Shown here: piece by piece, positions 1 through 30,784 of the stretch
Layout of the letters: each line of letters starts with the position of its first letter
Position numbering within the stretch: the stretch's first letter is position 1
Virus record (IMG/VR): IMGVR_UViG_3300045988_133025
Coordinates: 1-30,784 of that record
Reading direction: 5' to 3' (one strand)
Origin: a virus
Length of the DNA stretch: 30,784 nucleotides
Notes under the pieces: model-generated
What the model was told of the DNA's origin: nothing
Databases searched by the model: none
The model's input: the letters and a program-made list of their open reading frames with translations, nothing else
Position numbers and translations under genes: made by a program

Positions 1-55
1 CCTAAACTATCTAAGGATGCTCAGTTAGGAGCATTATTACCATTAGATACAAGAA
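1..55. repeat. 55-nt terminal direct repeat, identical to 30730..30784; circular-assembly overlap
   Basis: Read directly: cctaaactatctaaggatgctcagttaggagcattattaccattagatacaagaa occurs at both ends. It lies inside a continuous reading frame (the fibre gene), so it is an assembly overlap rather than a physical end. Confidence 0.95.
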
Positions 56-3000
56 TCTGCCCACTAGTACCACCTGAAGTAGGAGCGTAAAGTCTAACCT
101 CAACACTATCTGATGAATAAAAATTATTTATAGTACCGTTTACAACTAATTGTTTAGTTTTAAGATCTTTTAGAGATCCATCTCCCATCGTTACATTAGT
201 ACTAGTACCTCCATCACTGATAAATTTTATAGCCGATACACTTCCTGGAAAAGAAGCATTTTGAGCATTATCTCAAGAATATAGTTGACCTACTTTAGAC
301 ATATTGTTAGGCATTTTTCAACCAAAAGTACCATATCCAGAAATTCTATAGACTGTTAGTTGTCCACTATAGTTTTCATTAACACTTTTAGTTGAAAATG
401 TAAACCTTAGTTTCGAATATTGAGAAGCTTGACTTGGGGAATTGTTATAATATATAGAAGATGTCAAAGCTCTAAAATTAGGTCCCGATCACCCCCGTAA
501 AACAGCATCCTGAGATATTATATCTCAAGATTCAGAACTAGGATTATATGCTTCTATAAAGCAATTATAACCAGAGCCGTTAGTAGACACATATATATAT
601 ATTCAATCAATAGTACAATACCTGTCACTATTATTTATAGTAAGTCTATATTGAGTGGTTGTGCTAACATCTTCTGTATCTATTAATTGTAGACCATACT
701 TATTATCTTGTGAAGTAAATAAACTTATAAGTCTACTACTCCCCTGAGGATCTTCAGTTCACAATTCTCCGTTGTTTTTACTTATTTCTCCATATAAATC
801 AGTACTTTTTATAAACGCTAATTTATCAGAACAATACTCTCCAATATATGAAGTAATTCCATATGGTACAGTATTAGAAGTTGCAGTGTCAACAGTAGGC
901 CCTCCTACACTAGTTATAGGTACTTTTCCCCATTCAGGAGCTGATCTTCCATTTGAAATTAATACTTGTCCTGCTGTTCCAGGAGTTGTAGGTCCATACA
1001 ATAATTTAGAAGACCCATTTGAACATAATACCCTGTGTCCATTATTTTCCGAAGTTTTAAAACCTTTTGCTGTTATGTATGTAAGATTACTGGCCCCATC
1101 CTTAAATTGGTATTCTGTTATAGTGTTGTTAGTATTTTGCTCCCCAGTAGAGTTTTTATGATTAATTACTAGCCTTCCTCCTTTAAATGTCTGTGGTATA
1201 TAGTTAAATTCATCTGACGTTACTGTATTCATATCTAGGAAAGTTAATTTCCTAAATGTTGGTACCCCAGATGTGCCACTTGGAGCTGCTCACACTGTAT
1301 TAGCAGTTTGTGGACTTAAAGATGATCCTAATTCTACATTTCCTGTAAGTATACTGCCAGAATTAGTGAATATAGAACTTGGCAGTACTAACTTAACTGA
1401 GTTAACTAAATCAGGTTTATCTGTCACTCCTGACCAAGGCACACTAGATGCTGCTCCCGCTGTATAAATAGAGTAGCCGTCTTCACTATTTAACTTAGAA
1501 GAATCAATAACAAAATACATATGACCTGTATCTTTCTCTTTAACAGTATCGCCTTCTTGTACTTGTTCAGTGGTTAAAGCTAGTCTTGCTGCTTTATTTG
1601 CAACTATTACTAAACGCTCCAGTGCTCCCTTAGGCAATCTTTCAATATCAATAACTCCCGAGGTAATTTTACCAGCATCTATACCATTAGCAACCCCTAT
1701 ATCTACAATATGTCCTTTCTCATCCTTAGTAATAGAATTTATAATAGTTCCAGATGTAGCACTCCCTCCAACAGGAGTGTAGTGATTTGCAGCACTAGTA
1801 ACCTTGCTATCTGGAGTGTCTATATTACCTGATCCTAGGATACTTTCACCATTAATAGTTTTAATATTAGTTCCAGAAACTAACTCTCCTTGGAATTCTT
1901 CATCATAAGTTTCTACCATAACTGGTTGATTTTCTATAATATATGCAATCAGAGTTATGTTACTAGTTCCTGATAAATATGTTGCATAAGCAACAAAGCT
2001 TCTCTGAGATTCTGAAGAGGAATACTGTCAATAATTAGAGGTTAACGTCGTTTCAGCAGTTTTAATTCTAATTAAAACTGCTCTATCACTTGCCGCAGCT
2101 TCTGCAACTCTATTAAAATCTGTCTCATTTGGTATTTGTTCATTTTCTACCGTAATAGAAGGAACATCACCTACATTAATATTACCATCTCCTAATAAAG
2201 AAAGATTGTTAATTGTTCTAATTGATTCTCCACTAACAAGAATATCCTGTTTAGTAGCAATTGCAGAGGTATTACTAGTTACTTGCTCTTGTAATGTATC
2301 AACTGTACTTTTATCTGCCTTTAATGCCAAATCAGAAGTAGTTGCATAATTACCTGCAGCTTGAATACCAAGAGCAGCAAGAGTTTTATTTCCAGACAAT
2401 TCAACTGAATTAATCTGTGGTTTATTTGTCAACTGATTATAATCTCCAGTTCCTACAGATATTGATATTTCAGAAGTATCGACACTTATGTTACCATTAG
2501 CTACTAAAACTGCAGATACCTCAACGATTGTAGAATCATCTTTAAGATATATTCCTTTTAAATCTAATGATTCGTTGTTTTCAATAGCAACTAAAGGAAG
2601 AACTACTACTTTGCCTTCGTAAGTAATCTCGGCAAATAAATAGAACTCTAAATTAGACTTAATAAAAGAATATACATAAGCTTGATGTTCTGTATCATTT
2701 TCATCTAAATGTAAAAATAAATGATTATTAAATGCAGATATAACATTATCTACAATTCGTATATTGGCTCCTGCTGTTAATTTATCTTGTTTTTTAGAAA
2801 TAGCTGTATTAATTGCACTGTTAATATTGTCTATTTCTTCTTTAGTATACTTATCATTAAGAATACCAAATACTTGAGATGTTAAAATACCAGAAGCATT
2901 AGTACTTGTATTATATCCAGGAAGCTCAACTGCTTGTCCAGTTTGATTACCTAAAGATGGAGTAATAGTCAATTTAGTAGGTATTGCTTGAACCTGTATT

Positions 3001-3494
3001 GCTGGAACTATGTTCGTTGAGGCTTCTAGAGTCTTACCATTTAAAGACGGCTTATTATCTATTGAACTATAATCAGCAGATATAGTATTTCCAGATATAT
3101 TGATTCCATTACCTTCAACTAATTCATCTTGTTTTCCAGCTAAACCTTCAGTAACAGATTCATTAGTAGCAAATCCTTGACTATTTACTCATTCTTCTGT
3201 AGCATATCCATCTAAGCTAGTAATATACCCACTATCATTAGTCAATTGACTAGTTTTAGTAGGTATATTGCTAGTAGATGCTAATCCTAACTCACTTGCA
3301 GTAAGATTCCCATTTAAAGATACTCCGTTTATTTCTGGCTTATTTTGCAGATCTTGATAATTATTAGTTCCTAAATCTTCTCCATTTAAAAGAGCTATAT
3401 TATCATCTTTATCTATTACTAAGGCTTTGGTTACATTATCTCTTGTAATAGTGTCTGCCTCAAGTACATTTAAATAGGGTAATAGATTTTCCAT
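1..3494 (-). CDS. Tail fibre / receptor-binding protein, N-terminal about 1164 codons; continues across the circular junction to 30591 (1210 aa in total)
   Basis: ATG at 3494..3492 overlaps the upstream TAA (TAATG). Track pieces 3189..3494, 2028..2972, 1290..1919 and 759..1232 plus the unlisted stretches share one frame. They are separated only by TGA (lowest coordinates 3189, 2028, 1290, 759, 525, 489, 318, 273, 21). Hand translation of gaps 2973..3188, 1920..2027 and 1..758 met no TAA or TAG. Fibre-type motifs NKP(E/Q/S)(I/L)NG..L.G recur. Confidence 0.8.
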
Positions 3495-3736
3495 TATTCG
3501 TTAAGTTTTAATTTCTCCTCAATCTTTTGTGTTTGTAAATCAACATATTGCTGATGTTTACTTAGATCTATTTCATAATATGCACTAATATCCAAATCTT
3601 TTGGACAGTACATAATAGTAGAAGCACTATATTCTTCAATTGGATCAGATTCTTTATAATTAGTGATAACCTTTCCTTCCTCAGCTTCTAGTACCTTAAA
3701 CTTTAATTGATCATTTGTTGTAAATTTAATTGCCAT
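3494..3736 (-). CDS. Hypothetical protein, 80 aa, translationally coupled to the fibre gene
   Basis: Intact ORF. Its TAA (3494..3496) overlaps the fibre ATG by 1 nt. It follows the terminator at 3765..3803. Confidence 0.55.
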   Translation of the reverse strand: MAIKFTTNDQLKFKVLEAEEGKVITNYKESDPIEEYSASTIMYCPKDLDISAYYEIDLSKHQQYVDLQTQKIEEKLKLNE

Positions 3737-3764
3737 ATTATATAATTTTTATTATTAATGTCTA

Positions 3765-3803
3765 TAAAACAAAATAAGGGGCAAGTAAATTAATACTCGC
3801 CCC
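3765..3803 (-). terminator. Rho-independent terminator after the tail-tube-like gene
   Basis: Hairpin 3778..3803 (GGGGCAAGT / ACTCGCCCC, one mismatch, 8-nt loop). On the minus strand it is followed by TTATTTTGTTTT. Confidence 0.7.
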
Positions 3804-3814
3804 TCTTTCTGTTA

Positions 3815-4339
3815 TTAAGCACCTACAACGCTTTGGATAGCTTCTGCAGATAACTCATAAGGATAAGAATCTGAATCTGTTGAAAGTGTCAGAGTATAAG
3901 CATTCTGATCACCTTTAGCAGTACCAGTAACACCCGTACCAGCGGAAGCGCTTACATAATCATCTTTACCTAAGAACCAATACTTACCATTGCTGTCTTC
4001 AACAACAACTGCAAGCTGACCAATTGATAAAGCTGCAATCTCTACTCGTTTTGCGGTTTCCATCTTTGTAAATACAAGAGCAAGCTCATTACTTACATAA
4101 TTAACACCAGCACTTTCATCTACATTTAAAGTTGAGGTTAGAGAACCAGTAGCCTTTCTAAATTGGTAGTTATACCATTTAGCTGAAGTCTCAAGAGTAA
4201 TAGCTGAAATCATATTGCTATCTTGATCAACCGTTACACTCTTAACATCTGCATACTGAGTAATCCAGACCTGTTTGATGCCACCCAATGAAGGTTGGCA
4301 ATCAAGTGTGATTCCTGCGATAGTTATTAAACAAGCCAT
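3815..4339 (-). CDS. Major tail (tube)-like structural protein, 174 aa
   Basis: Intact ORF ending in TAA. The pattern GGIKQVWI...WYNYQF...NGKYWFLG...TGVTGTAKGDQNAYTLTL resembles siphovirus tail-tube families. It lies downstream of the capsid gene, has richer G/C codon usage, contains no TGA (3 Trp, all TGG) and is followed by a strong terminator. Confidence 0.5.
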   Translation of the reverse strand: MACLITIAGITLDCQPSLGGIKQVWITQYADVKSVTVDQDSNMISAITLETSAKWYNYQFRKATGSLTSTLNVDESAGVNYVSNELALVFTKMETAKRVEIAALSIGQLAVVVEDSNGKYWFLGKDDYVSASAGTGVTGTAKGDQNAYTLTLSTDSDSYPYELSAEAIQSVVGA

Positions 4340-4360
4340 ATATTTATTAAACTTTATTAA

Positions 4361-5095
4361 TTATTCGTATTTCCACTTTCATTTATAACCAAAACAAGAA
4401 GATCTTTTACCATTACATACATCTGGAATATGAGAACGCTTACTATTAAATGATTTAGCTGCATTCATTATACAATTCCATTCTTTAATAAATTCTCCAT
4501 CTAATGAATACTGCAATACTGGTTTACCATACTTATTAATCATAGCAGCACTGACACTTTTACTAAGTTTTTCTTTGGTAGCATCACTATGATGTTTCCC
4601 TCACATATTTCCCTTCTCTCCTTTTTGAGCTTCAGATATTTTGCGTTTATGTCCCTCAGAAAGTTGTTTACCTATATTATGTATAGGATCAATCCATCTT
4701 TCTGGATGATTCTTCATATATTCTCTCTGCTTTTCTATTCTCTCAAGAGATAACTTAACACCTTTATGTGATTCACTTATCTTTTTTCTAGATTCATCAG
4801 ATACCACTCTATTTAATTGACCTCCAAAATCAATATTATAGCCAAACTCAGAATCATAAGACTTATACTTCTTTATATAGTACTTTTCCCAATTAGTCTC
4901 TAAAGTCTTTAATACCTCTATATTAAAAGATTCTTTACCGTATTTTAATACTGCAGATTTTAGATGAGCATTGCCTCTCTGATGAAGAGACATATGCTCA
5001 CTAAATCTTTGTCTTATATTTCTTATAGTTTGACCTATGTAAACTTTGTTATTTATAGTATTTGTAATTATATAAACGTTCCCAATTCGGTTCAT
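4361..5095 (-). CDS. GIY-YIG homing endonuclease (free-standing), 244 aa
   Basis: N-terminus GNVYIITNTINNKVYIGQT...RF.EH. NUMOD3-like GKHHS..TKEKLS and a C-terminal IENR1-like QYSLDGEFIKEW...CNGKRSSCFGYKWKWKYE appear only when TGA at 4601..4603 and 4379..4381 is read as Trp. Stop is TAA at 4361..4363. Confidence 0.85.
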
Positions 5096-5138
5096 ATGTT
5101 CAGATTATTTTAGTTATAAATTACTGATTATCTATTAT

Positions 5139-6038
5139 TTAAGCTTTTGCACCAAGTACGATCTCATCAGGGAAAGCAACTTGTACACCAGCGTTAAATT
5201 CAATAGCTAATCTAAATTCTCTGAAATCCTGCGAATACCACATTTCGAATTTCTCTTCGTCATTCATCATATCGCAGCCATAGAAGAAGTTCTTGTCAAG
5301 CTGACCAGCAACGATCTTGTCAGTTCCGTTAAGACCATTAACAGCGATTACTTTAACCTGCGAACCAGGAAGCATAATCTCACCGTTAAGATTCTCACCA
5401 CTATAATGGAAGTAGTTCTTAACAACTAACTCCTGGACGAATTTACGGAAGGTATCAGCGCCTACTAAGATAGAAGCACCATCAAGTACTTTCTCAGGAA
5501 TAGCATTATAAACCTTCATAACGTCATCGTAAGCAGAAGTACCAGCAATCGTTACTTCAACAGTACCAACAGCATTTTTTAAGATCTTTAACAGACCATC
5601 GAAATACTTAAGGTTGTTCGTACTAGAAGTAGTATCACCTTGCCAGATAGCGGTTTCAATAGTGGCTTTAACATTCTCAACTACACCACTAATAAAGTCC
5701 TCTTCGAAAGGAAGCGTTTTCTGACCAGCAGCAACGCGAACCTGATACTGAGTCCAATATTTAAGCATAGCTTTGTCGCAATAAGCCATATTAATCTTGA
5801 TATTTCCAGTCGTAAGAACTCGTTGTGAAAGAGTCTGCGTTCCAGCCTCATCCCATCCACAAGTCAGACCATCTCCAAATTCAACATCAGTTGAAAGTAA
5901 GTTAAGAGCAGCTGAAGTTTTAATATCAGTCTGTAAGTTAAATAAACTAGCACTCTTAGCTTTTAATACAGCCTCTTTAATAAGAGGTAATCTACGCTGC
6001 TCAACATAAGCAGTCAAAGAAGTCATTACAGGATTCAT
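5139..6038 (-). CDS. Major capsid protein, 299 aa
   Basis: Intact ORF directly downstream of the protease-scaffold pair (an HEG intervenes). Size and position are typical of an HK97-fold capsid protein. Codons are G/C-richer. There are 4 Trp, all TGG, and no TGA. Confidence 0.7.
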   Translation of the reverse strand: MNPVMTSLTAYVEQRRLPLIKEAVLKAKSASLFNLQTDIKTSAALNLLSTDVEFGDGLTCGWDEAGTQTLSQRVLTTGNIKINMAYCDKAMLKYWTQYQVRVAAGQKTLPFEEDFISGVVENVKATIETAIWQGDTTSSTNNLKYFDGLLKILKNAVGTVEVTIAGTSAYDDVMKVYNAIPEKVLDGASILVGADTFRKFVQELVVKNYFHYSGENLNGEIMLPGSQVKVIAVNGLNGTDKIVAGQLDKNFFYGCDMMNDEEKFEMWYSQDFREFRLAIEFNAGVQVAFPDEIVLGAKA

Positions 6039-6044
6039 ATTTTA

Positions 6045-6554
6045 TTAATTTTGAAATAAATGATTTCTATGTGTTTTTGCCCTACCAGCTAAAACATTAT
6101 CTACACATTTAGGATTATATCCATCTTTCTTTAATTCTTGTCTATTGTAATAGACTTTTACTAAATTTCCATCTAAAGAATAACACTTTATACCTTCGTA
6201 TGATTTACTTCAGGTAACTCCAAGTCTAGCTTTACTGATTGATATTTTAGAGTCTTCTGTATGATGTTTCCCATAAAACGGATTATTAATTCCAGTATGA
6301 TTGTGTCCTTTTCTTTTACCTCCGTTTAATCCTCCAGGTTCTTGATTCATACATAAAGGATCTGTCTTTCAAAGATTGCCAATTCAATATGTATCAACTG
6401 TTCCGTATTTATCGAAATAAGATTTACAAAACCGACCGCTTCCCCTATAAGCTTTGTCATTTTCAGGCTTATATTTAACTGTTCGTTTTCCTATATAATA
6501 TTTTCCAAAATGATTAGGATGAAGGAAGTCGATTCTATAAATATAATGATACAT
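6045..6554 (-). CDS. GIY-YIG homing endonuclease (free-standing), 169 aa
   Basis: There is no ORF here in the standard-code track. With TGA=Trp (6384..6386, 6369..6371, 6210..6212) it reads MYHYIYRIDFL..GKYYIGKR...NPFYGKHHTEDSKISISKA...YSLDGNLVKVY. The ATG overlaps the scaffold TAA (TAATG). Stop is TAA at 6045..6047. Confidence 0.8.
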
Positions 6555-7156
6555 TAACCAATAAAGTTTTTAAGCTTCTTATCTATTTCTGCTATCCCAC
6601 TTATAGGAGCAGTTGTTTTATTTTCAAGTGTTTCCTCTGCTGAAAAAGCAGCACTCATCTTACTCATTTTTTCTACAGTCTTTTCAGTAGCTTCTGATTT
6701 TCCTTCAAGTTCTGCTACCTTCTTAACAAGCTTATCTACAATATCGTAAAGCTCATTAATTTCGCGATGAATAGCGTCGATTGCATCAGTCTCAGTTTCT
6801 TTAACACCGTCTGTTTCAACAGCAGGATCGGCAACTTCCTCAGCTTTTACTTTCTTAGTTCCACAAGCAGCATCAACTTCTGCTTTAGCTGCTTCTTCTG
6901 GATCAACCTCAGCTTTAGGATCAGTAATGGACTCTACTTTACCGTCTTTAACAACAATCGTCTTTCCATCCTCAGTTACATACTCACCATCAGCAGCAGG
7001 TTTGTATTCTCCGTTCTCATCCTGAACATATACATCCATACCAGCGCGTAAGTCTTCATCTGAATCCCAAGTTAAGACTCCATTTGAAGTTTTCAGATCA
7101 CTGAACTTTGCAAGCATTTTAGCCAATTCAAGCTTGATTCTTGTGAATTTGCTCAT
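6554..7156 (-). CDS. Scaffolding protein, 200 aa
   Basis: Acidic, Lys/Glu-rich, coiled-coil-like sequence between the protease and the capsid gene. No TGA. Confidence 0.6.
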   Translation of the reverse strand: MSKFTRIKLELAKMLAKFSDLKTSNGVLTWDSDEDLRAGMDVYVQDENGEYKPAADGEYVTEDGKTIVVKDGKVESITDPKAEVDPEEAAKAEVDAACGTKKVKAEEVADPAVETDGVKETETDAIDAIHREINELYDIVDKLVKKVAELEGKSEATEKTVEKMSKMSAAFSAEETLENKTTAPISGIAEIDKKLKNFIG

Positions 7157-7169
7157 TTAATTAATAATT

Positions 7170-7763
7170 TTAATGTTTAACTCTTTTTATTTTTCTCAAC
7201 ATTTTTTGAATCTCTTTAAGTTCCTCATATTCATCAGATTGTCTTTCTAAAGTAAACAATCCCTCAATAGAGAATCCTTTAAACTTGCCAGCTTTAATTG
7301 CATCCCATATAACAGGATTATTTACTTTATAAGTAGCAAATAATGAACCATCTGGACAATCAGCAAATTCAACTGGATTAATTCCTCTATCTATATCTTT
7401 AATATATAGCTCTTGAAGAATTATTCCAGGAATTACCGAATCTTCCAAATGTTCAATATTTACATCAGTAGTTCTCTTATCATACATCATTTTTTCAGCC
7501 ATTAAACGGAGAGTTTCTTTATCATATTGAATATAATATTCTCCGTTTTTACTATCCCGTCTAAATATAGGTATATCACATACCATTAAACAAGAAGTAA
7601 CTATATGTTTTTCTTCATCCATCGAGAACTTCTGAGATTCCCCAAAAGCAAGCCAATTAACTTGGGTTGCAGGTTTACTGGTCAATGCTACGAACTCTAT
7701 TCCATCACAATCATCAGCAATAATTGCTTGATATAATGGAAGATCATTATACATTTTTTCCAT
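7170..7763 (-). CDS. Prohead protease, XkdF-like, 197 aa
   Basis: DVNIEHLED...GSLFATYKVNNPVIWDAIKAGKFKGFSIEG matches the XkdF-type phage protease pattern. It sits just upstream of the scaffold and capsid genes. No TGA. Confidence 0.6.
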   Translation of the reverse strand: MEKMYNDLPLYQAIIADDCDGIEFVALTSKPATQVNWLAFGESQKFSMDEEKHIVTSCLMVCDIPIFRRDSKNGEYYIQYDKETLRLMAEKMMYDKRTTDVNIEHLEDSVIPGIILQELYIKDIDRGINPVEFADCPDGSLFATYKVNNPVIWDAIKAGKFKGFSIEGLFTLERQSDEYEELKEIQKMLRKIKRVKH

Positions 7764-7842
7764 TTTTTATTAATATATAAGCTATTTTAAAAATGTAATA
7801 TTGTTACAATCTTTTATTTTTGTATATTTATATACTATCAAA

Positions 7843-7865
7843 TGTCAAGTTTTTTACTCAAATTT
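7843..7865. promoter_or_regulatory. Conserved intergenic motif, copy A2 (TGTCAAGTTTTTTACTCAAATTT)
   Basis: One of four near-identical copies (7938, 17012, 30189). It forms the start of a ~50-nt unit (7842..7892) that ends in the inverted TTGACAT and is homologous to 17012..17052. Confidence 0.6.
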
Positions 7866-7894
7866 GTATCTAAGATAAATAAATTTTGACATAG

Positions 7895-7938
7895 CACTAC
7901 TATATAAGCACTGATAATCAGCAACTTACATAGTAGTG
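7895..7938. other. Stem-loop (9-bp stem CACTACTAT / ATAGTAGTG, 26-nt loop) between motif copies A1 and A2
   Basis: Complementary arms at 7895..7903 and 7930..7938 read directly. The loop holds a small inner CTGA/TCAG hairpin. Confidence 0.5.
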
Positions 7939-7960
7939 TGTCAGAAATTTTACTCACTTT
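7938..7960. promoter_or_regulatory. Conserved intergenic motif, copy A1 (GTGTCAGAAATTTTACTCACTTT)
   Basis: A more diverged copy. It overlaps the tape-measure stop codon (7959..7961). On the minus strand it directly precedes the 7895..7938 hairpin. Confidence 0.5.
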
Positions 7961-10298
7961 AGAAACTTGCATTTGATTCTGTAACTGCAACTTTAGTTTG
8001 AGCATTAGTAATATCACTCTCAACTACATAACATTTAACAGGTTGATTCAATTCATCAGTCTCTTTATTGCCAAGTAAGTTTCGAGTATATTCTACAGGA
8101 GCAGTATTTAAAGCAGCTGGTGCTGTAGTTCCTGCATCACTTCCAGAACCTCCAGATGAAGGTAATTGTTCATTCTGGATAGCTTTTACATTAGCAATAC
8201 CAGCTATAACAGCAGTGGCAGCAGCAATAGGAGCAAGAATAGGACCTACAAATGGAATACCTACCATAGCTTTATATGCACCTTGAGCAGAACTGATAGT
8301 ATCAATGATAGCTTGAGTAGTAGCTAATGCTTTATAAACTTTAAATGATTTCTCTCTTTGCTTCTCCGATTTTGAATCGTCACTAGCTTCTTGTTTAAAT
8401 ACATTAGCTAAAGCTCCACTTAAAGAAGAAGCTACATTCATAGTAGCTTGAATAGCTTGCTGCTTTTTAGCTTGTCTATCTTTAAATGCTTGCAGATCTG
8501 CTTCTTCTCTTGCATTAGCTGCTTCTGATAAAGCTATATCATTAGCTTCCTGTTGCAATTTAATAGCTTGAGATTGATTAGCATATTCTTGTTCTGTTAT
8601 TAACTTATTGTTATATTGCTCATTTAAGATAGCTTGCTGTTGAGACATTAATTCATTTTCTCTTGTAATCCTATCTTTAGTAAGATTATATAACTGTTCA
8701 TTATAAGCTAATGTGTCTTGATACTGTCTTTGAATATCTACTCCAGATTGATAGAAATCCGTTGAACCAAATTGTTGAACTCTAGTTTCATAACTTCCAG
8801 ATTTACCTGCAGATAATGCAGCTTCTTTATTTGCAAATAATTGAGATTCCCTATCTTGCATTTCTTGTAATGCAGATAATCTATCTTGAAGCTCTGTTTT
8901 ATAAATTTCTCTCTGATCTTCTAAATATTCTTTATTATATGCATCATTTACTTGTTTAACTCTTTTTAAATATTCCTCTTGAGTTAATTCTTTTTTATCA
9001 AGTAGCCATTTTAAATCATTTAATTGTAACTGATAATTTTCTTTTAAAATTAAATTTTCTCTATCTGTTTCACTTAATAAAGTTTTTTCATTATCAGACC
9101 AATATTTATCAATAGCTGCTTTTTTAGTTTTTATTTCATCTTGAAGTTTATCTAAAGCCTGTTTTCTAGCTCTTGCCGCTTCTTCTTCTGCTTTTTTTCT
9201 ATCTTCAAGAATTTTATTTCCTGTTTTTACAAGATTTTGATAATCCCTTAAAGGATTTTTAGTCTCGTCTAAGTATTTAGTGTTATTTGCTAAACTTTCA
9301 GAAACTCTTTGTAATTCTAATCTCGCCTCTTTTACATCCTTCCCAGTTACTTTTTTTAAGAATTGTTGTCTATATAATGTATTTTTAAATAATTCTGAGA
9401 TTTCCTCTTCTGTTTTACCAAATCTTGTACCTATTGATAGTAAATCTTTATCATAAGCAGTTAGGGCATTCCTAAATGCCTTATCTAATTCTATAATATC
9501 TTTCAAAAATGCCTTAACTTTCCTTTCTTCAAACGTTTGAAGAGTAACAGCAGCTCCTATTTTTGATAATTCCTTATATGCATCAGTAGCTTTAATTACA
9601 TTCTCTATTTCATCTTTTAATTCAGGATTTAATTTAATAAGACTATTATATTCCGCCTCTCAAAATGATTCTTTAGCTCGAGTTCTTAAATTCTCATTTC
9701 TTTGTCTAATATTTTCTATTTCATCGCTTGTTAATTTAGCTTCATCTTTTAGTGAAGTAAGTTTATCTATAAGCAAACCAACTGCTACAAGTAGAGCACC
9801 AATTCCTGTTGATACTAATGCTGCCTTAAATCCATTCATAGCAACTGATGTACCAGTTATTGCTACAGATAATGCTTTAAATGATTTTACTCCATTAAGA
9901 ATACCTTCACCTAAACCTTTTAATCCTCCAATTCCTTGAACTATAGCAATTGCTGCTTGCAATTTAACCATAGTTTTTTGAAGATTCTCTGTATCTTTTC
10001 CAAATAAAGTAAATGCTGCACTAACAGCTGAAACTCCTCCAGCTAAACCTCCTGCTACTTGATTGATACTATCAAATGCTTTTACGGCATTTACAGTCTT
10101 ACCTTGCATAGATTCTGTAGCAACACCTAACTTATTTTGAACATTAACAAGTTCTTCAAGTTTTTTAGTATAATCAGTACTACCAATCTCAAGATCTTCC
10201 AGTTCAGCCGTCAAGCCAGCTACTTCTTCTCGTAGCTGCTTGATCGACTTTGAACTAGTTTTAGTATCGATTGATATAACCTTTTTTATTTCTTCCAT
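7959..10298 (-). CDS. Tape measure protein, 779 aa
   Basis: Track pieces 9660..10304 and 7959..9506 are in frame and joined by one TGA (9660..9662); gap 9507..9659 translates without stops. The protein has a long coiled-coil core. It also has Gly/Ala-rich hydrophobic blocks (AGGLAGGVSAVSAAF, IGALLVAVGLL, VGIPFVGPILAPIAAATAVIAGIA), typical of tape measure proteins. The likely start is ATG at 10298; the track's start at 10304 is TTG. Confidence 0.65.
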
Positions 10299-10831
10299 TT
10301 CCAAATATATTTATAAGCAGTTTTACGTTTACCAGAAGCGCATCGTCCTATATTAGTATTAATAAACCCTAAAGATCTTTCAACCTCCATTGTAGATGGT
10401 CATTCTTTAATAAAAGTTCCATTTAAATCGTATTGTAAAATTGGTTTTGAACAAGGACCATTAACAAACATTTCAGAATGTGATTTAGAACTTTTTATTT
10501 TACTTTCTATTGTTCACTTTGTTCCTGATCTTCCTGATTCTCCACCTTCAGATTGATTATATCCTTTATTTGGATTTGTAGTATCGTATACTTTTATTAA
10601 TATCTTTTCTAAAGTACAAGCACAAGCTTTTGGTAAATTATTTCTTATTATTAAATGAGTAAAAGAATCTCATCCATACTTTTGAATTGCATTTCAGAAA
10701 TGGATATTTTGTTTATAGCCAATTCCTTTACTTCATCTCTTTTTAGGACTCTTCTTAGTTATACCTACATATTTTTTATTGTTTATTTTATTTATATGTA
10801 TATAAACGCAATAACATCTTTCTTCAGCCAT
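10286..10831 (-). CDS. GIY-YIG homing endonuclease (free-standing), 181 aa
   Basis: There is no minus-strand ORF here in the track. With five TGA=Trp it reads CVYIHINKINNKKYVGIT..KRWSKG.GY...FWNAIQKYGWDSF.HLII...QYDLNGTFIKEW...GKRKTAYKYIWKWKK. It is a paralogue of 24637..25140 and 27973..28626. Its last 13 nt overlap the tape-measure start. Confidence 0.85.
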
Positions 10832-10832
10832 A

Positions 10833-13800
10833 TTAGTTTATAGTTACATTTTTAACAGTATCTTCTGTTAGTGTTAAATTCTCTGTATATTTAACTGTTC
10901 CTGTAGGTCCATCAGTCACTTCAAATTTAAACTGAACACCTTTTTGAGCATATATTCTATAATTTCCATTATCCTGCATATAAGCCACATTCAAGAAGTT
11001 ATCGTTTTCTGTAAGTATCTGATTTACTCCAGTTGGTATAGTGCCACTTGGAGTTTCTAATTTGCCTGTAATAAGAACAGCTTTATTTGGGTCTGGAGTT
11101 TGAGTAAACATACATTTAGGACCATCTATGCCTCCTTGTTTATAAAGACTAAAGTAGAAACTTCTTTGGTCATATTTAGTATTCTCATTATAAGTAACTG
11201 TTAATTCTGTTTCTCCAGGTTGCCCAGATTCAGGTGTAATGCTTACAATTTCATTTGGACTATATCATCCTAATTCCCAAGGAATATTAGAAGTAACTGT
11301 AATCTTTTTAGTTCCAGCTTGATAATCTACTATTGGATCTGAATCGTCAAATGATATATACTCACCTAAATTTTGAATTCCAGCTAAATAACTATTAATA
11401 TCTTGAACTTTAATAAATTCACATCTAACAGTAGACTCTGAATTAATATCATAAGCATCTATCTTATTAAGTACCCAGTATGAATCTTCAAAATAATAGA
11501 ATTGTCTAAGTAGATCATATTTAACATCTAAATCATCTAATCTTACAAAGCAGGTGACTTTTTTAGTATTTACATCAAATTGATCATTATAAAACTCATT
11601 CCAGAATCTACTATATAAAGTAGATTGTTCCAAATAACTAACTTTATCAATATATATTTCTCTTGGAACTCCAAAATCTCAAGATGAAGATATGAAGTTA
11701 CTTGAAATAGTATATCTTATAAATTGTGGTAATGTAGTTCTTTTAATTGCAATTTTTGATCCTGCAGAATTATTTTCACTAGTAGTATAAATGTAACAAG
11801 GTTCACCATCATTAAGAACTGACATTTCAGTAACATCATCTGTAATTCAATAATTAATTGGATTACCAGCTATATCATTCATACTAACTGTATCATTATA
11901 AAACAATAAAGCACTCTTTATTTCCTCAAGACTCTGTTCATTATTGTCTAATGTGTAAAAACAAGTTTTTGCAAATATATCATTTCCAGGAACATCTCAC
12001 CATTCTGTAGTCTTTCCTTGATCTATAAAATTAGCTCCATATAAATCCTGATCACTAGTTTTTACTTCTGTAGAAGTTCTATTAAATAAACTATATGTAA
12101 TATTATCATTCATAAATGCAGGTACATAAGTATTTCCAGAATTAAAGAAATTTCTAAAATACTTGTCTGCATCTCTAGCAGATACCACATTTTGAAATAT
12201 ATTTCCAGAATATAAATCAGTATTATCACTATTAAAATTGTATCCAGTATTTAATCTTTGCTGACCATAGTCTATATCATACTGTCTATCATACTTCTTA
12301 GCATAATACGTTTCTGGAGTTTCTAATGACATAGTATATCACTTTTTATCAAATAATATTGGATTTACATTAAAGTCTTTAGAATAATCAATTCTTTTAC
12401 TCCAATCTGAAATTACATTCTTAAAAAAGTTATTTCTAGTATATATTCTAATTGTTTTACTATCAATATCTTTTGTAAAATATAATCCAAATAGTTTTGC
12501 ATAACTTAATAAGTAATCAGCAGGAGATTGTTCTGTCTTTAATAATTTCTGCTTAGTAATTAAAGCATCAGAAGTAACTGCTGAAGGCCAAGAAGCTTTT
12601 AGGGTATATTGAGTTTCATCATATAAAAATTCTGACCATCCAGCAACTCTATTAGCAGTAACATCATTTGGATGCATATTATTTAACTGCCATACAGCAT
12701 CTTGGTTATATAAATTTTCAGTTCTTCTTACAATTTGTATATTTACTAAAATCTTATTAACTTTAGGCATATCTTTTACAGTAAATCTGAAAGTATTAGT
12801 ATTATTATCACTTTTGAAATAATACCTATTTCCACTATCTTTTACAAAATGCCCATAAATAGCTTCTACAGGTGCATCAGTTAATGGATAATAATTAAAC
12901 CAAGTGCCAGGCCCAGATTGAACTTGAGTATTTATTTTATTTGTAAAGTTATATAAAGGAGAATATGCAATAGGTTTACTCCCAGTATCCTCAGCATCAT
13001 ATATTAATATTTGGGCTGTTACAGAAGTTCTATAAGGATGATTCGTATATTCTGCATTTCCAGATTTTCCATTTAATACATAGGATAGGTATAAATCATT
13101 ACCTGCAGAAACATTTGCATTATAGAATAACTGAAAATCAACATTAATATTAACAAGAGTATTAGCTGGAGTTGCAGATAAATCAATTACTTGTCCTTCG
13201 CCAGGTACTATTACATCACTCCCTGTAACACTAAATCTTCCTCAGTTTACTGAAGTAGTTGTTCCTCCAGGTTTTAATCCACACCAAAACAAATCATTAT
13301 ATTTAGTAAGTTTAGCATTCTCTGTAATATTATCTGATTCTTCATCTTCAGTAGATCCTAATAAAGGTAATGCAACAAACGCTTTATTTCAATATGGATT
13401 TGAATAATTAAAGAAATCTTGATCCATTATAACATCATATCCAGAATTCTCTTTTCTACATATAGTTTCAATTAACTTACTTAATTTTAAAGCTGGCCTT
13501 TGCATATAACTTCTAAGGTCTCTCATCTCCCATTCTGTATATGCTCTATTTAATTTAGCTAATCCATATCCATTATAAGGTGTGTATGTAGTTCCTGAAT
13601 CGGTCTTACTAGTAGGAAATAAATTATCTCCATTAGTATTTATTAAACAAGTTTCATTATCAAAGTTTTCATATAAACCGTTATATGCAGGAATAAATGT
13701 TAAAAAATCATAAATTTGACTTCCGTCATTTACTTTACTCCAATTAAAACAAGTATTTACAAAATCTTTATTAATGTAGAAATTCATTTCAGTATCGGTA

Positions 13801-14270
13801 GGAAGTACATTACCATCTTTATCAGTTACAAAGTATTGTAAATCAGCTAGAGTTCTAATAGTGCCATCTTCTTTATATTTAAGTCCATAAAAGAAATCTC
13901 CCAATCCTCCATATAAAGTAATATTATAAGTAATAACTGCTTGCTTTATAGAGATGCTATTTAACTGCATATATCCTGATTCAACTAAATATCCATTATT
14001 ATAGATTCCAAAGTCAACTCTTTTTGAAGGATCAAAATATACTCCAGAGAAATTACCTTCTTTTATATGGAGAAATCTATCTAATTTATAAATCTCTCCA
14101 AAAATCTTATTATTGTTTTTTGTGCCAGGTATAGAAATCGTTTTACTAAACGAGTTCTTGACTATAGTGGGGTTTTGGAAATCCTCAACAGTATATGTCA
14201 TAGTAAGACTAATTCCCTCACTACAGTCAACCTCTTTATTTGCAATAAATAATTTAATATTCTTTCTCAT
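10833..14270 (-). CDS. Large tail/baseplate structural protein (Tal-like), 1145 aa, with C-terminal BACON-like repeat
   Basis: Track pieces 13389..14270, 12339..12770, 11997..12332, 11265..11633 and 10833..11111 plus the gaps are in one frame. Seven TGAs interrupt it (13389, 13242, 12339, 11997, 11847, 11679, 11265). I translated every gap and found no TAA or TAG. Stop is TAA at 10833..10835. The C-terminus YQAGTKKITVTSNIPWELG-W-YSPNEIVSITPESGQPGETELTVTYNENT..R resembles a BACON domain. Confidence 0.75.
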
Positions 14271-14272
14271 AA

Positions 14273-16450
14273 TTATTTACGATAAGTATCTTGAGAAGCT
14301 TCTACATTAATTGTATAGTAGAACTTATTCTTACCTTGATTAGTATAAGTTTTATATTCACAATTTGTATCTGTAATTAATACTGGAGTAATAGTATTAT
14401 CTTTAAGATTATGCAAATATACTTTAGTACTTTCAATTAAATTAAACATCTTAGAAGCTTGAATATCATTTAAATAACCAGTATAAAGAATCCAGCTTGA
14501 AGTTATAGTATTTAAATACTTATTCCTTGCAAATTCTTGAGATGTATTTAATACTTTGCGAGTAGATGTTTCAGATTTAATTTCATCAGTCTTTCTAACA
14601 TTACCCTCAACAAGTAATGAATCCCATCCTCCTGCTGAATTAGTATAATATAATACATAATCTTTACCTGTGGTATCTATATCATATCTAATCTGTCTAT
14701 CACTAATATTTCCGTCTTCTACAAATCCTACTATTAAATAGCTCCCACAAGGCCATAGTTTATTGCTTAAATCTTCTGTATATGTATATCCATTAATTCC
14801 AGAATTTAAACTAATATCTATAGCAGTTGATGTTCCATCTACATAAAAAAATTTATTAACAACTCCCGTTCCAGTTGGTAAAATTCAACTTGCTACTAAA
14901 TATTGTCTTGGATCAACTAAACCAGTAATAGGATCACTTAACATAGTACCTTTAGTCAAATCTCTATCTTTATAACTCCAATCATTGAAAAAAGTAATTG
15001 GTTTCTCATTTCCAGATGAAGTTATTAATGTAAATGGTTTTAAATATTCTGGAGATACTATTGTTTTTGAAGTATTAAATATAATCCCATTAGATAGATA
15101 ATTTTCAGCAACATTATTTAATAAAAACTCTACTCTATCAGTTTCTGGATATTTATAAGCTTTTCCAGCATAGACCATATCCCCTGCATAATCTAGATGA
15201 TATTCAATAAAATCTGAACTAATAATCTCTTCCCAAACATAATCTTTCCAAATTGGAGATATATCAGATTTAACTGATTGGATAATATTAATAGATAAAT
15301 TAATAATACTTGAACTATTCTTTATAACAGATACTCCAATGGTTGCTTTTCTGGAAGACAATCCTGAATTTTCCGCAATGTTCAAACTAATAGTTGCTAC
15401 ACCTTGAGGATTCACAGATAACTTCTGTCCACTAATCCAACCTACAGGAATGCTAAATACAACATCATCTAAGTTATTAGAACCTGTTTCCATAATATTT
15501 AATGTAGATGCAGTCCAACTTACTTCATAATTAGTATTAGGAATCACCAAAGAAGTTGCAGATTGTTTAATTGGAACTGTAGCTTCAAGAGTATATCCTC
15601 CAGAAGTTGTTGCAGTAACCATTGCACTAAACTCCAAATTATTAGTAGTTTTATTCTCTGGAACAGTTAATACAAAATAGTTATCAACACTATCCTTTTT
15701 AATATTACTAGCTTGAGGACAGGTAACATTAAATGATGTAATAGTTTCTTCTGCTTTAGTCGTACTTAAATGGAATTCTTCAGTAACAAAAGCAGCTGCT
15801 CCATAAGTTCCAGAAGAAGGAGTTACTACTAACTTTAAATCTTCAGGAGTATTACTCTTTTCAATCTTAAAGTTATAAGTAGAACTAATAAATTTATTAG
15901 TATCATAGTAAGCCCCTAATTGGATAGTTGCAGTTAAATCAGTATTTCATTGAGTATTAGCTCTTACTGTAACTTTAAACTTAATAGAGCAAGAATCTCA
16001 ATCCAGAACTTTCATATTAACTAAAGCTGTAGCATTAACAACTGCTGCATCTCATTTAATAATATCTGATCTATTTAATATATACTCTACTGTATATTCT
16101 CCACCAGTATTTGGTACTTTAATGCTGTCATTAGCAGGATAATATCCAGGAGCTTTACTATGTAAATTAATTGGTAAATGTTCCACTAATAAAGCAGTAG
16201 TAAGACCTCTAGGATACAAATGAAATACAGTAGAAGAATCAGTAGTTATTGTTGTAGGAGATAAAAATTGTATTGTACATCCAGAAGTACTAGGTTCTTG
16301 TATAGTTACATTTAAAGGCCCTTCTTCAGTATAATTAAATCCCCAAGTCCAATAATATTCTCCAGTAATTCCCCATCCAGGATTATTCCATTTAACAGGA
16401 AAACTCCTTGATGCATTATATATTCCTAATTTACTTGGTATAAATGCCAT
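14273..16450 (-). CDS. Tail/baseplate structural protein, 725 aa, with BACON/Ig-like repeats
   Basis: Pieces 16052..16450 and 14885..15637 plus the gaps are in one frame, with TGAs at 16052, 15998, 15947 and 14885. Gaps 15638..16051 and 14699..14884 were translated codon by codon without stops; 14276..14698 was read less rigorously. Stop is TAA at 14273..14275. A BACON-like segment reads YEVSWTAS...SVNPQGVATISLNIAENSGLSSRKATIGVSV...INLSINIIQ. Confidence 0.7.
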
Positions 16451-16452
16451 TT

Positions 16453-16932
16453 TTAAAAGTTTTTAAATACATTATCAACTTGTGTTTCTAAATCTTTTGT
16501 AATTGCATCATCTAATAACATATAAGCATCTAATTCAGTTAATGATTCCTCTAATAGATGTTTGCCTTCAATTCCTCTTTTGGAAATCTTTCTTGCTATT
16601 AAATATGCTAATTGATCAATAGTTGGAAGTAATCCATTATATGGACGAGGTAATACAGGCTTAGTTTGTATTCACCTTTTTATATCACTGATAGGAGGAA
16701 ACTTTCCTGCATTTCTGCCTTCCTCAACATACTTCCAATAATCTTGTATTTGTAAACTAACTTCATATACTTCATCCTGATCTTCAACTATATAATTAAG
16801 TGTATCACCAAGAGTTCCTGTATCATCTGAACCAGTTTGTAGTAATTTCTGTCTATATATAGAAATTAATTGTTCTCCATATTGTTTTAAGACAGCTTCT
16901 AAATTGGGAAAATCCAAAACTTGATTTGCCAT
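16453..16932 (-). CDS. HK97 gp10-like head-tail / tail-completion protein, 159 aa
   Basis: The track ORF 16672..16932 continues through a TGA (16672..16674) to TAA at 16453..16455. The pattern TGTLGDTL...VSLQIQDYWKYVEEGR is gp10-family-like. Confidence 0.4.
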
Positions 16933-16984
16933 TTTTACTAAAATATATCATTCTCATATTGAGTATCTAAACACAAATAGGGAG

Positions 16985-17009
16985 ATTTACTCCCTATTTA
17001 AGTGTCAAC
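16985..17009 (-). terminator. Hairpin (10-bp stem AAATAGGGAG / CTCCCTATTT, 5-nt loop); probable terminator or structured RNA element
   Basis: Read directly. On the minus strand it sits 2 nt downstream of motif copy B and is followed by GTGTTTAG. Confidence 0.5.
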
Positions 17010-17011
17010 TT

Positions 17012-17034
17012 TTTACTCACTTTTAGTAGTTAAA
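17012..17034. promoter_or_regulatory. Conserved intergenic motif, copy B (GTGTCAACTTTTTACTCACTTTT)
   Basis: Third copy of the motif. It starts a ~41-nt unit ending in TTGACAT (17046..17052). The whole element is bracketed by an 8-bp inverted repeat, CTAAACAC (16977..16984) and GTGTTTAG (17057..17064). Confidence 0.6.
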
Positions 17035-17196
17035 ATAAATAAAAATTGACATTTTAGTGTTTAGCTTTTCAAAGATCTATTTGTCTTTTTTCTTCTTTCC
17101 CTTTATCAAGTAAGTAGCAAATAATATTCAAAAACTCTTGAATCTGCATATCACATACTTGATGTCAATTTAACCTTGTTACTTCGCTAACTCTAT

Positions 17197-17856
17197 CTAT
17201 TCAACAAATCCAGTTCCATTTTTGACTAAATTCAGAGTTTGTCTCGCCTGAACTATCCTCTTCCGTAATTGATATTTCTTTACTGGATCTTTCTCCTTTT
17301 TCATCAATTTCTTCATCTCCCGCATTGAAGAGATTAGGGTAGCTACTGTTAAGCTCTCTAATAATTTGCAAAAAAAAACCATTACATCAGTAACAATAGT
17401 AATTGGAATCTTATCATATAAATCTTCTGCTAGTTCCATTACATCATAACCCTCATTATATTTCTTTCCTTTAGGAATTAAAAAGCATAAGAATATATAC
17501 TTTTGATTTTTTTCATATTCTTTATAGAAATTCTGAAAATCAATATATTGAGCAGCAGTCATATTTCTGAGATTTAATTGAACTGTATATTTATTACCAT
17601 AAATCTCATACTCAGTTTCAGGAACTTTAGATTTATACTTATTTACAATAAAATGAATCTTACTAAGTTCTGCAGATAATTGATCTACTGTCATATTTAA
17701 TAGAGTATCTCTAGCTTTATCAGGATTATCTGTAAGTAATGCATAGATTTCAATACTTCTATCTAAATCTGTCATTTTTGCATCACTCATAATAAATGAA
17801 TTTAAAGCTTGAAATTTCTTTAAAGATACTTCTTCCCATTTAGTTGCTACATTCAT
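17197..17856 (-). CDS. Hypothetical protein, 219 aa
   Basis: Intact ORF. Its ATG lies 1 nt after the terL TAG. Stop is TAG at 17197..17199. I recognise no family confidently. Confidence 0.6.
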   Translation of the reverse strand: MNVATKWEEVSLKKFQALNSFIMSDAKMTDLDRSIEIYALLTDNPDKARDTLLNMTVDQLSAELSKIHFIVNKYKSKVPETEYEIYGNKYTVQLNLRNMTAAQYIDFQNFYKEYEKNQKYIFLCFLIPKGKKYNEGYDVMELAEDLYDKIPITIVTDVMVFFCKLLESLTVATLISSMREMKKLMKKEKDPVKKYQLRKRIVQARQTLNLVKNGTGFVE

Positions 17857-17857
17857 A

Positions 17858-19105
17858 CTATTTAATTTTAATATTATAATGCCCTTTGTTTGTATTTAAT
17901 GAGTCATAGGCTAACATTAATGAAATTACTGTATCATCATTAAATCCTGATGGAGCATTATAACTAACATTTCCAGTTTTTGGATTATATGAAGCCTCAT
18001 ATAGTCTTAACTCATTTAAAAGTTTATCATCTTTTAATAATCCTATCTTTTCATTCTCCAAAGCAGCTTGAAGCTTATTAACTATATCTGCCTTACTCTT
18101 ATTAGTAGTTAAGAATCGTAATATCCTGATTTTCTGATTCTTCCGAACTAACATATCATAAAATACTGAACCAATTGAGTTTTGCTCAACTTGTACAATC
18201 TTTATAAATCCTTGATACTCAGTTAATATATTTGTTAATAAATCAACTTGTTCTGTTGGAGTTTTATCGTTGAAATACTTTATAAAGACCATTTGTCCAG
18301 ATTCATTTAAAGCAGTAACACAAGTATAGTCTTTACCACTTCCAGTAGCCCAGTCTATTCCTATATAAAGACTCTGATAATCTGGTTTTTTCTCAATTAT
18401 ACAGTTAGCTATATTATTAAATAAACAGCCATCATCATCTGCAAATTCCCCCAAATATTCAGTTTTAAATTTATTTTTTGAGGTTGTAAGTCGATACATC
18501 TCTAACTTCTCTTTATCTAAAAGCATAGATGTATCTTCTAAAGCCCAATCAAATGATTTATAGAACTTATCATATTTTGGATCTAATCCTTTAGTAAAGC
18601 AATCATAAAAGAATCCTTCTCGAAATCTTGGAGTACTGATAATTAATATTGGCGCAGATCATACATCAGCTATAGGAGTTAATATTTCGAATACTTCATC
18701 TGATATATATGCAGCTTCATCTATTACTAATAATCCGCTTACTGTAAATCCTCGTAATGAATCTTTTTGTTCTGCGGATTTAAATAATATTTCACTTCCA
18801 TTAGTAAACTCTATTTCTAATAAGGACTCATTTTTCTTTTTAATAAGGTCACATTCCCCAAGAGCTTTTATTATTTCCTTAAATATTTTTCTACTATTAG
18901 TTAAAGTTGGCTCCACTATACAACTAATACTACCTGGATAATTTATAGAGAATCTTAATAATTCATTTTCTGCCATAAATGACTTTCCGCATTGTCTTTT
19001 AGCTTTTACTGTAAATATTTTTCCAGACCTATAAGAGTCATTCATTGCAGTATGTACTTTATTTTGATAGATAAATGGCCTATATCCTTTATATATCCTT
19101 GTCAT
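17858..19105 (-). CDS. terL: Terminase large subunit, 415 aa
   Basis: Pieces 18659..19105 and 17858..18526 are in frame, joined through a TGA (18659..18661). Walker A-like KAKRQCGKSF and Walker B-like LLVIDEAAY are followed by a nuclease-half pattern (IGIDWATGSGKDYT...NDDTVISL). Stop is TAG. Confidence 0.8.
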
Positions 19106-19541
19106 TTATAATTGGATCTCCAAATTTAAATTGGCATTCATTATTTTGAATATTAACTTGAATTTCTGGTTGATTTAATCCAAACATAGAATTTATTGTT
19201 TTAATAACTTCAGTAGCAGATCTTACATCATTTTTACTAATAGCAATATCCAATAATGTTTCCAATCTTGTTAATTGTATATGTCTTAAATTCTTTATAA
19301 GATTATCATTTTTATCAGCAATAATCTTATAAGCTTCTCTAATATATTTAGCAGCAGTAGTTTGTCCAACTCCATATTTAGCTTGAAGTTCTTCACTTAC
19401 TTTATTTCTGGACCAACCTTTATTAAATAATCTTGCTGCATAAAGATATTTAGTCTTTTGTTCGTCTATTTGATTCTCTTTTACCTCTTCCTTTCTTGGT
19501 CTCCCTGTTTTCTTCGGAAGTTCCTGATCCTTCACTTTCAT
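19089..19541 (-). CDS. terS: Terminase small subunit-like HTH protein, 150 aa
   Basis: It lies immediately upstream of terL and overlaps it. It has a basic N-terminus and an HTH-like segment GWSRNKVSEELQAKYGVGQTTAAKYIREAY. No TGA. Confidence 0.5.
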   Translation of the reverse strand: MKVKDQELPKKTGRPRKEEVKENQIDEQKTKYLYAARLFNKGWSRNKVSEELQAKYGVGQTTAAKYIREAYKIIADKNDNLIKNLRHIQLTRLETLLDIAISKNDVRSATEVIKTINSMFGLNQPEIQVNIQNNECQFKFGDPIINDKDI

Positions 19542-19785
19542 TTGTTTTCAGTTTTTCTTGGTATTCAAAATAGATTGGAGCAATTCTCTTTATAAGATTA
19601 AGTATGCAAGTAGCACAAGCTATACTCATTCTATACTCCTGTTCAATTATATACTCATAAATCTCTTTAATCTTTATTACGTCCTGCTTTTGCACATTTC
19701 TGCAGTAATTAGATTTAGTTGCAGTTATAAACCTATCTTCAAACTGTCTTAAATATTTAAACTGATCTTCTGTTAATTGTTTCAT
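19450..19785 (-). CDS. Hypothetical protein, 111 aa; its C-terminal 92 nt overlap terS in another frame
   Basis: Intact ORF with a structured-looking first ~75 aa. The overlapping tail is low-complexity and Lys/Glu/Arg-rich. Confidence 0.45.
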   Translation of the reverse strand: MKQLTEDQFKYLRQFEDRFITATKSNYCRNVQKQDVIKIKEIYEYIIEQEYRMSIACATCILNLIKRIAPIYFEYQEKLKTNESEGSGTSEENRETKKGRGKRESNRRTKD

Positions 19786-19874
19786 AATTAGCGCTTTTTA
19801 GTATAAGTAAATATAGAAATTAACTTTCCATTCTTGTAGTGATAAATAACTTCTGTTTCCATAAAATATAATTT

Positions 19875-20153
19875 TTAATTAATAAGTTTGTATATAACAT
19901 CTATCAGCTTAGTAGATGCATCTTTTAATAATATCATAATATCTTTAATTAAGTCGTTATAGTATGCAACTAGAAATACTAGTAATAAGTTCTGTAAACT
20001 AAAACCAAATCAAAATAAACTAATTATCCCAATCCAAGTTCCTAAACACCAACTGCACACTCAAGGTTTAATCATTCAATCTTCATTAAACGGCAATCCT
20101 CTATATAAGTAATTTCATAGTCCTTTCCTTATAGGAATATCAAATCCAGACAT
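19875..20153 (-). CDS. Small membrane protein, 92 aa, Cys/Trp-rich (DUF1360-like pattern)
   Basis: Visible only with TGA=Trp (20115, 20076, 20061, 20010). It reads MSGFDIPIRKGLWNYLYRGLPFNEDWMIKPWVCSWCLGTWIGIISLFWFGFSL... and ends at TAA 19875..19877. Confidence 0.55.
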
Positions 20154-20175
20154 AGTATATATAACTATTATAGTA

Positions 20176-20307
20176 TTAATTATTAGAATACTTCCAAATA
20201 ACCCCATAATTCCAATTTACTTTGTTTCTACAAAACTTAGAAATAGATCCATTATCATATCCTAAGTATCTTTTTATTTCCCTTACAGAATCTCATATTT
20301 TAACCAC
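20176..20307 (-). pseudogene. Stand-alone IENR1-like (HEG C-terminal DNA-binding) mini-ORF or HEG remnant, about 43 codons
   Basis: It reads (V)VKIWDSVREIKRYLGYDNGSISKFCRNKVNWNYGVIWKYSNN*. This has the F.S..EA...LG.....I...C.gK.....G..WKY signature found at the C-termini of the intact HEGs here. The only candidate start is a GTG, it contains one TGA, and it overlaps the end of the sigma region-4 ORF. Confidence 0.3.
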
Positions 20308-20548
20308 ATATTTTATTTCTAATGTTAGCTATTACCCTTGCTATGGTAGTATGACTAATTCCTAATATTCTTCCCACTTCTCTATAACTACAATATTCAG
20401 CATATAATATGATTACTGTCTTATCTGCCTTATTAAGCTCAAGCCATTTTGGATATATACTTAATAGTCTATCATCCATATTTGTAAACATACTATAGTC
20501 TATTTCATACTCAGTAAGTAAATCGTCAATATTAATCTTCCGTTTCAT
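20300..20548 (-). CDS. ECF-type sigma factor, region 4 half only, 82 aa
   Basis: LELNKADKTVIILYAEYCSYREVGRILGISHTTIARVIANIRNKI is a typical sigma-70 region 4.2 HTH. There is no region 2 in this ORF. Confidence 0.65.
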   Translation of the reverse strand: MKRKINIDDLLTEYEIDYSMFTNMDDRLLSIYPKWLELNKADKTVIILYAEYCSYREVGRILGISHTTIARVIANIRNKICG

Positions 20549-20840
20549 TTAATCAATCCTCAAATTCGTCATTTTGTTGTTCAAGTGGTTCTTTAACAAT
20601 CTCATAATATTTCTTATAGGTATAGTAATATCTACTTGTTTTACTAAACCAATAATTCTTAAATAATCTTGTAATCCAAAATTTCAATTCATTTTTGCTA
20701 TCAAGCTGATTTAATTTTGGATTTGAATACTCTAGTATTTCTACAAAAATCATTTGAACACAGTCATCATCTGCACCAAATTTTTGCTTAAGTTCCATAA
20801 TAAATGGATAGTACTTTTCTACAATTTCGTTATTACTCAT
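20532..20840 (-). CDS. ECF-type sigma factor, region 2 half only, 102 aa under table 4 (the track's 20553..20840 if TGA terminated)
   Basis: DDDCVQMIFVEILEY...ELKFWITRLFKNYWFSKTSRYY resembles sigma region 2.1-2.4. TGA at 20553..20555 is followed by 6 more sense codons and then TAA at 20532..20534. The region-4 ORF starts in the +1 frame at 20548. Confidence 0.55.
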
Positions 20841-21150
20841 ATGTTCACATATATCCTCCTGCTGTTTTTCGCTGCCCTTTAAGAACCTTTACAATATTTC
20901 TAGATTGTATATTTAGTTCTCTCTCAGCATCTATTGTTGAATCCCATCTTTTAATAACTATTCCATTTAGTAATTGCAGTATTGGTTTCTTATGACTATA
21001 TCCAGCTCGCAGATTATGAGTTCCATAATTATTATTATAATTATAAGTACACCATTCTAAATTACTTACATTATTATTTGATTTATTTTCATCCTTATGA
21101 TTTATACAAGGATAGTTATGCCATCAGTTCCAATTTGGTAGTTTTCAAAA
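20833..21150 (-). pseudogene. 5'-truncated HNH_3-type homing endonuclease without a start codon (about 105 codons)
   Basis: It reads ...HNYPCINHKDENKSNNNVSNLEWCT...KKPILQLLNGIVIKRWDSTIDAERELNIQSRNIVKVLKGQRKTAGGYMWTYE*. This aligns to the C-terminal two-thirds of the intact HNH at 26827..27318. The NUMOD4 N-terminus is missing, and no ATG, GTG or TTG precedes the HNH motif. The frame opens right after TAA at 21151..21153. Confidence 0.5.
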
Positions 21151-21162
21151 TTAAGTATTCTT

Positions 21163-21600
21163 TTATAGGCTATCATTTGCTATATAATTACTAAATTCTG
21201 TATTTACATCTATCTTAATGGCTTTCTTTAAAGACAACTCTGTTTTTAATGAATAGCCATAAGTTCCTCCAAAATCTGTTGTAGAACAACCATATTTCAT
21301 AGAATCCTTTATAAAGGCTTGTTTTATATCTTTAAATATATATACTCCATCATCAAATATTATTACTAATATAGAATTATTTCTGGATAGTAGATCAAAT
21401 TTTTCTCTATTAATAATAGTTGTTGGATATTTATTAGAATTAAATCTCCTTCTTTTAACTTCTATTATATAATCAATTCCATTCCAATTAAATGTTCCAT
21501 CATATCTGGAATAATTATCTTTACATCATTCTATGTGTATATTAAATTTCTCTTTAAATAGATTCTTTGTAAAGACTAAGCTTCTTATATCTGTTTTCAT
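21163..21600 (-). CDS. PD-(D/E)xK-like nuclease-fold protein, 145 aa
   Basis: No track ORF. With one TGA=Trp it reads MKTDIRSL...HIEWCKDNYSRYDGTFNWNGIDYIIEVKRRRF... (a D...E.K motif). The ATG overlaps the upstream TAA (TAATG). Stop is TAA at 21163..21165. Confidence 0.4.
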
Positions 21601-21839
21601 TATTTTATATTATTAATTTTAAGGGTTAAATCACAATATTCTTCATATAAATTAGATACTTCTTCACTTGCAGGATTAAACCACATTACTGAATCTAATT
21701 TATGCTTTAACTCTGCTCTTTCTAATCTTAATTCAAATGTTTTAGTTTGGTAGTCTCCATAAGCATTATATACTCTAATACCAGCTATTCCCATTAAAAT
21801 AATCGTTGCAATAATTGCATATTTAAATATAGTTTTCAT
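21600..21839 (-). CDS. Small membrane-anchored protein, 79 aa
   Basis: Intact ORF with an N-terminal hydrophobic helix (YAIIATIILMGIAGI). Confidence 0.55.
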   Translation of the reverse strand: MKTIFKYAIIATIILMGIAGIRVYNAYGDYQTKTFELRLERAELKHKLDSVMWFNPASEEVSNLYEEYCDLTLKINNIK

Positions 21840-21936
21840 AATTTATAAATTTTAATTGTTAATATTATATCTTTTATTGTAATACAAAGATAATGAAAAG
21901 TTTTTAATTCTCAAAATATTTAAGCAATTATTTTTA

Positions 21937-22683
21937 TTAAAATTCAAAAATATCTTTATTGTCGTATTCAATATCTTGTTTTCTGTCTAATCCAAATAAA
22001 CCAGCAAGTATGTCATTATAGATATTATTAGCTTTTGGACTTAAATAAAGCTTATTCTTTACAAAATAAACGGTTTGCTTATATAATTTATTATCAGAGG
22101 GAGTAGAAAGCACATTCTTAATAGTTCTAATATTCTGCTCATTTAAATGCACTACTTCATTCTTAATAAACTCTTCATATCTTATCTGATAACCATCTTC
22201 TACTTTATCTAAGTAAAATCCATACTCTTTTAGCTTATTAAGCTTATTATTTAATAGATTATATGTAATATCTAATTCTTTAGCTATATCCTTCTTATTT
22301 AACTTAATTTTTAAAGTATCATCAAATGCCAAACTTCTAATTCTTAAGGCAAATCCCAATAAATTTAGATCCTTATCAATATTATTAATTACAAAATCTA
22401 ATTTAACCATAAAAAATGTATTTAGTATTGATTTATAGGTATTAGTCTTTATAACATTACCATTATCTTTAATTATAACCTTAGTAGAGCAGTCTAATAA
22501 CTCTGCTTTATAAAGATGACTATTCATCTTTTTAATATAATCTACAGAGCATTTTAAATACTTTGCAAAGTAATCTCTTGTATATACTTTATTTTGAAGC
22601 TGTGTATAAGATTGTAAAGCCATATAATATGCTTCTTTGTCATTCAAATCCTTTACTCGTTTATCAATTTTTAAATAAATCAT
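21937..22683 (-). CDS. Putative replication initiator or winged-helix DNA-binding protein, 248 aa
   Basis: It is the first gene of the leftward unit and abuts the iteron-like repeats and the AT-rich tract. It has two wHTH-like segments (FAKYLKCSVDYIKKMNSHLYKAELL and KKDIAKELDITYNLLNNKLNKLKEYGF). It contains no Trp codons. Confidence 0.35.
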   Translation of the reverse strand: MIYLKIDKRVKDLNDKEAYYMALQSYTQLQNKVYTRDYFAKYLKCSVDYIKKMNSHLYKAELLDCSTKVIIKDNGNVIKTNTYKSILNTFFMVKLDFVINNIDKDLNLLGFALRIRSLAFDDTLKIKLNKKDIAKELDITYNLLNNKLNKLKEYGFYLDKVEDGYQIRYEEFIKNEVVHLNEQNIRTIKNVLSTPSDNKLYKQTVYFVKNKLYLSPKANNIYNDILAGLFGLDRKQDIEYDNKDIFEF

Positions 22684-22730
22684 AGTGCTAAATTTTTTAC
22701 TGGAACGAAAGCTCGAAGAGCTGAGTCCTA

Positions 22731-22764
22731 TAGTATTACTTTTATTATAGTATTACTTTTATTA
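22731..22764. repeat. Perfect tandem 17-mer x2 (TAGTATTACTTTTATTA)
   Basis: Read directly: 22731..22747 equals 22748..22764. Confidence 0.9.
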
Positions 22765-22766
22765 AT

Positions 22767-22802
22767 GGGTACTGAATCGACAGGTCGGTCGGGTACTGAA
22801 TC
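22767..22802. repeat. 12-mer GGGTACTGAATC x2 at 24-nt spacing, flanking GACAGGTCGGTC
   Basis: Read directly: 22767..22778 equals 22791..22802. Confidence 0.9.
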
Positions 22803-22820
22803 AATATATGTCTAAAAATA

Positions 22821-22845
22821 GGGTTTGGGTAGCTAATCCAAACCC
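22821..22845. other. Stable hairpin (GGGTTTGG / CCAAACCC, 9-nt loop) in the control region
   Basis: Read directly. On the minus strand it is followed by TATTTTTAG and on the plus strand by CTTTTAG. It could terminate a short transcript in either direction. Confidence 0.5.
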
Positions 22846-23020
22846 CTTTTAGCACTAATAAAAGTAGTAATTATTTCTAATTACAAGGCAAAGATAACAT
22901 TATTTTTTTAAAAATCAAAATTTTTTACAATAAAAAAATAACTTTTTATTAAAAATATTTTATTAAAAATAATATTACAATTCTTGAATATATTATATAT
23001 TAATAAAAAAGAATAAAATT

Positions 23021-23806
23021 ATGAATTGGAAATCAACAAACATTAAAGGATATTCAGTTAGTGATGAAGGTCAAATAAAGAACGAACTAACAGGAAAAGT
23101 ATTATCTCAGTTTAAGAATAATATGGGGTATTATTTAGTAAGCATACAAGATAAAAAGTATCTTGTACATAGATTAGTAGCAGAGGCGTTTTTAAATAAA
23201 CCTAATAAATGTAATATAGTAGAACATAAAGATGATGATCCCACAAATAATTGTGTAGATAATCTTATGTGAAGTACTCAGAAATTGAATTTAAATAGGC
23301 AAGGAAGGCTTGAAAAGTTAAAAAGGTATTATCAGTCCAATGAATGAAAAGAAGCTAGAAAAAAGGCTTTAGAAACAATGAAAGCAAATGGATTTAAAAA
23401 GACTAAATCAGATAAGCAAAAGGCTAAAGAAGCGGCCAGATTAGATAGAATATCTAAAGAAAGAGAGAATATAAGACCTACTCTCGACCAACAATATGAT
23501 GCGTTTATTAATCCTTTAATTGATTTACTTAAATCTGGATATAGTTTAAAGAGAGCTGCACAATATTTTGGAATAAATGATACTACTGGCATTACTTATT
23601 TTTCTAAAAGATATTATGAAGAAACAGGAATTAAACTTATTACATATAAGATTAAAAAATCGTCGTTTTCAAATGCAGAAAAATTAATGAATAAAATTAA
23701 AGAATTATATAATCAAGGTTTAACTGTAGAGGAAATAAGTGAAGAAGTAAATAGATCAATTAATATTGTTAATAAGTATATAAAACTATGGAAGATTCAT
23801 ATTTAA
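23021..23806 (+). CDS. HNH_3-type homing endonuclease with NUMOD4-like N-terminus and two C-terminal HTH modules, 261 aa
   Basis: Track ORFs 23021..23272 and 23378..23806 are in one frame, joined through TGAs at 23270..23272 and 23345..23347. It reads WKSTNIKGYSVSDEGQIKN...VHRLVAEAFL...VEHKDDDPTNNCVDNLMW, where the conserved NL.W Trp is a TGA. Confidence 0.8.
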
Positions 23807-23958
23807 ATAGAATTGCGGATATTAAAGAAACTGAAGAGTATATTAAAGAATTGGATAAATGAATACTCAAATGTAAAGAAACTACTAAAAGATTTGGTGA
23901 TATTATAGATAAAGTATTAAAAGATAAAGATTATATGTTTATTTCTAAATTTGATTAA
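23788..23958 (+). CDS. Hypothetical small protein, 56 aa
   Basis: The ATG overlaps the end of the HNH gene. It contains one in-frame TGA, ends in TAA, and is tightly packed with the next ORF. Confidence 0.4.
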
Positions 23959-23960
23959 TT

Positions 23961-24101
23961 ATGAATGATTATTTATTTAAAAAACTTGAAGAACTAGAAT
24001 ATAGAATAGTTCAATTAGAAAACCAGAATAAAGGTTTAGTTTGAGAAGAAGTAGAAGAAATGCCAAAACCAGAAATTTCTAATGCAACTTATATTGACTA
24101 A
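23961..24101 (+). CDS. Hypothetical small protein, 46 aa
   Basis: It starts 2 nt after the previous stop. It has a coiled-coil-like N-terminus, one in-frame TGA, and a TAA stop. Confidence 0.4.
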
Positions 24102-24102
24102 T

Positions 24103-24246
24103 ATGAAATATCAAACATATAAAGTATGTATAAATGGAGTGTATTATGTATATGTAATACCAGAGAATAGTAAGTTTTTAGTAGACTTACAAACAGGAGA
24201 TCTAATACCTAAAGAAGATGATAAGTTATTTGAAATAATGGAATAA
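24103..24246 (+). CDS. Hypothetical small protein, 47 aa
   Basis: It starts 1 nt after the previous stop and ends 4 nt before the convergent terminator. Confidence 0.4.
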   Translation: MKYQTYKVCINGVYYVYVIPENSKFLVDLQTGDLIPKEDDKLFEIME

Positions 24247-24250
24247 ATGA

Positions 24251-24278
24251 AAATAGGAGGGCATATACCCTCCTATTT
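24251..24278. terminator. Bidirectional terminator between the convergent plus module and the leftward unit
   Basis: 11-bp perfect stem AAATAGGAGGG / CCCTCCTATTT with a 6-nt loop and T-rich flanks on both strands. The TAG stop of the HNH gene (24273..24275) lies inside the stem. Confidence 0.75.
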
Positions 24279-24596
24279 CTGTTTAAATCTTTGATAGTTG
24301 CTAACCGATGAATGAATAGCTTTATGACAAACTGAACATAATGTTATTAAATCCTCCAAATGTTCCTGCTCATTATAAAGGTTAAGATACGTTCGATGAT
24401 GTACCGATAAAGACCTATTTCCGCCTTCTTGAACACATCAGTTACAAGTTTGGCAGTGATAGTTATCTCGCAATAATATTTGCTCTCTAATGGCCTTAAA
24501 ATCCTTTGATCTTATATATCTTTGGTACTTTAAATATTCTTCACTTCTTACTTTCTTTTTCGTCTTATGAAGCAGTTTACTTGATTTAGAGTCCAT
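24273..24596 (-). CDS. Classical HNH endonuclease, 107 aa (possibly packaging-associated)
   Basis: No track ORF. With one TGA (24438..24440) it reads ...REQILLRDNYHCQTCNWCVQEGGNRSLSVHHRTYLNLYNEQEHLEDLITLCSVCHKAIH, which has the HNH/CxxC pattern. Confidence 0.75.
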
Positions 24597-24636
24597 AAAC
24601 TATACTATTTTTAAATATATTTTCATTTAAATCCTT

Positions 24637-25140
24637 TTACTTTATAGCCTTCTCTAATTGCTTTAGAATAAGAACATCGTCTTTATATGCACCTACTTTT
24701 TTAGCTCTAGGATTATTGCCAAAAGAATTATTTAAATAACTCAAATCTTTACCTTTATGACTATTACTCATCTTTTTTCTAGTCTCTTCTGATGGGTGTC
24801 TTCCAATACATTTGGCTCTAATCTTATCTTTTCTTTCCTGAGTGAATACAATACCTAAGGTGCCGTCACCTCCATCTGTAGCATTATATCCATATTTTGG
24901 ATCTCTAGTATTATATTTATGAATAAGAATTTTTTCTAAAGTCTTGGCACAAGGTTCTGGTAAATTATCTTTAATTATAATATGTTCAAAATTATCCCAG
25001 CCGTATTTTGTTATAGCGTTTCAAAACGGCTGTTTTCTATAACCAAGACCATTTGCTCATCTTATTTCTGGATTCTTACAAGTAATGCCAATATATTTCT
25101 TACCATTAATCTTGTTTAAATGAATATATATACTATACAT
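24637..25140 (-). CDS. GIY-YIG homing endonuclease (free-standing), 167 aa
   Basis: No track ORF. It reads MYSIYIHLNKINGKKYIGIT...IRWANGLGY...FWNAITKYGWDNFEHIII with two TGAs; the KYGW Trp is TGG (24997..24999). The ATG overlaps the endolysin 3' end. Stop is TAA at 24637..24639. Confidence 0.85.
24861..25009. repeat. Dispersed repeat, about 85% identical to 28332..28480 (GIY-YIG core of paralogous HEGs)
   Basis: Aligned by eye over 149 nt. This includes a 33-nt perfect run, ATTATCTTTAATTATAATATGTTCAAAATTATC, at 24964..24996 and 28435..28467. Confidence 0.85.
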
Positions 25141-25582
25141 ATAAATTACCTTTTTTTCTTCGTTGTAGTCCTTTAATACTATATAAAGCAATGTGCACTC
25201 ACTGAGATGTACGACTTTTTTCTATAAAACATTCATCGAAATTTCTATCCTTCAAAAAGTTTAATAGGAATTGATAAAACTCTTCTCTACTTCCAGAGAC
25301 ATTTTGAAGGTCTGCAGCATAACCCGTCATATGTGCAGATGTAACTGAACCATTTACAGCTTTATTAAGTTCATTACATCTATAACCTGAATTCACACTT
25401 ATTGCTGGATTTCCCAACCGATTAACATCACAATACTCTGCCCAATCACTTCTTAATGGATCTAAAAGTTTCTCGACTAACTCTATAAGGTGTTCAGTAA
25501 TCTCTTTATTTGGAGTATTATCTATCTGCTTAATAGAAGCTGTATCAGATCTTGTTAATTCACTAATAGTAAAATATTTCAT
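25133..25582 (-). CDS. Endolysin, M15-family zinc peptidase (L-Ala-D-Glu / D-Ala-D-Ala peptidase type), 149 aa
   Basis: F.ISEL...LLDPLR...ISVNSGYRCNELNKAVNGSVTSAHMTGYAADL matches the SxHxxGxAxD metal-binding motif. The ORF continues through a TGA (25199..25201) into WVHIALY..., restoring the family's conserved C-terminal W-V-H. Stop is TAG at 25133..25135. Confidence 0.75.
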
Positions 25583-25743
25583 TATTTAATAATATCTTTA
25601 AGCATAACATAACGGTAAAATAAATGACATCCTGCACCAAGTGCTATGAGTACTAATGTAATCCAAAATGGAATTACTTTTACCATTAAACATACTAAGA
25701 TTATAATTACTATTGCTATTAAATATTTCATCCAATATTTCAT
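25582..25743 (-). CDS. Holin-like protein, 53 aa, two transmembrane segments
   Basis: It reads MKYWMKYLIAIVIIILVCLMVKVIPFWITLVLIALGAGCHLFYRYVMLKDIIK. Its TAA overlaps the endolysin ATG (TAATG). Confidence 0.5.
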   Translation of the reverse strand: MKYWMKYLIAIVIIILVCLMVKVIPFWITLVLIALGAGCHLFYRYVMLKDIIK

Positions 25744-25746
25744 AAC

Positions 25747-26400
25747 TTATTTATTTAAAATTATACTTATTTTAATTCCTGCATCTCTTAGTTTTACTCA
25801 AGTATCAACTGGCATCTCATTATCACAATAAGATAATCCTAAAACTCCAATATCTCTATCTTCTGACTTTAAATAGAATATTGCAATCTTATTAACATCA
25901 TTAGATTTAAATGTATAATACATTCTCCTATCTAATTCCTTTATATCTTCAACATCTCCAAATCATCCTCCTTTTTTAGATGTTTCCAATATAAATAAAT
26001 AATCAGATAATAGGAAATCTTTATAGTGTTTAGAAACTGAAGCAACTCCAGGTTCTGTTTCTTCACTATTCATAATCCCATAAGTAAATGGAAGTCCTCC
26101 TAATCCTGAAGTGCCATTATGATACTCAATAACTCAAGCTCTATCTGCATTCGTATCATTTAAAAGATCTTTAAGGATATATCTAACCTTAAGATCTGCT
26201 TCTTGTCGTATTAATTGATTAGTATTATGAACTGTTTTTATATAGTTTGTAACTCTATCATATATTATTCCTGGATTAGTACTTATAATTATTACATAAG
26301 AAACAAATATAAATCCAAATCCACCTTTAATTATTTTTCACAGTCCATATTTATCTACTCATTCTAATACCTTTCCAAACCAGTTTAATTTATTTTCCAT
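25747..26400 (-). CDS. Membrane-anchored hypothetical protein, 217 aa, at the head of the lysis cassette
   Basis: No minus-strand track ORF. Five in-frame TGAs (including 26359 and 26338). N-terminal hydrophobic anchor GGFGFIFVSYVIIIS. The ATG overlaps the upstream TAA. Stop is TAA at 25747..25749. Confidence 0.6.
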
Positions 26401-26825
26401 TACATACTGTCTTCGCATACTCCAATAATATTGTCTACAGCAAAATCAACTCTAACAAATACTCCAGTACAAATATCTTTGAACTTCTGATAAAATGGAG
26501 TAAAAATTAAAGGATAAGAAATATCAACTTCTGGATAATGGTTATTAAATCGGTTAATTATATTAGTTAAAGCTAATATTCCTGCTGACTGCTCTTCTAG
26601 CTGATTATTATCAGTCTCATCCCATCTTGCTATAAAATAGAGATTTAATGAGTAAGTAATAGTATCTTCATCCATATTAAATGTATTTGGCGTTATATAG
26701 AACACATTATACTCAATAGTTGGAATACTATTAAGTTCATATATATCTTTACTTCCTACAAAATTAATATTAGGTTCTTCAAGAGCACAAGCTTTTAAAT
26801 TTGAAATTATTTCGTAGTATGTCAT
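26400..26825 (-). CDS. Hypothetical (probably virion or neck) protein, 141 aa
   Basis: Intact ORF, tightly packed between an HNH HEG and the lysis cassette. Confidence 0.55.
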   Translation of the reverse strand: MTYYEIISNLKACALEEPNINFVGSKDIYELNSIPTIEYNVFYITPNTFNMDEDTITYSLNLYFIARWDETDNNQLEEQSAGILALTNIINRFNNHYPEVDISYPLIFTPFYQKFKDICTGVFVRVDFAVDNIIGVCEDSM

Positions 26826-26826
26826 A

Positions 26827-27318
26827 TTAAATGTATTTAAAAGTTAATTTATTCTTATATTTTCTACCTGTTTTTAAACAGTAACGTATACTTTTAGAGT
26901 CTATATTTAACCTACGAGCACATTCATTAATAGATGGATATTCTATATCATTACATAATATTTTATGAGATTGCTTATAAATTGAATACCTAGTATTATA
27001 TGAAATAGTACACCATTCTAGATTACATACTCGATCGTCATTCTTTACTTCATTTTTATGATTAACAACTGGATAGTTACTTGTATTAGGTATAAACGCT
27101 TGTGCTACTAGTCTACATATTCTGTAATAGTAATACCTACCATCTTTCATTAAAGTAACTCTCCTATATCCATCCTTATCCATACTAGGCTTTAAAATAC
27201 GCTCATTTACTGGGCAAATACACCCATTCTTACTAAGTCTAGCTCTTGCAACTGATTTAACTTCTCCAGAATCACTCACTTGGTAATAACCTTCAAAGTC
27301 TTTAATATCTTTCCACAT
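26827..27318 (-). CDS. HNH_3-type homing endonuclease with NUMOD4 N-terminus, 163 aa
   Basis: It reads MWKDIKDFEGYYQVSDSGEVKS...GYRRVTL...RLVAQAFIPN...VNHKNEVKNDDRVCNLEWCT. No TGA. Confidence 0.85.
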   Translation of the reverse strand: MWKDIKDFEGYYQVSDSGEVKSVARARLSKNGCICPVNERILKPSMDKDGYRRVTLMKDGRYYYYRICRLVAQAFIPNTSNYPVVNHKNEVKNDDRVCNLEWCTISYNTRYSIYKQSHKILCNDIEYPSINECARRLNIDSKSIRYCLKTGRKYKNKLTFKYI

Positions 27319-27320
27319 AA

Positions 27321-27983
27321 TTACTTTTTCTTATTCTTATTTGAACTTGGAAAATCATATCTAGATCTTAGAGAATTATTATATAGTCCCTTCGAGCGTA
27401 TACCTCCGAGTCACAAACCACAGCTACTCGAACTGTATAAATTAGGATAGAGATCTTTTAACGGCTTATATTCATACAATTCAGGAAAATCATTATAATA
27501 TGTAATTACCCAATTTTGCAATCTTGTTTTAAAGAAATCTGCTTTATCTCTATAATACTTCTTAATAAGATTAACTTGATTAATATCAGAAGTTAAATTT
27601 TTCTCATCATCAGTCCTCATAACCCCAAAATTACTCAGCTTAAAAGAGATAGGAATAGTAATTTCACTTAATACTTGATAAAGTAAATAAGGCTGAATAT
27701 AGTAATCTAGCAATTCTTTATATCTATGATTTTCTGGATCATCTATAGATGTTGGATCATAAATAGGAGGTTCTATTGGATGAACTGGTTTATTTGGATC
27801 TTTCCAATCAATTACTAATTTCTGAATCTTCTCTAAGAGCTTAGTTCCAATTAATGACTGAAGCTCAATATCTTGTGCAAGTTTGATTGCAGACTGAAGA
27901 TATTTACCAGAAACATTATTATCTAAATTAGATTCTGATTTTATATAATCTTCAGATATTAATAGTACGTTTCTATATTCCAT
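27321..27983 (-). CDS. Hypothetical protein, 220 aa; possible head-tail connector or adaptor
   Basis: Track ORF 27411..27983 continues through a TGA (27411..27413) for 29 more codons to TAA at 27321..27323. The N-terminus (LISEDYIKSESNLDNNVSGKYLQSAIKLAQDIELQSLIG) resembles gp6-type connector proteins. Confidence 0.35.
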
Positions 27984-28626
27984 AATAATATTTATAATTT
28001 TTACAGGGTTTATTTTTTCTACAAGATCTAGATATACTAGAAGAATCTACATTATTCTTCTCTCCAGCTTCTTTAGCTGATTTATACTCACAAATAAAAT
28101 TACCATCTAAATCATACTTATATACTTTTTTGCACTGGCGTTCTGAAATTAGTTGTTTTTCTTTATCTGAGAGTTTCATACCTTTATTTCAAGGAGTTTT
28201 GCCTAATCTTGCCTCCCTCATTTTACGCTTGCTTTCATCTGAATGCTGTTTACCATAAAATGAATTATTTTCTCCTGATCTTATAATTCTAAGACTATCT
28301 TTATAATCTTGTGAAAAAGAATATCCACAAGTACCGTCTCCTCCATCAGTTAAATTATACCCATATTTTGGATTTCTAGTATTATACTTATAAATCAGAA
28401 TCTTTTCTAAAGTCTTAGCACAAGCTTCTGGAAGATTATCTTTAATTATAATATGTTCAAAATTATCTCATCCATATTTTTTAATTGCTCTGCTAAAATA
28501 AAGATTATTCTTGTAACCTTGACCTTTAGTTCCCCATCTATTATTTAAAGTAAGTGATGTTATTCCAAAATATAATTTATTATCAGCTGTATTCTTATGG
28601 CAGTACACTGTATAATTATTCAACAT
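27973..28626 (-). CDS. GIY-YIG homing endonuclease (free-standing), 217 aa
   Basis: Only the last 68 aa are in the track. With TGAs at 28468..28470 and about 28188 it reads YTVYCHKNTADNKLYFGIT...NRWGTKGQGY...AIKKYGWDNFEHIII...NSFYGKQHSDESKRKM...YKYDLDGNFICEY. Its 5' end overlaps the portal stop and its 3' end overlaps the next gene's start. Stop is TAG. Confidence 0.85.
28332..28480. repeat. Dispersed repeat partner of 24861..25009
   Basis: See 24861..25009. At the KYG-W codon this copy has TCA on the plus strand (TGA in the gene) where the partner has CCA (TGG). Confidence 0.85.
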
Positions 28627-29683
28627 TTTCTGCATTATCTGACATTCCTTTTGGAGTTAAACTAAATGGCTCAATCGTAATACTATTCTTAATACCGAAG
28701 ATTTTATCAAATGAATCACAAATTTCTGATTGTATTGGGCGTACAAAAGTACGATTATATAGCTTAAATGCTTCATTAAACTCATTTTCATTAAATCCTG
28801 AGCTATAGTTTAAACCGAACAACGAAGGATTAGCTCTGAAGGCACAGAATATTTGATCTCTGGTTCTCTCAGATAGTGATTGATATTTCTCATCAAAATC
28901 ATCAGAATCTAACCTTTCAATTGTGGTCTTATTTGTCTCATCTGCATTATATGAAATCAATATTCTGCCAGCGTTTTGATAACCAGAGAACTTCTCATTA
29001 ATATTTCTTTCAATCTCTTCTCTAATTTCATCTGTAGGTTCCCCATTATTAAAGTTAATAATAAGATTACCCATAAATCCATTATTGATGTTATTTAAAT
29101 GGAATTCATTAATATTTTTCTCAGTTTCGCAAGATAAAATAGCAGCTCCATAAACAGGAATAGGATATACTCCTCTTGTTATATAACCTTTATTATAAAA
29201 TATACTAGCTGGATTTTCATCTCCAACTCCAAATTTTGGATATTTAATAGCTTTTACAGACCAAGCAGTCCAATCAGTTGCATAGTATAATATATCATTC
29301 TTTTCACTTGATCTTATATTCATAAAATCAATATGATAGATTTCTGCAACTCTTCCAATCATATCTCTAATTACTTGGATAGCATAACCTCCAAATATCA
29401 TCTTATCAATAGTGATTTTTCTCATTATATCAACTATTGTTTCACCTTTCTTGTTTACAACTACTTCAAATCCTGGAGCATTACATTTAACATCATTACC
29501 AACAATAAAGTCAGCAGAACCATTAATAATAGATTGGAGAGTGGCAACATTTAAATATAAATCCCATAAATATAATGGATATTTGTTATCTTCCCCTCAC
29601 ATTATCATATCAGAACCTCTTTTCCTTGTTTCCGTTGGAAGAACGATGTTAGATTGAATGAAAGGATCTATGGCTGACATCAT
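28616..29683 (-). CDS. Portal protein, 355 aa
   Basis: The track ORF 28616..29425 extends upstream through a TGA (29597..29599) to ATGATG at 29683. It reads MWGEDNKYPLYLWDLYLNVATLQSIINGSADFIVGN...DKMIFGGYAIQV, a PBSX/HK97-type portal N-terminal pattern. Confidence 0.65.
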
Positions 29684-29693
29684 TATTTTACTT

Positions 29694-30086
29694 TTATTTT
29701 CGCTCATAACTTACGTATGTATTAGATTTATCATATTGATATTTATTATTCTCATAATCTCCAATTCTTATTAATCCTGTTCCCAATATAGGTATTGGTT
29801 TACCAGCTACTAATATCTGAGTGCCATTAGTAAGAGTATTATTATATGTAACCAAGATAACTGGATTTCCATATAACTCTGATCTAAATGGATTGTTTAC
29901 ATCAACTATAACTTGAAATTTATTTGGATTAGTAAATAAAATATATTGATATTCACCATCTCGCATTCCTTCTTGAAGTGTAATATCAAACTTATAGTAG
30001 ATATTCTCAGAATAATTCTGATTTTCAAGATTAAATGTATAAACTTCTTTTGTAGTTGTATTTTGCATTAATAAAGTATAATTCAT
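29694..30086 (-). CDS. Hypothetical protein, 130 aa
   Basis: Intact ORF, the first gene after motif copy C and its hairpin. Stop is TAA. Confidence 0.55.
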   Translation of the reverse strand: MNYTLLMQNTTTKEVYTFNLENQNYSENIYYKFDITLQEGMRDGEYQYILFTNPNKFQVIVDVNNPFRSELYGNPVILVTYNNTLTNGTQILVAGKPIPILGTGLIRIGDYENNKYQYDKSNTYVSYERK

Positions 30087-30162
30087 ATTTTACAGCAATT
30101 TACATTAGTTTTACATATCTTTTTCTTAAAATATAAACCAATTTACTAATGTATTAAAATAA

Positions 30163-30188
30163 TTAAAGGAGACCGAAGCCTCCTTTAA
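30163..30188 (-). terminator. Rho-independent terminator-like hairpin
   Basis: 9-bp stem TTAAAGGAG / CTCCTTTAA with an 8-nt loop. On the minus strand it is followed by TTATTTTAAT and sits immediately downstream of motif copy C. Confidence 0.6.
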
Positions 30189-30211
30189 TGTCAAGTTTTT
30201 TACTCACTTTA
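30189..30211. promoter_or_regulatory. Conserved intergenic motif, copy C (TGTCAAGTTTTTTACTCACTTTA)
   Basis: Matches copy A2 at 20 of 23 positions by eye (first 18 nt identical). It lies between the 30240 gene and the 30086 gene. Confidence 0.6.
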
Positions 30212-30239
30212 AGTTATAATAAAAATAAAAATACTGATG

Positions 30240-30467
30240 TTATTTATCAGAATCTGCTAACTTACTCTGTAACTCTTGTATTGTTGCTTCTAGCTCGTTG
30301 ATCTTGTTATTATACTCATTAGCAGTTATATAGTCTCCTTTTGGTTGAAATAAAGCATCTACTTCTAATTTTGAATAACTACCAATGGGTAATTGACCTT
30401 TTTCTATTCCAGTCTTTTTGGCAATATAGAAAGTCTGCGTATTTTTAGAATTCTTTAGTAATATCAT
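30240..30467 (-). CDS. Hypothetical protein, 75 aa, with a C-terminal coiled-coil
   Basis: Intact ORF with a TAA stop. Confidence 0.5.
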   Translation of the reverse strand: MILLKNSKNTQTFYIAKKTGIEKGQLPIGSYSKLEVDALFQPKGDYITANEYNNKINELEATIQELQSKLADSDK

Positions 30468-30475
30468 AATTAGGA

Positions 30476-30589
30476 CTATTTATTAGAAGTTGTAGTCGTT
30501 GCAGGCCAGATTTGGGTACTGCCAACATAAATGGCAATACCCTTTCTGTCACCTACATAAAATCCTTTTAAATCGGTCTTTATGTTCAT
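30476..30589 (-). CDS. Hypothetical small protein, 37 aa
   Basis: The ATG lies 1 nt after the fibre TAA. It reads MNIKTDLKGFYVGDRKGIAIYVGSTQIWPATTTTSNK and ends at TAG, with a TAA two codons later. Confidence 0.3.
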   Translation of the reverse strand: MNIKTDLKGFYVGDRKGIAIYVGSTQIWPATTTTSNK

Positions 30590-30590
30590 A

Positions 30591-30784
30591 TTATTCAACT
30601 ATTAAATATTGAGTATTAGAATCTTTTGTTGATAAACCATCATATTCTGATTGAGTTAGAACAGTAATCGTATTTATTTGAGGTCGGGTTCCAGTTCCAG
30701 CTTCAATATAGTTTCCAGCAGGCTGAATACCTAAACTATCTAAGGATGCTCAGTTAGGAGCATTATTACCATTAGATACAAGAA
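30591..30784 (-). CDS. C-terminal end of the tail fibre gene that starts at 3494 (wraps the circular junction)
   Basis: Same frame as 1..3494 once the 55-nt overlap is collapsed: (3494 + 139) nt = 1211 codons. It reads ...APNWASLDSLGIQPAGNYIEAGTGTRPQINTITVLTQSEYDGLSTKDSNTQYLIVE* with TAA at 30591..30593. Confidence 0.8.
30730..30784. repeat. 55-nt terminal direct repeat, identical to 1..55
   Basis: Read directly. Confidence 0.95.

What the first reader, a model, noticed from the sequence alone, without database searches (positions are those of the whole stretch)
1..30784. TGA is a sense (Trp) codon across the whole genome, so the standard-code ORF track is an artefact
Seen directly:
- Every break between collinear ORF fragments is a single in-frame TGA, never TAA or TAG.
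- I hand-translated the unlisted gaps (12771..13388, 11634..11996, 11112..11264, 15638..16051, 2973..3188, 1920..2027, 9507..9659; 14276..14884 only partly codon by codon) and met no other stop.
- Joining the pieces yields single genes of 1210, 1145, 779, 725, 415 and 355 aa.
- It also exposes GIY-YIG genes where the track shows little or nothing (three with no ORF at all, two only partly covered).

TGA falls on positions that are Trp in the families concerned:
- GIY-YIG 'KYG-W-DNF' is TGG in one paralogue (24997..24999) and TGA in two others (28468..28470, 10670..10672).
- The 'R-W' after the YIG motif is TGA in two paralogues and TGG in the third.
- The HNH_3 'NL.W' is TGA at 23270..23272 but TGG in 26827..27318.
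- The M15 peptidase 'W-V-H' Trp is TGA at 25199..25201.
- The second Trp of a BACON-like repeat is TGA at 11265..11267.

I count about 60 in-frame TGAs. All convincing gene ends are TAA (most) or TAG (17197, 17858, 24273, 25133, 27973, 30476). Recoded phages are known, but this one is small and recoded throughout.
Basis: partly seen in the sequence, partly recalled or inferred. Interest (0 to 1): 0.9.

Follow-up and report, generated by a model that had tools for sequence, protein, structure and literature searches.

The report
Gut phage that reads TGA as tryptophan
This is a complete 30.7 kb bacteriophage genome, probably from the human gut, in which the usual stop codon TGA encodes tryptophan throughout, a known phenomenon, although this phage and its roughly 40 relatives carry none of the usual machinery for rereading the codon.

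Summary
The window is an assembler-closed tailed-phage genome: a 30,729 bp unit plus a 55 nt end repeat, 29% GC.

- With only TAA and TAG as stops, it resolves into about 37-45 tidy genes at 88-93% coding density. Under the standard code it gives fragments at 72%.
- 56 in-frame TGAs lie in 21 of 37 confident genes.
- TGA and TGG interchange freely at the same positions among close relatives.
- Standard-code relatives have Trp or aromatic residues opposite TGA, and never Gly.
- TGA never terminates a gene, in the window or across the clade.

Stop-codon-recoded gut phages, including small ones, are already described, so this is a new member of a known kind.

Several points add some interest:
- No tRNA, release factor or TrpRS was found in the window. 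No tRNA was found in the fetched loci of about 40 relatives.
- TGA occurs in putative early and regulatory genes but is avoided in head genes, the reverse of the published pattern.
- Host signals point to Bacteroidota, where no TGA=Trp lineage is known.
- JGI and GenBank gene calls for this clade are truncated at TGA.

Who decodes UGA remains unresolved.

The parts
1..30784 (.). Complete tailed-phage genome written in genetic code 4 (30,729 bp unit plus the repeat). Nearly all genes are on the minus strand.
   Evidence: GC 29.4%; ORF tiling appears only when TGA is sense; coding density is 93% with the curated code-4 gene set.
1..55 (.). Exact 55 nt direct repeat with 30730-30784. It is an assembler closure of a circular or circularly permuted genome.
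   Evidence: D4. The tail-fibre ORF reads continuously across the junction and ends in a Pfam Phage_tail_C tip domain.
30730..30784 (.). Second copy of the 55 nt terminal repeat.
1..3494 (-). Tail fibre, N-terminal 1164 codons. The whole gene is 1210 aa with 10 TGA and 2 TGG.
   Evidence: The standard-code track shows 4 fragments.
30591..30729 (-). Tail fibre C-terminus and its TAA stop, continuing from position 1 across the junction.
   Evidence: Phage_tail_C, E=5.7e-9.
3815..4339 (-). Virion protein (phrog_19091) with 3 TGG and no TGA. Across the clade the count is 1 TGA to 83 TGG.
4361..5095 (-). GIY-YIG/NUMOD homing endonuclease with 2 in-frame TGA.
5139..6038 (-). Major capsid protein candidate. 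Its 4 Trp codons are all TGG, and the clade shows 0 TGA in 132 Trp codons.
6045..6554 (-). GIY-YIG-like/NUMOD3 endonuclease with 3 TGA. It is invisible in the standard-code track.
6554..7763 (-). Scaffold-like gene (6554-7156) and head-maturation protease (7170-7763). Both are TGA-free in the window.
7959..10298 (-). 779 aa coiled-coil, tape-measure-like protein with 1 TGA.
   Evidence: It is split into 2 ORFs under code 11.
10286..10831 (-). GIY-YIG endonuclease with 5 TGA. It has no standard-code ORF.
10833..14270 (-). 1145 aa tail or baseplate-like protein with 7 TGA and 12 TGG. It has a weak, sub-threshold viral BACON_2 hit at aa 984-1040.
14273..16450 (-). 725 aa structural protein with 4 TGA and 12 TGG.
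17858..19105 (-). Large terminase with 1 TGA. The sister phage has TGG at that position.
19875..20207 (-). Small membrane protein with 4 TGA and 2 TGG.
20300..20840 (-). Two overlapping small genes. 20300-20548 has a sigma-70 region-4-like HTH. Across the clade, TGA makes up 75% and 30% of their Trp codons.
20833..21150 (-). HNH_3/NUMOD remnant with 3 TGA.
21885..21915 (-). Bacteroidetes-type promoter candidate, TTTG-N19-TATCTTTG, in the early intergenic region.
   Evidence: The motif is found in relatives covering this region (41 of 195 loci), in many as a divergent pair. Consensus from PMC7366714.
22889..22919 (-). Second Bacteroidetes-type promoter candidate, upstream of 21937-22683.
23021..23806 (+). 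HNH_3/NUMOD4 homing endonuclease with 2 TGA. The one at 23270-23272 falls on the conserved 'NL.W' Trp.
24273..24596 (-). HNH endonuclease with 1 TGA.
24637..25140 (-). GIY-YIG endonuclease with 2 TGA and 1 TGG. It has no standard-code ORF.
25133..25582 (-). Peptidase_M15_3 (putative endolysin) with a TGA at 25199-25201. The public JGI gene call stops there, giving 127 aa instead of 149 aa.
25747..26418 (-). 223 aa protein (phrog_30125) with 5 TGA and 1 TGG.
26827..27318 (-). HNH_3/NUMOD4 endonuclease with TGG at the position where 23021-23806 has TGA.
27973..28635 (-). GIY-YIG/NUMOD endonuclease with 2 TGA.
28616..29707 (-). Portal protein with 1 TGA. That position is TGG in 16 close relatives, TGA in 6, and W in the sister phage.

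Best explanation
**Shown**
- The window is a complete tailed-phage genome of about 30.7 kb. Its close relatives come almost entirely from one catalogue that I take, from memory, to be the human-gut MGV set.
- Its genes are written in genetic code 4: TGA is a tryptophan codon synonymous with TGG, and only TAA and TAG terminate.
- It belongs to a large clade of phages of about 30 kb and about 31% GC that share the recoding. The nearest standard-code relative has a 67% identical capsid protein and hardly uses TGA at all.
- The window carries no tRNA and no recognisable release factor or Trp-tRNA synthetase. No tRNA was found in the fetched loci of about 40 relatives.

**Inferred**
- UGA decoding must therefore be supplied in trans by the infected cell. 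It must work from early in infection, because putative early and regulatory genes contain TGA.
- The host is probably a Bacteroidota.

**My preferred mechanism (about 0.4, not shown)**
- The cell is standard-code, and UGA is read as Trp by the host's own near-cognate tRNA-Trp(CCA), or by a cell-resident suppressor, once RF2 is out-competed or antagonised.
- A slow decoder of this kind would explain two things: TGA is kept well below its mutational expectation, and it is purged from the most highly expressed head genes.
For: **Code**
- TGA and TGG interchange among 32 relatives.
- Trp or aromatic residues, and never Gly, lie opposite TGA in standard-code relatives and in GIY-YIG and M15 family columns.
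- Density and gene length rise only when TGA is sense.
- No TGA stops occur in the window. At homologous stop positions across the clade the counts are TAA 120, TAG 22, TGA 0.

**Phage identity and completeness**
- TerL, portal, M15, protease and capsid candidates are present, and the ends carry a 55 nt repeat.
- At least 595 capsid relatives exist in IMG/VR.

**No decoding machinery**
- ARAGORN finds nothing down to -ps95, and its lower-threshold hits lie inside genes.
- Infernal/Rfam finds no tRNA at E<=10.
- None of the 151 loci scanned has a tRNA gene.
- Pfam and PHROG find no RF or aaRS among the window proteins scanned.

**Inefficient decoder**
- TGA makes up 44% of Trp codons, against 70-87% A-ending in the other A/G codon pairs (binomial p=6e-14).
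- Head genes have 2 TGA to 16 TGG, the rest 54 to 56 (Fisher p=0.004).
- Clade-wide, the capsid gene has 0 TGA in 132 Trp codons.

**Early use**
- Early and regulatory genes have 7 TGA to 7 TGG.
- The sigma-like family uses TGA for 75% of its Trp codons.

**Host**
- No Shine-Dalgarno motif, with A-rich positions at -11 to -14 and -3, as described for Bacteroidetes (PMC7366714).
- TTTG-N19-TATCTTTG promoter candidates in the early intergenic regions, shared with relatives.
- The nearest chromosomal M15 homologue found sits in an integrated element of a gut contig flanked by DUF4492, DUF5053 and Phage_int_SAM_5 genes. That these families are typical of Bacteroidales is my recollection, not a test.
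- Distant capsid relatives occur in Bacteroidota MAGs.

**Feasibility of tRNA-free decoding**
- In E. coli with attenuated RF2, Trp from native tRNA-Trp was the most abundant residue inserted at UGA (PMC11903333).
Against: - No RF2 antagonist or any other switch factor has been identified. The mechanism rests on absence of evidence plus codon-usage patterns.
- Reading ten TGAs in a single tail-fibre gene needs near-complete suppression, which is demanding for near-cognate decoding.
- The base after TGA shows no bias relative to TGG (p=0.56). This fits absent or neutralised RF2, but it fits a host that natively lacks RF2 equally well.
- The host assignment is indirect. No CRISPR spacer match or prophage junction was found.
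- The published model places recoded codons in late genes and standard code in early genes. Here the pattern is reversed, which argues against a phage-timed switch and leaves a natively UGA-decoding host as a serious alternative.
Confidence: 0.85

Rival explanations
1. The host itself decodes UGA as Trp. It would be either a Mollicute or a not-yet-recognised code-4 lineage, and the phage simply mirrors its host's code. No switch is needed.
For: - No tRNA, RF or aaRS in the window, and no tRNA in the fetched loci of about 40 relatives.
- TGA occurs in putative early and regulatory genes.
- TGA is never a stop in the clade.
- The base after TGA shows no context bias.
- Published code-25 phages of code-25 hosts behave this way (10.1101/2021.08.26.457843).
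Against: - Host signals are of Bacteroidota type.
- The phage has a peptidoglycan peptidase, which argues against wall-less Mollicutes.
- No code-4 Bacteroidota is reported in recent surveys (10.64898/2025.12.01.691617; PMC13092985).
- TGA makes up only 34-44% of Trp codons despite 29% GC, and is purged from head genes.
- The sister phage uses the standard code.
Confidence: 0.25
2. A co-resident element supplies the suppressor tRNA(UCA). This could be a larger TGA-recoded phage, a prophage, or a host-borne suppressor tRNA. The 30 kb phage would then free-ride on that changed translation environment.
For: - Large TGA-recoded gut phages with suppressor tRNAs exist (10.1101/2021.08.26.457843).
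- Suppressor tRNAs occur in about 0.3% of standard-code bacterial genomes (PMC13092985).
- The phage carries nine homing endonuclease genes rich in TGA (17 TGA to 12 TGG in the eight intact ones), which suggests gene traffic within a pool of recoded phages.
Against: - No direct evidence.
- The closest non-clade GIY-YIG homologues examined sit in standard-code contexts.
- Obligate dependence on co-infection seems a fragile basis for such a large clade.
Confidence: 0.12
3. The phage encodes a non-canonical suppressor tRNA that the standard tools miss.
For: Borges et al. suggest this for the 65% of code-4 phages without a detectable suppressor (10.1101/2021.08.26.457843).
Against: - Coding density is 93%, so little room remains.
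- ARAGORN hits at relaxed thresholds all lie inside genes.
- No tRNA-clan hit appears at E<=10.
- The only conserved intergenic motif is a 17-18 nt box followed by a terminator-like hairpin, which is not tRNA-like.
Confidence: 0.06
4. TGA encodes glycine (code 25), as in phages of Absconditabacteria and Gracilibacteria.
For: One poorly conserved GIY-YIG column has Gly as its commonest residue (24 of 70).
Against: - No Gly appears opposite any of the 31 TGA positions in the sister phage.
- Delta lnL is -51 versus Trp.
- The TGA/TGG interchange would not be synonymous under code 25.
Confidence: 0.01
5. The TGAs are real stops: a decayed or pseudogenised genome, sequencing errors, or isolated programmed readthrough or selenocysteine sites.
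For: None beyond the fragmented look under the standard code.
Against: - All 56 interruptions are the same codon; none is TAA or TAG.
- The same positions are conserved as TGA or TGG in dozens of independently assembled relatives.
- Essential genes are affected, including TerL, portal, tail genes and the lysin.
Confidence: 0.01

Closest known systems
Alternatively coded (stop-codon-recoded) gut phages of Borges/Peters et al. (bioRxiv 10.1101/2021.08.26.457843): code-4 Agate and Jade phages and the small Garnet, Amethyst and Topaz clades (22-34 kb)
   Same: - Gut origin, low GC and TGA->Trp.
- A close standard-code relative in which TGA stops are depleted. The sister phage has 3 of 36, and two of those are backed by a TAA or TAG within 1-2 codons.
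- A genome of about 30 kb, and no detectable suppressor tRNA, as in 65% of their code-4 genomes.
   Different: - Their model has recoded codons concentrated in structural and lysis genes, with early genes in standard code.
- Here the head genes are almost TGA-free, while the putative early and regulatory genes use TGA freely.
- There is no integrase and no switch operon (RF, TrpRS or tRNA).
- I could not test whether this clade equals one of their named clades, because no sequences were available for comparison.
TGA- or TAG-recoded crAss-like phages of Bacteroidales (Yutin et al. 2021; MGV, PMC8241571; Mgcod, 10.1101/2022.06.29.495998)
   Same: Probable Bacteroidota host, low GC, no Shine-Dalgarno motif, and stop-codon reassignment.
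   Different: - Those genomes are about 100 kb, with block-wise dual coding and usually suppressor tRNAs.
- This one is 30.7 kb and recoded without blocks.
- TerL and capsid show no close similarity to any cultured phage.
Phages of natively code-4 hosts (Mycoplasma and Spiroplasma phages), and code-25 phages of Absconditabacteria
   Same: Genome-wide use of TGA as a sense codon, no need for a phage tRNA, and no TGA stops.
   Different: - The phage has a peptidoglycan peptidase and Bacteroidetes-type promoter and initiation signals.
- TGA is the minority Trp codon despite 29% GC.
- The amino acid is Trp, not Gly.

Membership tests
Genetic code 4 (TGA = Trp) genome | In-frame TGA inside conserved protein-coding genes | tested here: met
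   56 TGAs lie in 21 of 37 genes, including TerL, portal, M15, GIY-YIG and HNH.
Genetic code 4 (TGA = Trp) genome | TGA aligns with Trp in homologues that use the standard code | tested here: met
   W is the maximum-likelihood residue, and TGG was confirmed at the DNA level in standard-code loci.
Genetic code 4 (TGA = Trp) genome | TGA and TGG behave as synonymous codons among close relatives | tested here: met
   121 TGA-to-TGG cells and 141 TGG-to-TGA cells.
Genetic code 4 (TGA = Trp) genome | TGA is not used as a terminator | tested here: met
   None of the 37 window genes ends in TGA. At homologous clade stop positions the counts are TAA 120, TAG 22, TGA 0.
Genetic code 4 (TGA = Trp) genome | A cognate tRNA-Trp(UCA) and loss of RF2 in the translating system | not testable with these tools
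   The phage genome has no tRNA. The host is unidentified, so its tRNA set and prfB status are unknown.
Alternatively coded phage with a phage-driven code switch (Borges-type) | Phage-encoded suppressor tRNA, release factor or aaRS | tested here: not met
   None was found in the complete window genome, and no tRNA in the 151 relatives' loci.
Alternatively coded phage with a phage-driven code switch (Borges-type) | Recoded codon concentrated in late structural and lysis genes, with early genes in standard code | tested here: not met
   Head genes have 2 TGA to 16 TGG and the capsid gene 0 in 132 clade-wide. Early and regulatory genes have 7 to 7. Gene timing is inferred from position only.
Alternatively coded phage with a phage-driven code switch (Borges-type) | Low GC, and TGA-stop depletion in standard-code relatives | tested here: met
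   The sister genome has 27% GC and stops of TAA 30, TAG 3 and TGA 3.
Alternatively coded phage with a phage-driven code switch (Borges-type) | The host uses the standard code | tested here: inconclusive
   Indirect Bacteroidota signals, and no code-4 Bacteroidota is reported (10.64898/2025.12.01.691617). There is no direct host link.
Phage of a Mollicute (native code-4) host | Host-type expression signals and lysis genes compatible with a wall-less Mollicute | tested here: not met
   The phage has a Peptidase_M15_3 peptidoglycan hydrolase and Bacteroidetes-type -33/-7 promoter candidates.
Caudoviricetes (tailed dsDNA phage) | Terminase large subunit, portal, capsid protein and maturation protease | tested here: met
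   Pfam Terminase_6N/6C and Phage_portal. PHROG structural protein and protease hits.

The most novel reading that the evidence does not exclude
A whole clade of probable Bacteroidota phages is written in code 4 yet encodes no tRNA, release factor or synthetase, and it uses TGA even in early genes. One of two things then follows. Either these phages convert a standard-code cell to UGA=Trp by a tRNA-independent route, for example an RF2 antagonist that lets host tRNA-Trp(CCA) read UGA. Or they mark an unrecognised gut Bacteroidota lineage, or a common cellular state, that natively decodes UGA as Trp.
Probability: 0.3. Interest if true: 0.8.

Novelty: new member of a known kind. Interest (0 to 1): 0.4.

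Why it matters
**Practical**
- Public gene calls for this contig (JGI) and for a relative (GenBank TPA) stop at TGA.
- About 60% of the genes are therefore fragmented or missing, including five GIY-YIG endonucleases, the terminase, the portal and the tail genes.
- Re-annotation with code 4 is needed.

**Conceptual**
- The clade is a clean, small and abundant test case for the open question of how recoded phages without a suppressor tRNA get UGA decoded.
- It comes with a syntenic standard-code sister genome for comparison.
- Its codon-usage pattern (TGA avoided in head genes, tolerated in early genes) does not fit the current 'late-gene timer' model.

Tried and rejected
- **PDB sequence search** for M15 and GIY-YIG. 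The hits did not cover the TGA positions, so they were uninformative.
- **Cultured-phage search.** TerL is at most 28% identical to any cultured phage, and the capsid protein has no hit at all. There is no cultured relative and so no host from that route.
- **Exact-sequence look-up** of the window's capsid protein and of the JGI M15 call. Neither is on record.
- **The 148.6 kb IMG/VR contig** carrying a relative. I hoped for a prophage-host junction. The stretch next to the phage copy is further TGA-recoded, phage-like sequence joined head-to-tail, and no host DNA was seen in the parts I fetched.
- **GTDB genome scan with the capsid protein**. It gave only two short contigs in Bacteroidota MAGs at 33-36% identity. 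No prophage was found.
- **Looking for a clade-specific switch gene** by comparing the early region with the full sister genome. The regions are syntenic and no obvious extra conserved gene appeared.
- **Termination-context test**. There is no +4 bias, so it does not discriminate between models.
- **'TAA as sense' ORF coverage**. This is inflated in AT-rich DNA and was discarded as a criterion.

Full report
**What the window is**

The 30,784 nt window has 29.4% GC. Its first and last 55 nt are identical, so it is an assembler-closed genome of 30,729 bp.

- Almost all coding is on the minus strand.
- With TAA and TAG as the only stops, the strand tiles into genes for a tailed phage:
  - large terminase (17858-19105)
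  - portal (28616-29707)
  - capsid candidate (5139-6038)
  - protease (7170-7763)
  - a 779 aa tape-measure-like protein
  - 1145 aa and 725 aa tail proteins
  - a 1210 aa tail fibre that runs across the junction and ends in a Phage_tail_C domain
  - an M15 peptidase (25133-25582)
- No cultured phage is close. TerL is at most 28% identical and the capsid protein has no hit.

**Check of the observation**

Every coordinate I checked in the finding is right.

- The standard-code ORF list shows the collinear fragments. Three GIY-YIG genes have no ORF at all and two are only partly covered.
- I count 56 in-frame TGAs in 37 confident genes, 21 of which have at least one. Seven more lie in two additional ORFs.
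- Stops are TAA 31, TAG 5 and TGA 0.
- A simple greedy gene caller gives 53 genes, 71.7% density and a mean of 139 aa under code 11.
- With TGA as sense it gives 45 genes, 88.1% and 202 aa.
- The TAG-sense control gives more and shorter genes.
- The curated code-4 set covers 93% of the genome.

**What TGA means**

1. The capsid protein finds at least 595 relatives in IMG/VR. I fetched loci from about 40 close relatives with 85-97% capsid identity, contigs of about 30 kb, mostly from the set numbered 3300045988. They show the same gain when TGA is sense. More distant relatives do not.
2. In codon-level alignments with 32 of the close relatives, window TGA pairs with TGA 263 times, TGG 121 times and TAT 22 times. 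Window TGG pairs with TGG 828 times and TGA 141 times. This is the behaviour of synonymous codons.
3. I reconstructed the standard-code sister genome (IMGVR_UViG_3300029905_000019, 30,128 bp, capsid 67% identical) in full.
   - It has TGG at 9 of 31 aligned TGA positions, Phe or Tyr at 6, and no Gly.
   - This spectrum resembles the one opposite genuine TGG codons.
4. A BLOSUM62 likelihood over 35 observations puts Trp first. Delta lnL is 8 versus Tyr, 10.6 versus Phe and 51 versus Gly.
5. Two conserved GIY-YIG columns are W in 62 of 70 homologues. In a standard-code SPbeta-like phage, three of the five TGA positions of the GIY-YIG gene at 10286-10831 are TGG at the DNA level.
6. The M15 column is W in 26 of 30 distant homologues.
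7. At homologous stop positions across the clade the codon is TAA 120 times, TAG 22 times and TGA never.

Code 25, pseudogenisation, sequencing error and isolated readthrough are therefore excluded.

**How it compares with what is known**

- Stop-codon recoding in gut phages is established. The MGV catalogue screened explicitly for TGA-recoded viruses (PMC8241571). I recall the set 3300045988 to be MGV, but I did not verify this.
- The Banfield-lab survey describes TGA->Trp and TAG->Gln phages, including small clades: Garnet and Amethyst at 34 kb and Topaz at 22 kb. It finds suppressor tRNAs in only 35% of code-4 genomes (10.1101/2021.08.26.457843).
- TGA-recoded phages are much rarer than TAG-recoded ones: 21 against 5,706 contigs in Dutch cohorts (PMC9610469).
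- So the finding is correct but is a new member of a known kind.
- Public annotation of this clade is still partly wrong. A JGI gene call on a contig of exactly 30,784 bp is this window's M15 gene cut at the TGA, giving 127 aa instead of 149 aa. A GenBank 'MAG TPA: peptidase [Caudoviricetes sp.]' entry has the same truncation.

**Who decodes UGA?**

The window has no tRNA.
- ARAGORN finds nothing down to -ps95, and lower-threshold hits lie inside genes.
- Rfam finds nothing at E<=10.
- None of the 151 loci scanned by ARAGORN, which include the fetched parts of about 40 relatives' genomes, has a tRNA gene.
- Pfam and PHROG find no release factor or synthetase among the window proteins scanned.

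Decoding must therefore come from the infected cell.

Three further observations constrain how:

- *TGA is under-used.* It makes up 44% of Trp codons, whereas the other A/G-ending pairs are 70-87% A-ending (p=6e-14).
- *TGA is purged from head genes.* Across the clade the counts (TGA of all Trp codons) are capsid 0 of 132, the 3815-4339 protein 1 of 84, scaffold 0 of 23, protease 6 of 65 and portal 19 of 153. By contrast it makes up 31-75% of Trp codons in tail, terminase, lysis and regulatory genes. In the window alone, head genes against the rest give Fisher p=0.004.
- *TGA occurs in genes next to the putative early promoters*, including a sigma-region-4-like protein.

This is the reverse of the published 'late genes recoded, early genes standard' pattern. 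It argues against a phage-timed switch. The base after TGA shows no bias.

**Host**

The evidence is indirect but consistent.
- There is no Shine-Dalgarno motif (4 of 37 genes), and upstream positions -11 to -14 and -3 are A-rich. This is as described for Bacteroidetes (PMC7366714).
- Two TTTG-N19-TATCTTTG elements match the Bacteroidetes -33/-7 consensus in the early intergenic regions. The same pattern is found in relatives covering this region (41 of 195 loci), in many as a divergent pair.
- The closest chromosomal M15 homologue (48% identical) lies in an integrated element of a human-gut contig, beside DUF4492, DUF5053 and Phage_int_SAM_5 genes. That these families are typical of Bacteroidales is my own recollection.
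- Distant capsid relatives sit in Chitinophagaceae and Bacteroidota MAGs.
- There is a sub-threshold viral BACON_2 hit.
- The M15 peptidoglycan peptidase argues against wall-less Mollicutes.
- No code-4 Bacteroidota is reported in recent surveys (10.64898/2025.12.01.691617; PMC13092985).

**Most likely mechanism (inference)**

In a standard-code Bacteroidota cell, UGA is read as Trp without a phage tRNA.
- The simplest route is near-cognate reading by host tRNA-Trp(CCA) when RF2 is out-competed or antagonised.
- In RF2-attenuated E. coli, Trp from native tRNA-Trp is the main residue inserted at UGA (PMC11903333).
- A slow decoder would explain both the under-use of TGA and its removal from the most highly expressed genes.
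- I give this about 0.4.
- A natively UGA=Trp host gets about 0.25, a co-resident element supplying tRNA(UCA) about 0.12, and an undetected phage tRNA about 0.06.

The sister genome illustrates the presumed precursor state.
- It has 27% GC and no in-frame TGA in its genes.
- Only 3 of 36 stops are TGA. For two of them, a TAA or TAG follows within 1-2 codons.

**Verdict**

The finding is a new member of a known kind. Interest is moderate, because this clade is an unusually clean case of tRNA-less, 'early-gene' TGA recoding with an available standard-code sister.

Noticed in passing
window 7841-7883, 17001-17043, 30187-30229 (minus strand): A conserved box, GAGTAAAAA(N1-2)TTGACA, lies in intergenic regions ahead of structural gene blocks. 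In two of the three copies a GC hairpin and a T-run follow it. The box occurs 1-4 times in 109 of 198 fetched loci, always on the coding strand. It may be a clade-specific late promoter, a terminator or a processing signal.
   Followed up: partly
window 4361-5095, 6045-6554, 10286-10831, 24637-25140, 27973-28635, 23021-23806(+), 26827-27318, 20833-21150, 24273-24596: Nine homing-endonuclease genes sit in 30.7 kb: five GIY-YIG, three HNH_3 (one a remnant) and one HNH. That is about 15% of the genome. They are TGA-rich (17 TGA to 12 TGG in the eight intact ones). The syntenic standard-code sister appears to have fewer.
   Followed up: partly
window 20300-20840 (minus strand): A sigma-70 region-4-like HTH protein (82 aa) is preceded by an overlapping 102 aa ORF. 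The pair may be a two-part or split phage sigma factor. Its homologue in the standard-code sister is one of the few genes there that ends in TGA, with another stop 2 codons later.
   Followed up: partly
L002/L102/L187 = IMGVR_UViG_3300045988_175865 (148,631 bp), contig 109806-148631: This 'viral genome' holds more than one genome length of this phage type joined head-to-tail, with further divergent TGA-recoded sequence upstream. It is probably a multi-strain concatenated assembly. Its end coincides exactly with window position 1, inside the tail-fibre gene. That suggests a recurrent assembly-graph branch point at a variable region.
   Followed up: partly
window 17054-17410 (minus strand): An ORF of 119 codons (stop to stop) with 4 TGA overlaps the 3' end of gene 17197-17856 in another frame. 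It could be an overlapping gene or a frameshift product.
   Followed up: no
window 21937-22683 (minus strand): This is the first gene downstream of a putative early promoter. It encodes 248 aa with no Trp codon of either kind. It is poorly conserved in the clade and has only weak HTH hits.
   Followed up: no
L193 = IMGVR_UViG_3300021399_000377: A more distant relative (portal 61% identical, GC 35%) is also TGA-recoded. The recoded group therefore extends beyond the tight 85-97% capsid-identity cluster.
   Followed up: partly
window 18369-18440 (minus strand): A sub-threshold Rfam hit to plant snoRNA R43 (34.7 bits against a gathering score of 50) falls inside the terminase gene. I judge it to be chance.
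   Followed up: no

What the first reader, a model, noticed from the sequence alone, without database searches (positions are those of the whole stretch)
1..30784. Nothing in this complete genome appears able to decode TGA, yet host cues argue against wall-less Mollicutes
After recoding the genome is almost entirely coding. The only non-coding gaps longer than about 90 nt are 7764..7958, 16933..17196, 21840..21936, 22684..23020 and 30087..30239. By eye none folds into a cloverleaf: I saw no GTTCRA-type T-loop and no 7-nt loop presenting a TCA anticodon. No ORF resembles RF1, RF2 or TrpRS.

TGA also occurs in genes next to the Rep-like and sigma genes (21163..21600, 19875..20153) and in the divergent plus-strand module. 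The code is therefore not confined to late genes. That would normally imply a host that natively uses table 4, classically Mollicutes.

Several features argue against that host:
- The phage carries a holin plus an M15 peptidoglycan peptidase (25133..25743).
- Two tail proteins carry BACON-like repeats, a domain mostly seen in Bacteroidota and their phages.
- All gene leaders I checked are A/T-only, with no GGAGG. Weak Shine-Dalgarno use is typical of Bacteroidota but also of some Mollicutes.
- It encodes an ECF-type sigma factor.

Either a walled lineage uses table 4, or a standard-code host is made to read TGA by a mechanism not encoded in any recognisable form here.
Basis: partly seen in the sequence, partly recalled or inferred. 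Interest (0 to 1): 0.85.

Follow-up and report, generated by a model that had tools for sequence, protein, structure and literature searches.

The report
tRNA-less TGA=Trp Bacteroidota gut phage
This is a complete 30.7-kb gut phage that reads the stop codon TGA as tryptophan yet carries no tRNA or other recognisable decoder; it almost certainly infects a walled, standard-code Bacteroidota host, so it is a clean example of a documented but mechanistically unexplained class of recoded phages.

Summary
The window is a circular 30,729-bp phage genome in which TGA is a sense codon: 56 in-frame TGAs in 21 of 38 genes. TGA means Trp, not Gly.

No tRNA is found by ARAGORN (default, intron, circular and relaxed modes) or by Rfam. 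None is found in 106 relatives' loci either. No RF, TrpRS, deaminase or tRNA-modifying domain exists in the proteome.

A Mollicutes host is excluded in practice:
- The M15 endolysin has intact zinc ligands and is about 50% identical to Bacteroides fragilis phage endolysins.
- Portal, g17197 fold and capsid relatives all point to Bacteroidota phages.
- Gene leaders lack Shine-Dalgarno sequences and are A-rich.

Borges et al. found suppressor tRNAs in only 35% of them.

New here:
- The absence of tRNAs is clade-wide.
- TGA is under-used (44% of Trp codons, against 70-95% A-ending in other codon pairs).
- TGA is avoided in capsid, scaffold, tail-tube-like and holin genes, but common in homing endonucleases and the tail fibre.
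- A TGA-divested sister genome shows codon capture.

Most likely mechanism (inferred, not shown): host tRNA-Trp(CCA) wobble-reads UGA while RF2 competition is weakened. This is a new member of a known kind; the mechanism stays open.

The parts
1..30784 (.). Complete circular phage genome of 30,729 bp. Positions 30730-30784 repeat 1-55 (assembly overlap).
   Evidence: Identical 55-nt ends. ORF continues across the junction. About 45 related contigs of about 30 kb.
1..3494 (-). Tail fibre gene, 5' part. The gene continues at 30591-30729. 1210 aa, 10 in-frame TGA versus 2 TGG.
   Evidence: Phage_tail_C domain at the C-terminus. TGA fraction in the clade is 0.82.
30591..30729 (-). Tail fibre gene, 3' end, across the circular junction.
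3815..4339 (-). Abundant virion protein, tail-tube-like (phrog_19091). TGA avoided.
   Evidence: Clade TGA 1 versus TGG 56.
5139..6038 (-). Major capsid protein, completely TGA-free across the clade.
   Evidence: PHROG head-protein families. nr name 'Major capsid protein'. 0 TGA versus 136 TGG.
6554..7763 (-). Scaffold-like protein (6554-7156) and XkdF-type prohead protease (7170-7763). TGA avoided.
   Evidence: Peptidase_S78_2. TGA 0/21 and 5/50.
10833..16450 (-). Two large tail or baseplate proteins (10833-14270 with 7 TGA; 14273-16450 with 4 TGA). BACON-like segments are sub-threshold.
   Evidence: BACON_2 20.5 bits, BACON 17.7 and 14.3 bits against a 25-bit cut-off. Full-length alignment to the stop-free L030 homologs shows read-through products are the real proteins.
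17858..19105 (-). Large terminase, with 1 in-frame TGA.
   Evidence: Terminase_6N and Terminase_6C.
17197..17856 (-). Conserved TGA-free protein of unknown function. Its fold is shared with Nonlabens and Flavobacterium phage proteins. Not a translation factor.
   Evidence: pLDDT 90. No PDB match. BFVD matches.
19875..21600 (-). Regulatory or early-operon genes that carry TGA: membrane protein 19875-20207 (4 TGA), HTH/sigma-r4-like 20300-20548, 20532-20840 (1 TGA), truncated HNH remnant 20841-21162, nuclease-like 21163-21600 (1 TGA).
21600..22683 (-). First genes of the leftward operon: 79-aa membrane protein (21600-21839, TGG only) and Rep-like HTH protein (21937-22683, no Trp codon at all). 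Both are translatable under the standard code.
22684..23020 (.). Divergent control region, AT-rich and strongly structured.
   Evidence: Strand switch and GC-skew inversion. z -4.7 and -6.8.
25133..25743 (-). Lysis cassette: M15_3 endolysin (25133-25582, in-frame TGA at 25199-25201 = Trp128 of the WVH motif) and a 53-aa two-TM holin candidate (25582-25743, TGA-free).
   Evidence: Peptidase_M15_3 at 52.5 bits. 46-51% identity to Bacteroides phage endolysins. H84/D91/H130 invariant.
28616..29707 (-). Portal protein.
   Evidence: Phage_portal. Its only cultured relatives are Nonlabens and Bacteroides phages.
4361..5095 (-). One of five GIY-YIG homing endonuclease genes. The others are 6045-6554, 10286-10831, 24637-25140 and 27973-28635. 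These are the most TGA-rich genes.
3737..3814 (-). Intrinsic terminator. Similar terminators lie in gaps 16933-17196 and 30087-30239, and a long perfect hairpin lies in gap 7764-7958. None is tRNA-like.

Best explanation
A virulent tailed phage with no integrase. It belongs to a large clade of about 30-kb human-gut phages whose host is a walled, standard-code Bacteroidota bacterium, probably Bacteroidales.

Its lineage lost TGA as a stop codon under AT pressure. It then recaptured TGA as a tryptophan codon (codon capture).

The phage encodes no decoder of its own, so TGA is read by host machinery. The most likely route is the host's ordinary tRNA-Trp(CCA) reading UGA by C34-A wobble, made efficient because release factor 2 competes poorly. 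RF2 could be weak for either of two reasons:
- an unidentified early phage protein that can be translated under the standard code weakens RF2, or
- RF2 is naturally scarce in the host. Once UGA is read through, the UGA-dependent prfB frameshift would further lower RF2 synthesis.

Because this decoding is slower or leakier than TGG, TGA is kept out of the most abundantly made proteins. It is tolerated in low-copy proteins and in selfish homing endonucleases.

Shown: the recoding, its Trp meaning, the absence of any decoder, the Bacteroidota signals, the codon-usage gradient and the evolutionary path. Inferred: the identity of the decoder and any role of RF2.
For: Recoding and Trp identity.

No tRNA in the window or in 106 loci of relatives. 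ARAGORN positive control: 8 tRNAs in L161. No translation-related domain in any protein. g17197 fold is unrelated to translation.

Host:
- Endolysin is 46-51% identical to endolysins of B. fragilis phages B124-14 and B40-8 and of crAss-like phages, with Prevotella phages also among the hits; catalytic residues are intact.
- Portal relatives are Nonlabens and Bacteroides phages only.
- g17197 fold occurs in Nonlabens and Flavobacterium phages.
- Distant capsid relatives sit in Chitinophagaceae and Bacteroidota MAG bins.
- No SD; A-rich at -14..-11 and -3.

Cost of TGA:
- 44% of Trp codons, against 70-95% A-ending in 12 other codon pairs.
- Capsid 0/136, tail-tube-like 1/57, scaffold 0/21, holin 0/23, portal 18/150.
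- Tail fibre 41/50, homing endonucleases 65-83% where sampled in 7 or more loci.

Codon capture:
- TGA stops fall with GC in relatives.
- Sister genome L030/L169 has no internal TGA among its roughly 60 Trp codons. Its two terminal TGAs are each backed by TAA or TAG within two codons.

Plausibility of tRNA-free decoding:
- In E. coli with attenuated RF2, native tRNA-Trp inserts Trp at about 80% of UGA (PMC11903333).
- F. johnsoniae has low prfB frameshift efficiency and low RF2 demand (PMC12421855).

Genuine stops are 49% +4T. In-frame TGA is 16% +4T, against 22-23% in controls.

Genes nearest the control region and the replication gene are mostly TGA-free (18 of 19 genomes for the helicase-like gene).
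Against: - No direct host link: no CRISPR spacer, no prophage junction. All host evidence is by similarity.
- No candidate RF2 antagonist was identified.
- Genes with 7-10 TGAs need high per-codon read-through. Wobble decoding has only been shown to reach that level in engineered E. coli.
- TGA sits in putative regulators (g20300, g20532) and in a 161-181-aa ORF next to the control region in about half of the relatives examined. Decoding therefore seems to be needed early.
- The +4 context signal is weak (p 0.02-0.08).
- The Bacteroidota -7 promoter motif is not enriched.
Confidence: 0.4

Rival explanations
1. A dedicated opal-suppressor tRNA-Trp(UCA) is supplied in trans. The source could be the host chromosome, a resident prophage or island, or a co-infecting TGA-recoded phage such as a crAss-like phage that carries one.
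For: The clade-wide lack of tRNAs fits reliance on an outside source. Larger code-4 phages of similar hosts do carry such tRNAs. A low-abundance suppressor competing with RF2 would also produce the observed avoidance of TGA in abundant proteins.
Against: Depending on co-infection seems too fragile for so abundant and diverse a clade (595 or more capsid matches in IMG/VR, 3420 proteins). I know of no Bacteroidales report of a chromosomal opal suppressor. Nothing here tests this directly.
Confidence: 0.2
2. The host itself natively reads TGA as Trp: an undescribed walled lineage that has lost RF2 and uses table 4.
For: This is the simplest way to explain the missing decoder and TGA in regulatory genes. 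The sister phage backs up its two terminal TGAs with a second stop, as phages do when TGA termination is unreliable (PMC10746230).
Against: TGA is under-used for a 29% GC genome and absent from the most expressed genes. In AT-rich native table-4 organisms TGA is the preferred Trp codon (background knowledge). The sister phage at the same GC has 0 internal TGA among its roughly 60 Trp codons, so its host punishes internal TGA. All similarity points to Bacteroidota, which has no known table-4 member.
Confidence: 0.15
3. The phage does encode its own decoder, but in an unrecognisable form. Examples would be a highly aberrant or split tRNA, or a protein that edits or modifies C34 of host tRNA-Trp.
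For: Borges et al. suggest undetected non-canonical tRNAs as the reason for low detection rates. About a third of the proteins have no annotation.
Against: Both strands of the whole genome were scanned with intron, circular, mitochondrial-type and lowered-threshold models. No tca-anticodon candidate lies outside coding sequence. Rfam finds nothing at E<=1. The conserved structured gaps are ordinary terminators. No deaminase or methyltransferase domain was found.
Confidence: 0.07
4. The host is a wall-less Mollicute (classical table 4), or a code-25 CPR bacterium.
For: Low GC and TGA as a sense codon.
Against: The endolysin is intact and of the Bacteroides-phage type, and a holin candidate is present. 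No similarity to any Mycoplasma or Spiroplasma phage was found. TGA aligns with Trp, not Gly.
Confidence: 0.02

Closest known systems
Code-4 (TGA=Trp) recoded gut phages of standard-code hosts (Borges et al. 2021/2022; small clades Garnet, Amethyst and Topaz are 22-34 kb)
   Same: Gut habitat, small genome, genes almost all on one strand. TGA aligns with Trp. Close relatives use the standard code and have shed TGA stops. A Bacteroidetes-type host is indicated. No suppressor tRNA is detectable, as in 65% of their code-4 genomes.
   Different: In their model, recoded codons concentrate in structural and lysis genes as a late-gene switch. Here the capsid, scaffold, tail-tube-like and holin genes avoid TGA, while regulators and homing endonucleases carry it. 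No integrase is present. Membership in one of their named clades was not tested because their sequences are not at hand.
Jade phages with a code-change operon (tRNA-Sup(UCA) + TrpRS + RF1)
   Same: Same reassignment, TGA to Trp, in a standard-code host.
   Different: None of the three components is present here.
Mycoplasma and Spiroplasma native table 4
   Same: UGA = Trp, AT-rich genome.
   Different: Those cells have lost prfB and carry tRNA-Trp(UCA) (PMC12421855), and they lack peptidoglycan. This phage has a working peptidoglycan peptidase and Bacteroidota affinities, and it under-uses TGA.
RF2-attenuated E. coli 'Ochre' precursor strains (Grome et al. 2025)
   Same: UGA is read as Trp by native tRNA-Trp(CCA) with no suppressor tRNA once RF2 recognition of UGA is weakened. 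This is the proposed working analogy.
   Different: That is an engineered system in a different phylum. No evidence yet that a phage does this.
Code-neutral phages of CPR bacteria (Liu et al. 2023, PMC10746230)
   Same: The sister genome L030/L169 has no internal TGA and backs up its terminal TGAs with a second stop, as those phages do.
   Different: That applies to the sister genome, not to the window. The reassigned meaning in CPR hosts is Gly.

Membership tests
Stop-codon-recoded (code 4) phage | Conserved genes are interrupted by in-frame TGA, and the ORFs are restored by read-through. | tested here: met
   Longest ORF 567 to 1166 aa. 56 TGAs in 21 of 38 genes. Full-length alignment to stop-free homologs.
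Stop-codon-recoded (code 4) phage | TGA aligns with Trp in homologs. | tested here: met
Stop-codon-recoded (code 4) phage | Phage-encoded suppressor tRNA, RF1 or TrpRS. Typical of the family but not universal. | tested here: not met
Stop-codon-recoded (code 4) phage | Recoded codon is enriched in late structural and lysis genes, with early genes in the standard code. | tested here: inconclusive
   Major structural genes and the holin avoid TGA, while regulators carry it. Genes nearest the control region are mostly TGA-free.
Stop-codon-recoded (code 4) phage | Host uses the standard code. | not testable with these tools
   Indirect support only: Bacteroidota affinities and a sister phage that avoids internal TGA.
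Phage of a native table-4 Mollicute | No need for peptidoglycan lysis; relatives among Mycoplasma or Spiroplasma phages. | tested here: not met
   Intact M15_3 endolysin. No such relatives in 50,697 phage records.
Phage of a native table-4 Mollicute | TGA is the preferred Trp codon, as expected at low GC. | tested here: not met
   TGA 44% in the window and 37% in the clade, against 70-95% A-ending elsewhere.
Code-25 phage (Gracilibacteria or Absconditabacteria host) | TGA aligns with Gly. | tested here: not met
   Gly aligned 11 times against W/TGA 418 times in close relatives. No Gly in standard-code relatives.
Bacteroidota phage | Lysis and virion proteins are closest to those of cultured Bacteroidota phages. 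| tested here: met
   Endolysin, portal, g17197 fold.
Bacteroidota phage | SD-less, A-rich translation initiation regions. | tested here: met
   GGAG in 2 of 37 leaders. A in 28 of 37 at -13 and -14. This feature is not exclusive to the phylum.
Bacteroidota phage | BACON domains above the Pfam threshold. | tested here: not met
   Best 20.5 bits against a 25-bit cut-off.
Bacteroidota phage | Bacteroidota -7 promoter motif TAnnTTTG is enriched. | tested here: not met
   38 found against 46 expected. Three copies lie on the coding strand in gaps.
Bacteroidota phage | CRISPR spacer or prophage junction in a Bacteroidota genome. | not testable with these tools
   The one genome scan found only distant capsid relatives in MAG bins.
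Peptidase M15 endolysin | Pfam hit above threshold and the His-Asp-His zinc ligands. | tested here: met
   52.5 bits against 23.2. H84, D91 and H130 are invariant.
ECF sigma factor | Sigma-70 regions 2 and 4 above Pfam thresholds. | tested here: not met
   Only Sigma70_r4_2, at 20.7 bits against 25.7. No region 2 hit. HTH_50 passes.

The most novel reading that the evidence does not exclude
The phage converts a standard-code Bacteroidota cell to 'TGA = Trp' with no nucleic-acid decoder at all. A small early protein that is itself TGA-free would disable or deplete RF2, or alter host tRNA-Trp. Candidates are the conserved 79-aa membrane protein at 21600-21839 and other unannotated early ORFs. 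The host's own tRNA-Trp(CCA) would then read UGA. That would be a protein-only switch of the genetic code, and it would also garble host genes that end in TGA.
Probability: 0.2. Interest if true: 0.9.

Novelty: new member of a known kind. Interest (0 to 1): 0.5.

Why it matters
How phages without a suppressor tRNA get a reassigned stop codon decoded in a standard-code host is an open question. Published surveys have put the gap down to missed tRNAs.

This clade makes the question testable:
- The genomes are small (30.7 kb, 38 genes).
- There are many complete relatives.
- The clade is demonstrably tRNA-free.
- The candidate host group is cultivable.
- A TGA-free sister genome is available as a control.

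The expression-linked avoidance of TGA also suggests the reassigned codon is costly. That does not fit the simple 'late-gene switch' model.

If the decoder proves to be host tRNA-Trp plus RF2 antagonism, it would be a new form of host takeover. It would also be a natural counterpart to engineered stop-codon compression.

Tried and rejected
- Relaxed tRNA searches (ARAGORN -ps60 to -ps90, -i, -mt, -mtx, circular) gave only noise, and tca hits lay only inside coding sequence.
- Rfam at E<=1 gave one chance snoRNA hit.
- Structured conserved gaps turned out to be intrinsic terminators.
- The 148-kb IMG/VR contig (IMGVR_UViG_3300045988_175865) carries this phage only in its last ~30 kb, ending exactly at window position 1. 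Three attempts to read the rest failed.
- The 412-kb contig holding an endolysin homolog is a jumbo phage, not a host.
- The 180-kb scaffold with a distant syntenic relative showed only phage genes within reach.
- The GTDB scan gave only two distant capsid relatives on short MAG contigs.
- No cultured relative of the capsid was found, and only remote ones of TerL.
- g17197 was examined as a possible code-change factor. It gave a confident model with no PDB match, and the fold is widespread in standard-code phages, so it was rejected.
- The 572-aa TGA-free early gene of relatives has SF2-helicase motifs by eye but no Pfam or PHROG hit, and it is absent from the window.
- The +4 nucleotide context test was only suggestive.
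- TGA position within genes shows no bias.
- The Bacteroidota promoter motif is not enriched.

Full report
WHAT THE WINDOW IS

The first and last 55 nt are identical. A 1210-codon tail-fibre frame runs from 3494 down through position 1 and on to 30591. The window is therefore a circularly assembled, complete genome of 30,729 bp. GC content is 29%. Cumulative GC skew falls almost monotonically, and nearly all genes lie on the minus strand.

Reading through TGA raises the longest ORF from 567 to 1166 aa, whereas reading through TAG changes nothing. Under table 4 I count 38 genes covering 94% of the genome. There are 56 in-frame TGAs in 21 genes, spread evenly along the genes.

The JGI annotation of this very contig (30,784 bp) truncates the endolysin at its TGA, giving 127 instead of 149 aa.

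WHAT TGA MEANS

Four independent lines give Trp:
- Paralogous GIY-YIG and HNH genes within the genome align TGA with W, for example KYG-TGA-DNFEH against KYGWDNFEH.
- In the recoded relatives, the window's TGAs align with TGA 277 times and TGG 141 times, and its TGGs align with TGA 160 times. The next most common partners are Y and F. Gly appears 11 times.
- In standard-code relatives the partners are Y, W and F, never G.
- The endolysin's TGA sits on the invariant Trp of the WVH zinc-ligand motif of Bacteroides phages B124-14 and B40-8.

Counting TGA as Trp also raises Trp content from 0.75% to a normal 1.33%. Code 25 (TGA = Gly) is excluded.

NOTHING IN THE GENOME DECODES TGA

- ARAGORN finds no tRNA or tmRNA at default settings, on the circularised sequence, or with introns allowed.
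- With thresholds lowered and mitochondrial-type models it returns tens to hundreds of noise hits. The few with a tca anticodon all lie inside coding sequence, and none is in a gap.
- Rfam with permissive filters reports no tRNA at E<=1.
- The non-coding gaps that are conserved and strongly structured fold into GC-rich hairpins followed by U-runs. These are intrinsic terminators.
- All 38 proteins were scanned against Pfam and the unknowns against PHROGs. No release factor, TrpRS, deaminase or tRNA-modifying domain appears.
- The absence is a property of the clade. 106 loci from relatives covering every genome region have no tRNA; about 90 of these loci, from roughly 45 distinct contigs, belong to the recoded clade itself.
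- The same tool finds eight tRNAs in an unrelated jumbo-phage locus, which serves as a positive control.

HOST

A Mollicutes host is not tenable.
- The endolysin is a solid Peptidase_M15_3 (52.5 bits).
- Its His84, Asp91 and His130 are invariant.
- It is 46-51% identical over about 90% of its length to the endolysins of cultured Bacteroides fragilis phages. crAss-like phages match at about 46%, and Prevotella phages are also among the hits.

Other proteins point the same way.
- The portal's only relatives among 50,697 phage records are two Nonlabens (Flavobacteriia) phages and a Bacteroides phage.
- A confident model of the conserved protein g17197 (pLDDT 90) matches only uncharacterised phage proteins. 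The ones with named hosts are from Nonlabens and Flavobacterium phages.
- The only capsid relatives in GTDB species genomes lie on short contigs binned with a Chitinophagaceae and a Bacteroidota MAG, at 33-36% identity.

Gene leaders have no Shine-Dalgarno sequence: GGAG occurs in 2 of 37. They carry an A-rich block at -14 to -11 and A at -3. From background knowledge, this is the Bacteroidota pattern.

BACON and BACON_2 are the top models for both large tail proteins but score below the cut-off (20.5, 17.7 and 14.3 bits against 25). The 'ECF sigma' rests on a sub-threshold region-4 hit.

There is no direct host link.

EVOLUTIONARY PATH

Standard-code relatives use TGA stops in proportion to GC: 15-18 at 56% GC, 10 at 43%, and 1-2 at 31-32%.

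The nearest non-recoded relative has 67% capsid identity, the same synteny and 28% GC. I read all 30.1 kb of it (L030 plus L169). It has no internal TGA among its roughly 60 Trp codons. Its only two in-frame TGAs are at gene ends, each followed within two codons by TAA or TAG.

All members with 87% or more capsid identity are recoded. This is the codon-capture sequence that Borges et al. describe for Agate phages. The sister's strict avoidance of internal TGA at this base composition implies that its host terminates at TGA.

HOW TGA IS USED

TGA makes up 44% of Trp codons in the window. Every other A/G-ending codon pair is 70-95% A-ending.

Across the clade the TGA share differs sharply by gene:
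- Low: capsid 0/136, tail-tube-like g3815 1/57, scaffold 0/21, holin 0/23, protease 5/50, portal 18/150.
- Intermediate: the tape-measure-like protein about half, TerL and endolysin about 43%.
- High: tail fibre 41/50, homing endonucleases 65-83% where sampled in 7 or more loci.

The share falls as the expected protein copy number rises. That is the signature of a codon that is decoded less well than TGG. It differs from the published picture, in which recoded codons mark structural and lysis genes.

In the early region:
- The window's Rep-like gene has no Trp codon.
- The helicase-like gene that replaces it in most relatives is TGA-free in 18 of 19 genomes.
- The first gene of the leftward operon (21600-21839) is TGG-only in all 18 deduplicated sequences.
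- The next genes, including the HTH/sigma-like pair, carry TGA.

The exception is a 161-181-aa ORF with 3 TGAs beside the control region in about half of the relatives examined.

Genuine stop codons are followed by T in 49% of cases. In-frame TGAs are followed by T in 16%, against 22-23% for TGG and other NNA codons. This fits avoidance of strong termination contexts but is weak (p 0.02-0.08).

MECHANISM

Shown: the recoding, its Trp meaning, the missing decoder, the host signals, the cost gradient and the evolutionary path.

Inferred: the decoder. The reading I favour (confidence 0.4) is that host tRNA-Trp(CCA) reads UGA by wobble while RF2 competes poorly.
- The decoding step is established in E. 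coli. When RF2's recognition of UGA is attenuated, native tRNA-Trp inserts Trp at about 80% of UGA codons and read-through is high (PMC11903333).
- It explains why the reassigned meaning is Trp, why no tRNA is needed, and why TGA remains a costly codon.
- In one Bacteroidota species, prfB depends on an inefficient UGA frameshift and RF2 demand is low (PMC12421855). In-frame reading of that UGA would lower RF2 further. That last step is my inference.
- Genes with 7-10 TGAs need efficient decoding, so some active weakening of RF2 is likely. No candidate protein was identified.

Rivals:
- A suppressor tRNA supplied by the host or another mobile element (0.2).
- A native table-4 walled host (0.15). 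The under-use of TGA, the sister phage and the Bacteroidota affinities argue against it.
- An unrecognisable phage-encoded decoder (0.07).
- A Mollicutes or code-25 host (0.02).

COMPARISON WITH WHAT IS KNOWN

Code-4 phages predicted to infect standard-code Bacteroidetes and Firmicutes are documented.
- Suppressor tRNAs were found in only 35% of them. The shortfall was attributed to undetected non-canonical tRNAs.
- A Dutch cohort study found matching tRNAs in 13% of TAG-recoded genomes.
- Small recoded clades of 22-34 kb with unidirectional skew exist.

This genome is therefore a new member of a known kind, not a new kind. What it adds:
- a clean, clade-wide demonstration that the tRNA really is absent;
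- a codon-usage gradient that points to costly decoding;
- a TGA-divested sister genome;
- a concrete, testable hypothesis.

Interest is moderate at 0.5. The phenomenon is published, but the mechanism is an open question, and this small clade is a good system for answering it.

Noticed in passing
window 7764-7958, 16933-17196, 30087-30239 (minus strand): A shared motif GAGTAAAAA[AG][CT]TTGACA recurs in three intergenic gaps, each ahead of a structural operon and next to a terminator hairpin. It is probably a phage promoter or regulator site. It contains a canonical TTGACA rather than the Bacteroidota-type motif.
   Followed up: no
window 4361-5095, 6045-6554, 10286-10831, 24637-25140, 27973-28635 (GIY-YIG); 23021-23806, 24273-24596, 26827-27318, remnant 20841-21162 (HNH): Very high load of homing endonucleases: nine genes or remnants in 30.7 kb, differing in position between relatives. 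They are the most TGA-rich genes. They may spread only among recoded phages, or be held at low expression by TGA.
   Followed up: partly
window 20300-20840; L089 7364-8382; L108 7423-8438: The sigma-like function is split into two overlapping ORFs of 102 aa and 82 aa. In some relatives an HNH endonuclease gene sits between the two halves.
   Followed up: no
window 21937-23806 versus L088 4682-6400 and 18 other relatives: The replication module is swapped. The window and two other contigs have a Rep-like HTH protein plus an HNH gene. Most relatives instead have a 572-575-aa protein with SF2-helicase motifs (GCGGTS, DEYH, TAT, QxxGRxR by eye) and no Pfam or PHROG hit.
   Followed up: partly
L002, L106, L121 (IMGVR_UViG_3300045988_175865, 148,631 bp): A 148-kb IMG/VR contig carries a relative of this phage only in its last ~30 kb, ending exactly at the position equivalent to window base 1. 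The other ~118 kb could be host DNA, a chimera or a concatenated bin. It could not be read.
   Followed up: partly
L083 (ENA ERZ858000 NODE_825, 39,517 bp): A contig with an identical capsid protein is 39.5 kb. It has a longer tail fibre (1722 aa) plus a further 743-aa fibre-repeat protein, which points to tail-fibre module exchange within the species.
   Followed up: no
L169 (reverse complement) 4100-4678 and 6866-7192: In the TGA-free sister phage the only two in-frame TGAs are terminal and backed by TAA or TAG within two codons. This is a code-neutral design like that reported for phages of code-25 CPR bacteria.
   Followed up: yes
L161-L163 (ENA XIEF21-1 scaffolds, up to 412 kb): A jumbo phage of about 412 kb carries an endolysin 51% identical to the window's. 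It also encodes IF3, thymidylate synthase, a dNMP kinase, a sigma factor and at least eight tRNAs.
   Followed up: no
window 7880-7945 (minus strand): A near-perfect hairpin of about 20 bp lies between the tape-measure-like gene and the protease gene. It is much longer than a usual terminator stem.
   Followed up: no

What the first reader, a model, noticed from the sequence alone, without database searches (positions are those of the whole stretch)
4361..28626. Exceptional homing-endonuclease load: five GIY-YIG, two intact HNH_3 and two remnants in 30.7 kb
Free-standing GIY-YIG genes:
- 4361..5095
- 6045..6554
- 10286..10831
- 24637..25140
- 27973..28626

HNH_3/NUMOD4-type genes:
- 26827..27318
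- 23021..23806 (plus strand)

Remnants:
- a truncated HNH_3 at 20833..21150
- an IENR1-like mini-ORF at 20176..20307

From my coordinates these total about 4.7 kb, roughly 15% of the genome. A separate classical HNH lies at 24273..24596.

The HEGs sit beside the most conserved genes. The capsid gene is flanked on both sides, and others abut the portal, tape measure and endolysin genes. This is the expected pattern for intron-less homing. They use TGA=Trp themselves, so they circulate within a table-4 gene pool. Most of them are invisible under standard-code annotation.
Basis: partly seen in the sequence, partly recalled or inferred. Interest (0 to 1): 0.75.

Follow-up and report, generated by a model that had tools for sequence, protein, structure and literature searches.

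The report
Phage genome crowded with homing endonucleases
This complete 30.7-kb phage genome, which reads TGA as tryptophan, devotes about one sixth of its DNA to ten selfish, mobile nuclease genes (several already decaying) that come and go between otherwise conserved genes in related phages, a known phenomenon seen here at unusually high density.

Summary
All ten ORFs exist at the stated coordinates under table 4. Pfam or PHROG profiles support nine as GIY-YIG, HNH_3 or HNH nucleases, and the mini-ORF only weakly. The nine listed elements total 4,677 bp (15.2%), or 16.3% with the classical HNH.

The window is a complete circular genome of 30,729 bp. Forty-six related IMG/VR contigs settle the interpretation. 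At every HEG position some relatives have the flanking genes abutting (gap -18 to 43 bp), while others carry a 0.45-0.85 kb insert encoding a GIY-YIG or HNH_3 ORF. At least 16 intergenic sites are occupied somewhere in the family. HEG load ranges from 1 to 8 ORFs per near-complete relative, and this genome has the most (10).

HEG presence is linked to a divergent allele of only the adjacent 200 nt or less of the neighbouring gene. The capsid gene is a foreign allele bracketed exactly by two HEGs.

Corrections:
- 6045..6554 lacks the catalytic-Glu segment.
- 24637..25140 has lost its C-terminal HTH.
- 4361..5095 carries an 11-aa deletion.
- The whole family is HEG-rich.

This is a dense new example of intronless homing, not a new mechanism.

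The parts
4361..5095 (-). GIY1: free-standing GIY-YIG homing endonuclease gene (GIY-YIG + 2 NUMOD3 + NUMOD1) between the phrog_19091 structural gene and the capsid gene.
   Evidence: Domains from Pfam. The junction is empty (about 25-43 bp) in 34 of 36 relatives. It is filled in contig 175865 (95% nt) and holds a remnant in 105798. The window copy lacks 11 aa relative to the 175865 copy. The identical gene occurs in independent samples.
5139..6038 (-). Major capsid protein gene, the 'cargo' of a small HEG island bracketed by GIY1 and GIY2.
   Evidence: It is 97% nt identical to the 175865/105798/046576/082853 lineage but 80% to 140557. The genes just outside the two HEGs are 90-99% identical to 140557 and 77-82% to 175865. 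nr names homologues 'Major capsid protein'.
6045..6554 (-). GIY2: Seg-like GIY-YIG-family HEG, probably inactive, with an in-frame 20-aa deletion that removes the catalytic-Glu region.
   Evidence: Pfam gives NUMOD3 only. It matches phrog_314 'homing endonuclease' at E=3e-9. Alignment with the intact copies in 134023 and 080512 shows the deletion of 'YRKTIIELNASKEENAEREA'. The junction is empty (16-28 bp) in 30 of 36 relatives.
10286..10831 (-). GIY3: GIY-YIG HEG between the 1145-aa tail protein gene and the tape measure gene. It overlaps the tape measure start by 19 nt.
   Evidence: Pfam GIY-YIG 32.4 bits and phrog_314/7168. No relative carries a HEG at this junction: the only HEG ORF assigned to TMP|t1145 in the family is the window's. 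26 of 35 junctions show a -1 to +1 bp gap; the larger values belong to relatives whose divergent tape measure gene was only partly matched. All 9 relatives in which both flanks matched are empty. The catalytic domain is 54-60% aa identical to GIY4 and GIY5.
20176..20307 (-). Remnant: the C-terminal NUMOD1-type HTH of an HNH_3 HEG, with about 430 bp of the gene deleted.
   Evidence: It is 76% aa identical to the C-terminus of the 175-190-aa HNH_3 genes at the same o110|HTH82 site in relatives. The gap at this site is 92-138 bp here against 515-565 bp in intact alleles and -16 bp in empty ones. Weak phrog_20162 hit.
20833..21150 (-). HNH_3 pseudogene: an I-HmuI-like HEG with a 151-bp frameshifting internal deletion.
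   Evidence: Pfam I-HmuI_NUMOD-like and HNH_3. The DNA alignment with the intact 158-aa copies in 065179 and 175865 is otherwise almost identical. The site is empty in 5 relatives and filled in 18.
23021..23806 (+). HNH3plus: NUMOD4/HNH_3 nuclease with a C-terminal HTH_23. It is the first gene of the plus-strand early block and part of an alternative early module together with orf248 (21937..22683).
   Evidence: Domains from Pfam and phrog_59/959 HNH endonuclease. It is present only in 137034 and 101844. These three genomes lack the 572-aa helicase-like gene F0 found in 29 relatives. Its C-terminal domain is 37% identical (E=2e-7) to that of the T5orf172 gene at the equivalent position in relatives.
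24273..24596 (-). Classical HNH (PF01844) gene at the end of the late operon, followed by a terminator-like hairpin. It is a variable cassette that alternates with a GIY-YIG gene downstream of the endolysin.
   Evidence: Pfam HNH 24.6 bits. It is present in about 15 of 47 contigs. Relatives carry either this gene or a GIY-YIG gene next to the endolysin; only the window has both. Hairpin at 24250-24279.
24637..25140 (-). GIY4: GIY-YIG HEG immediately downstream of the endolysin gene. It is C-terminally truncated and has lost its HTH DNA-binding domain where the HNH cassette abuts.
   Evidence: Pfam GIY-YIG and partial NUMOD3. Alignment with the intact 196-203-aa copies (137034, 100074 and others) shows the loss of about 35 C-terminal residues. 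Against 137034, window 24286-24667 replaces 114 bp.
26827..27318 (-). HNH3b: intact I-HmuI-like HEG (NUMOD4 + HNH_3 + NUMOD-like HTH) between orf141 and the DUF6712 gene. It is the only HEG without in-frame TGA.
   Evidence: Domains from Pfam. 1U3E alignment at E=7e-14 with the 'NHK' His and 'NLEW' Asn conserved. The junction is a 4-8 bp gap in 29 of 31 relatives. The identical protein sits at the same site in 8 contigs from 4 or more samples.
27973..28626 (-). GIY5: GIY-YIG HEG (2 NUMOD3 + NUMOD1) between the portal gene and the DUF6712 gene, overlapping both by 11 nt.
   Evidence: Pfam and phrog_314 at E=1e-31. The site is filled in 23 relatives by at least 4 distinct GIY-YIG lineages and empty (a -7 to +1 overlap) in about 12.
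28616..28830 (-). 3' end of the portal gene: the allele class linked to presence or absence of the GIY5-site HEG. It is the inferred target/immunity and co-conversion segment.
   Evidence: Between-class identity is 0.67-0.71 in the last 200 nt or so, against 0.79-0.86 within classes. The rest of the gene shows no class difference.

Best explanation
The window is the complete circular genome of an uncultivated tailed phage that reads TGA as Trp. It carries ten free-standing homing-endonuclease-type genes or gene remnants at nine intergenic sites.

These genes are selfish mobile elements. They spread among co-infecting relatives by intronless homing, and three steps of that process are inferred here, not shown:
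1. The nuclease cuts a HEG-less allele in or near the neighbouring conserved gene.
2. The break is repaired from the HEG-carrying genome.
3. The HEG is copied in together with a short stretch of flanking sequence that is itself resistant to cleavage.

Several things are shown:
- Every HEG site is polymorphic for presence or absence in the phage population.
- Inserts occupy precise intergenic positions.
- HEG presence is linked to a distinct allele of only the adjacent 200 nt or less.
- HEGs sit exactly at mosaic breakpoints. The capsid gene is a foreign allele bracketed by two HEGs.
- Copies decay after invasion. In this genome roughly half are damaged: one has lost the catalytic-Glu segment, one has lost its HTH, one has a 151-bp frameshifting deletion, one is a C-terminal stub, and one has an 11-aa deletion of unknown effect.
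- Nuclease heads (GIY-YIG, HNH_3, and T5orf172 in relatives) are shuffled onto related DNA-binding tails.

The high load therefore reflects repeated invasion of a densely recombining phage population. It does not reflect any requirement of the phage, since two relatives of about 29.3 kb carry no GIY-YIG or HNH_3 gene. One of these (140557) is circular and complete.
For: Domains. Profile hits support the nuclease assignments.

Presence/absence.
- blastn coverage of core genes is about 30 contigs. Coverage of individual HEGs ranges from 0-1 contigs (GIY3, GIY1, GIY2, HNH3plus, HNH3b) to 17-18 (the HNH_3 remnant, GIY5).
- Gap sizes between conserved flanking genes are bimodal at every site, -18 to 43 bp against about 450-830 bp.
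- All inserts encode GIY-YIG or NUMOD4/HNH_3 ORFs.
- At least 16 sites are occupied in the family, including 6 that are empty in the window.
- Two relatives of about 29.3 kb carry no GIY-YIG or HNH_3 gene. 140557 is complete and circular (55-bp terminal repeat); 090152 has no terminal repeat.

Linked flank alleles. Divergence between HEG+ and HEG- classes is confined to the portal 3' end, the o102 5' end and the scaffold 5' end.

Breakpoints at HEGs. Identity to the two backbone lineages switches exactly at GIY1 and GIY2. The alignment to HEG-poor 140557 is interrupted at every HEG.

Decay.

Domain shuffling.

Not intron-borne.

Not an assembly artefact. The same arrangements occur in independent samples.

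Literature. These are the genomic signatures used to call HEGs in ICP1 and T4 (PMC10448857, PMC2988022).
Against: - No cleavage, homing or co-infection data exist; the phage and its host are uncultured.
- The target sites are inferred only from class-linked flank divergence. Recombination hot spots or linkage unrelated to cleavage could in principle produce the same pattern.
- Some members could have host-beneficial or domesticated roles. HNH3plus travels with an alternative early module, and the classical HNH sits at the operon end.
- Metagenome assemblies of mixed strains can create chimeras. One relative, the 148-kb contig 175865, clearly is one.
- The census covers only 46 IMG/VR contigs out of thousands of relatives.
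Confidence: 0.85

Rival explanations
1. The nuclease genes are retained mainly as weapons in phage-phage competition, or as beneficial drivers of module exchange, and are not purely selfish passengers. They would act by marker exclusion or by cutting the genomes of co-infecting relatives. The high load would then be selected.
For: - HEGs bracket the capsid allele and border the alternative early module, like the 'HEG islands' proposed to benefit their cargo (PMC10448857).
- Marker exclusion by phage HEGs is documented in T4 and Skunavirus (PMC2988022, PMC12724721).
- The family-wide median load is high, at about 9%.
Against: - Two relatives of about 29.3 kb carry none of the GIY-YIG or HNH_3 genes.
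- About half of the copies in this genome are damaged. That fits neutral decay after fixation better than maintenance by selection.
- This explanation is not exclusive of homing; it uses the same mechanism.
Confidence: 0.25
2. The ORFs are fixed, domesticated core genes of this phage, for example an HNH packaging cofactor or nucleases that degrade host DNA. They would resemble homing endonucleases only by descent.
For: - They are tightly packed in the late operon with overlapping start and stop codons, which suggests co-translation with structural genes (coordinates).
- The classical HNH lies at the end of the late operon.
- HNH proteins assist terminases in some phages (general knowledge).
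Against: - Each is absent from most relatives at a clean empty junction.
- The classical HNH is in only about 15 of 47 contigs and alternates with a GIY-YIG gene at the same place.
- Several copies are pseudogenes.
Confidence: 0.03
3. The apparent load and mosaicism are artefacts of metagenome assembly (chimeric contigs from mixed strains) or of over-calling ORFs in AT-rich DNA under table 4.
For: - One relative (175865, 148 kb) is a concatemer or chimera with two different tail-fibre variants.
- AT-rich DNA gives many spurious ORFs.
Against: - The ORFs have significant profile hits.
- The exact GIY2-MCP-GIY1 arrangement occurs in 5 contigs from independent projects.
- The identical HNH3b occurs at the same site in 8 contigs from 4 or more samples.
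- The window closes on itself with a 55-bp overlap.
- TGA<->TGG exchange validates table 4.
Confidence: 0.03

Closest known systems
Free-standing Seg (GIY-YIG) and Mob (HNH) homing endonucleases of phage T4; intronless homing (SegF, SegG, SegB, MobE)
   Same: - N-terminal nuclease with C-terminal NUMOD-type DNA-binding modules.
- Location in intergenic regions between genes conserved in relatives.
- Sporadic distribution.
- Co-conversion of flanking markers.
- Defunct copies present (PMC2988022, PMC2790892).
   Different: - T4: 15 HEGs in 169 kb, stated as 11% of coding potential. Here: 10 ORFs or remnants in 30.7 kb, about 16-17% of the DNA.
- All but one are written in code 4.
- The phage is small, unrelated to T4 and uncultured (TerL below 30% identity to any INPHARED phage).
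- No experimental cleavage or homing data.
HEG-rich vibriophage ICP1 and the 'HEG islands' / nucleases at boundaries of genetic exchange (Barth, Dunham & Seed 2023, PMC10448857)
   Same: - Variable presence among close relatives.
- In-frame deletions and frameshifts.
- Placement next to capsid, tape measure, terminase-type genes.
- An essential gene bracketed by HEGs.
- Swapping of nuclease heads and DNA-binding tails, including T5orf172 in relatives.
   Different: - The island here is a single 0.9-kb capsid gene, not more than 10 kb.
- The dominant classes are classical GIY-YIG and I-HmuI-like HNH_3, not T5orf172 or IPA-HNH.
- Density per kb is several-fold higher.
- The genome is recoded.
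I-HmuI-like HNH endonucleases of lactococcal Skunavirus phages (about 30-kb genomes; PMC12724721)
   Same: - Similar genome size.
- I-HmuI-like HNH genes vary in number and insertion site between isolates.
- The HNH genes cluster by insertion location.
   Different: - Skunavirus: 212 intact HNH endonucleases in 89 genomes, about 2.4 per genome, and HNH only.
- Here the median is about 5 and the maximum 10 per genome, mixing GIY-YIG, HNH_3, HNH and (in relatives) T5orf172.
TGA-recoded (code 4) gut phages (Borges et al., bioRxiv 10.1101/2021.08.26.457843)
   Same: - In-frame TGA read as Trp.
- Low GC.
- An early helicase-like gene in relatives is essentially free of TGA, while many late genes use it.
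   Different: - No suppressor tRNA, RF or TrpRS detected.
- The capsid and scaffold genes also avoid TGA.
- The recoding literature read here contains the term 'homing endonuclease' only once, in a passage that was not displayed, so whether it treats HEG load is unknown.

Membership tests
GIY-YIG homing endonucleases (I-TevI / Seg type) | N-terminal GIY-YIG catalytic domain with the conserved Tyr motifs, Arg and catalytic Glu | tested here: met
   PF01541 is above the gathering score for 4361..5095, 10286..10831 and 24637..25140. It scores 19.7 bits, below the cut-off, for 27973..28626, which nevertheless matches phrog_314 at 1e-31. I-TevI (1MK0) aligns to GIY1 at E=0.014. NOT met for 6045..6554: there is no PF01541 hit, and the 20 aa carrying the 'ERE' Glu are deleted.
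GIY-YIG homing endonucleases (I-TevI / Seg type) | C-terminal modular DNA-binding region (NUMOD3 repeats, NUMOD1/IENR1-type HTH) | tested here: met
   NUMOD3 and/or NUMOD1 are found in GIY1, GIY2, GIY4 and GIY5. GIY3's tail is 44-51% identical to the HTH tails of GIY1 and the HNH_3 remnant. GIY4 has lost the terminal HTH.
GIY-YIG and HNH homing endonucleases | Site-specific cleavage of the HEG-less allele and super-Mendelian inheritance in mixed infection | not testable with these tools
   The phage and host are uncultured. Only population-genomic proxies are available.
I-HmuI-like HNH_3 homing endonucleases | NUMOD4 N-terminal motif, an HNH_3 beta-beta-alpha-metal core with the catalytic His and Asn, and a C-terminal NUMOD-like HTH | tested here: met
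   26827..27318 has NUMOD4 at 57 bits, I-HmuI_NUMOD-like at 28.8 bits and HNH_3 at 20.8 bits. It aligns to 1U3E residues 3-99 at E=7e-14 with 'VVNHK' and 'NLEW' conserved. 23021..23806 has HNH_3 at 31.1 bits and NUMOD4, but its C-terminal domain is HTH_23 instead. 20833..21150 is a frameshifted pseudogene.
Free-standing HEG / intronless homing | The gene lies between, not within, conserved genes. There is no intron or intein. Empty alleles in relatives have the flanking genes adjacent. | tested here: met
   No Rfam family, including group I and II introns, reaches threshold. Empty junctions of -18 to 43 bp exist at every site. o220 and the portal gene overlap by 4 nt in HEG-less genomes, so the portal gene is not split.
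Free-standing HEG / intronless homing | Co-conversion of flanking sequence; the HEG+ genome carries a divergent (cleavage-resistant) version of the nearby target | tested here: inconclusive
   Class-linked divergence is restricted to 200 nt or less of the adjacent gene at three well-sampled sites, and identity switches at HEG borders. Both fit the model, but cleavage sites are unknown.
HEG island (Barth et al. 2023) | Essential gene(s) bracketed by HEGs, forming a block of high identity shared between otherwise less similar phages | tested here: met
   The capsid gene lies between GIY1 and GIY2. It is 97% identical to the 175865 lineage while the outer flanks are 77-82% identical to that lineage. 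The size (0.9 kb) is far below the more than 10 kb of the published examples.
Genetic code 4 (TGA=Trp) | In-frame TGA at positions that are Trp (TGG) in homologues; TGA not used as a stop | tested here: met
   The minus-strand genes have 56 in-frame TGA against 68 TGG, and all their stops are TAA or TAG. At window TGA columns, relatives have TGA 453 times and TGG 278 times, with no Gly codons among the top alternatives.

The most novel reading that the evidence does not exclude
This code-4 phage family may be the most HEG-saturated phage lineage described so far. Up to about 17% of a 30-kb genome is HEG DNA, at least 16 of roughly 35 gene junctions serve as homing sites, and three nuclease classes share DNA-binding tails. 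HEG-mediated gene conversion would then be the dominant engine of its mosaicism. Because the current HEG copies are written in TGA-rich code 4, they would form a largely closed, endemic pool that cannot be expressed outside recoded phages. The genetic code would be acting as a barrier to the spread of selfish elements.
Probability: 0.3. Interest if true: 0.6.

Novelty: new member of a known kind. Interest (0 to 1): 0.45.

Why it matters
Free-standing homing endonucleases are known drivers of phage mosaicism, but well-resolved natural populations are few (T4-likes, ICP1, Skunavirus).

This family offers a very compact system. Genomes are about 30 kb, thousands of relatives are in public data, and there are at least 16 insertion sites. 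Intact, decaying and empty alleles occur side by side, so invasion, co-conversion, decay and nuclease/DNA-binding domain shuffling can all be read directly from sequence.

It also carries a practical warning. Under the standard code nine of the ten genes are fragmented, so HEG load in recoded phages is systematically under-annotated.

The bias towards TGA in the HEGs raises a testable question: does a variant genetic code confine selfish elements to a closed pool?

Tried and rejected
1. Portal gene split by GIY5. The portal is short (363 aa) and a 220-aa ORF follows the HEG. Rejected: in HEG-less relatives the two genes are separate and overlap by 4 nt, and the downstream ORF is a DUF6712 protein.

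2. Intron-encoded HEGs. Rfam gave no hits at gathering thresholds.

3. Host identification.
- No tRNA or suppressor tRNA.
- No megablast match in INPHARED.
- TerL is below 30% identity to any cultured phage.
- No relative in GTDB representative genomes.
- The 148-kb contig 175865 looked like a possible prophage context. It is instead a concatemer or chimera with a second tail-fibre variant upstream of the portal gene.
- The host remains unknown. The M15 endolysin suggests a walled host.

4. PDB sequence search with the capsid protein found nothing. The capsid assignment rests on synteny, a weak PHROG hit and nr names.

5. The promoter scan was uninformative: fewer sites than in shuffled sequence.

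7. The classical HNH as an essential packaging cofactor. Rejected: it is present in only about a third of relatives and alternates with a GIY-YIG gene.

Full report
WHAT THE WINDOW IS

The first and last 55 bases are identical, so the window is a circularly closed assembly of 30,729 bp. A 1,210-aa tail-fibre gene runs across the junction. GC content is about 29%. All genes lie on the minus strand except a short early block around 23.0-24.3 kb.

Table 4 raises the coding content of long ORFs from 6,847 to 10,587 aa. The minus-strand genes contain 56 in-frame TGA codons against 68 TGG, and all of them stop at TAA or TAG. In codon alignments with relatives, window TGA columns hold TGA (453) or TGG (278) in the other genomes. 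TGA is therefore Trp. No tRNA gene is present.

PHROG and Pfam searches identify the following:
- portal, 28616..29707
- large terminase, 17858..19105
- prohead protease, 7170..7763
- scaffold-like protein, 6554..7156
- capsid protein, 5139..6038
- tape measure protein, 7959..10304
- Peptidase_M15_3 endolysin, 25133..25582

Homologues of about 90% identity to the capsid protein are named 'Major capsid protein' in nr. Nothing similar exists among cultured phages: there is no megablast hit, and TerL identity is below 30%.

CHECK OF THE OBSERVATION

All ten coordinate pairs are exact table-4 reading frames. Pfam supports the following:
- GIY-YIG for 4361..5095, 10286..10831 and 24637..25140.
- NUMOD3 and NUMOD1 with a sub-threshold GIY-YIG for 27973..28626.
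- NUMOD4, HNH_3 and I-HmuI NUMOD-like for 26827..27318.
- HNH_3, NUMOD4 and HTH_23 for 23021..23806.
- I-HmuI NUMOD-like and HNH_3 for 20833..21150.
- HNH for 24273..24596.

26827..27318 aligns to the I-HmuI structure at E=7e-14, with the catalytic His and Asn conserved.

6045..6554 has only a NUMOD3 hit in Pfam. It does belong to phrog_314 'homing endonuclease', matching from the same profile position as the other GIY-YIG genes.

The 43-aa ORF at 20176..20307 has no Pfam hit. It is the C-terminal HTH of an HNH_3 gene that is intact at the same site in relatives.

The nine listed elements total 4,677 bp (15.2%). With the classical HNH the total is 5,001 bp (16.3%). Nine of the ten are broken by TGA under the standard code.

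RELATED GENOMES AND HEG-MINUS ALLELES

Three scans of IMG/VR, with TerL, the capsid protein and the portal protein, returned 46 contigs of the same family. TerL identity is 79-99% in the 33 close relatives found with TerL, and most genomes are 27-34 kb. I merged the overlapping loci into nearly full genomes; eight of them show terminal repeats.

By blastn, core genes of the window are covered by about 30 contigs. Coverage of the HEGs is much lower:
- GIY3: 0
- GIY1, GIY2, HNH3plus and HNH3b: 1 each
- classical HNH: 5
- GIY4: 7
- mini-ORF: 8
- HNH_3 remnant: 17
- GIY5: 18

Distances between conserved flanking genes are sharply bimodal at each site. Empty alleles have gaps of -18 to 43 bp, and filled alleles about 450-830 bp. 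Every insert encodes a GIY-YIG or a NUMOD4/HNH_3 ORF.

Six further junctions that are empty in the window are filled in relatives:
- scaffold|protease, in 12-13 genomes
- t1145|t725
- HTH82|o102
- o223|o141
- portal|o130
- o130|o75

At least 16 intergenic sites are therefore used in the family. The same site can hold different lineages or even different nuclease classes. The o220|portal site holds four GIY-YIG lineages. The p19091|capsid site holds an HNH_3 gene on the opposite strand in one distant relative. The position downstream of the endolysin holds either a GIY-YIG gene or the classical HNH.

In HEG-less genomes o220 and the portal gene overlap by 4 nt, so my initial idea that GIY5 splits the portal gene is wrong.

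HOW EXCEPTIONAL IS THE LOAD

I built HMMs from the family's own HEGs and scanned all table-4 ORFs. Relatives with at least 27 kb of sequence held carry 1-8 HEG ORFs, or 1.2-14.6% of their DNA, with a median of about 5 ORFs and 9%. The window has 10 (16.9% stop-to-stop), the highest count.

Two relatives of about 29.3 kb, 140557 and 090152, have only the classical HNH. 140557 is circular and complete, and it also has a T5orf172 gene.

For comparison:
- T4's 15 HEGs are quoted as 11% of its coding potential in 169 kb (PMC2988022).
- 89 Skunavirus genomes of similar size carry 212 intact HNH endonucleases (PMC12724721).

The density is therefore high by published standards, but this genome is the top of a continuum in a generally HEG-rich family. 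Some 32.5-kb relatives in Logan carry many HEGs as well.

EVIDENCE FOR THE MECHANISM

1. Linked flank alleles. At three well-sampled sites, nucleotide identity between HEG+ and HEG- genomes drops only in the 200 nt or less next to the insert. Between-class identity there is 0.60-0.71, against 0.79-0.89 within classes. The segments are the portal 3' end, the o102 5' end and the scaffold 5' end. Elsewhere in the same genes the classes do not differ. This is the pattern expected if the target lies in the neighbouring gene and HEG+ genomes carry a resistant variant that is co-converted with the HEG.

2. Breakpoints at HEG borders. The capsid gene is 97% identical to the 175865 lineage and 80% to 140557. 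The genes just outside GIY1 and GIY2 are 90-99% identical to 140557 and 77-82% to 175865. This makes the capsid gene a small 'HEG island' in the sense of PMC10448857. The alignment with HEG-poor 140557 is interrupted at each HEG.

3. Decay.
- GIY2 lacks 20 aa that include the catalytic-Glu region present in the two intact homologues.
- GIY1 lacks 11 aa.
- GIY4 has lost its C-terminal HTH exactly where the HNH cassette abuts it.
- The HNH_3 remnant differs from intact copies almost only by a 151-bp frameshifting deletion.

4. Modularity.
- GIY3, GIY4 and GIY5 share a catalytic domain of 54-60% aa identity. GIY4 and GIY5 are 86% identical over 158 nt.
- HTH tails are shared between GIY-YIG and HNH_3 genes at 44-51% identity.
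- HNH3plus shares its tail with a T5orf172 gene at the equivalent place in relatives.

5. No intron signal.

6. Reality of the arrangement. The exact GIY2-capsid-GIY1 arrangement and the exact HNH3b protein recur in independent samples.

Cleavage and homing themselves are inferred, not shown.

GENETIC CODE AND THE 'TABLE-4 POOL'

Across the family, the share of Trp codons written as TGA differs widely by gene class:
- classical HNH: 80%
- GIY-YIG: 66%
- HNH_3: 57%
- core genes overall: 34%
- capsid, scaffold and p19091 genes, and the early helicase-like gene of relatives: 0-2%

Homologues of GIY5 at 62% identity or more occur only on contigs up to about 32 kb, compatible with this family. Below that, identity falls to 51% or less. 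Two of those distant homologues lie in a standard-code phage and a TAG-recoded phage, in both cases directly upstream of an M15 endolysin gene.

The present copies are therefore confined to code-4 translation, but the lineage is drawn from the general phage HEG pool.

VERDICT

The corrections concern the number of probably active copies and the family-wide context. The finding is a dense, well-documented new instance of free-standing homing endonucleases and HEG-bounded gene exchange in an uncultured recoded phage family. It is not a new kind of system.

Noticed in passing
window 1-55 and 30730-30784; 30591..30784 + 1..3494 (-): The window is a complete circular assembly: a 55-bp terminal overlap and a unit length of 30,729 bp. 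A 1,210-aa tail-fibre gene spans the junction. It is hypervariable, and only 1 relative covers 70% or more of it.
   Followed up: yes
whole window and family (e.g. 5139..6038, 6554..7156, 3815..4339 versus the HEGs and 1..3494): TGA usage for Trp is strongly gene-specific. It is about 0-2% in the capsid, scaffold and p19091 genes and in the early helicase-like gene of relatives. It is 34% in core genes overall, 57-80% in HEGs and 83% in the tail fibre. No suppressor tRNA, RF or TrpRS gene is present, so how TGA is decoded, and in which host, is open.
   Followed up: partly
window 21937..24272; relatives e.g. contig 140557 region between o79 and the endolysin: Early-module swap. 29 relatives carry a plus-strand 572-aa helicase-like gene, often preceded by a T5orf172/MUG113 nuclease gene. 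The window, 137034 and 101844 lack both and instead carry orf248 (a weak HTH protein, minus strand) plus HNH3plus. How these three genomes replicate is unclear.
   Followed up: partly
window 21163..21600 (-): The conserved 145-aa ORF contains 'IDYIIEVKRRR', which looks like a PD-(D/E)XK nuclease motif. It has no Pfam or PHROG hit. It is a core gene (about 35 relatives), not a mobile one.
   Followed up: no
window 6554..7763 (-): The protease and the scaffold-like protein match the N- and C-terminal halves of a single PHROG (phrog_24921, 349 aa), so they are fused in other phages. The 13-bp junction between them is a HEG insertion site in 12-13 relatives (596-608 bp GIY-YIG inserts).
   Followed up: partly
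L148 (IMGVR_UViG_3300045988_175865, contig positions 109806-130855) and L020/L036: The 148-kb 'viral' contig is not a prophage context. Upstream of the portal gene lies a second, different tail-fibre variant plus further fibre-like genes. The contig is therefore a concatemer or chimera of related genomes.
   Followed up: partly
L159 8001-10487; L161 8001-10415: Distant GIY5 homologues (43-45% identity) occur in a 160-kb standard-code phage and a TAG-recoded phage. Each sits immediately upstream of a Peptidase_M15 endolysin gene, echoing GIY4 next to the M15 endolysin here. This may be a recurrent association between this HEG type and endolysin genes.
   Followed up: no
window 24250..24279 (-): A strong terminator-like hairpin (13 bp stem followed by a T run) lies directly after the classical HNH gene. 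It probably marks the end of the long minus-strand late operon.
   Followed up: no
window 25133..25582 (-): The endolysin is a Peptidase_M15_3 enzyme, which implies a host with peptidoglycan. That is at odds with the wall-less Mollicutes, the best-known code-4 bacteria. No relative of the phage was found in GTDB representative genomes.
   Followed up: partly

What the first reader, a model, noticed from the sequence alone, without database searches (positions are those of the whole stretch)
7842..7960. Conserved 22-23-nt motif (TGTCAAGTTTTTTACTCACTTT), four copies at module boundaries, usually followed by a hairpin
The copies are at 7843..7865, 7938..7960, 17012..17034 and 30189..30211. On the transcribed minus strand the motif reads AAAGTGAGTAAAAAACTTGACA.

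In three of the four copies a stable hairpin begins 0-2 nt downstream (7895..7938, 16985..17009, 30163..30188). They mark these boundaries:
- tape measure to head genes;
- terminase block to tail genes;
- fibre block to portal block.

Two copies extend into a homologous ~41-51-nt unit with inverted ends, (A/G)TGTCAA...TTGACAT: 7842..7892 (51 nt) and 17012..17052 (41 nt).

A conserved linear box followed by a stem-loop recalls nut/put-type antitermination sites, or a phage-specific promoter or processing site, perhaps for the phage sigma. The embedded TTGACA has no properly spaced -10 element, so it does not read as a plain sigma-70 promoter.
Basis: partly seen in the sequence, partly recalled or inferred. 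Interest (0 to 1): 0.7.

Follow-up and report, generated by a model that had tools for sequence, protein, structure and literature searches.

The report
Palindromic intergenic repeat at phage operon junctions
The 22-base motif is real, and is one half of a 50-base hairpin-forming repeat that one family of human-gut phages (which read TGA as tryptophan) carries between its gene blocks, usually just before a transcription terminator; it looks like operon punctuation, not a nut/put site or an ordinary promoter.

Summary
One copy is mis-placed by 9 nt: it lies at 17003..17023, not 17012..17034.

The motif is the 3' half of a 49-51-nt imperfect palindrome, TGTCAAG-T-rich...TAC...GTGAGTAAAAAACTTGACA. 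Full units lie at 7843..7891, 17003..17051 and 30189..30239. A right-half-only copy lies at 7939..7960.

In 46 related human-gut phage contigs there are 3-5 units per genome, at the same junctions. None lies inside a homologue of a window gene. The units vary far less than the flanking genes.

The arms covary (TGTCAA/TTGACA, TGTCTA/TAGACA, TGTAAC/GTTACA). The sense strand folds better than its complement in 22 of 25 variants, because of G.U pairs. At one junction the unit is inverted in about half the genomes. It is absent from a 59%-TerL relative with the same gene order.

The hairpins that follow differ between sites and look like ordinary intrinsic terminators.

Best reading (about 0.35): a lineage-specific, REP/PeSL-like punctuation element. 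It is transcribed at the end of a block and folds next to the terminator as a 3'-end stability or processing signal.

Nut/put antitermination, a sigma-70 promoter and a site for the phage's split sigma are not supported. Function needs RNA end mapping.

The parts
7843..7891 (-). Full 49-nt palindromic unit (IG1a), between tape measure and prohead protease. No terminator hairpin follows. TATACA lies 16 nt after the TTGACA arm.
   Evidence: (nhmmer 38.9 bits)
7939..7960 (-). Right-half-only copy (IG1b), AAAGTGAGTAAAATTTCTGACA. It overlaps the TAA stop of the tape-measure gene (7959..7961).
7895..7938 (-). Long A/T-rich hairpin after IG1b. In the predicted fold IG1b pairs with the left half of unit IG1a, which extends this hairpin (-42.5 kcal/mol, z = -6.8).
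17003..17051 (-). Full 49-nt unit (IG2). It starts 2 nt after the stop (17054..17056) of an overlapping-frame extension of the 219-aa gene.
   Evidence: (43.0 bits)
16976..17000 (-). GC-cored hairpin AAATAGGGAG-TAAAT-CTCCCTATTT followed by GTGTTT. Terminator-like.
30189..30239 (-). 51-nt unit (IG3) with exact right half and decayed left arm (CATCAG). It abuts the stop codon (30240..30242) of the 75-aa gene.
   Evidence: (30.9 bits)
30162..30189 (-). Intrinsic-terminator-like hairpin (12 pairs, loop 4) followed by TATTTTAAT.
30128..30136 (-). TATATTTTA box downstream of the terminator. Candidate promoter box (inferred). It and the leader that follows are kept in a 59%-TerL relative that lacks the unit.
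16940..16948 (-). TATATTTTA box 7 nt before the ATG of the 159-aa gene. It is the most conserved part of this spacer across all forms (inferred promoter or initiation box).

Best explanation
The motif is the 3' half of a lineage-specific 49-51-bp imperfect palindrome, of the REP/PeSL type, that sits only between genes at the junctions of the phage's transcription blocks.

Most likely mechanism: the unit is transcribed as the last thing after the stop codon of the upstream block. It folds into a hairpin of about 20 bp, A.U/G.U-rich, with a small apical loop containing UAC. This hairpin lies directly against a GC-cored intrinsic terminator. Together the two hairpins define and protect (or mark for processing) the 3' end of the upstream message and insulate the next block. 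The next block restarts from a TATATTTTA-type box just downstream.

The invariant purine strand GUGAGUAAAAA implies that a factor, or a constraint not yet identified, reads the sequence and not only the shape.

Shown: the palindrome, covariation of the arms, the strand asymmetry of folding, strictly intergenic syntenic placement, low diversity, occurrence in both orientations, absence from more distant relatives, and the terminator-like nature of the following hairpins.

Inferred: that the unit acts in RNA, and that its role is 3'-end stability, processing or termination.
For: - **Significance:** 0 matches expected by chance.
- **Strand and position:** all 65 hits with 4 or fewer mismatches in 46 related contigs are on the transcribed strand. 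A profile search gives 140 hits, 3-5 per complete genome, none inside a homologue of a window gene, grouped at the same junctions.
- **Arm pairing:** 88% of cells are paired, 4 pairs change on both sides, and 0 of 500 shuffles reach the observed score. Slid controls give 31-58% paired.
- **Folding:** units fold with z = -2.5 to -3.9 alone and -4.1 to -6.8 with the adjacent hairpin. The sense strand is more stable than its complement in 22 of 25 variants, mean -11.1 against -8.0 kcal/mol.
- **Constraint:** nucleotide diversity of unit plus terminator is 0-0.07, against 0.1-0.47 in the flanking genes.
- **Placement:** units start 0-10 nt after stop codons.
- **Terminators:** the following hairpins match the terminator pattern or come close to it, and vary mainly in their loops.
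- **Lineage-specific add-on:** a 59%-TerL relative with the same gene order has no unit at any of the three junctions. It keeps the leader and TATAT box at two of them; at the third the genes overlap (TAATG).
Against: - **Orientation:** at IG2 the unit is inverted in 16 of 35 genomes. At site D in relatives it is antisense to the adjacent leftward genes. A sense-RNA role is therefore either not needed at every site or needs only the arm stem, which survives inversion.
- **Uneven conservation:** the right half is much more conserved than the left. Pairing alone does not explain this.
- **Uncompensated change:** a frequent AAAGTG/AATTTG difference weakens the inner stem without compensation.
- **No consensus fold:** RNAalifold on the MAFFT alignment finds no consensus structure. 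Register shifts and weak A.U stems may be the cause.
- **Not needed for termination:** two strong terminators in the window work without a unit.
- **No expression data.**
Confidence: 0.35

Rival explanations
1. DNA-level promoter module (PeSL-like composite terminator/promoter). The right half is an A-tract UP element plus a consensus -35 (TTGACA) that fires outward. The palindrome would give two back-to-back -35 boxes.
For: - TTGACA is an exact -35 consensus preceded by AAAAAA.
- At IG1 a TA-rich hexamer lies 16 nt downstream in both arm types: TATATA/TATACA, and TATTAC after GTTACA.
- At site D the outward-facing left arm is followed by AATTAT or TATTAA at 17 nt, just before the start of the 573-aa gene, in 2 of 3 forms.
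- A terminator followed by TAGACA-16-TATAAT at 3764..3737 shows that such cassettes exist in this genome.
- PeSLs are a published precedent (PMC2839356, PMC4122927).
Against: - At IG2, IG3 and rightward at D the -10 position falls inside a GC hairpin (CTCCTT, TCTCCC, GCAGGA).
- The IG1 hexamers lack the conserved final T and were not listed by the scan.
- Arm covariation to GTTACA and TAGACA moves away from the consensus.
- The absence of SD sequences and the TTTG-N19-TATCTTTG early boxes suggest a Bacteroidota-type host, in which TTGACA is not the -35.
Confidence: 0.17
2. Double-stranded DNA binding site (operator or enhancer) for a phage regulator, for example the split sigma-like pair at 20300..20840. 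It would control the TATATTTTA boxes about 55 nt downstream.
For: - The invariant asymmetric core TGAGTAAAAA is conserved whatever the orientation.
- The distance from the right arm to the TATATTTT box is similar at IG3 (53 nt) and IG2 (55 nt).
- The 102-aa and 82-aa ORFs joined together match a phage sigma-factor family (phrog_1740, E = 9e-7). The 82-aa ORF has a sigma-region-4-like HTH.
Against: - The recognition helix of the HTH protein is the same in genomes with TTGACA arms and with GTTACA arms. Single genomes mix arm types.
- There is no unit upstream of the terS/TerL block, where late activators usually act.
- Covariation within each unit fits a stem better than two half-sites 43 bp apart.
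Confidence: 0.13
3. Largely selfish or neutral palindromic repeat, REP/MITE-like. It would have spread with its terminator to intergenic gaps by recombination or hairpin-mediated copying, with no regulatory role of its own.
For: - It is confined to the clade with TerL identity of about 79% or more, and is absent at the same junctions in 59-61% relatives.
- Both orientations occur.
- The same AAAGTG/AATTTG difference is shared among different sites, which implies exchange between copies.
- Decayed copies exist: CATCAG in the window, TTTAAAG at IG2 in three contigs.
- A terminator loop is flipped in one relative, so palindrome flipping does occur.
Against: - Diversity is very low compared with neighbouring genes.
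- Placement is syntenic and fixed; insertions are not scattered.
- No transposase or RAYT-like gene was recognised among the proteins scanned.
- Mosaic breakpoints are not concentrated at the units.
Confidence: 0.13
4. nut/put-type processive antitermination signal: a linear box plus stem-loop in the nascent RNA that modifies RNA polymerase so that it reads through terminators.
For: - A conserved sequence lies immediately upstream of terminators on a genome transcribed almost entirely in one direction.
- With terminators inside the late region, some way of reading through or restarting is needed.
Against: - The hairpins after the box are not conserved between sites.
- The unit lies right before each terminator and after the genes, not after a promoter.
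- It tolerates inversion.
- No N/Q-like protein was recognised, and there is no Rfam match.
Confidence: 0.07
5. Small RNA genes. The left arm (TTGTCA) and the apical TAC box (TACTAA, 17-18 nt later) would form a promoter. The conserved right half would be the 5' seed of a 55-60-nt RNA ending at the terminator.
For: - The TAC box is at a fixed distance from the left arm in all variants.
- The most conserved part would be the seed, followed by a terminator of variable sequence.
Against: - The -10 candidates are poor (TACTAA, TACAAA, TACCAA).
- Arm covariation is unexplained.
- No complementary target (TTTACTCAC) exists on the transcribed strand of the window.
- IG1a has no terminator.
Confidence: 0.05

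Closest known systems
REP/BIME palindromic intergenic repeats of enterobacteria
   Same: - Imperfect palindromes of 35-50 nt.
- Only between genes, often just after stop codons.
- Found in either orientation, in many copies, and lineage-specific.
- From general knowledge, REP hairpins stabilise the upstream mRNA.
   Different: - Only 3-5 copies, in a 31-kb phage genome, at fixed syntenic junctions.
- No RAYT-type transposase was recognised.
- The sequence is unrelated.
- There is a long invariant purine strand.
PeSL composite promoter-terminator cassettes of T4-type phages (PMC2839356, PMC4122927)
   Same: - A repeated intergenic regulatory cassette in a phage.
- It combines a stem-loop terminator with an A/T-rich region and a TTGACA box.
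- Copies exchange sequence with each other.
- Homing-endonuclease genes sit next to some copies.
   Different: - In PeSLs the stem-loop precedes a complete -35/-10 promoter. Here TTGACA precedes the terminator at two of three junctions and has no proper -10.
- The unit is itself a palindrome.
- Mosaic breakpoints are not enriched at the units.
RNase III processing sites between genes of T7 and of Bacillus phage SP82 (from general knowledge, not checked in papers here)
   Same: - Sequence-conserved hairpins of about 20 bp in intercistronic regions of long phage transcripts.
- They leave a protective 3' hairpin on the upstream message.
   Different: - No cleavage data exist.
- The stem is A.U/G.U-rich with small bulges.
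- The element tolerates inversion at one site.
lambda nut (boxA + boxB) and HK022 put antitermination sites
   Same: A conserved linear sequence with an adjacent stem-loop, on a one-direction phage transcript that carries internal terminators.
   Different: - The stem-loops are not conserved between copies and look like terminators themselves.
- Position is at the end of a block, not after a promoter.
- There is no N-like protein and no Rfam hit.

Membership tests
nut site (boxA/boxB) | The same boxB hairpin (conserved stem and loop) in every copy | tested here: not met
   The hairpins at IG1b, IG2, IG3 and D differ completely in stem and loop. Within a site the variation is mainly in the loop.
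nut site (boxA/boxB) | Located downstream of a promoter and upstream of the genes and terminators it controls, with an N-type protein encoded | tested here: inconclusive
   Units lie at the 3' end of blocks, 0-10 nt after stop codons. No N-like protein was recognised in the Pfam and PHROG scans of 29 proteins, but small ORFs of unknown function remain.
HK022 put RNA / any Rfam family | Match to a curated covariance model | tested here: not met
   No family reaches its gathering score. At E <= 1 the only hit is a chance snoRNA match inside TerL.
sigma-70-type promoter | -35 hexamer, 16-18 nt spacer, -10 hexamer with A at position 2 and T at position 6 | tested here: not met
   At IG2 and IG3 the -10 position is CTCCTT or TCTCCC, inside the hairpin. 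At IG1 it is TATACA/TATATA without the final T. None of the copies is listed by the scan.
PeSL-type terminator/promoter cassette | Stem-loop terminator adjacent to the repeat | tested here: met
   30189..30162 matches the terminator pattern. 17000..16976 and 7938..7895 are stable hairpins.
PeSL-type terminator/promoter cassette | Repeats mark the recombination or indel junctions between genomes | tested here: not met
   Breakpoints of near-identity tracts between the window and 46 relatives are spread over the genome and show no peak at 7.8, 17.0 or 30.2 kb. This was a crude 200-nt window test.
REP-like palindromic repeat | Imperfect palindrome, intergenic only, found in either orientation | tested here: met
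   Arms pair in 88% of cells, with covariation. 0 of 140 hits lie inside homologues of window genes. At IG2, 19 are sense and 16 inverted.
REP-like palindromic repeat | Cognate Y1 (RAYT) transposase | tested here: inconclusive
   None appeared among the proteins scanned. Not every ORF of every relative was scanned.
RNase III-type intercistronic processing site | About 20 bp of double-stranded RNA in the sense transcript | tested here: met
   Predicted stems have 17-21 pairs including G.U. This is prediction only.
RNase III-type intercistronic processing site | Cleavage at the site in vivo | not testable with these tools
   No transcript data are available.
Invertible promoter (inverton) | Both orientations on otherwise identical flanks in one population, with a recombinase | tested here: not met
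   The two IG2 orientations belong to diverged alleles: TGTCAG type against TGTAAC type, about 70-75% identical by eye, with different flanks. No invertase was recognised. The segment between the arms is only about 25 bp.

The most novel reading that the evidence does not exclude
The unit is a new kind of distributed, factor-read RNA or DNA hairpin signal. A phage protein would recognise the invariant GUGAGUAAAAA strand on a stem of free sequence and decide, junction by junction, whether polymerase stops at the adjacent terminator. That would be a local antitermination or termination switch timing portal, tail and head blocks. Alternatively, the unit-plus-terminator cassette is a self-spreading mini-palindrome that colonises gene junctions of phage genomes by a hairpin-dependent mechanism.
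Probability: 0.12. Interest if true: 0.7.

Novelty: new variant of a known kind. Interest (0 to 1): 0.45.

Why it matters
Gene expression signals of uncultured gut phages with a recoded stop codon are essentially unknown.

This element gives a concrete, conserved handle on how a 31-kb genome transcribed in one direction is cut into transcription units. It supplies three to five defined positions per genome where RNA ends, cleavage or protein binding can be tested in public metatranscriptomes or in reporters.

It also shows a regulatory cassette being added to gene junctions within one phage lineage. At one of these junctions the genes of a 59%-TerL relative with the same gene order overlap (TAATG). 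That bears on how phage operon structure evolves.

If it proves to be only a terminator-associated stabiliser, it is an ordinary kind of element in a new setting.

Tried and rejected
1. **Standard-code gene calls.** These break the genes. TGA is exchanged only with TGG in relatives, so code 4 was used throughout.
2. **Near and distant DNA searches of deposited phages.** Nothing related was found.
3. **Motif scan of 185,579 species genomes.** Two hits, both unrelated in context and about as many as chance predicts. No prophage or host use of the motif was found.
4. **IMG/VR hits outside the family** (L009, L010, L014, L019, L023). These are chance matches to the degenerate pattern.
5. **Rfam,** at gathering scores and at E <= 1. 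Nothing relevant.
6. **RNAalifold on the MAFFT alignment of whole units.** No consensus structure was returned, because arm types are shifted by one column. Arms were therefore tested in register.
7. **Recombination-hotspot idea.** Not supported.
8. **Co-variation of the sigma-4-like protein with arm type.** None.
9. **Analogous repeats in more distant relatives** (L140, L151, L153). None found.
10. **Consensus promoter scan.** Fewer hits than in shuffles, so uninformative in this A/T-rich genome.
11. **Look-up of TerL by exact sequence.** The capsid protein and the 75-aa protein were used instead.
12. **TerL homology search.** Returned only unnamed metagenomic proteins, so it gave no host.
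13. **Covariance model of 'motif plus hairpin'.** Not built, because the hairpins are not homologous between sites.

Full report
**1. Setting**

The window is 29% G+C. Read with TGA as a sense codon, coding on the minus strand rises from 21 to 27.7 kb. In orthologous genes of relatives, TGA is exchanged only with TGG: 78 and 40 cases, no other codon. TGA is therefore tryptophan (code 4). No tRNA gene is found.

Nearly all genes lie on the minus strand. Identified products:
- tape measure, 7959..10298
- prohead protease, 7170..7763
- capsid protein, 5139..6038
- large terminase, 17858..19105
- portal, 28616..29707
- an M15 peptidase
- several GIY-YIG and HNH homing endonucleases

The same genome occurs in human gut metagenomes as contigs of about 27-31 kb, so the window is close to a complete genome. 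Only 5 of 38 genes have anything like a Shine-Dalgarno sequence.

**2. The observation**

The 22-mer matches exactly at 30189..30210 and with two mismatches at 7843..7864. Shuffles gave no match. A copy with four mismatches is at 7939..7960. The third copy is at 17003..17023, which is 9 nt from the stated position; its hairpin shifts likewise.

All copies fall in the intergenic gaps 7764..7958, 16933..17196 and 30087..30239. The second gap is really shorter. An overlapping reading frame continues from inside the 219-aa gene to a TAA at 17054..17056, 2 nt before the unit.

**3. What the motif belongs to**

IMG/VR holds a family of about 45 related contigs, most from one metagenome, with TerL 79-99% identical. 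I reassembled them from the fetched pieces.

Alignment of all hits shows that the conserved object is a unit of 49-51 nt. On the transcribed strand it reads TGTCA(A/G)-TTTTTATTT.TT.TTA-.TAC-...(A/G)(G/T)TGAGTAAAAAACTTGACA.

A profile search gives 140 hits, 3-5 per complete genome. None lies inside a homologue of a window gene. The hits fall into a few syntenic classes:

| Site | Position | Orientation |
|---|---|---|
| IG1 | before the protease | all sense |
| IG3 | before the 130-aa/portal block | all sense |
| IG2 | after the terminase block | 19 sense, 16 inverted |
| D (relatives only) | next to the start of a leftward 573-aa gene | antisense to the adjacent leftward genes |
| D' (relatives only) | inside that leftward operon | sense to that operon |

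Sources.

The window has IG1a, IG2 and IG3, plus a right-half-only copy (IG1b) that overlaps the tape-measure stop codon.

**4. It is a hairpin-forming palindrome**

The ends are inverted repeats of 11-13 nt. Across unit variants they change together: TGTCAA/TTGACA, TGTCTA/TAGACA (two contexts) and TGTAAC/GTTACA. Uncompensated intermediates also exist, such as TGTCTA/TTGACA.

On arms placed in register:
- 88% of cells pair.
- Four pairs show changes on both sides.
- No shuffle out of 500 reaches the observed covariation score or percentage paired.
- Sliding the partner by 1-3 columns drops pairing to 31-58%.

The sequences are related, so this is supportive rather than proof.

Folding extends the stem through the T-rich left half and the purine-rich right half, with GUGAGU pairing AUUUAU through G.U pairs. 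An 8-nt loop carries the conserved UAC. Because of the G.U pairs, the unit's own strand is more stable than its complement in 22 of 25 variants (mean -11.1 against -8.0 kcal/mol). This points to a single-stranded, probably RNA, form.

RNAalifold on the MAFFT alignment of whole units gave no consensus structure. The alignment shifts the arm types by one column.

**5. Context**

- At IG3 the unit abuts the stop codon. It is followed at once by a 12-bp hairpin and TATTTTAAT, which the scan lists as terminator-like.
- At IG2 it is followed after 2-3 nt by AAATAGGGAG..CTCCCTATTT GTGTTT.
- At IG1 the half copy IG1b is followed by a long A/T-rich hairpin, then by the full unit IG1a, which has no hairpin after it. 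In the predicted fold IG1b pairs with the left half of IG1a.

The hairpins are unrelated between sites and vary mainly in their loops within a site. Two other strong terminators, 3805..3776 and 24279..24250, have no unit.

Downstream of the IG2 and IG3 terminators, 53-55 nt after the right arm, lies TATATTTTA. Apart from a low-complexity A/T 9-mer (TAATAAAAA), it is the only other 9-mer shared by three intergenic regions. It is preceded by TTTA at 19-20 nt.

**6. Constraint and history**

Nucleotide diversity of unit plus terminator is 0-0.03 at IG3 and 0.05-0.07 at IG2. The flanking genes show 0.1-0.47.

The unit is confined to this clade. A relative with 59% TerL identity and the same gene order has none. 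At the IG3 and IG1 positions it keeps only the leader with a TATAT box. At the IG2 position the two genes overlap (TAATG). A relative with a 61%-identical portal protein and a 55%-GC relative also have none.

The unit with its terminator is therefore an addition that split formerly continuous operons.

The same AAAGTG/AATTTG difference occurs at four different sites without correlation within genomes, so copies exchange sequence. Decayed copies exist. In one relative the loop of the IG2 terminator is flipped, so palindromes do flip in this family. The two IG2 orientations, however, are old, diverged alleles and not a switch.

**7.

- *nut/put:* the hairpins are not a common recognised structure. 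The element lies after genes rather than after promoters and tolerates inversion. Rfam has no match.
- *Sigma-70 promoter:* at IG2 and IG3 the -10 position lies within the GC stem. At IG1 there is TATACA/TATATA at 16 nt, without the final T.
- *Phage sigma:* the 102-aa and 82-aa ORFs joined together match a phage sigma family (E = 9e-7), and the second has a region-4-like HTH. So 'sigma halves' is reasonable. However, the HTH does not vary with arm type, genomes mix arm types, and there is no unit before the terminase block.
- *Recombination linker:* mosaic breakpoints are not concentrated at the units.
- *Host and TTGACA:* the early region has TTTG-N19-TATCTTTG twice. Together with the lack of SD sequences, and with TATATTTG boxes in a distant relative, this suggests a Bacteroidota-type host in which TTGACA would not be a -35 box. 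This is inference. The native TGA=Trp coding without a tRNA argues the other way, and the host remains open.

**8. Verdict**

The finding is a real, conserved, lineage-specific palindromic intergenic repeat.

My preferred mechanism (about 0.35) is operon punctuation acting in the transcript. The unit hairpin, stacked on an intrinsic terminator, defines, protects or marks for processing the 3' end of the upstream block. Transcription restarts at the downstream TATATTTTA box.

Rival readings:
- outward-firing promoter module, 0.17
- protein-binding DNA site, 0.13
- largely selfish repeat, 0.13
- antitermination, 0.07
- small RNA genes, 0.05

The closest known things are REP elements, PeSL cassettes (PMC2839356, PMC4122927) and phage RNase III sites. 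It is not a member of any of these by sequence, and it differs from each in at least one defining respect.

Noticed in passing
whole window: The genome uses TGA as tryptophan in early and late genes alike: 57 TGA against 73 TGG codons, no TGA stops, and TGA exchanged only with TGG in relatives. No tRNA gene is detected, so the source of TGA decoding is unexplained.
   Followed up: partly
20300..20840 (minus strand): Two ORFs of 102 and 82 aa overlap by 17 nt. Joined, they match a phage sigma-factor family (phrog_1740, E = 9e-7). The second has a sigma-region-4-like HTH. This may be a split or frameshifted sigma factor.
   Followed up: partly
17054..17330 (minus strand): A second reading frame stays open across the end of the 219-aa gene and runs about 50 codons beyond its stop, to a TAA 2 nt before the unit. 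It is conserved in relatives. This may be a programmed frameshift extension.
   Followed up: partly
22889..22919 and 21885..21915 (minus strand): The promoter-like pattern TTTG-N19-TATCTTTG occurs twice, both times in early intergenic regions and nowhere else on that strand. It resembles Bacteroidota -33/-7 promoters.
   Followed up: partly
16940, 19863, 30128 (minus strand); related TATATATTA near 7776: A TATATTTTA box recurs just upstream of the first gene of several late blocks. It is a candidate late promoter or initiation box. It is kept in a 59%-TerL relative that lacks the palindromic unit.
   Followed up: partly
22740..22810 (minus strand): The divergent intergenic region holds short direct repeats: GATTCAGTACCC twice and ATAAAAGTAATACTATA twice. 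These may be operators or an origin.
   Followed up: no
4361..5095, 6045..6554, 10286..10831, 24637..25140, 27973..28635, 26827..27318, 23021..23806, 24273..24596: The load of free-standing homing-endonuclease genes (GIY-YIG and HNH) is very high for a 31-kb genome. In relatives such genes sit directly after the IG3 and IG1 units.
   Followed up: partly
20841..21162 (minus strand): This 'intergenic' stretch reads like the C-terminal remnant of an HNH/NUMOD endonuclease, so it is probably a decayed gene.
   Followed up: no
relatives: site IG2 terminator (contig IMGVR_UViG_3300045988_105798): The terminator hairpin has the same stem but its loop is reversed (ATTTA instead of TAAAT). Small palindromes therefore flip their loops in this family.
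   Followed up: partly
1..3494 and L145: The fibre ORF runs off the start of the window. In a 39.5-kb ENA contig it is 1722 aa, whereas other assemblies of the same phage are 30.8 kb. The longer contig may be a concatemer or a variant with a longer fibre module.
   Followed up: no
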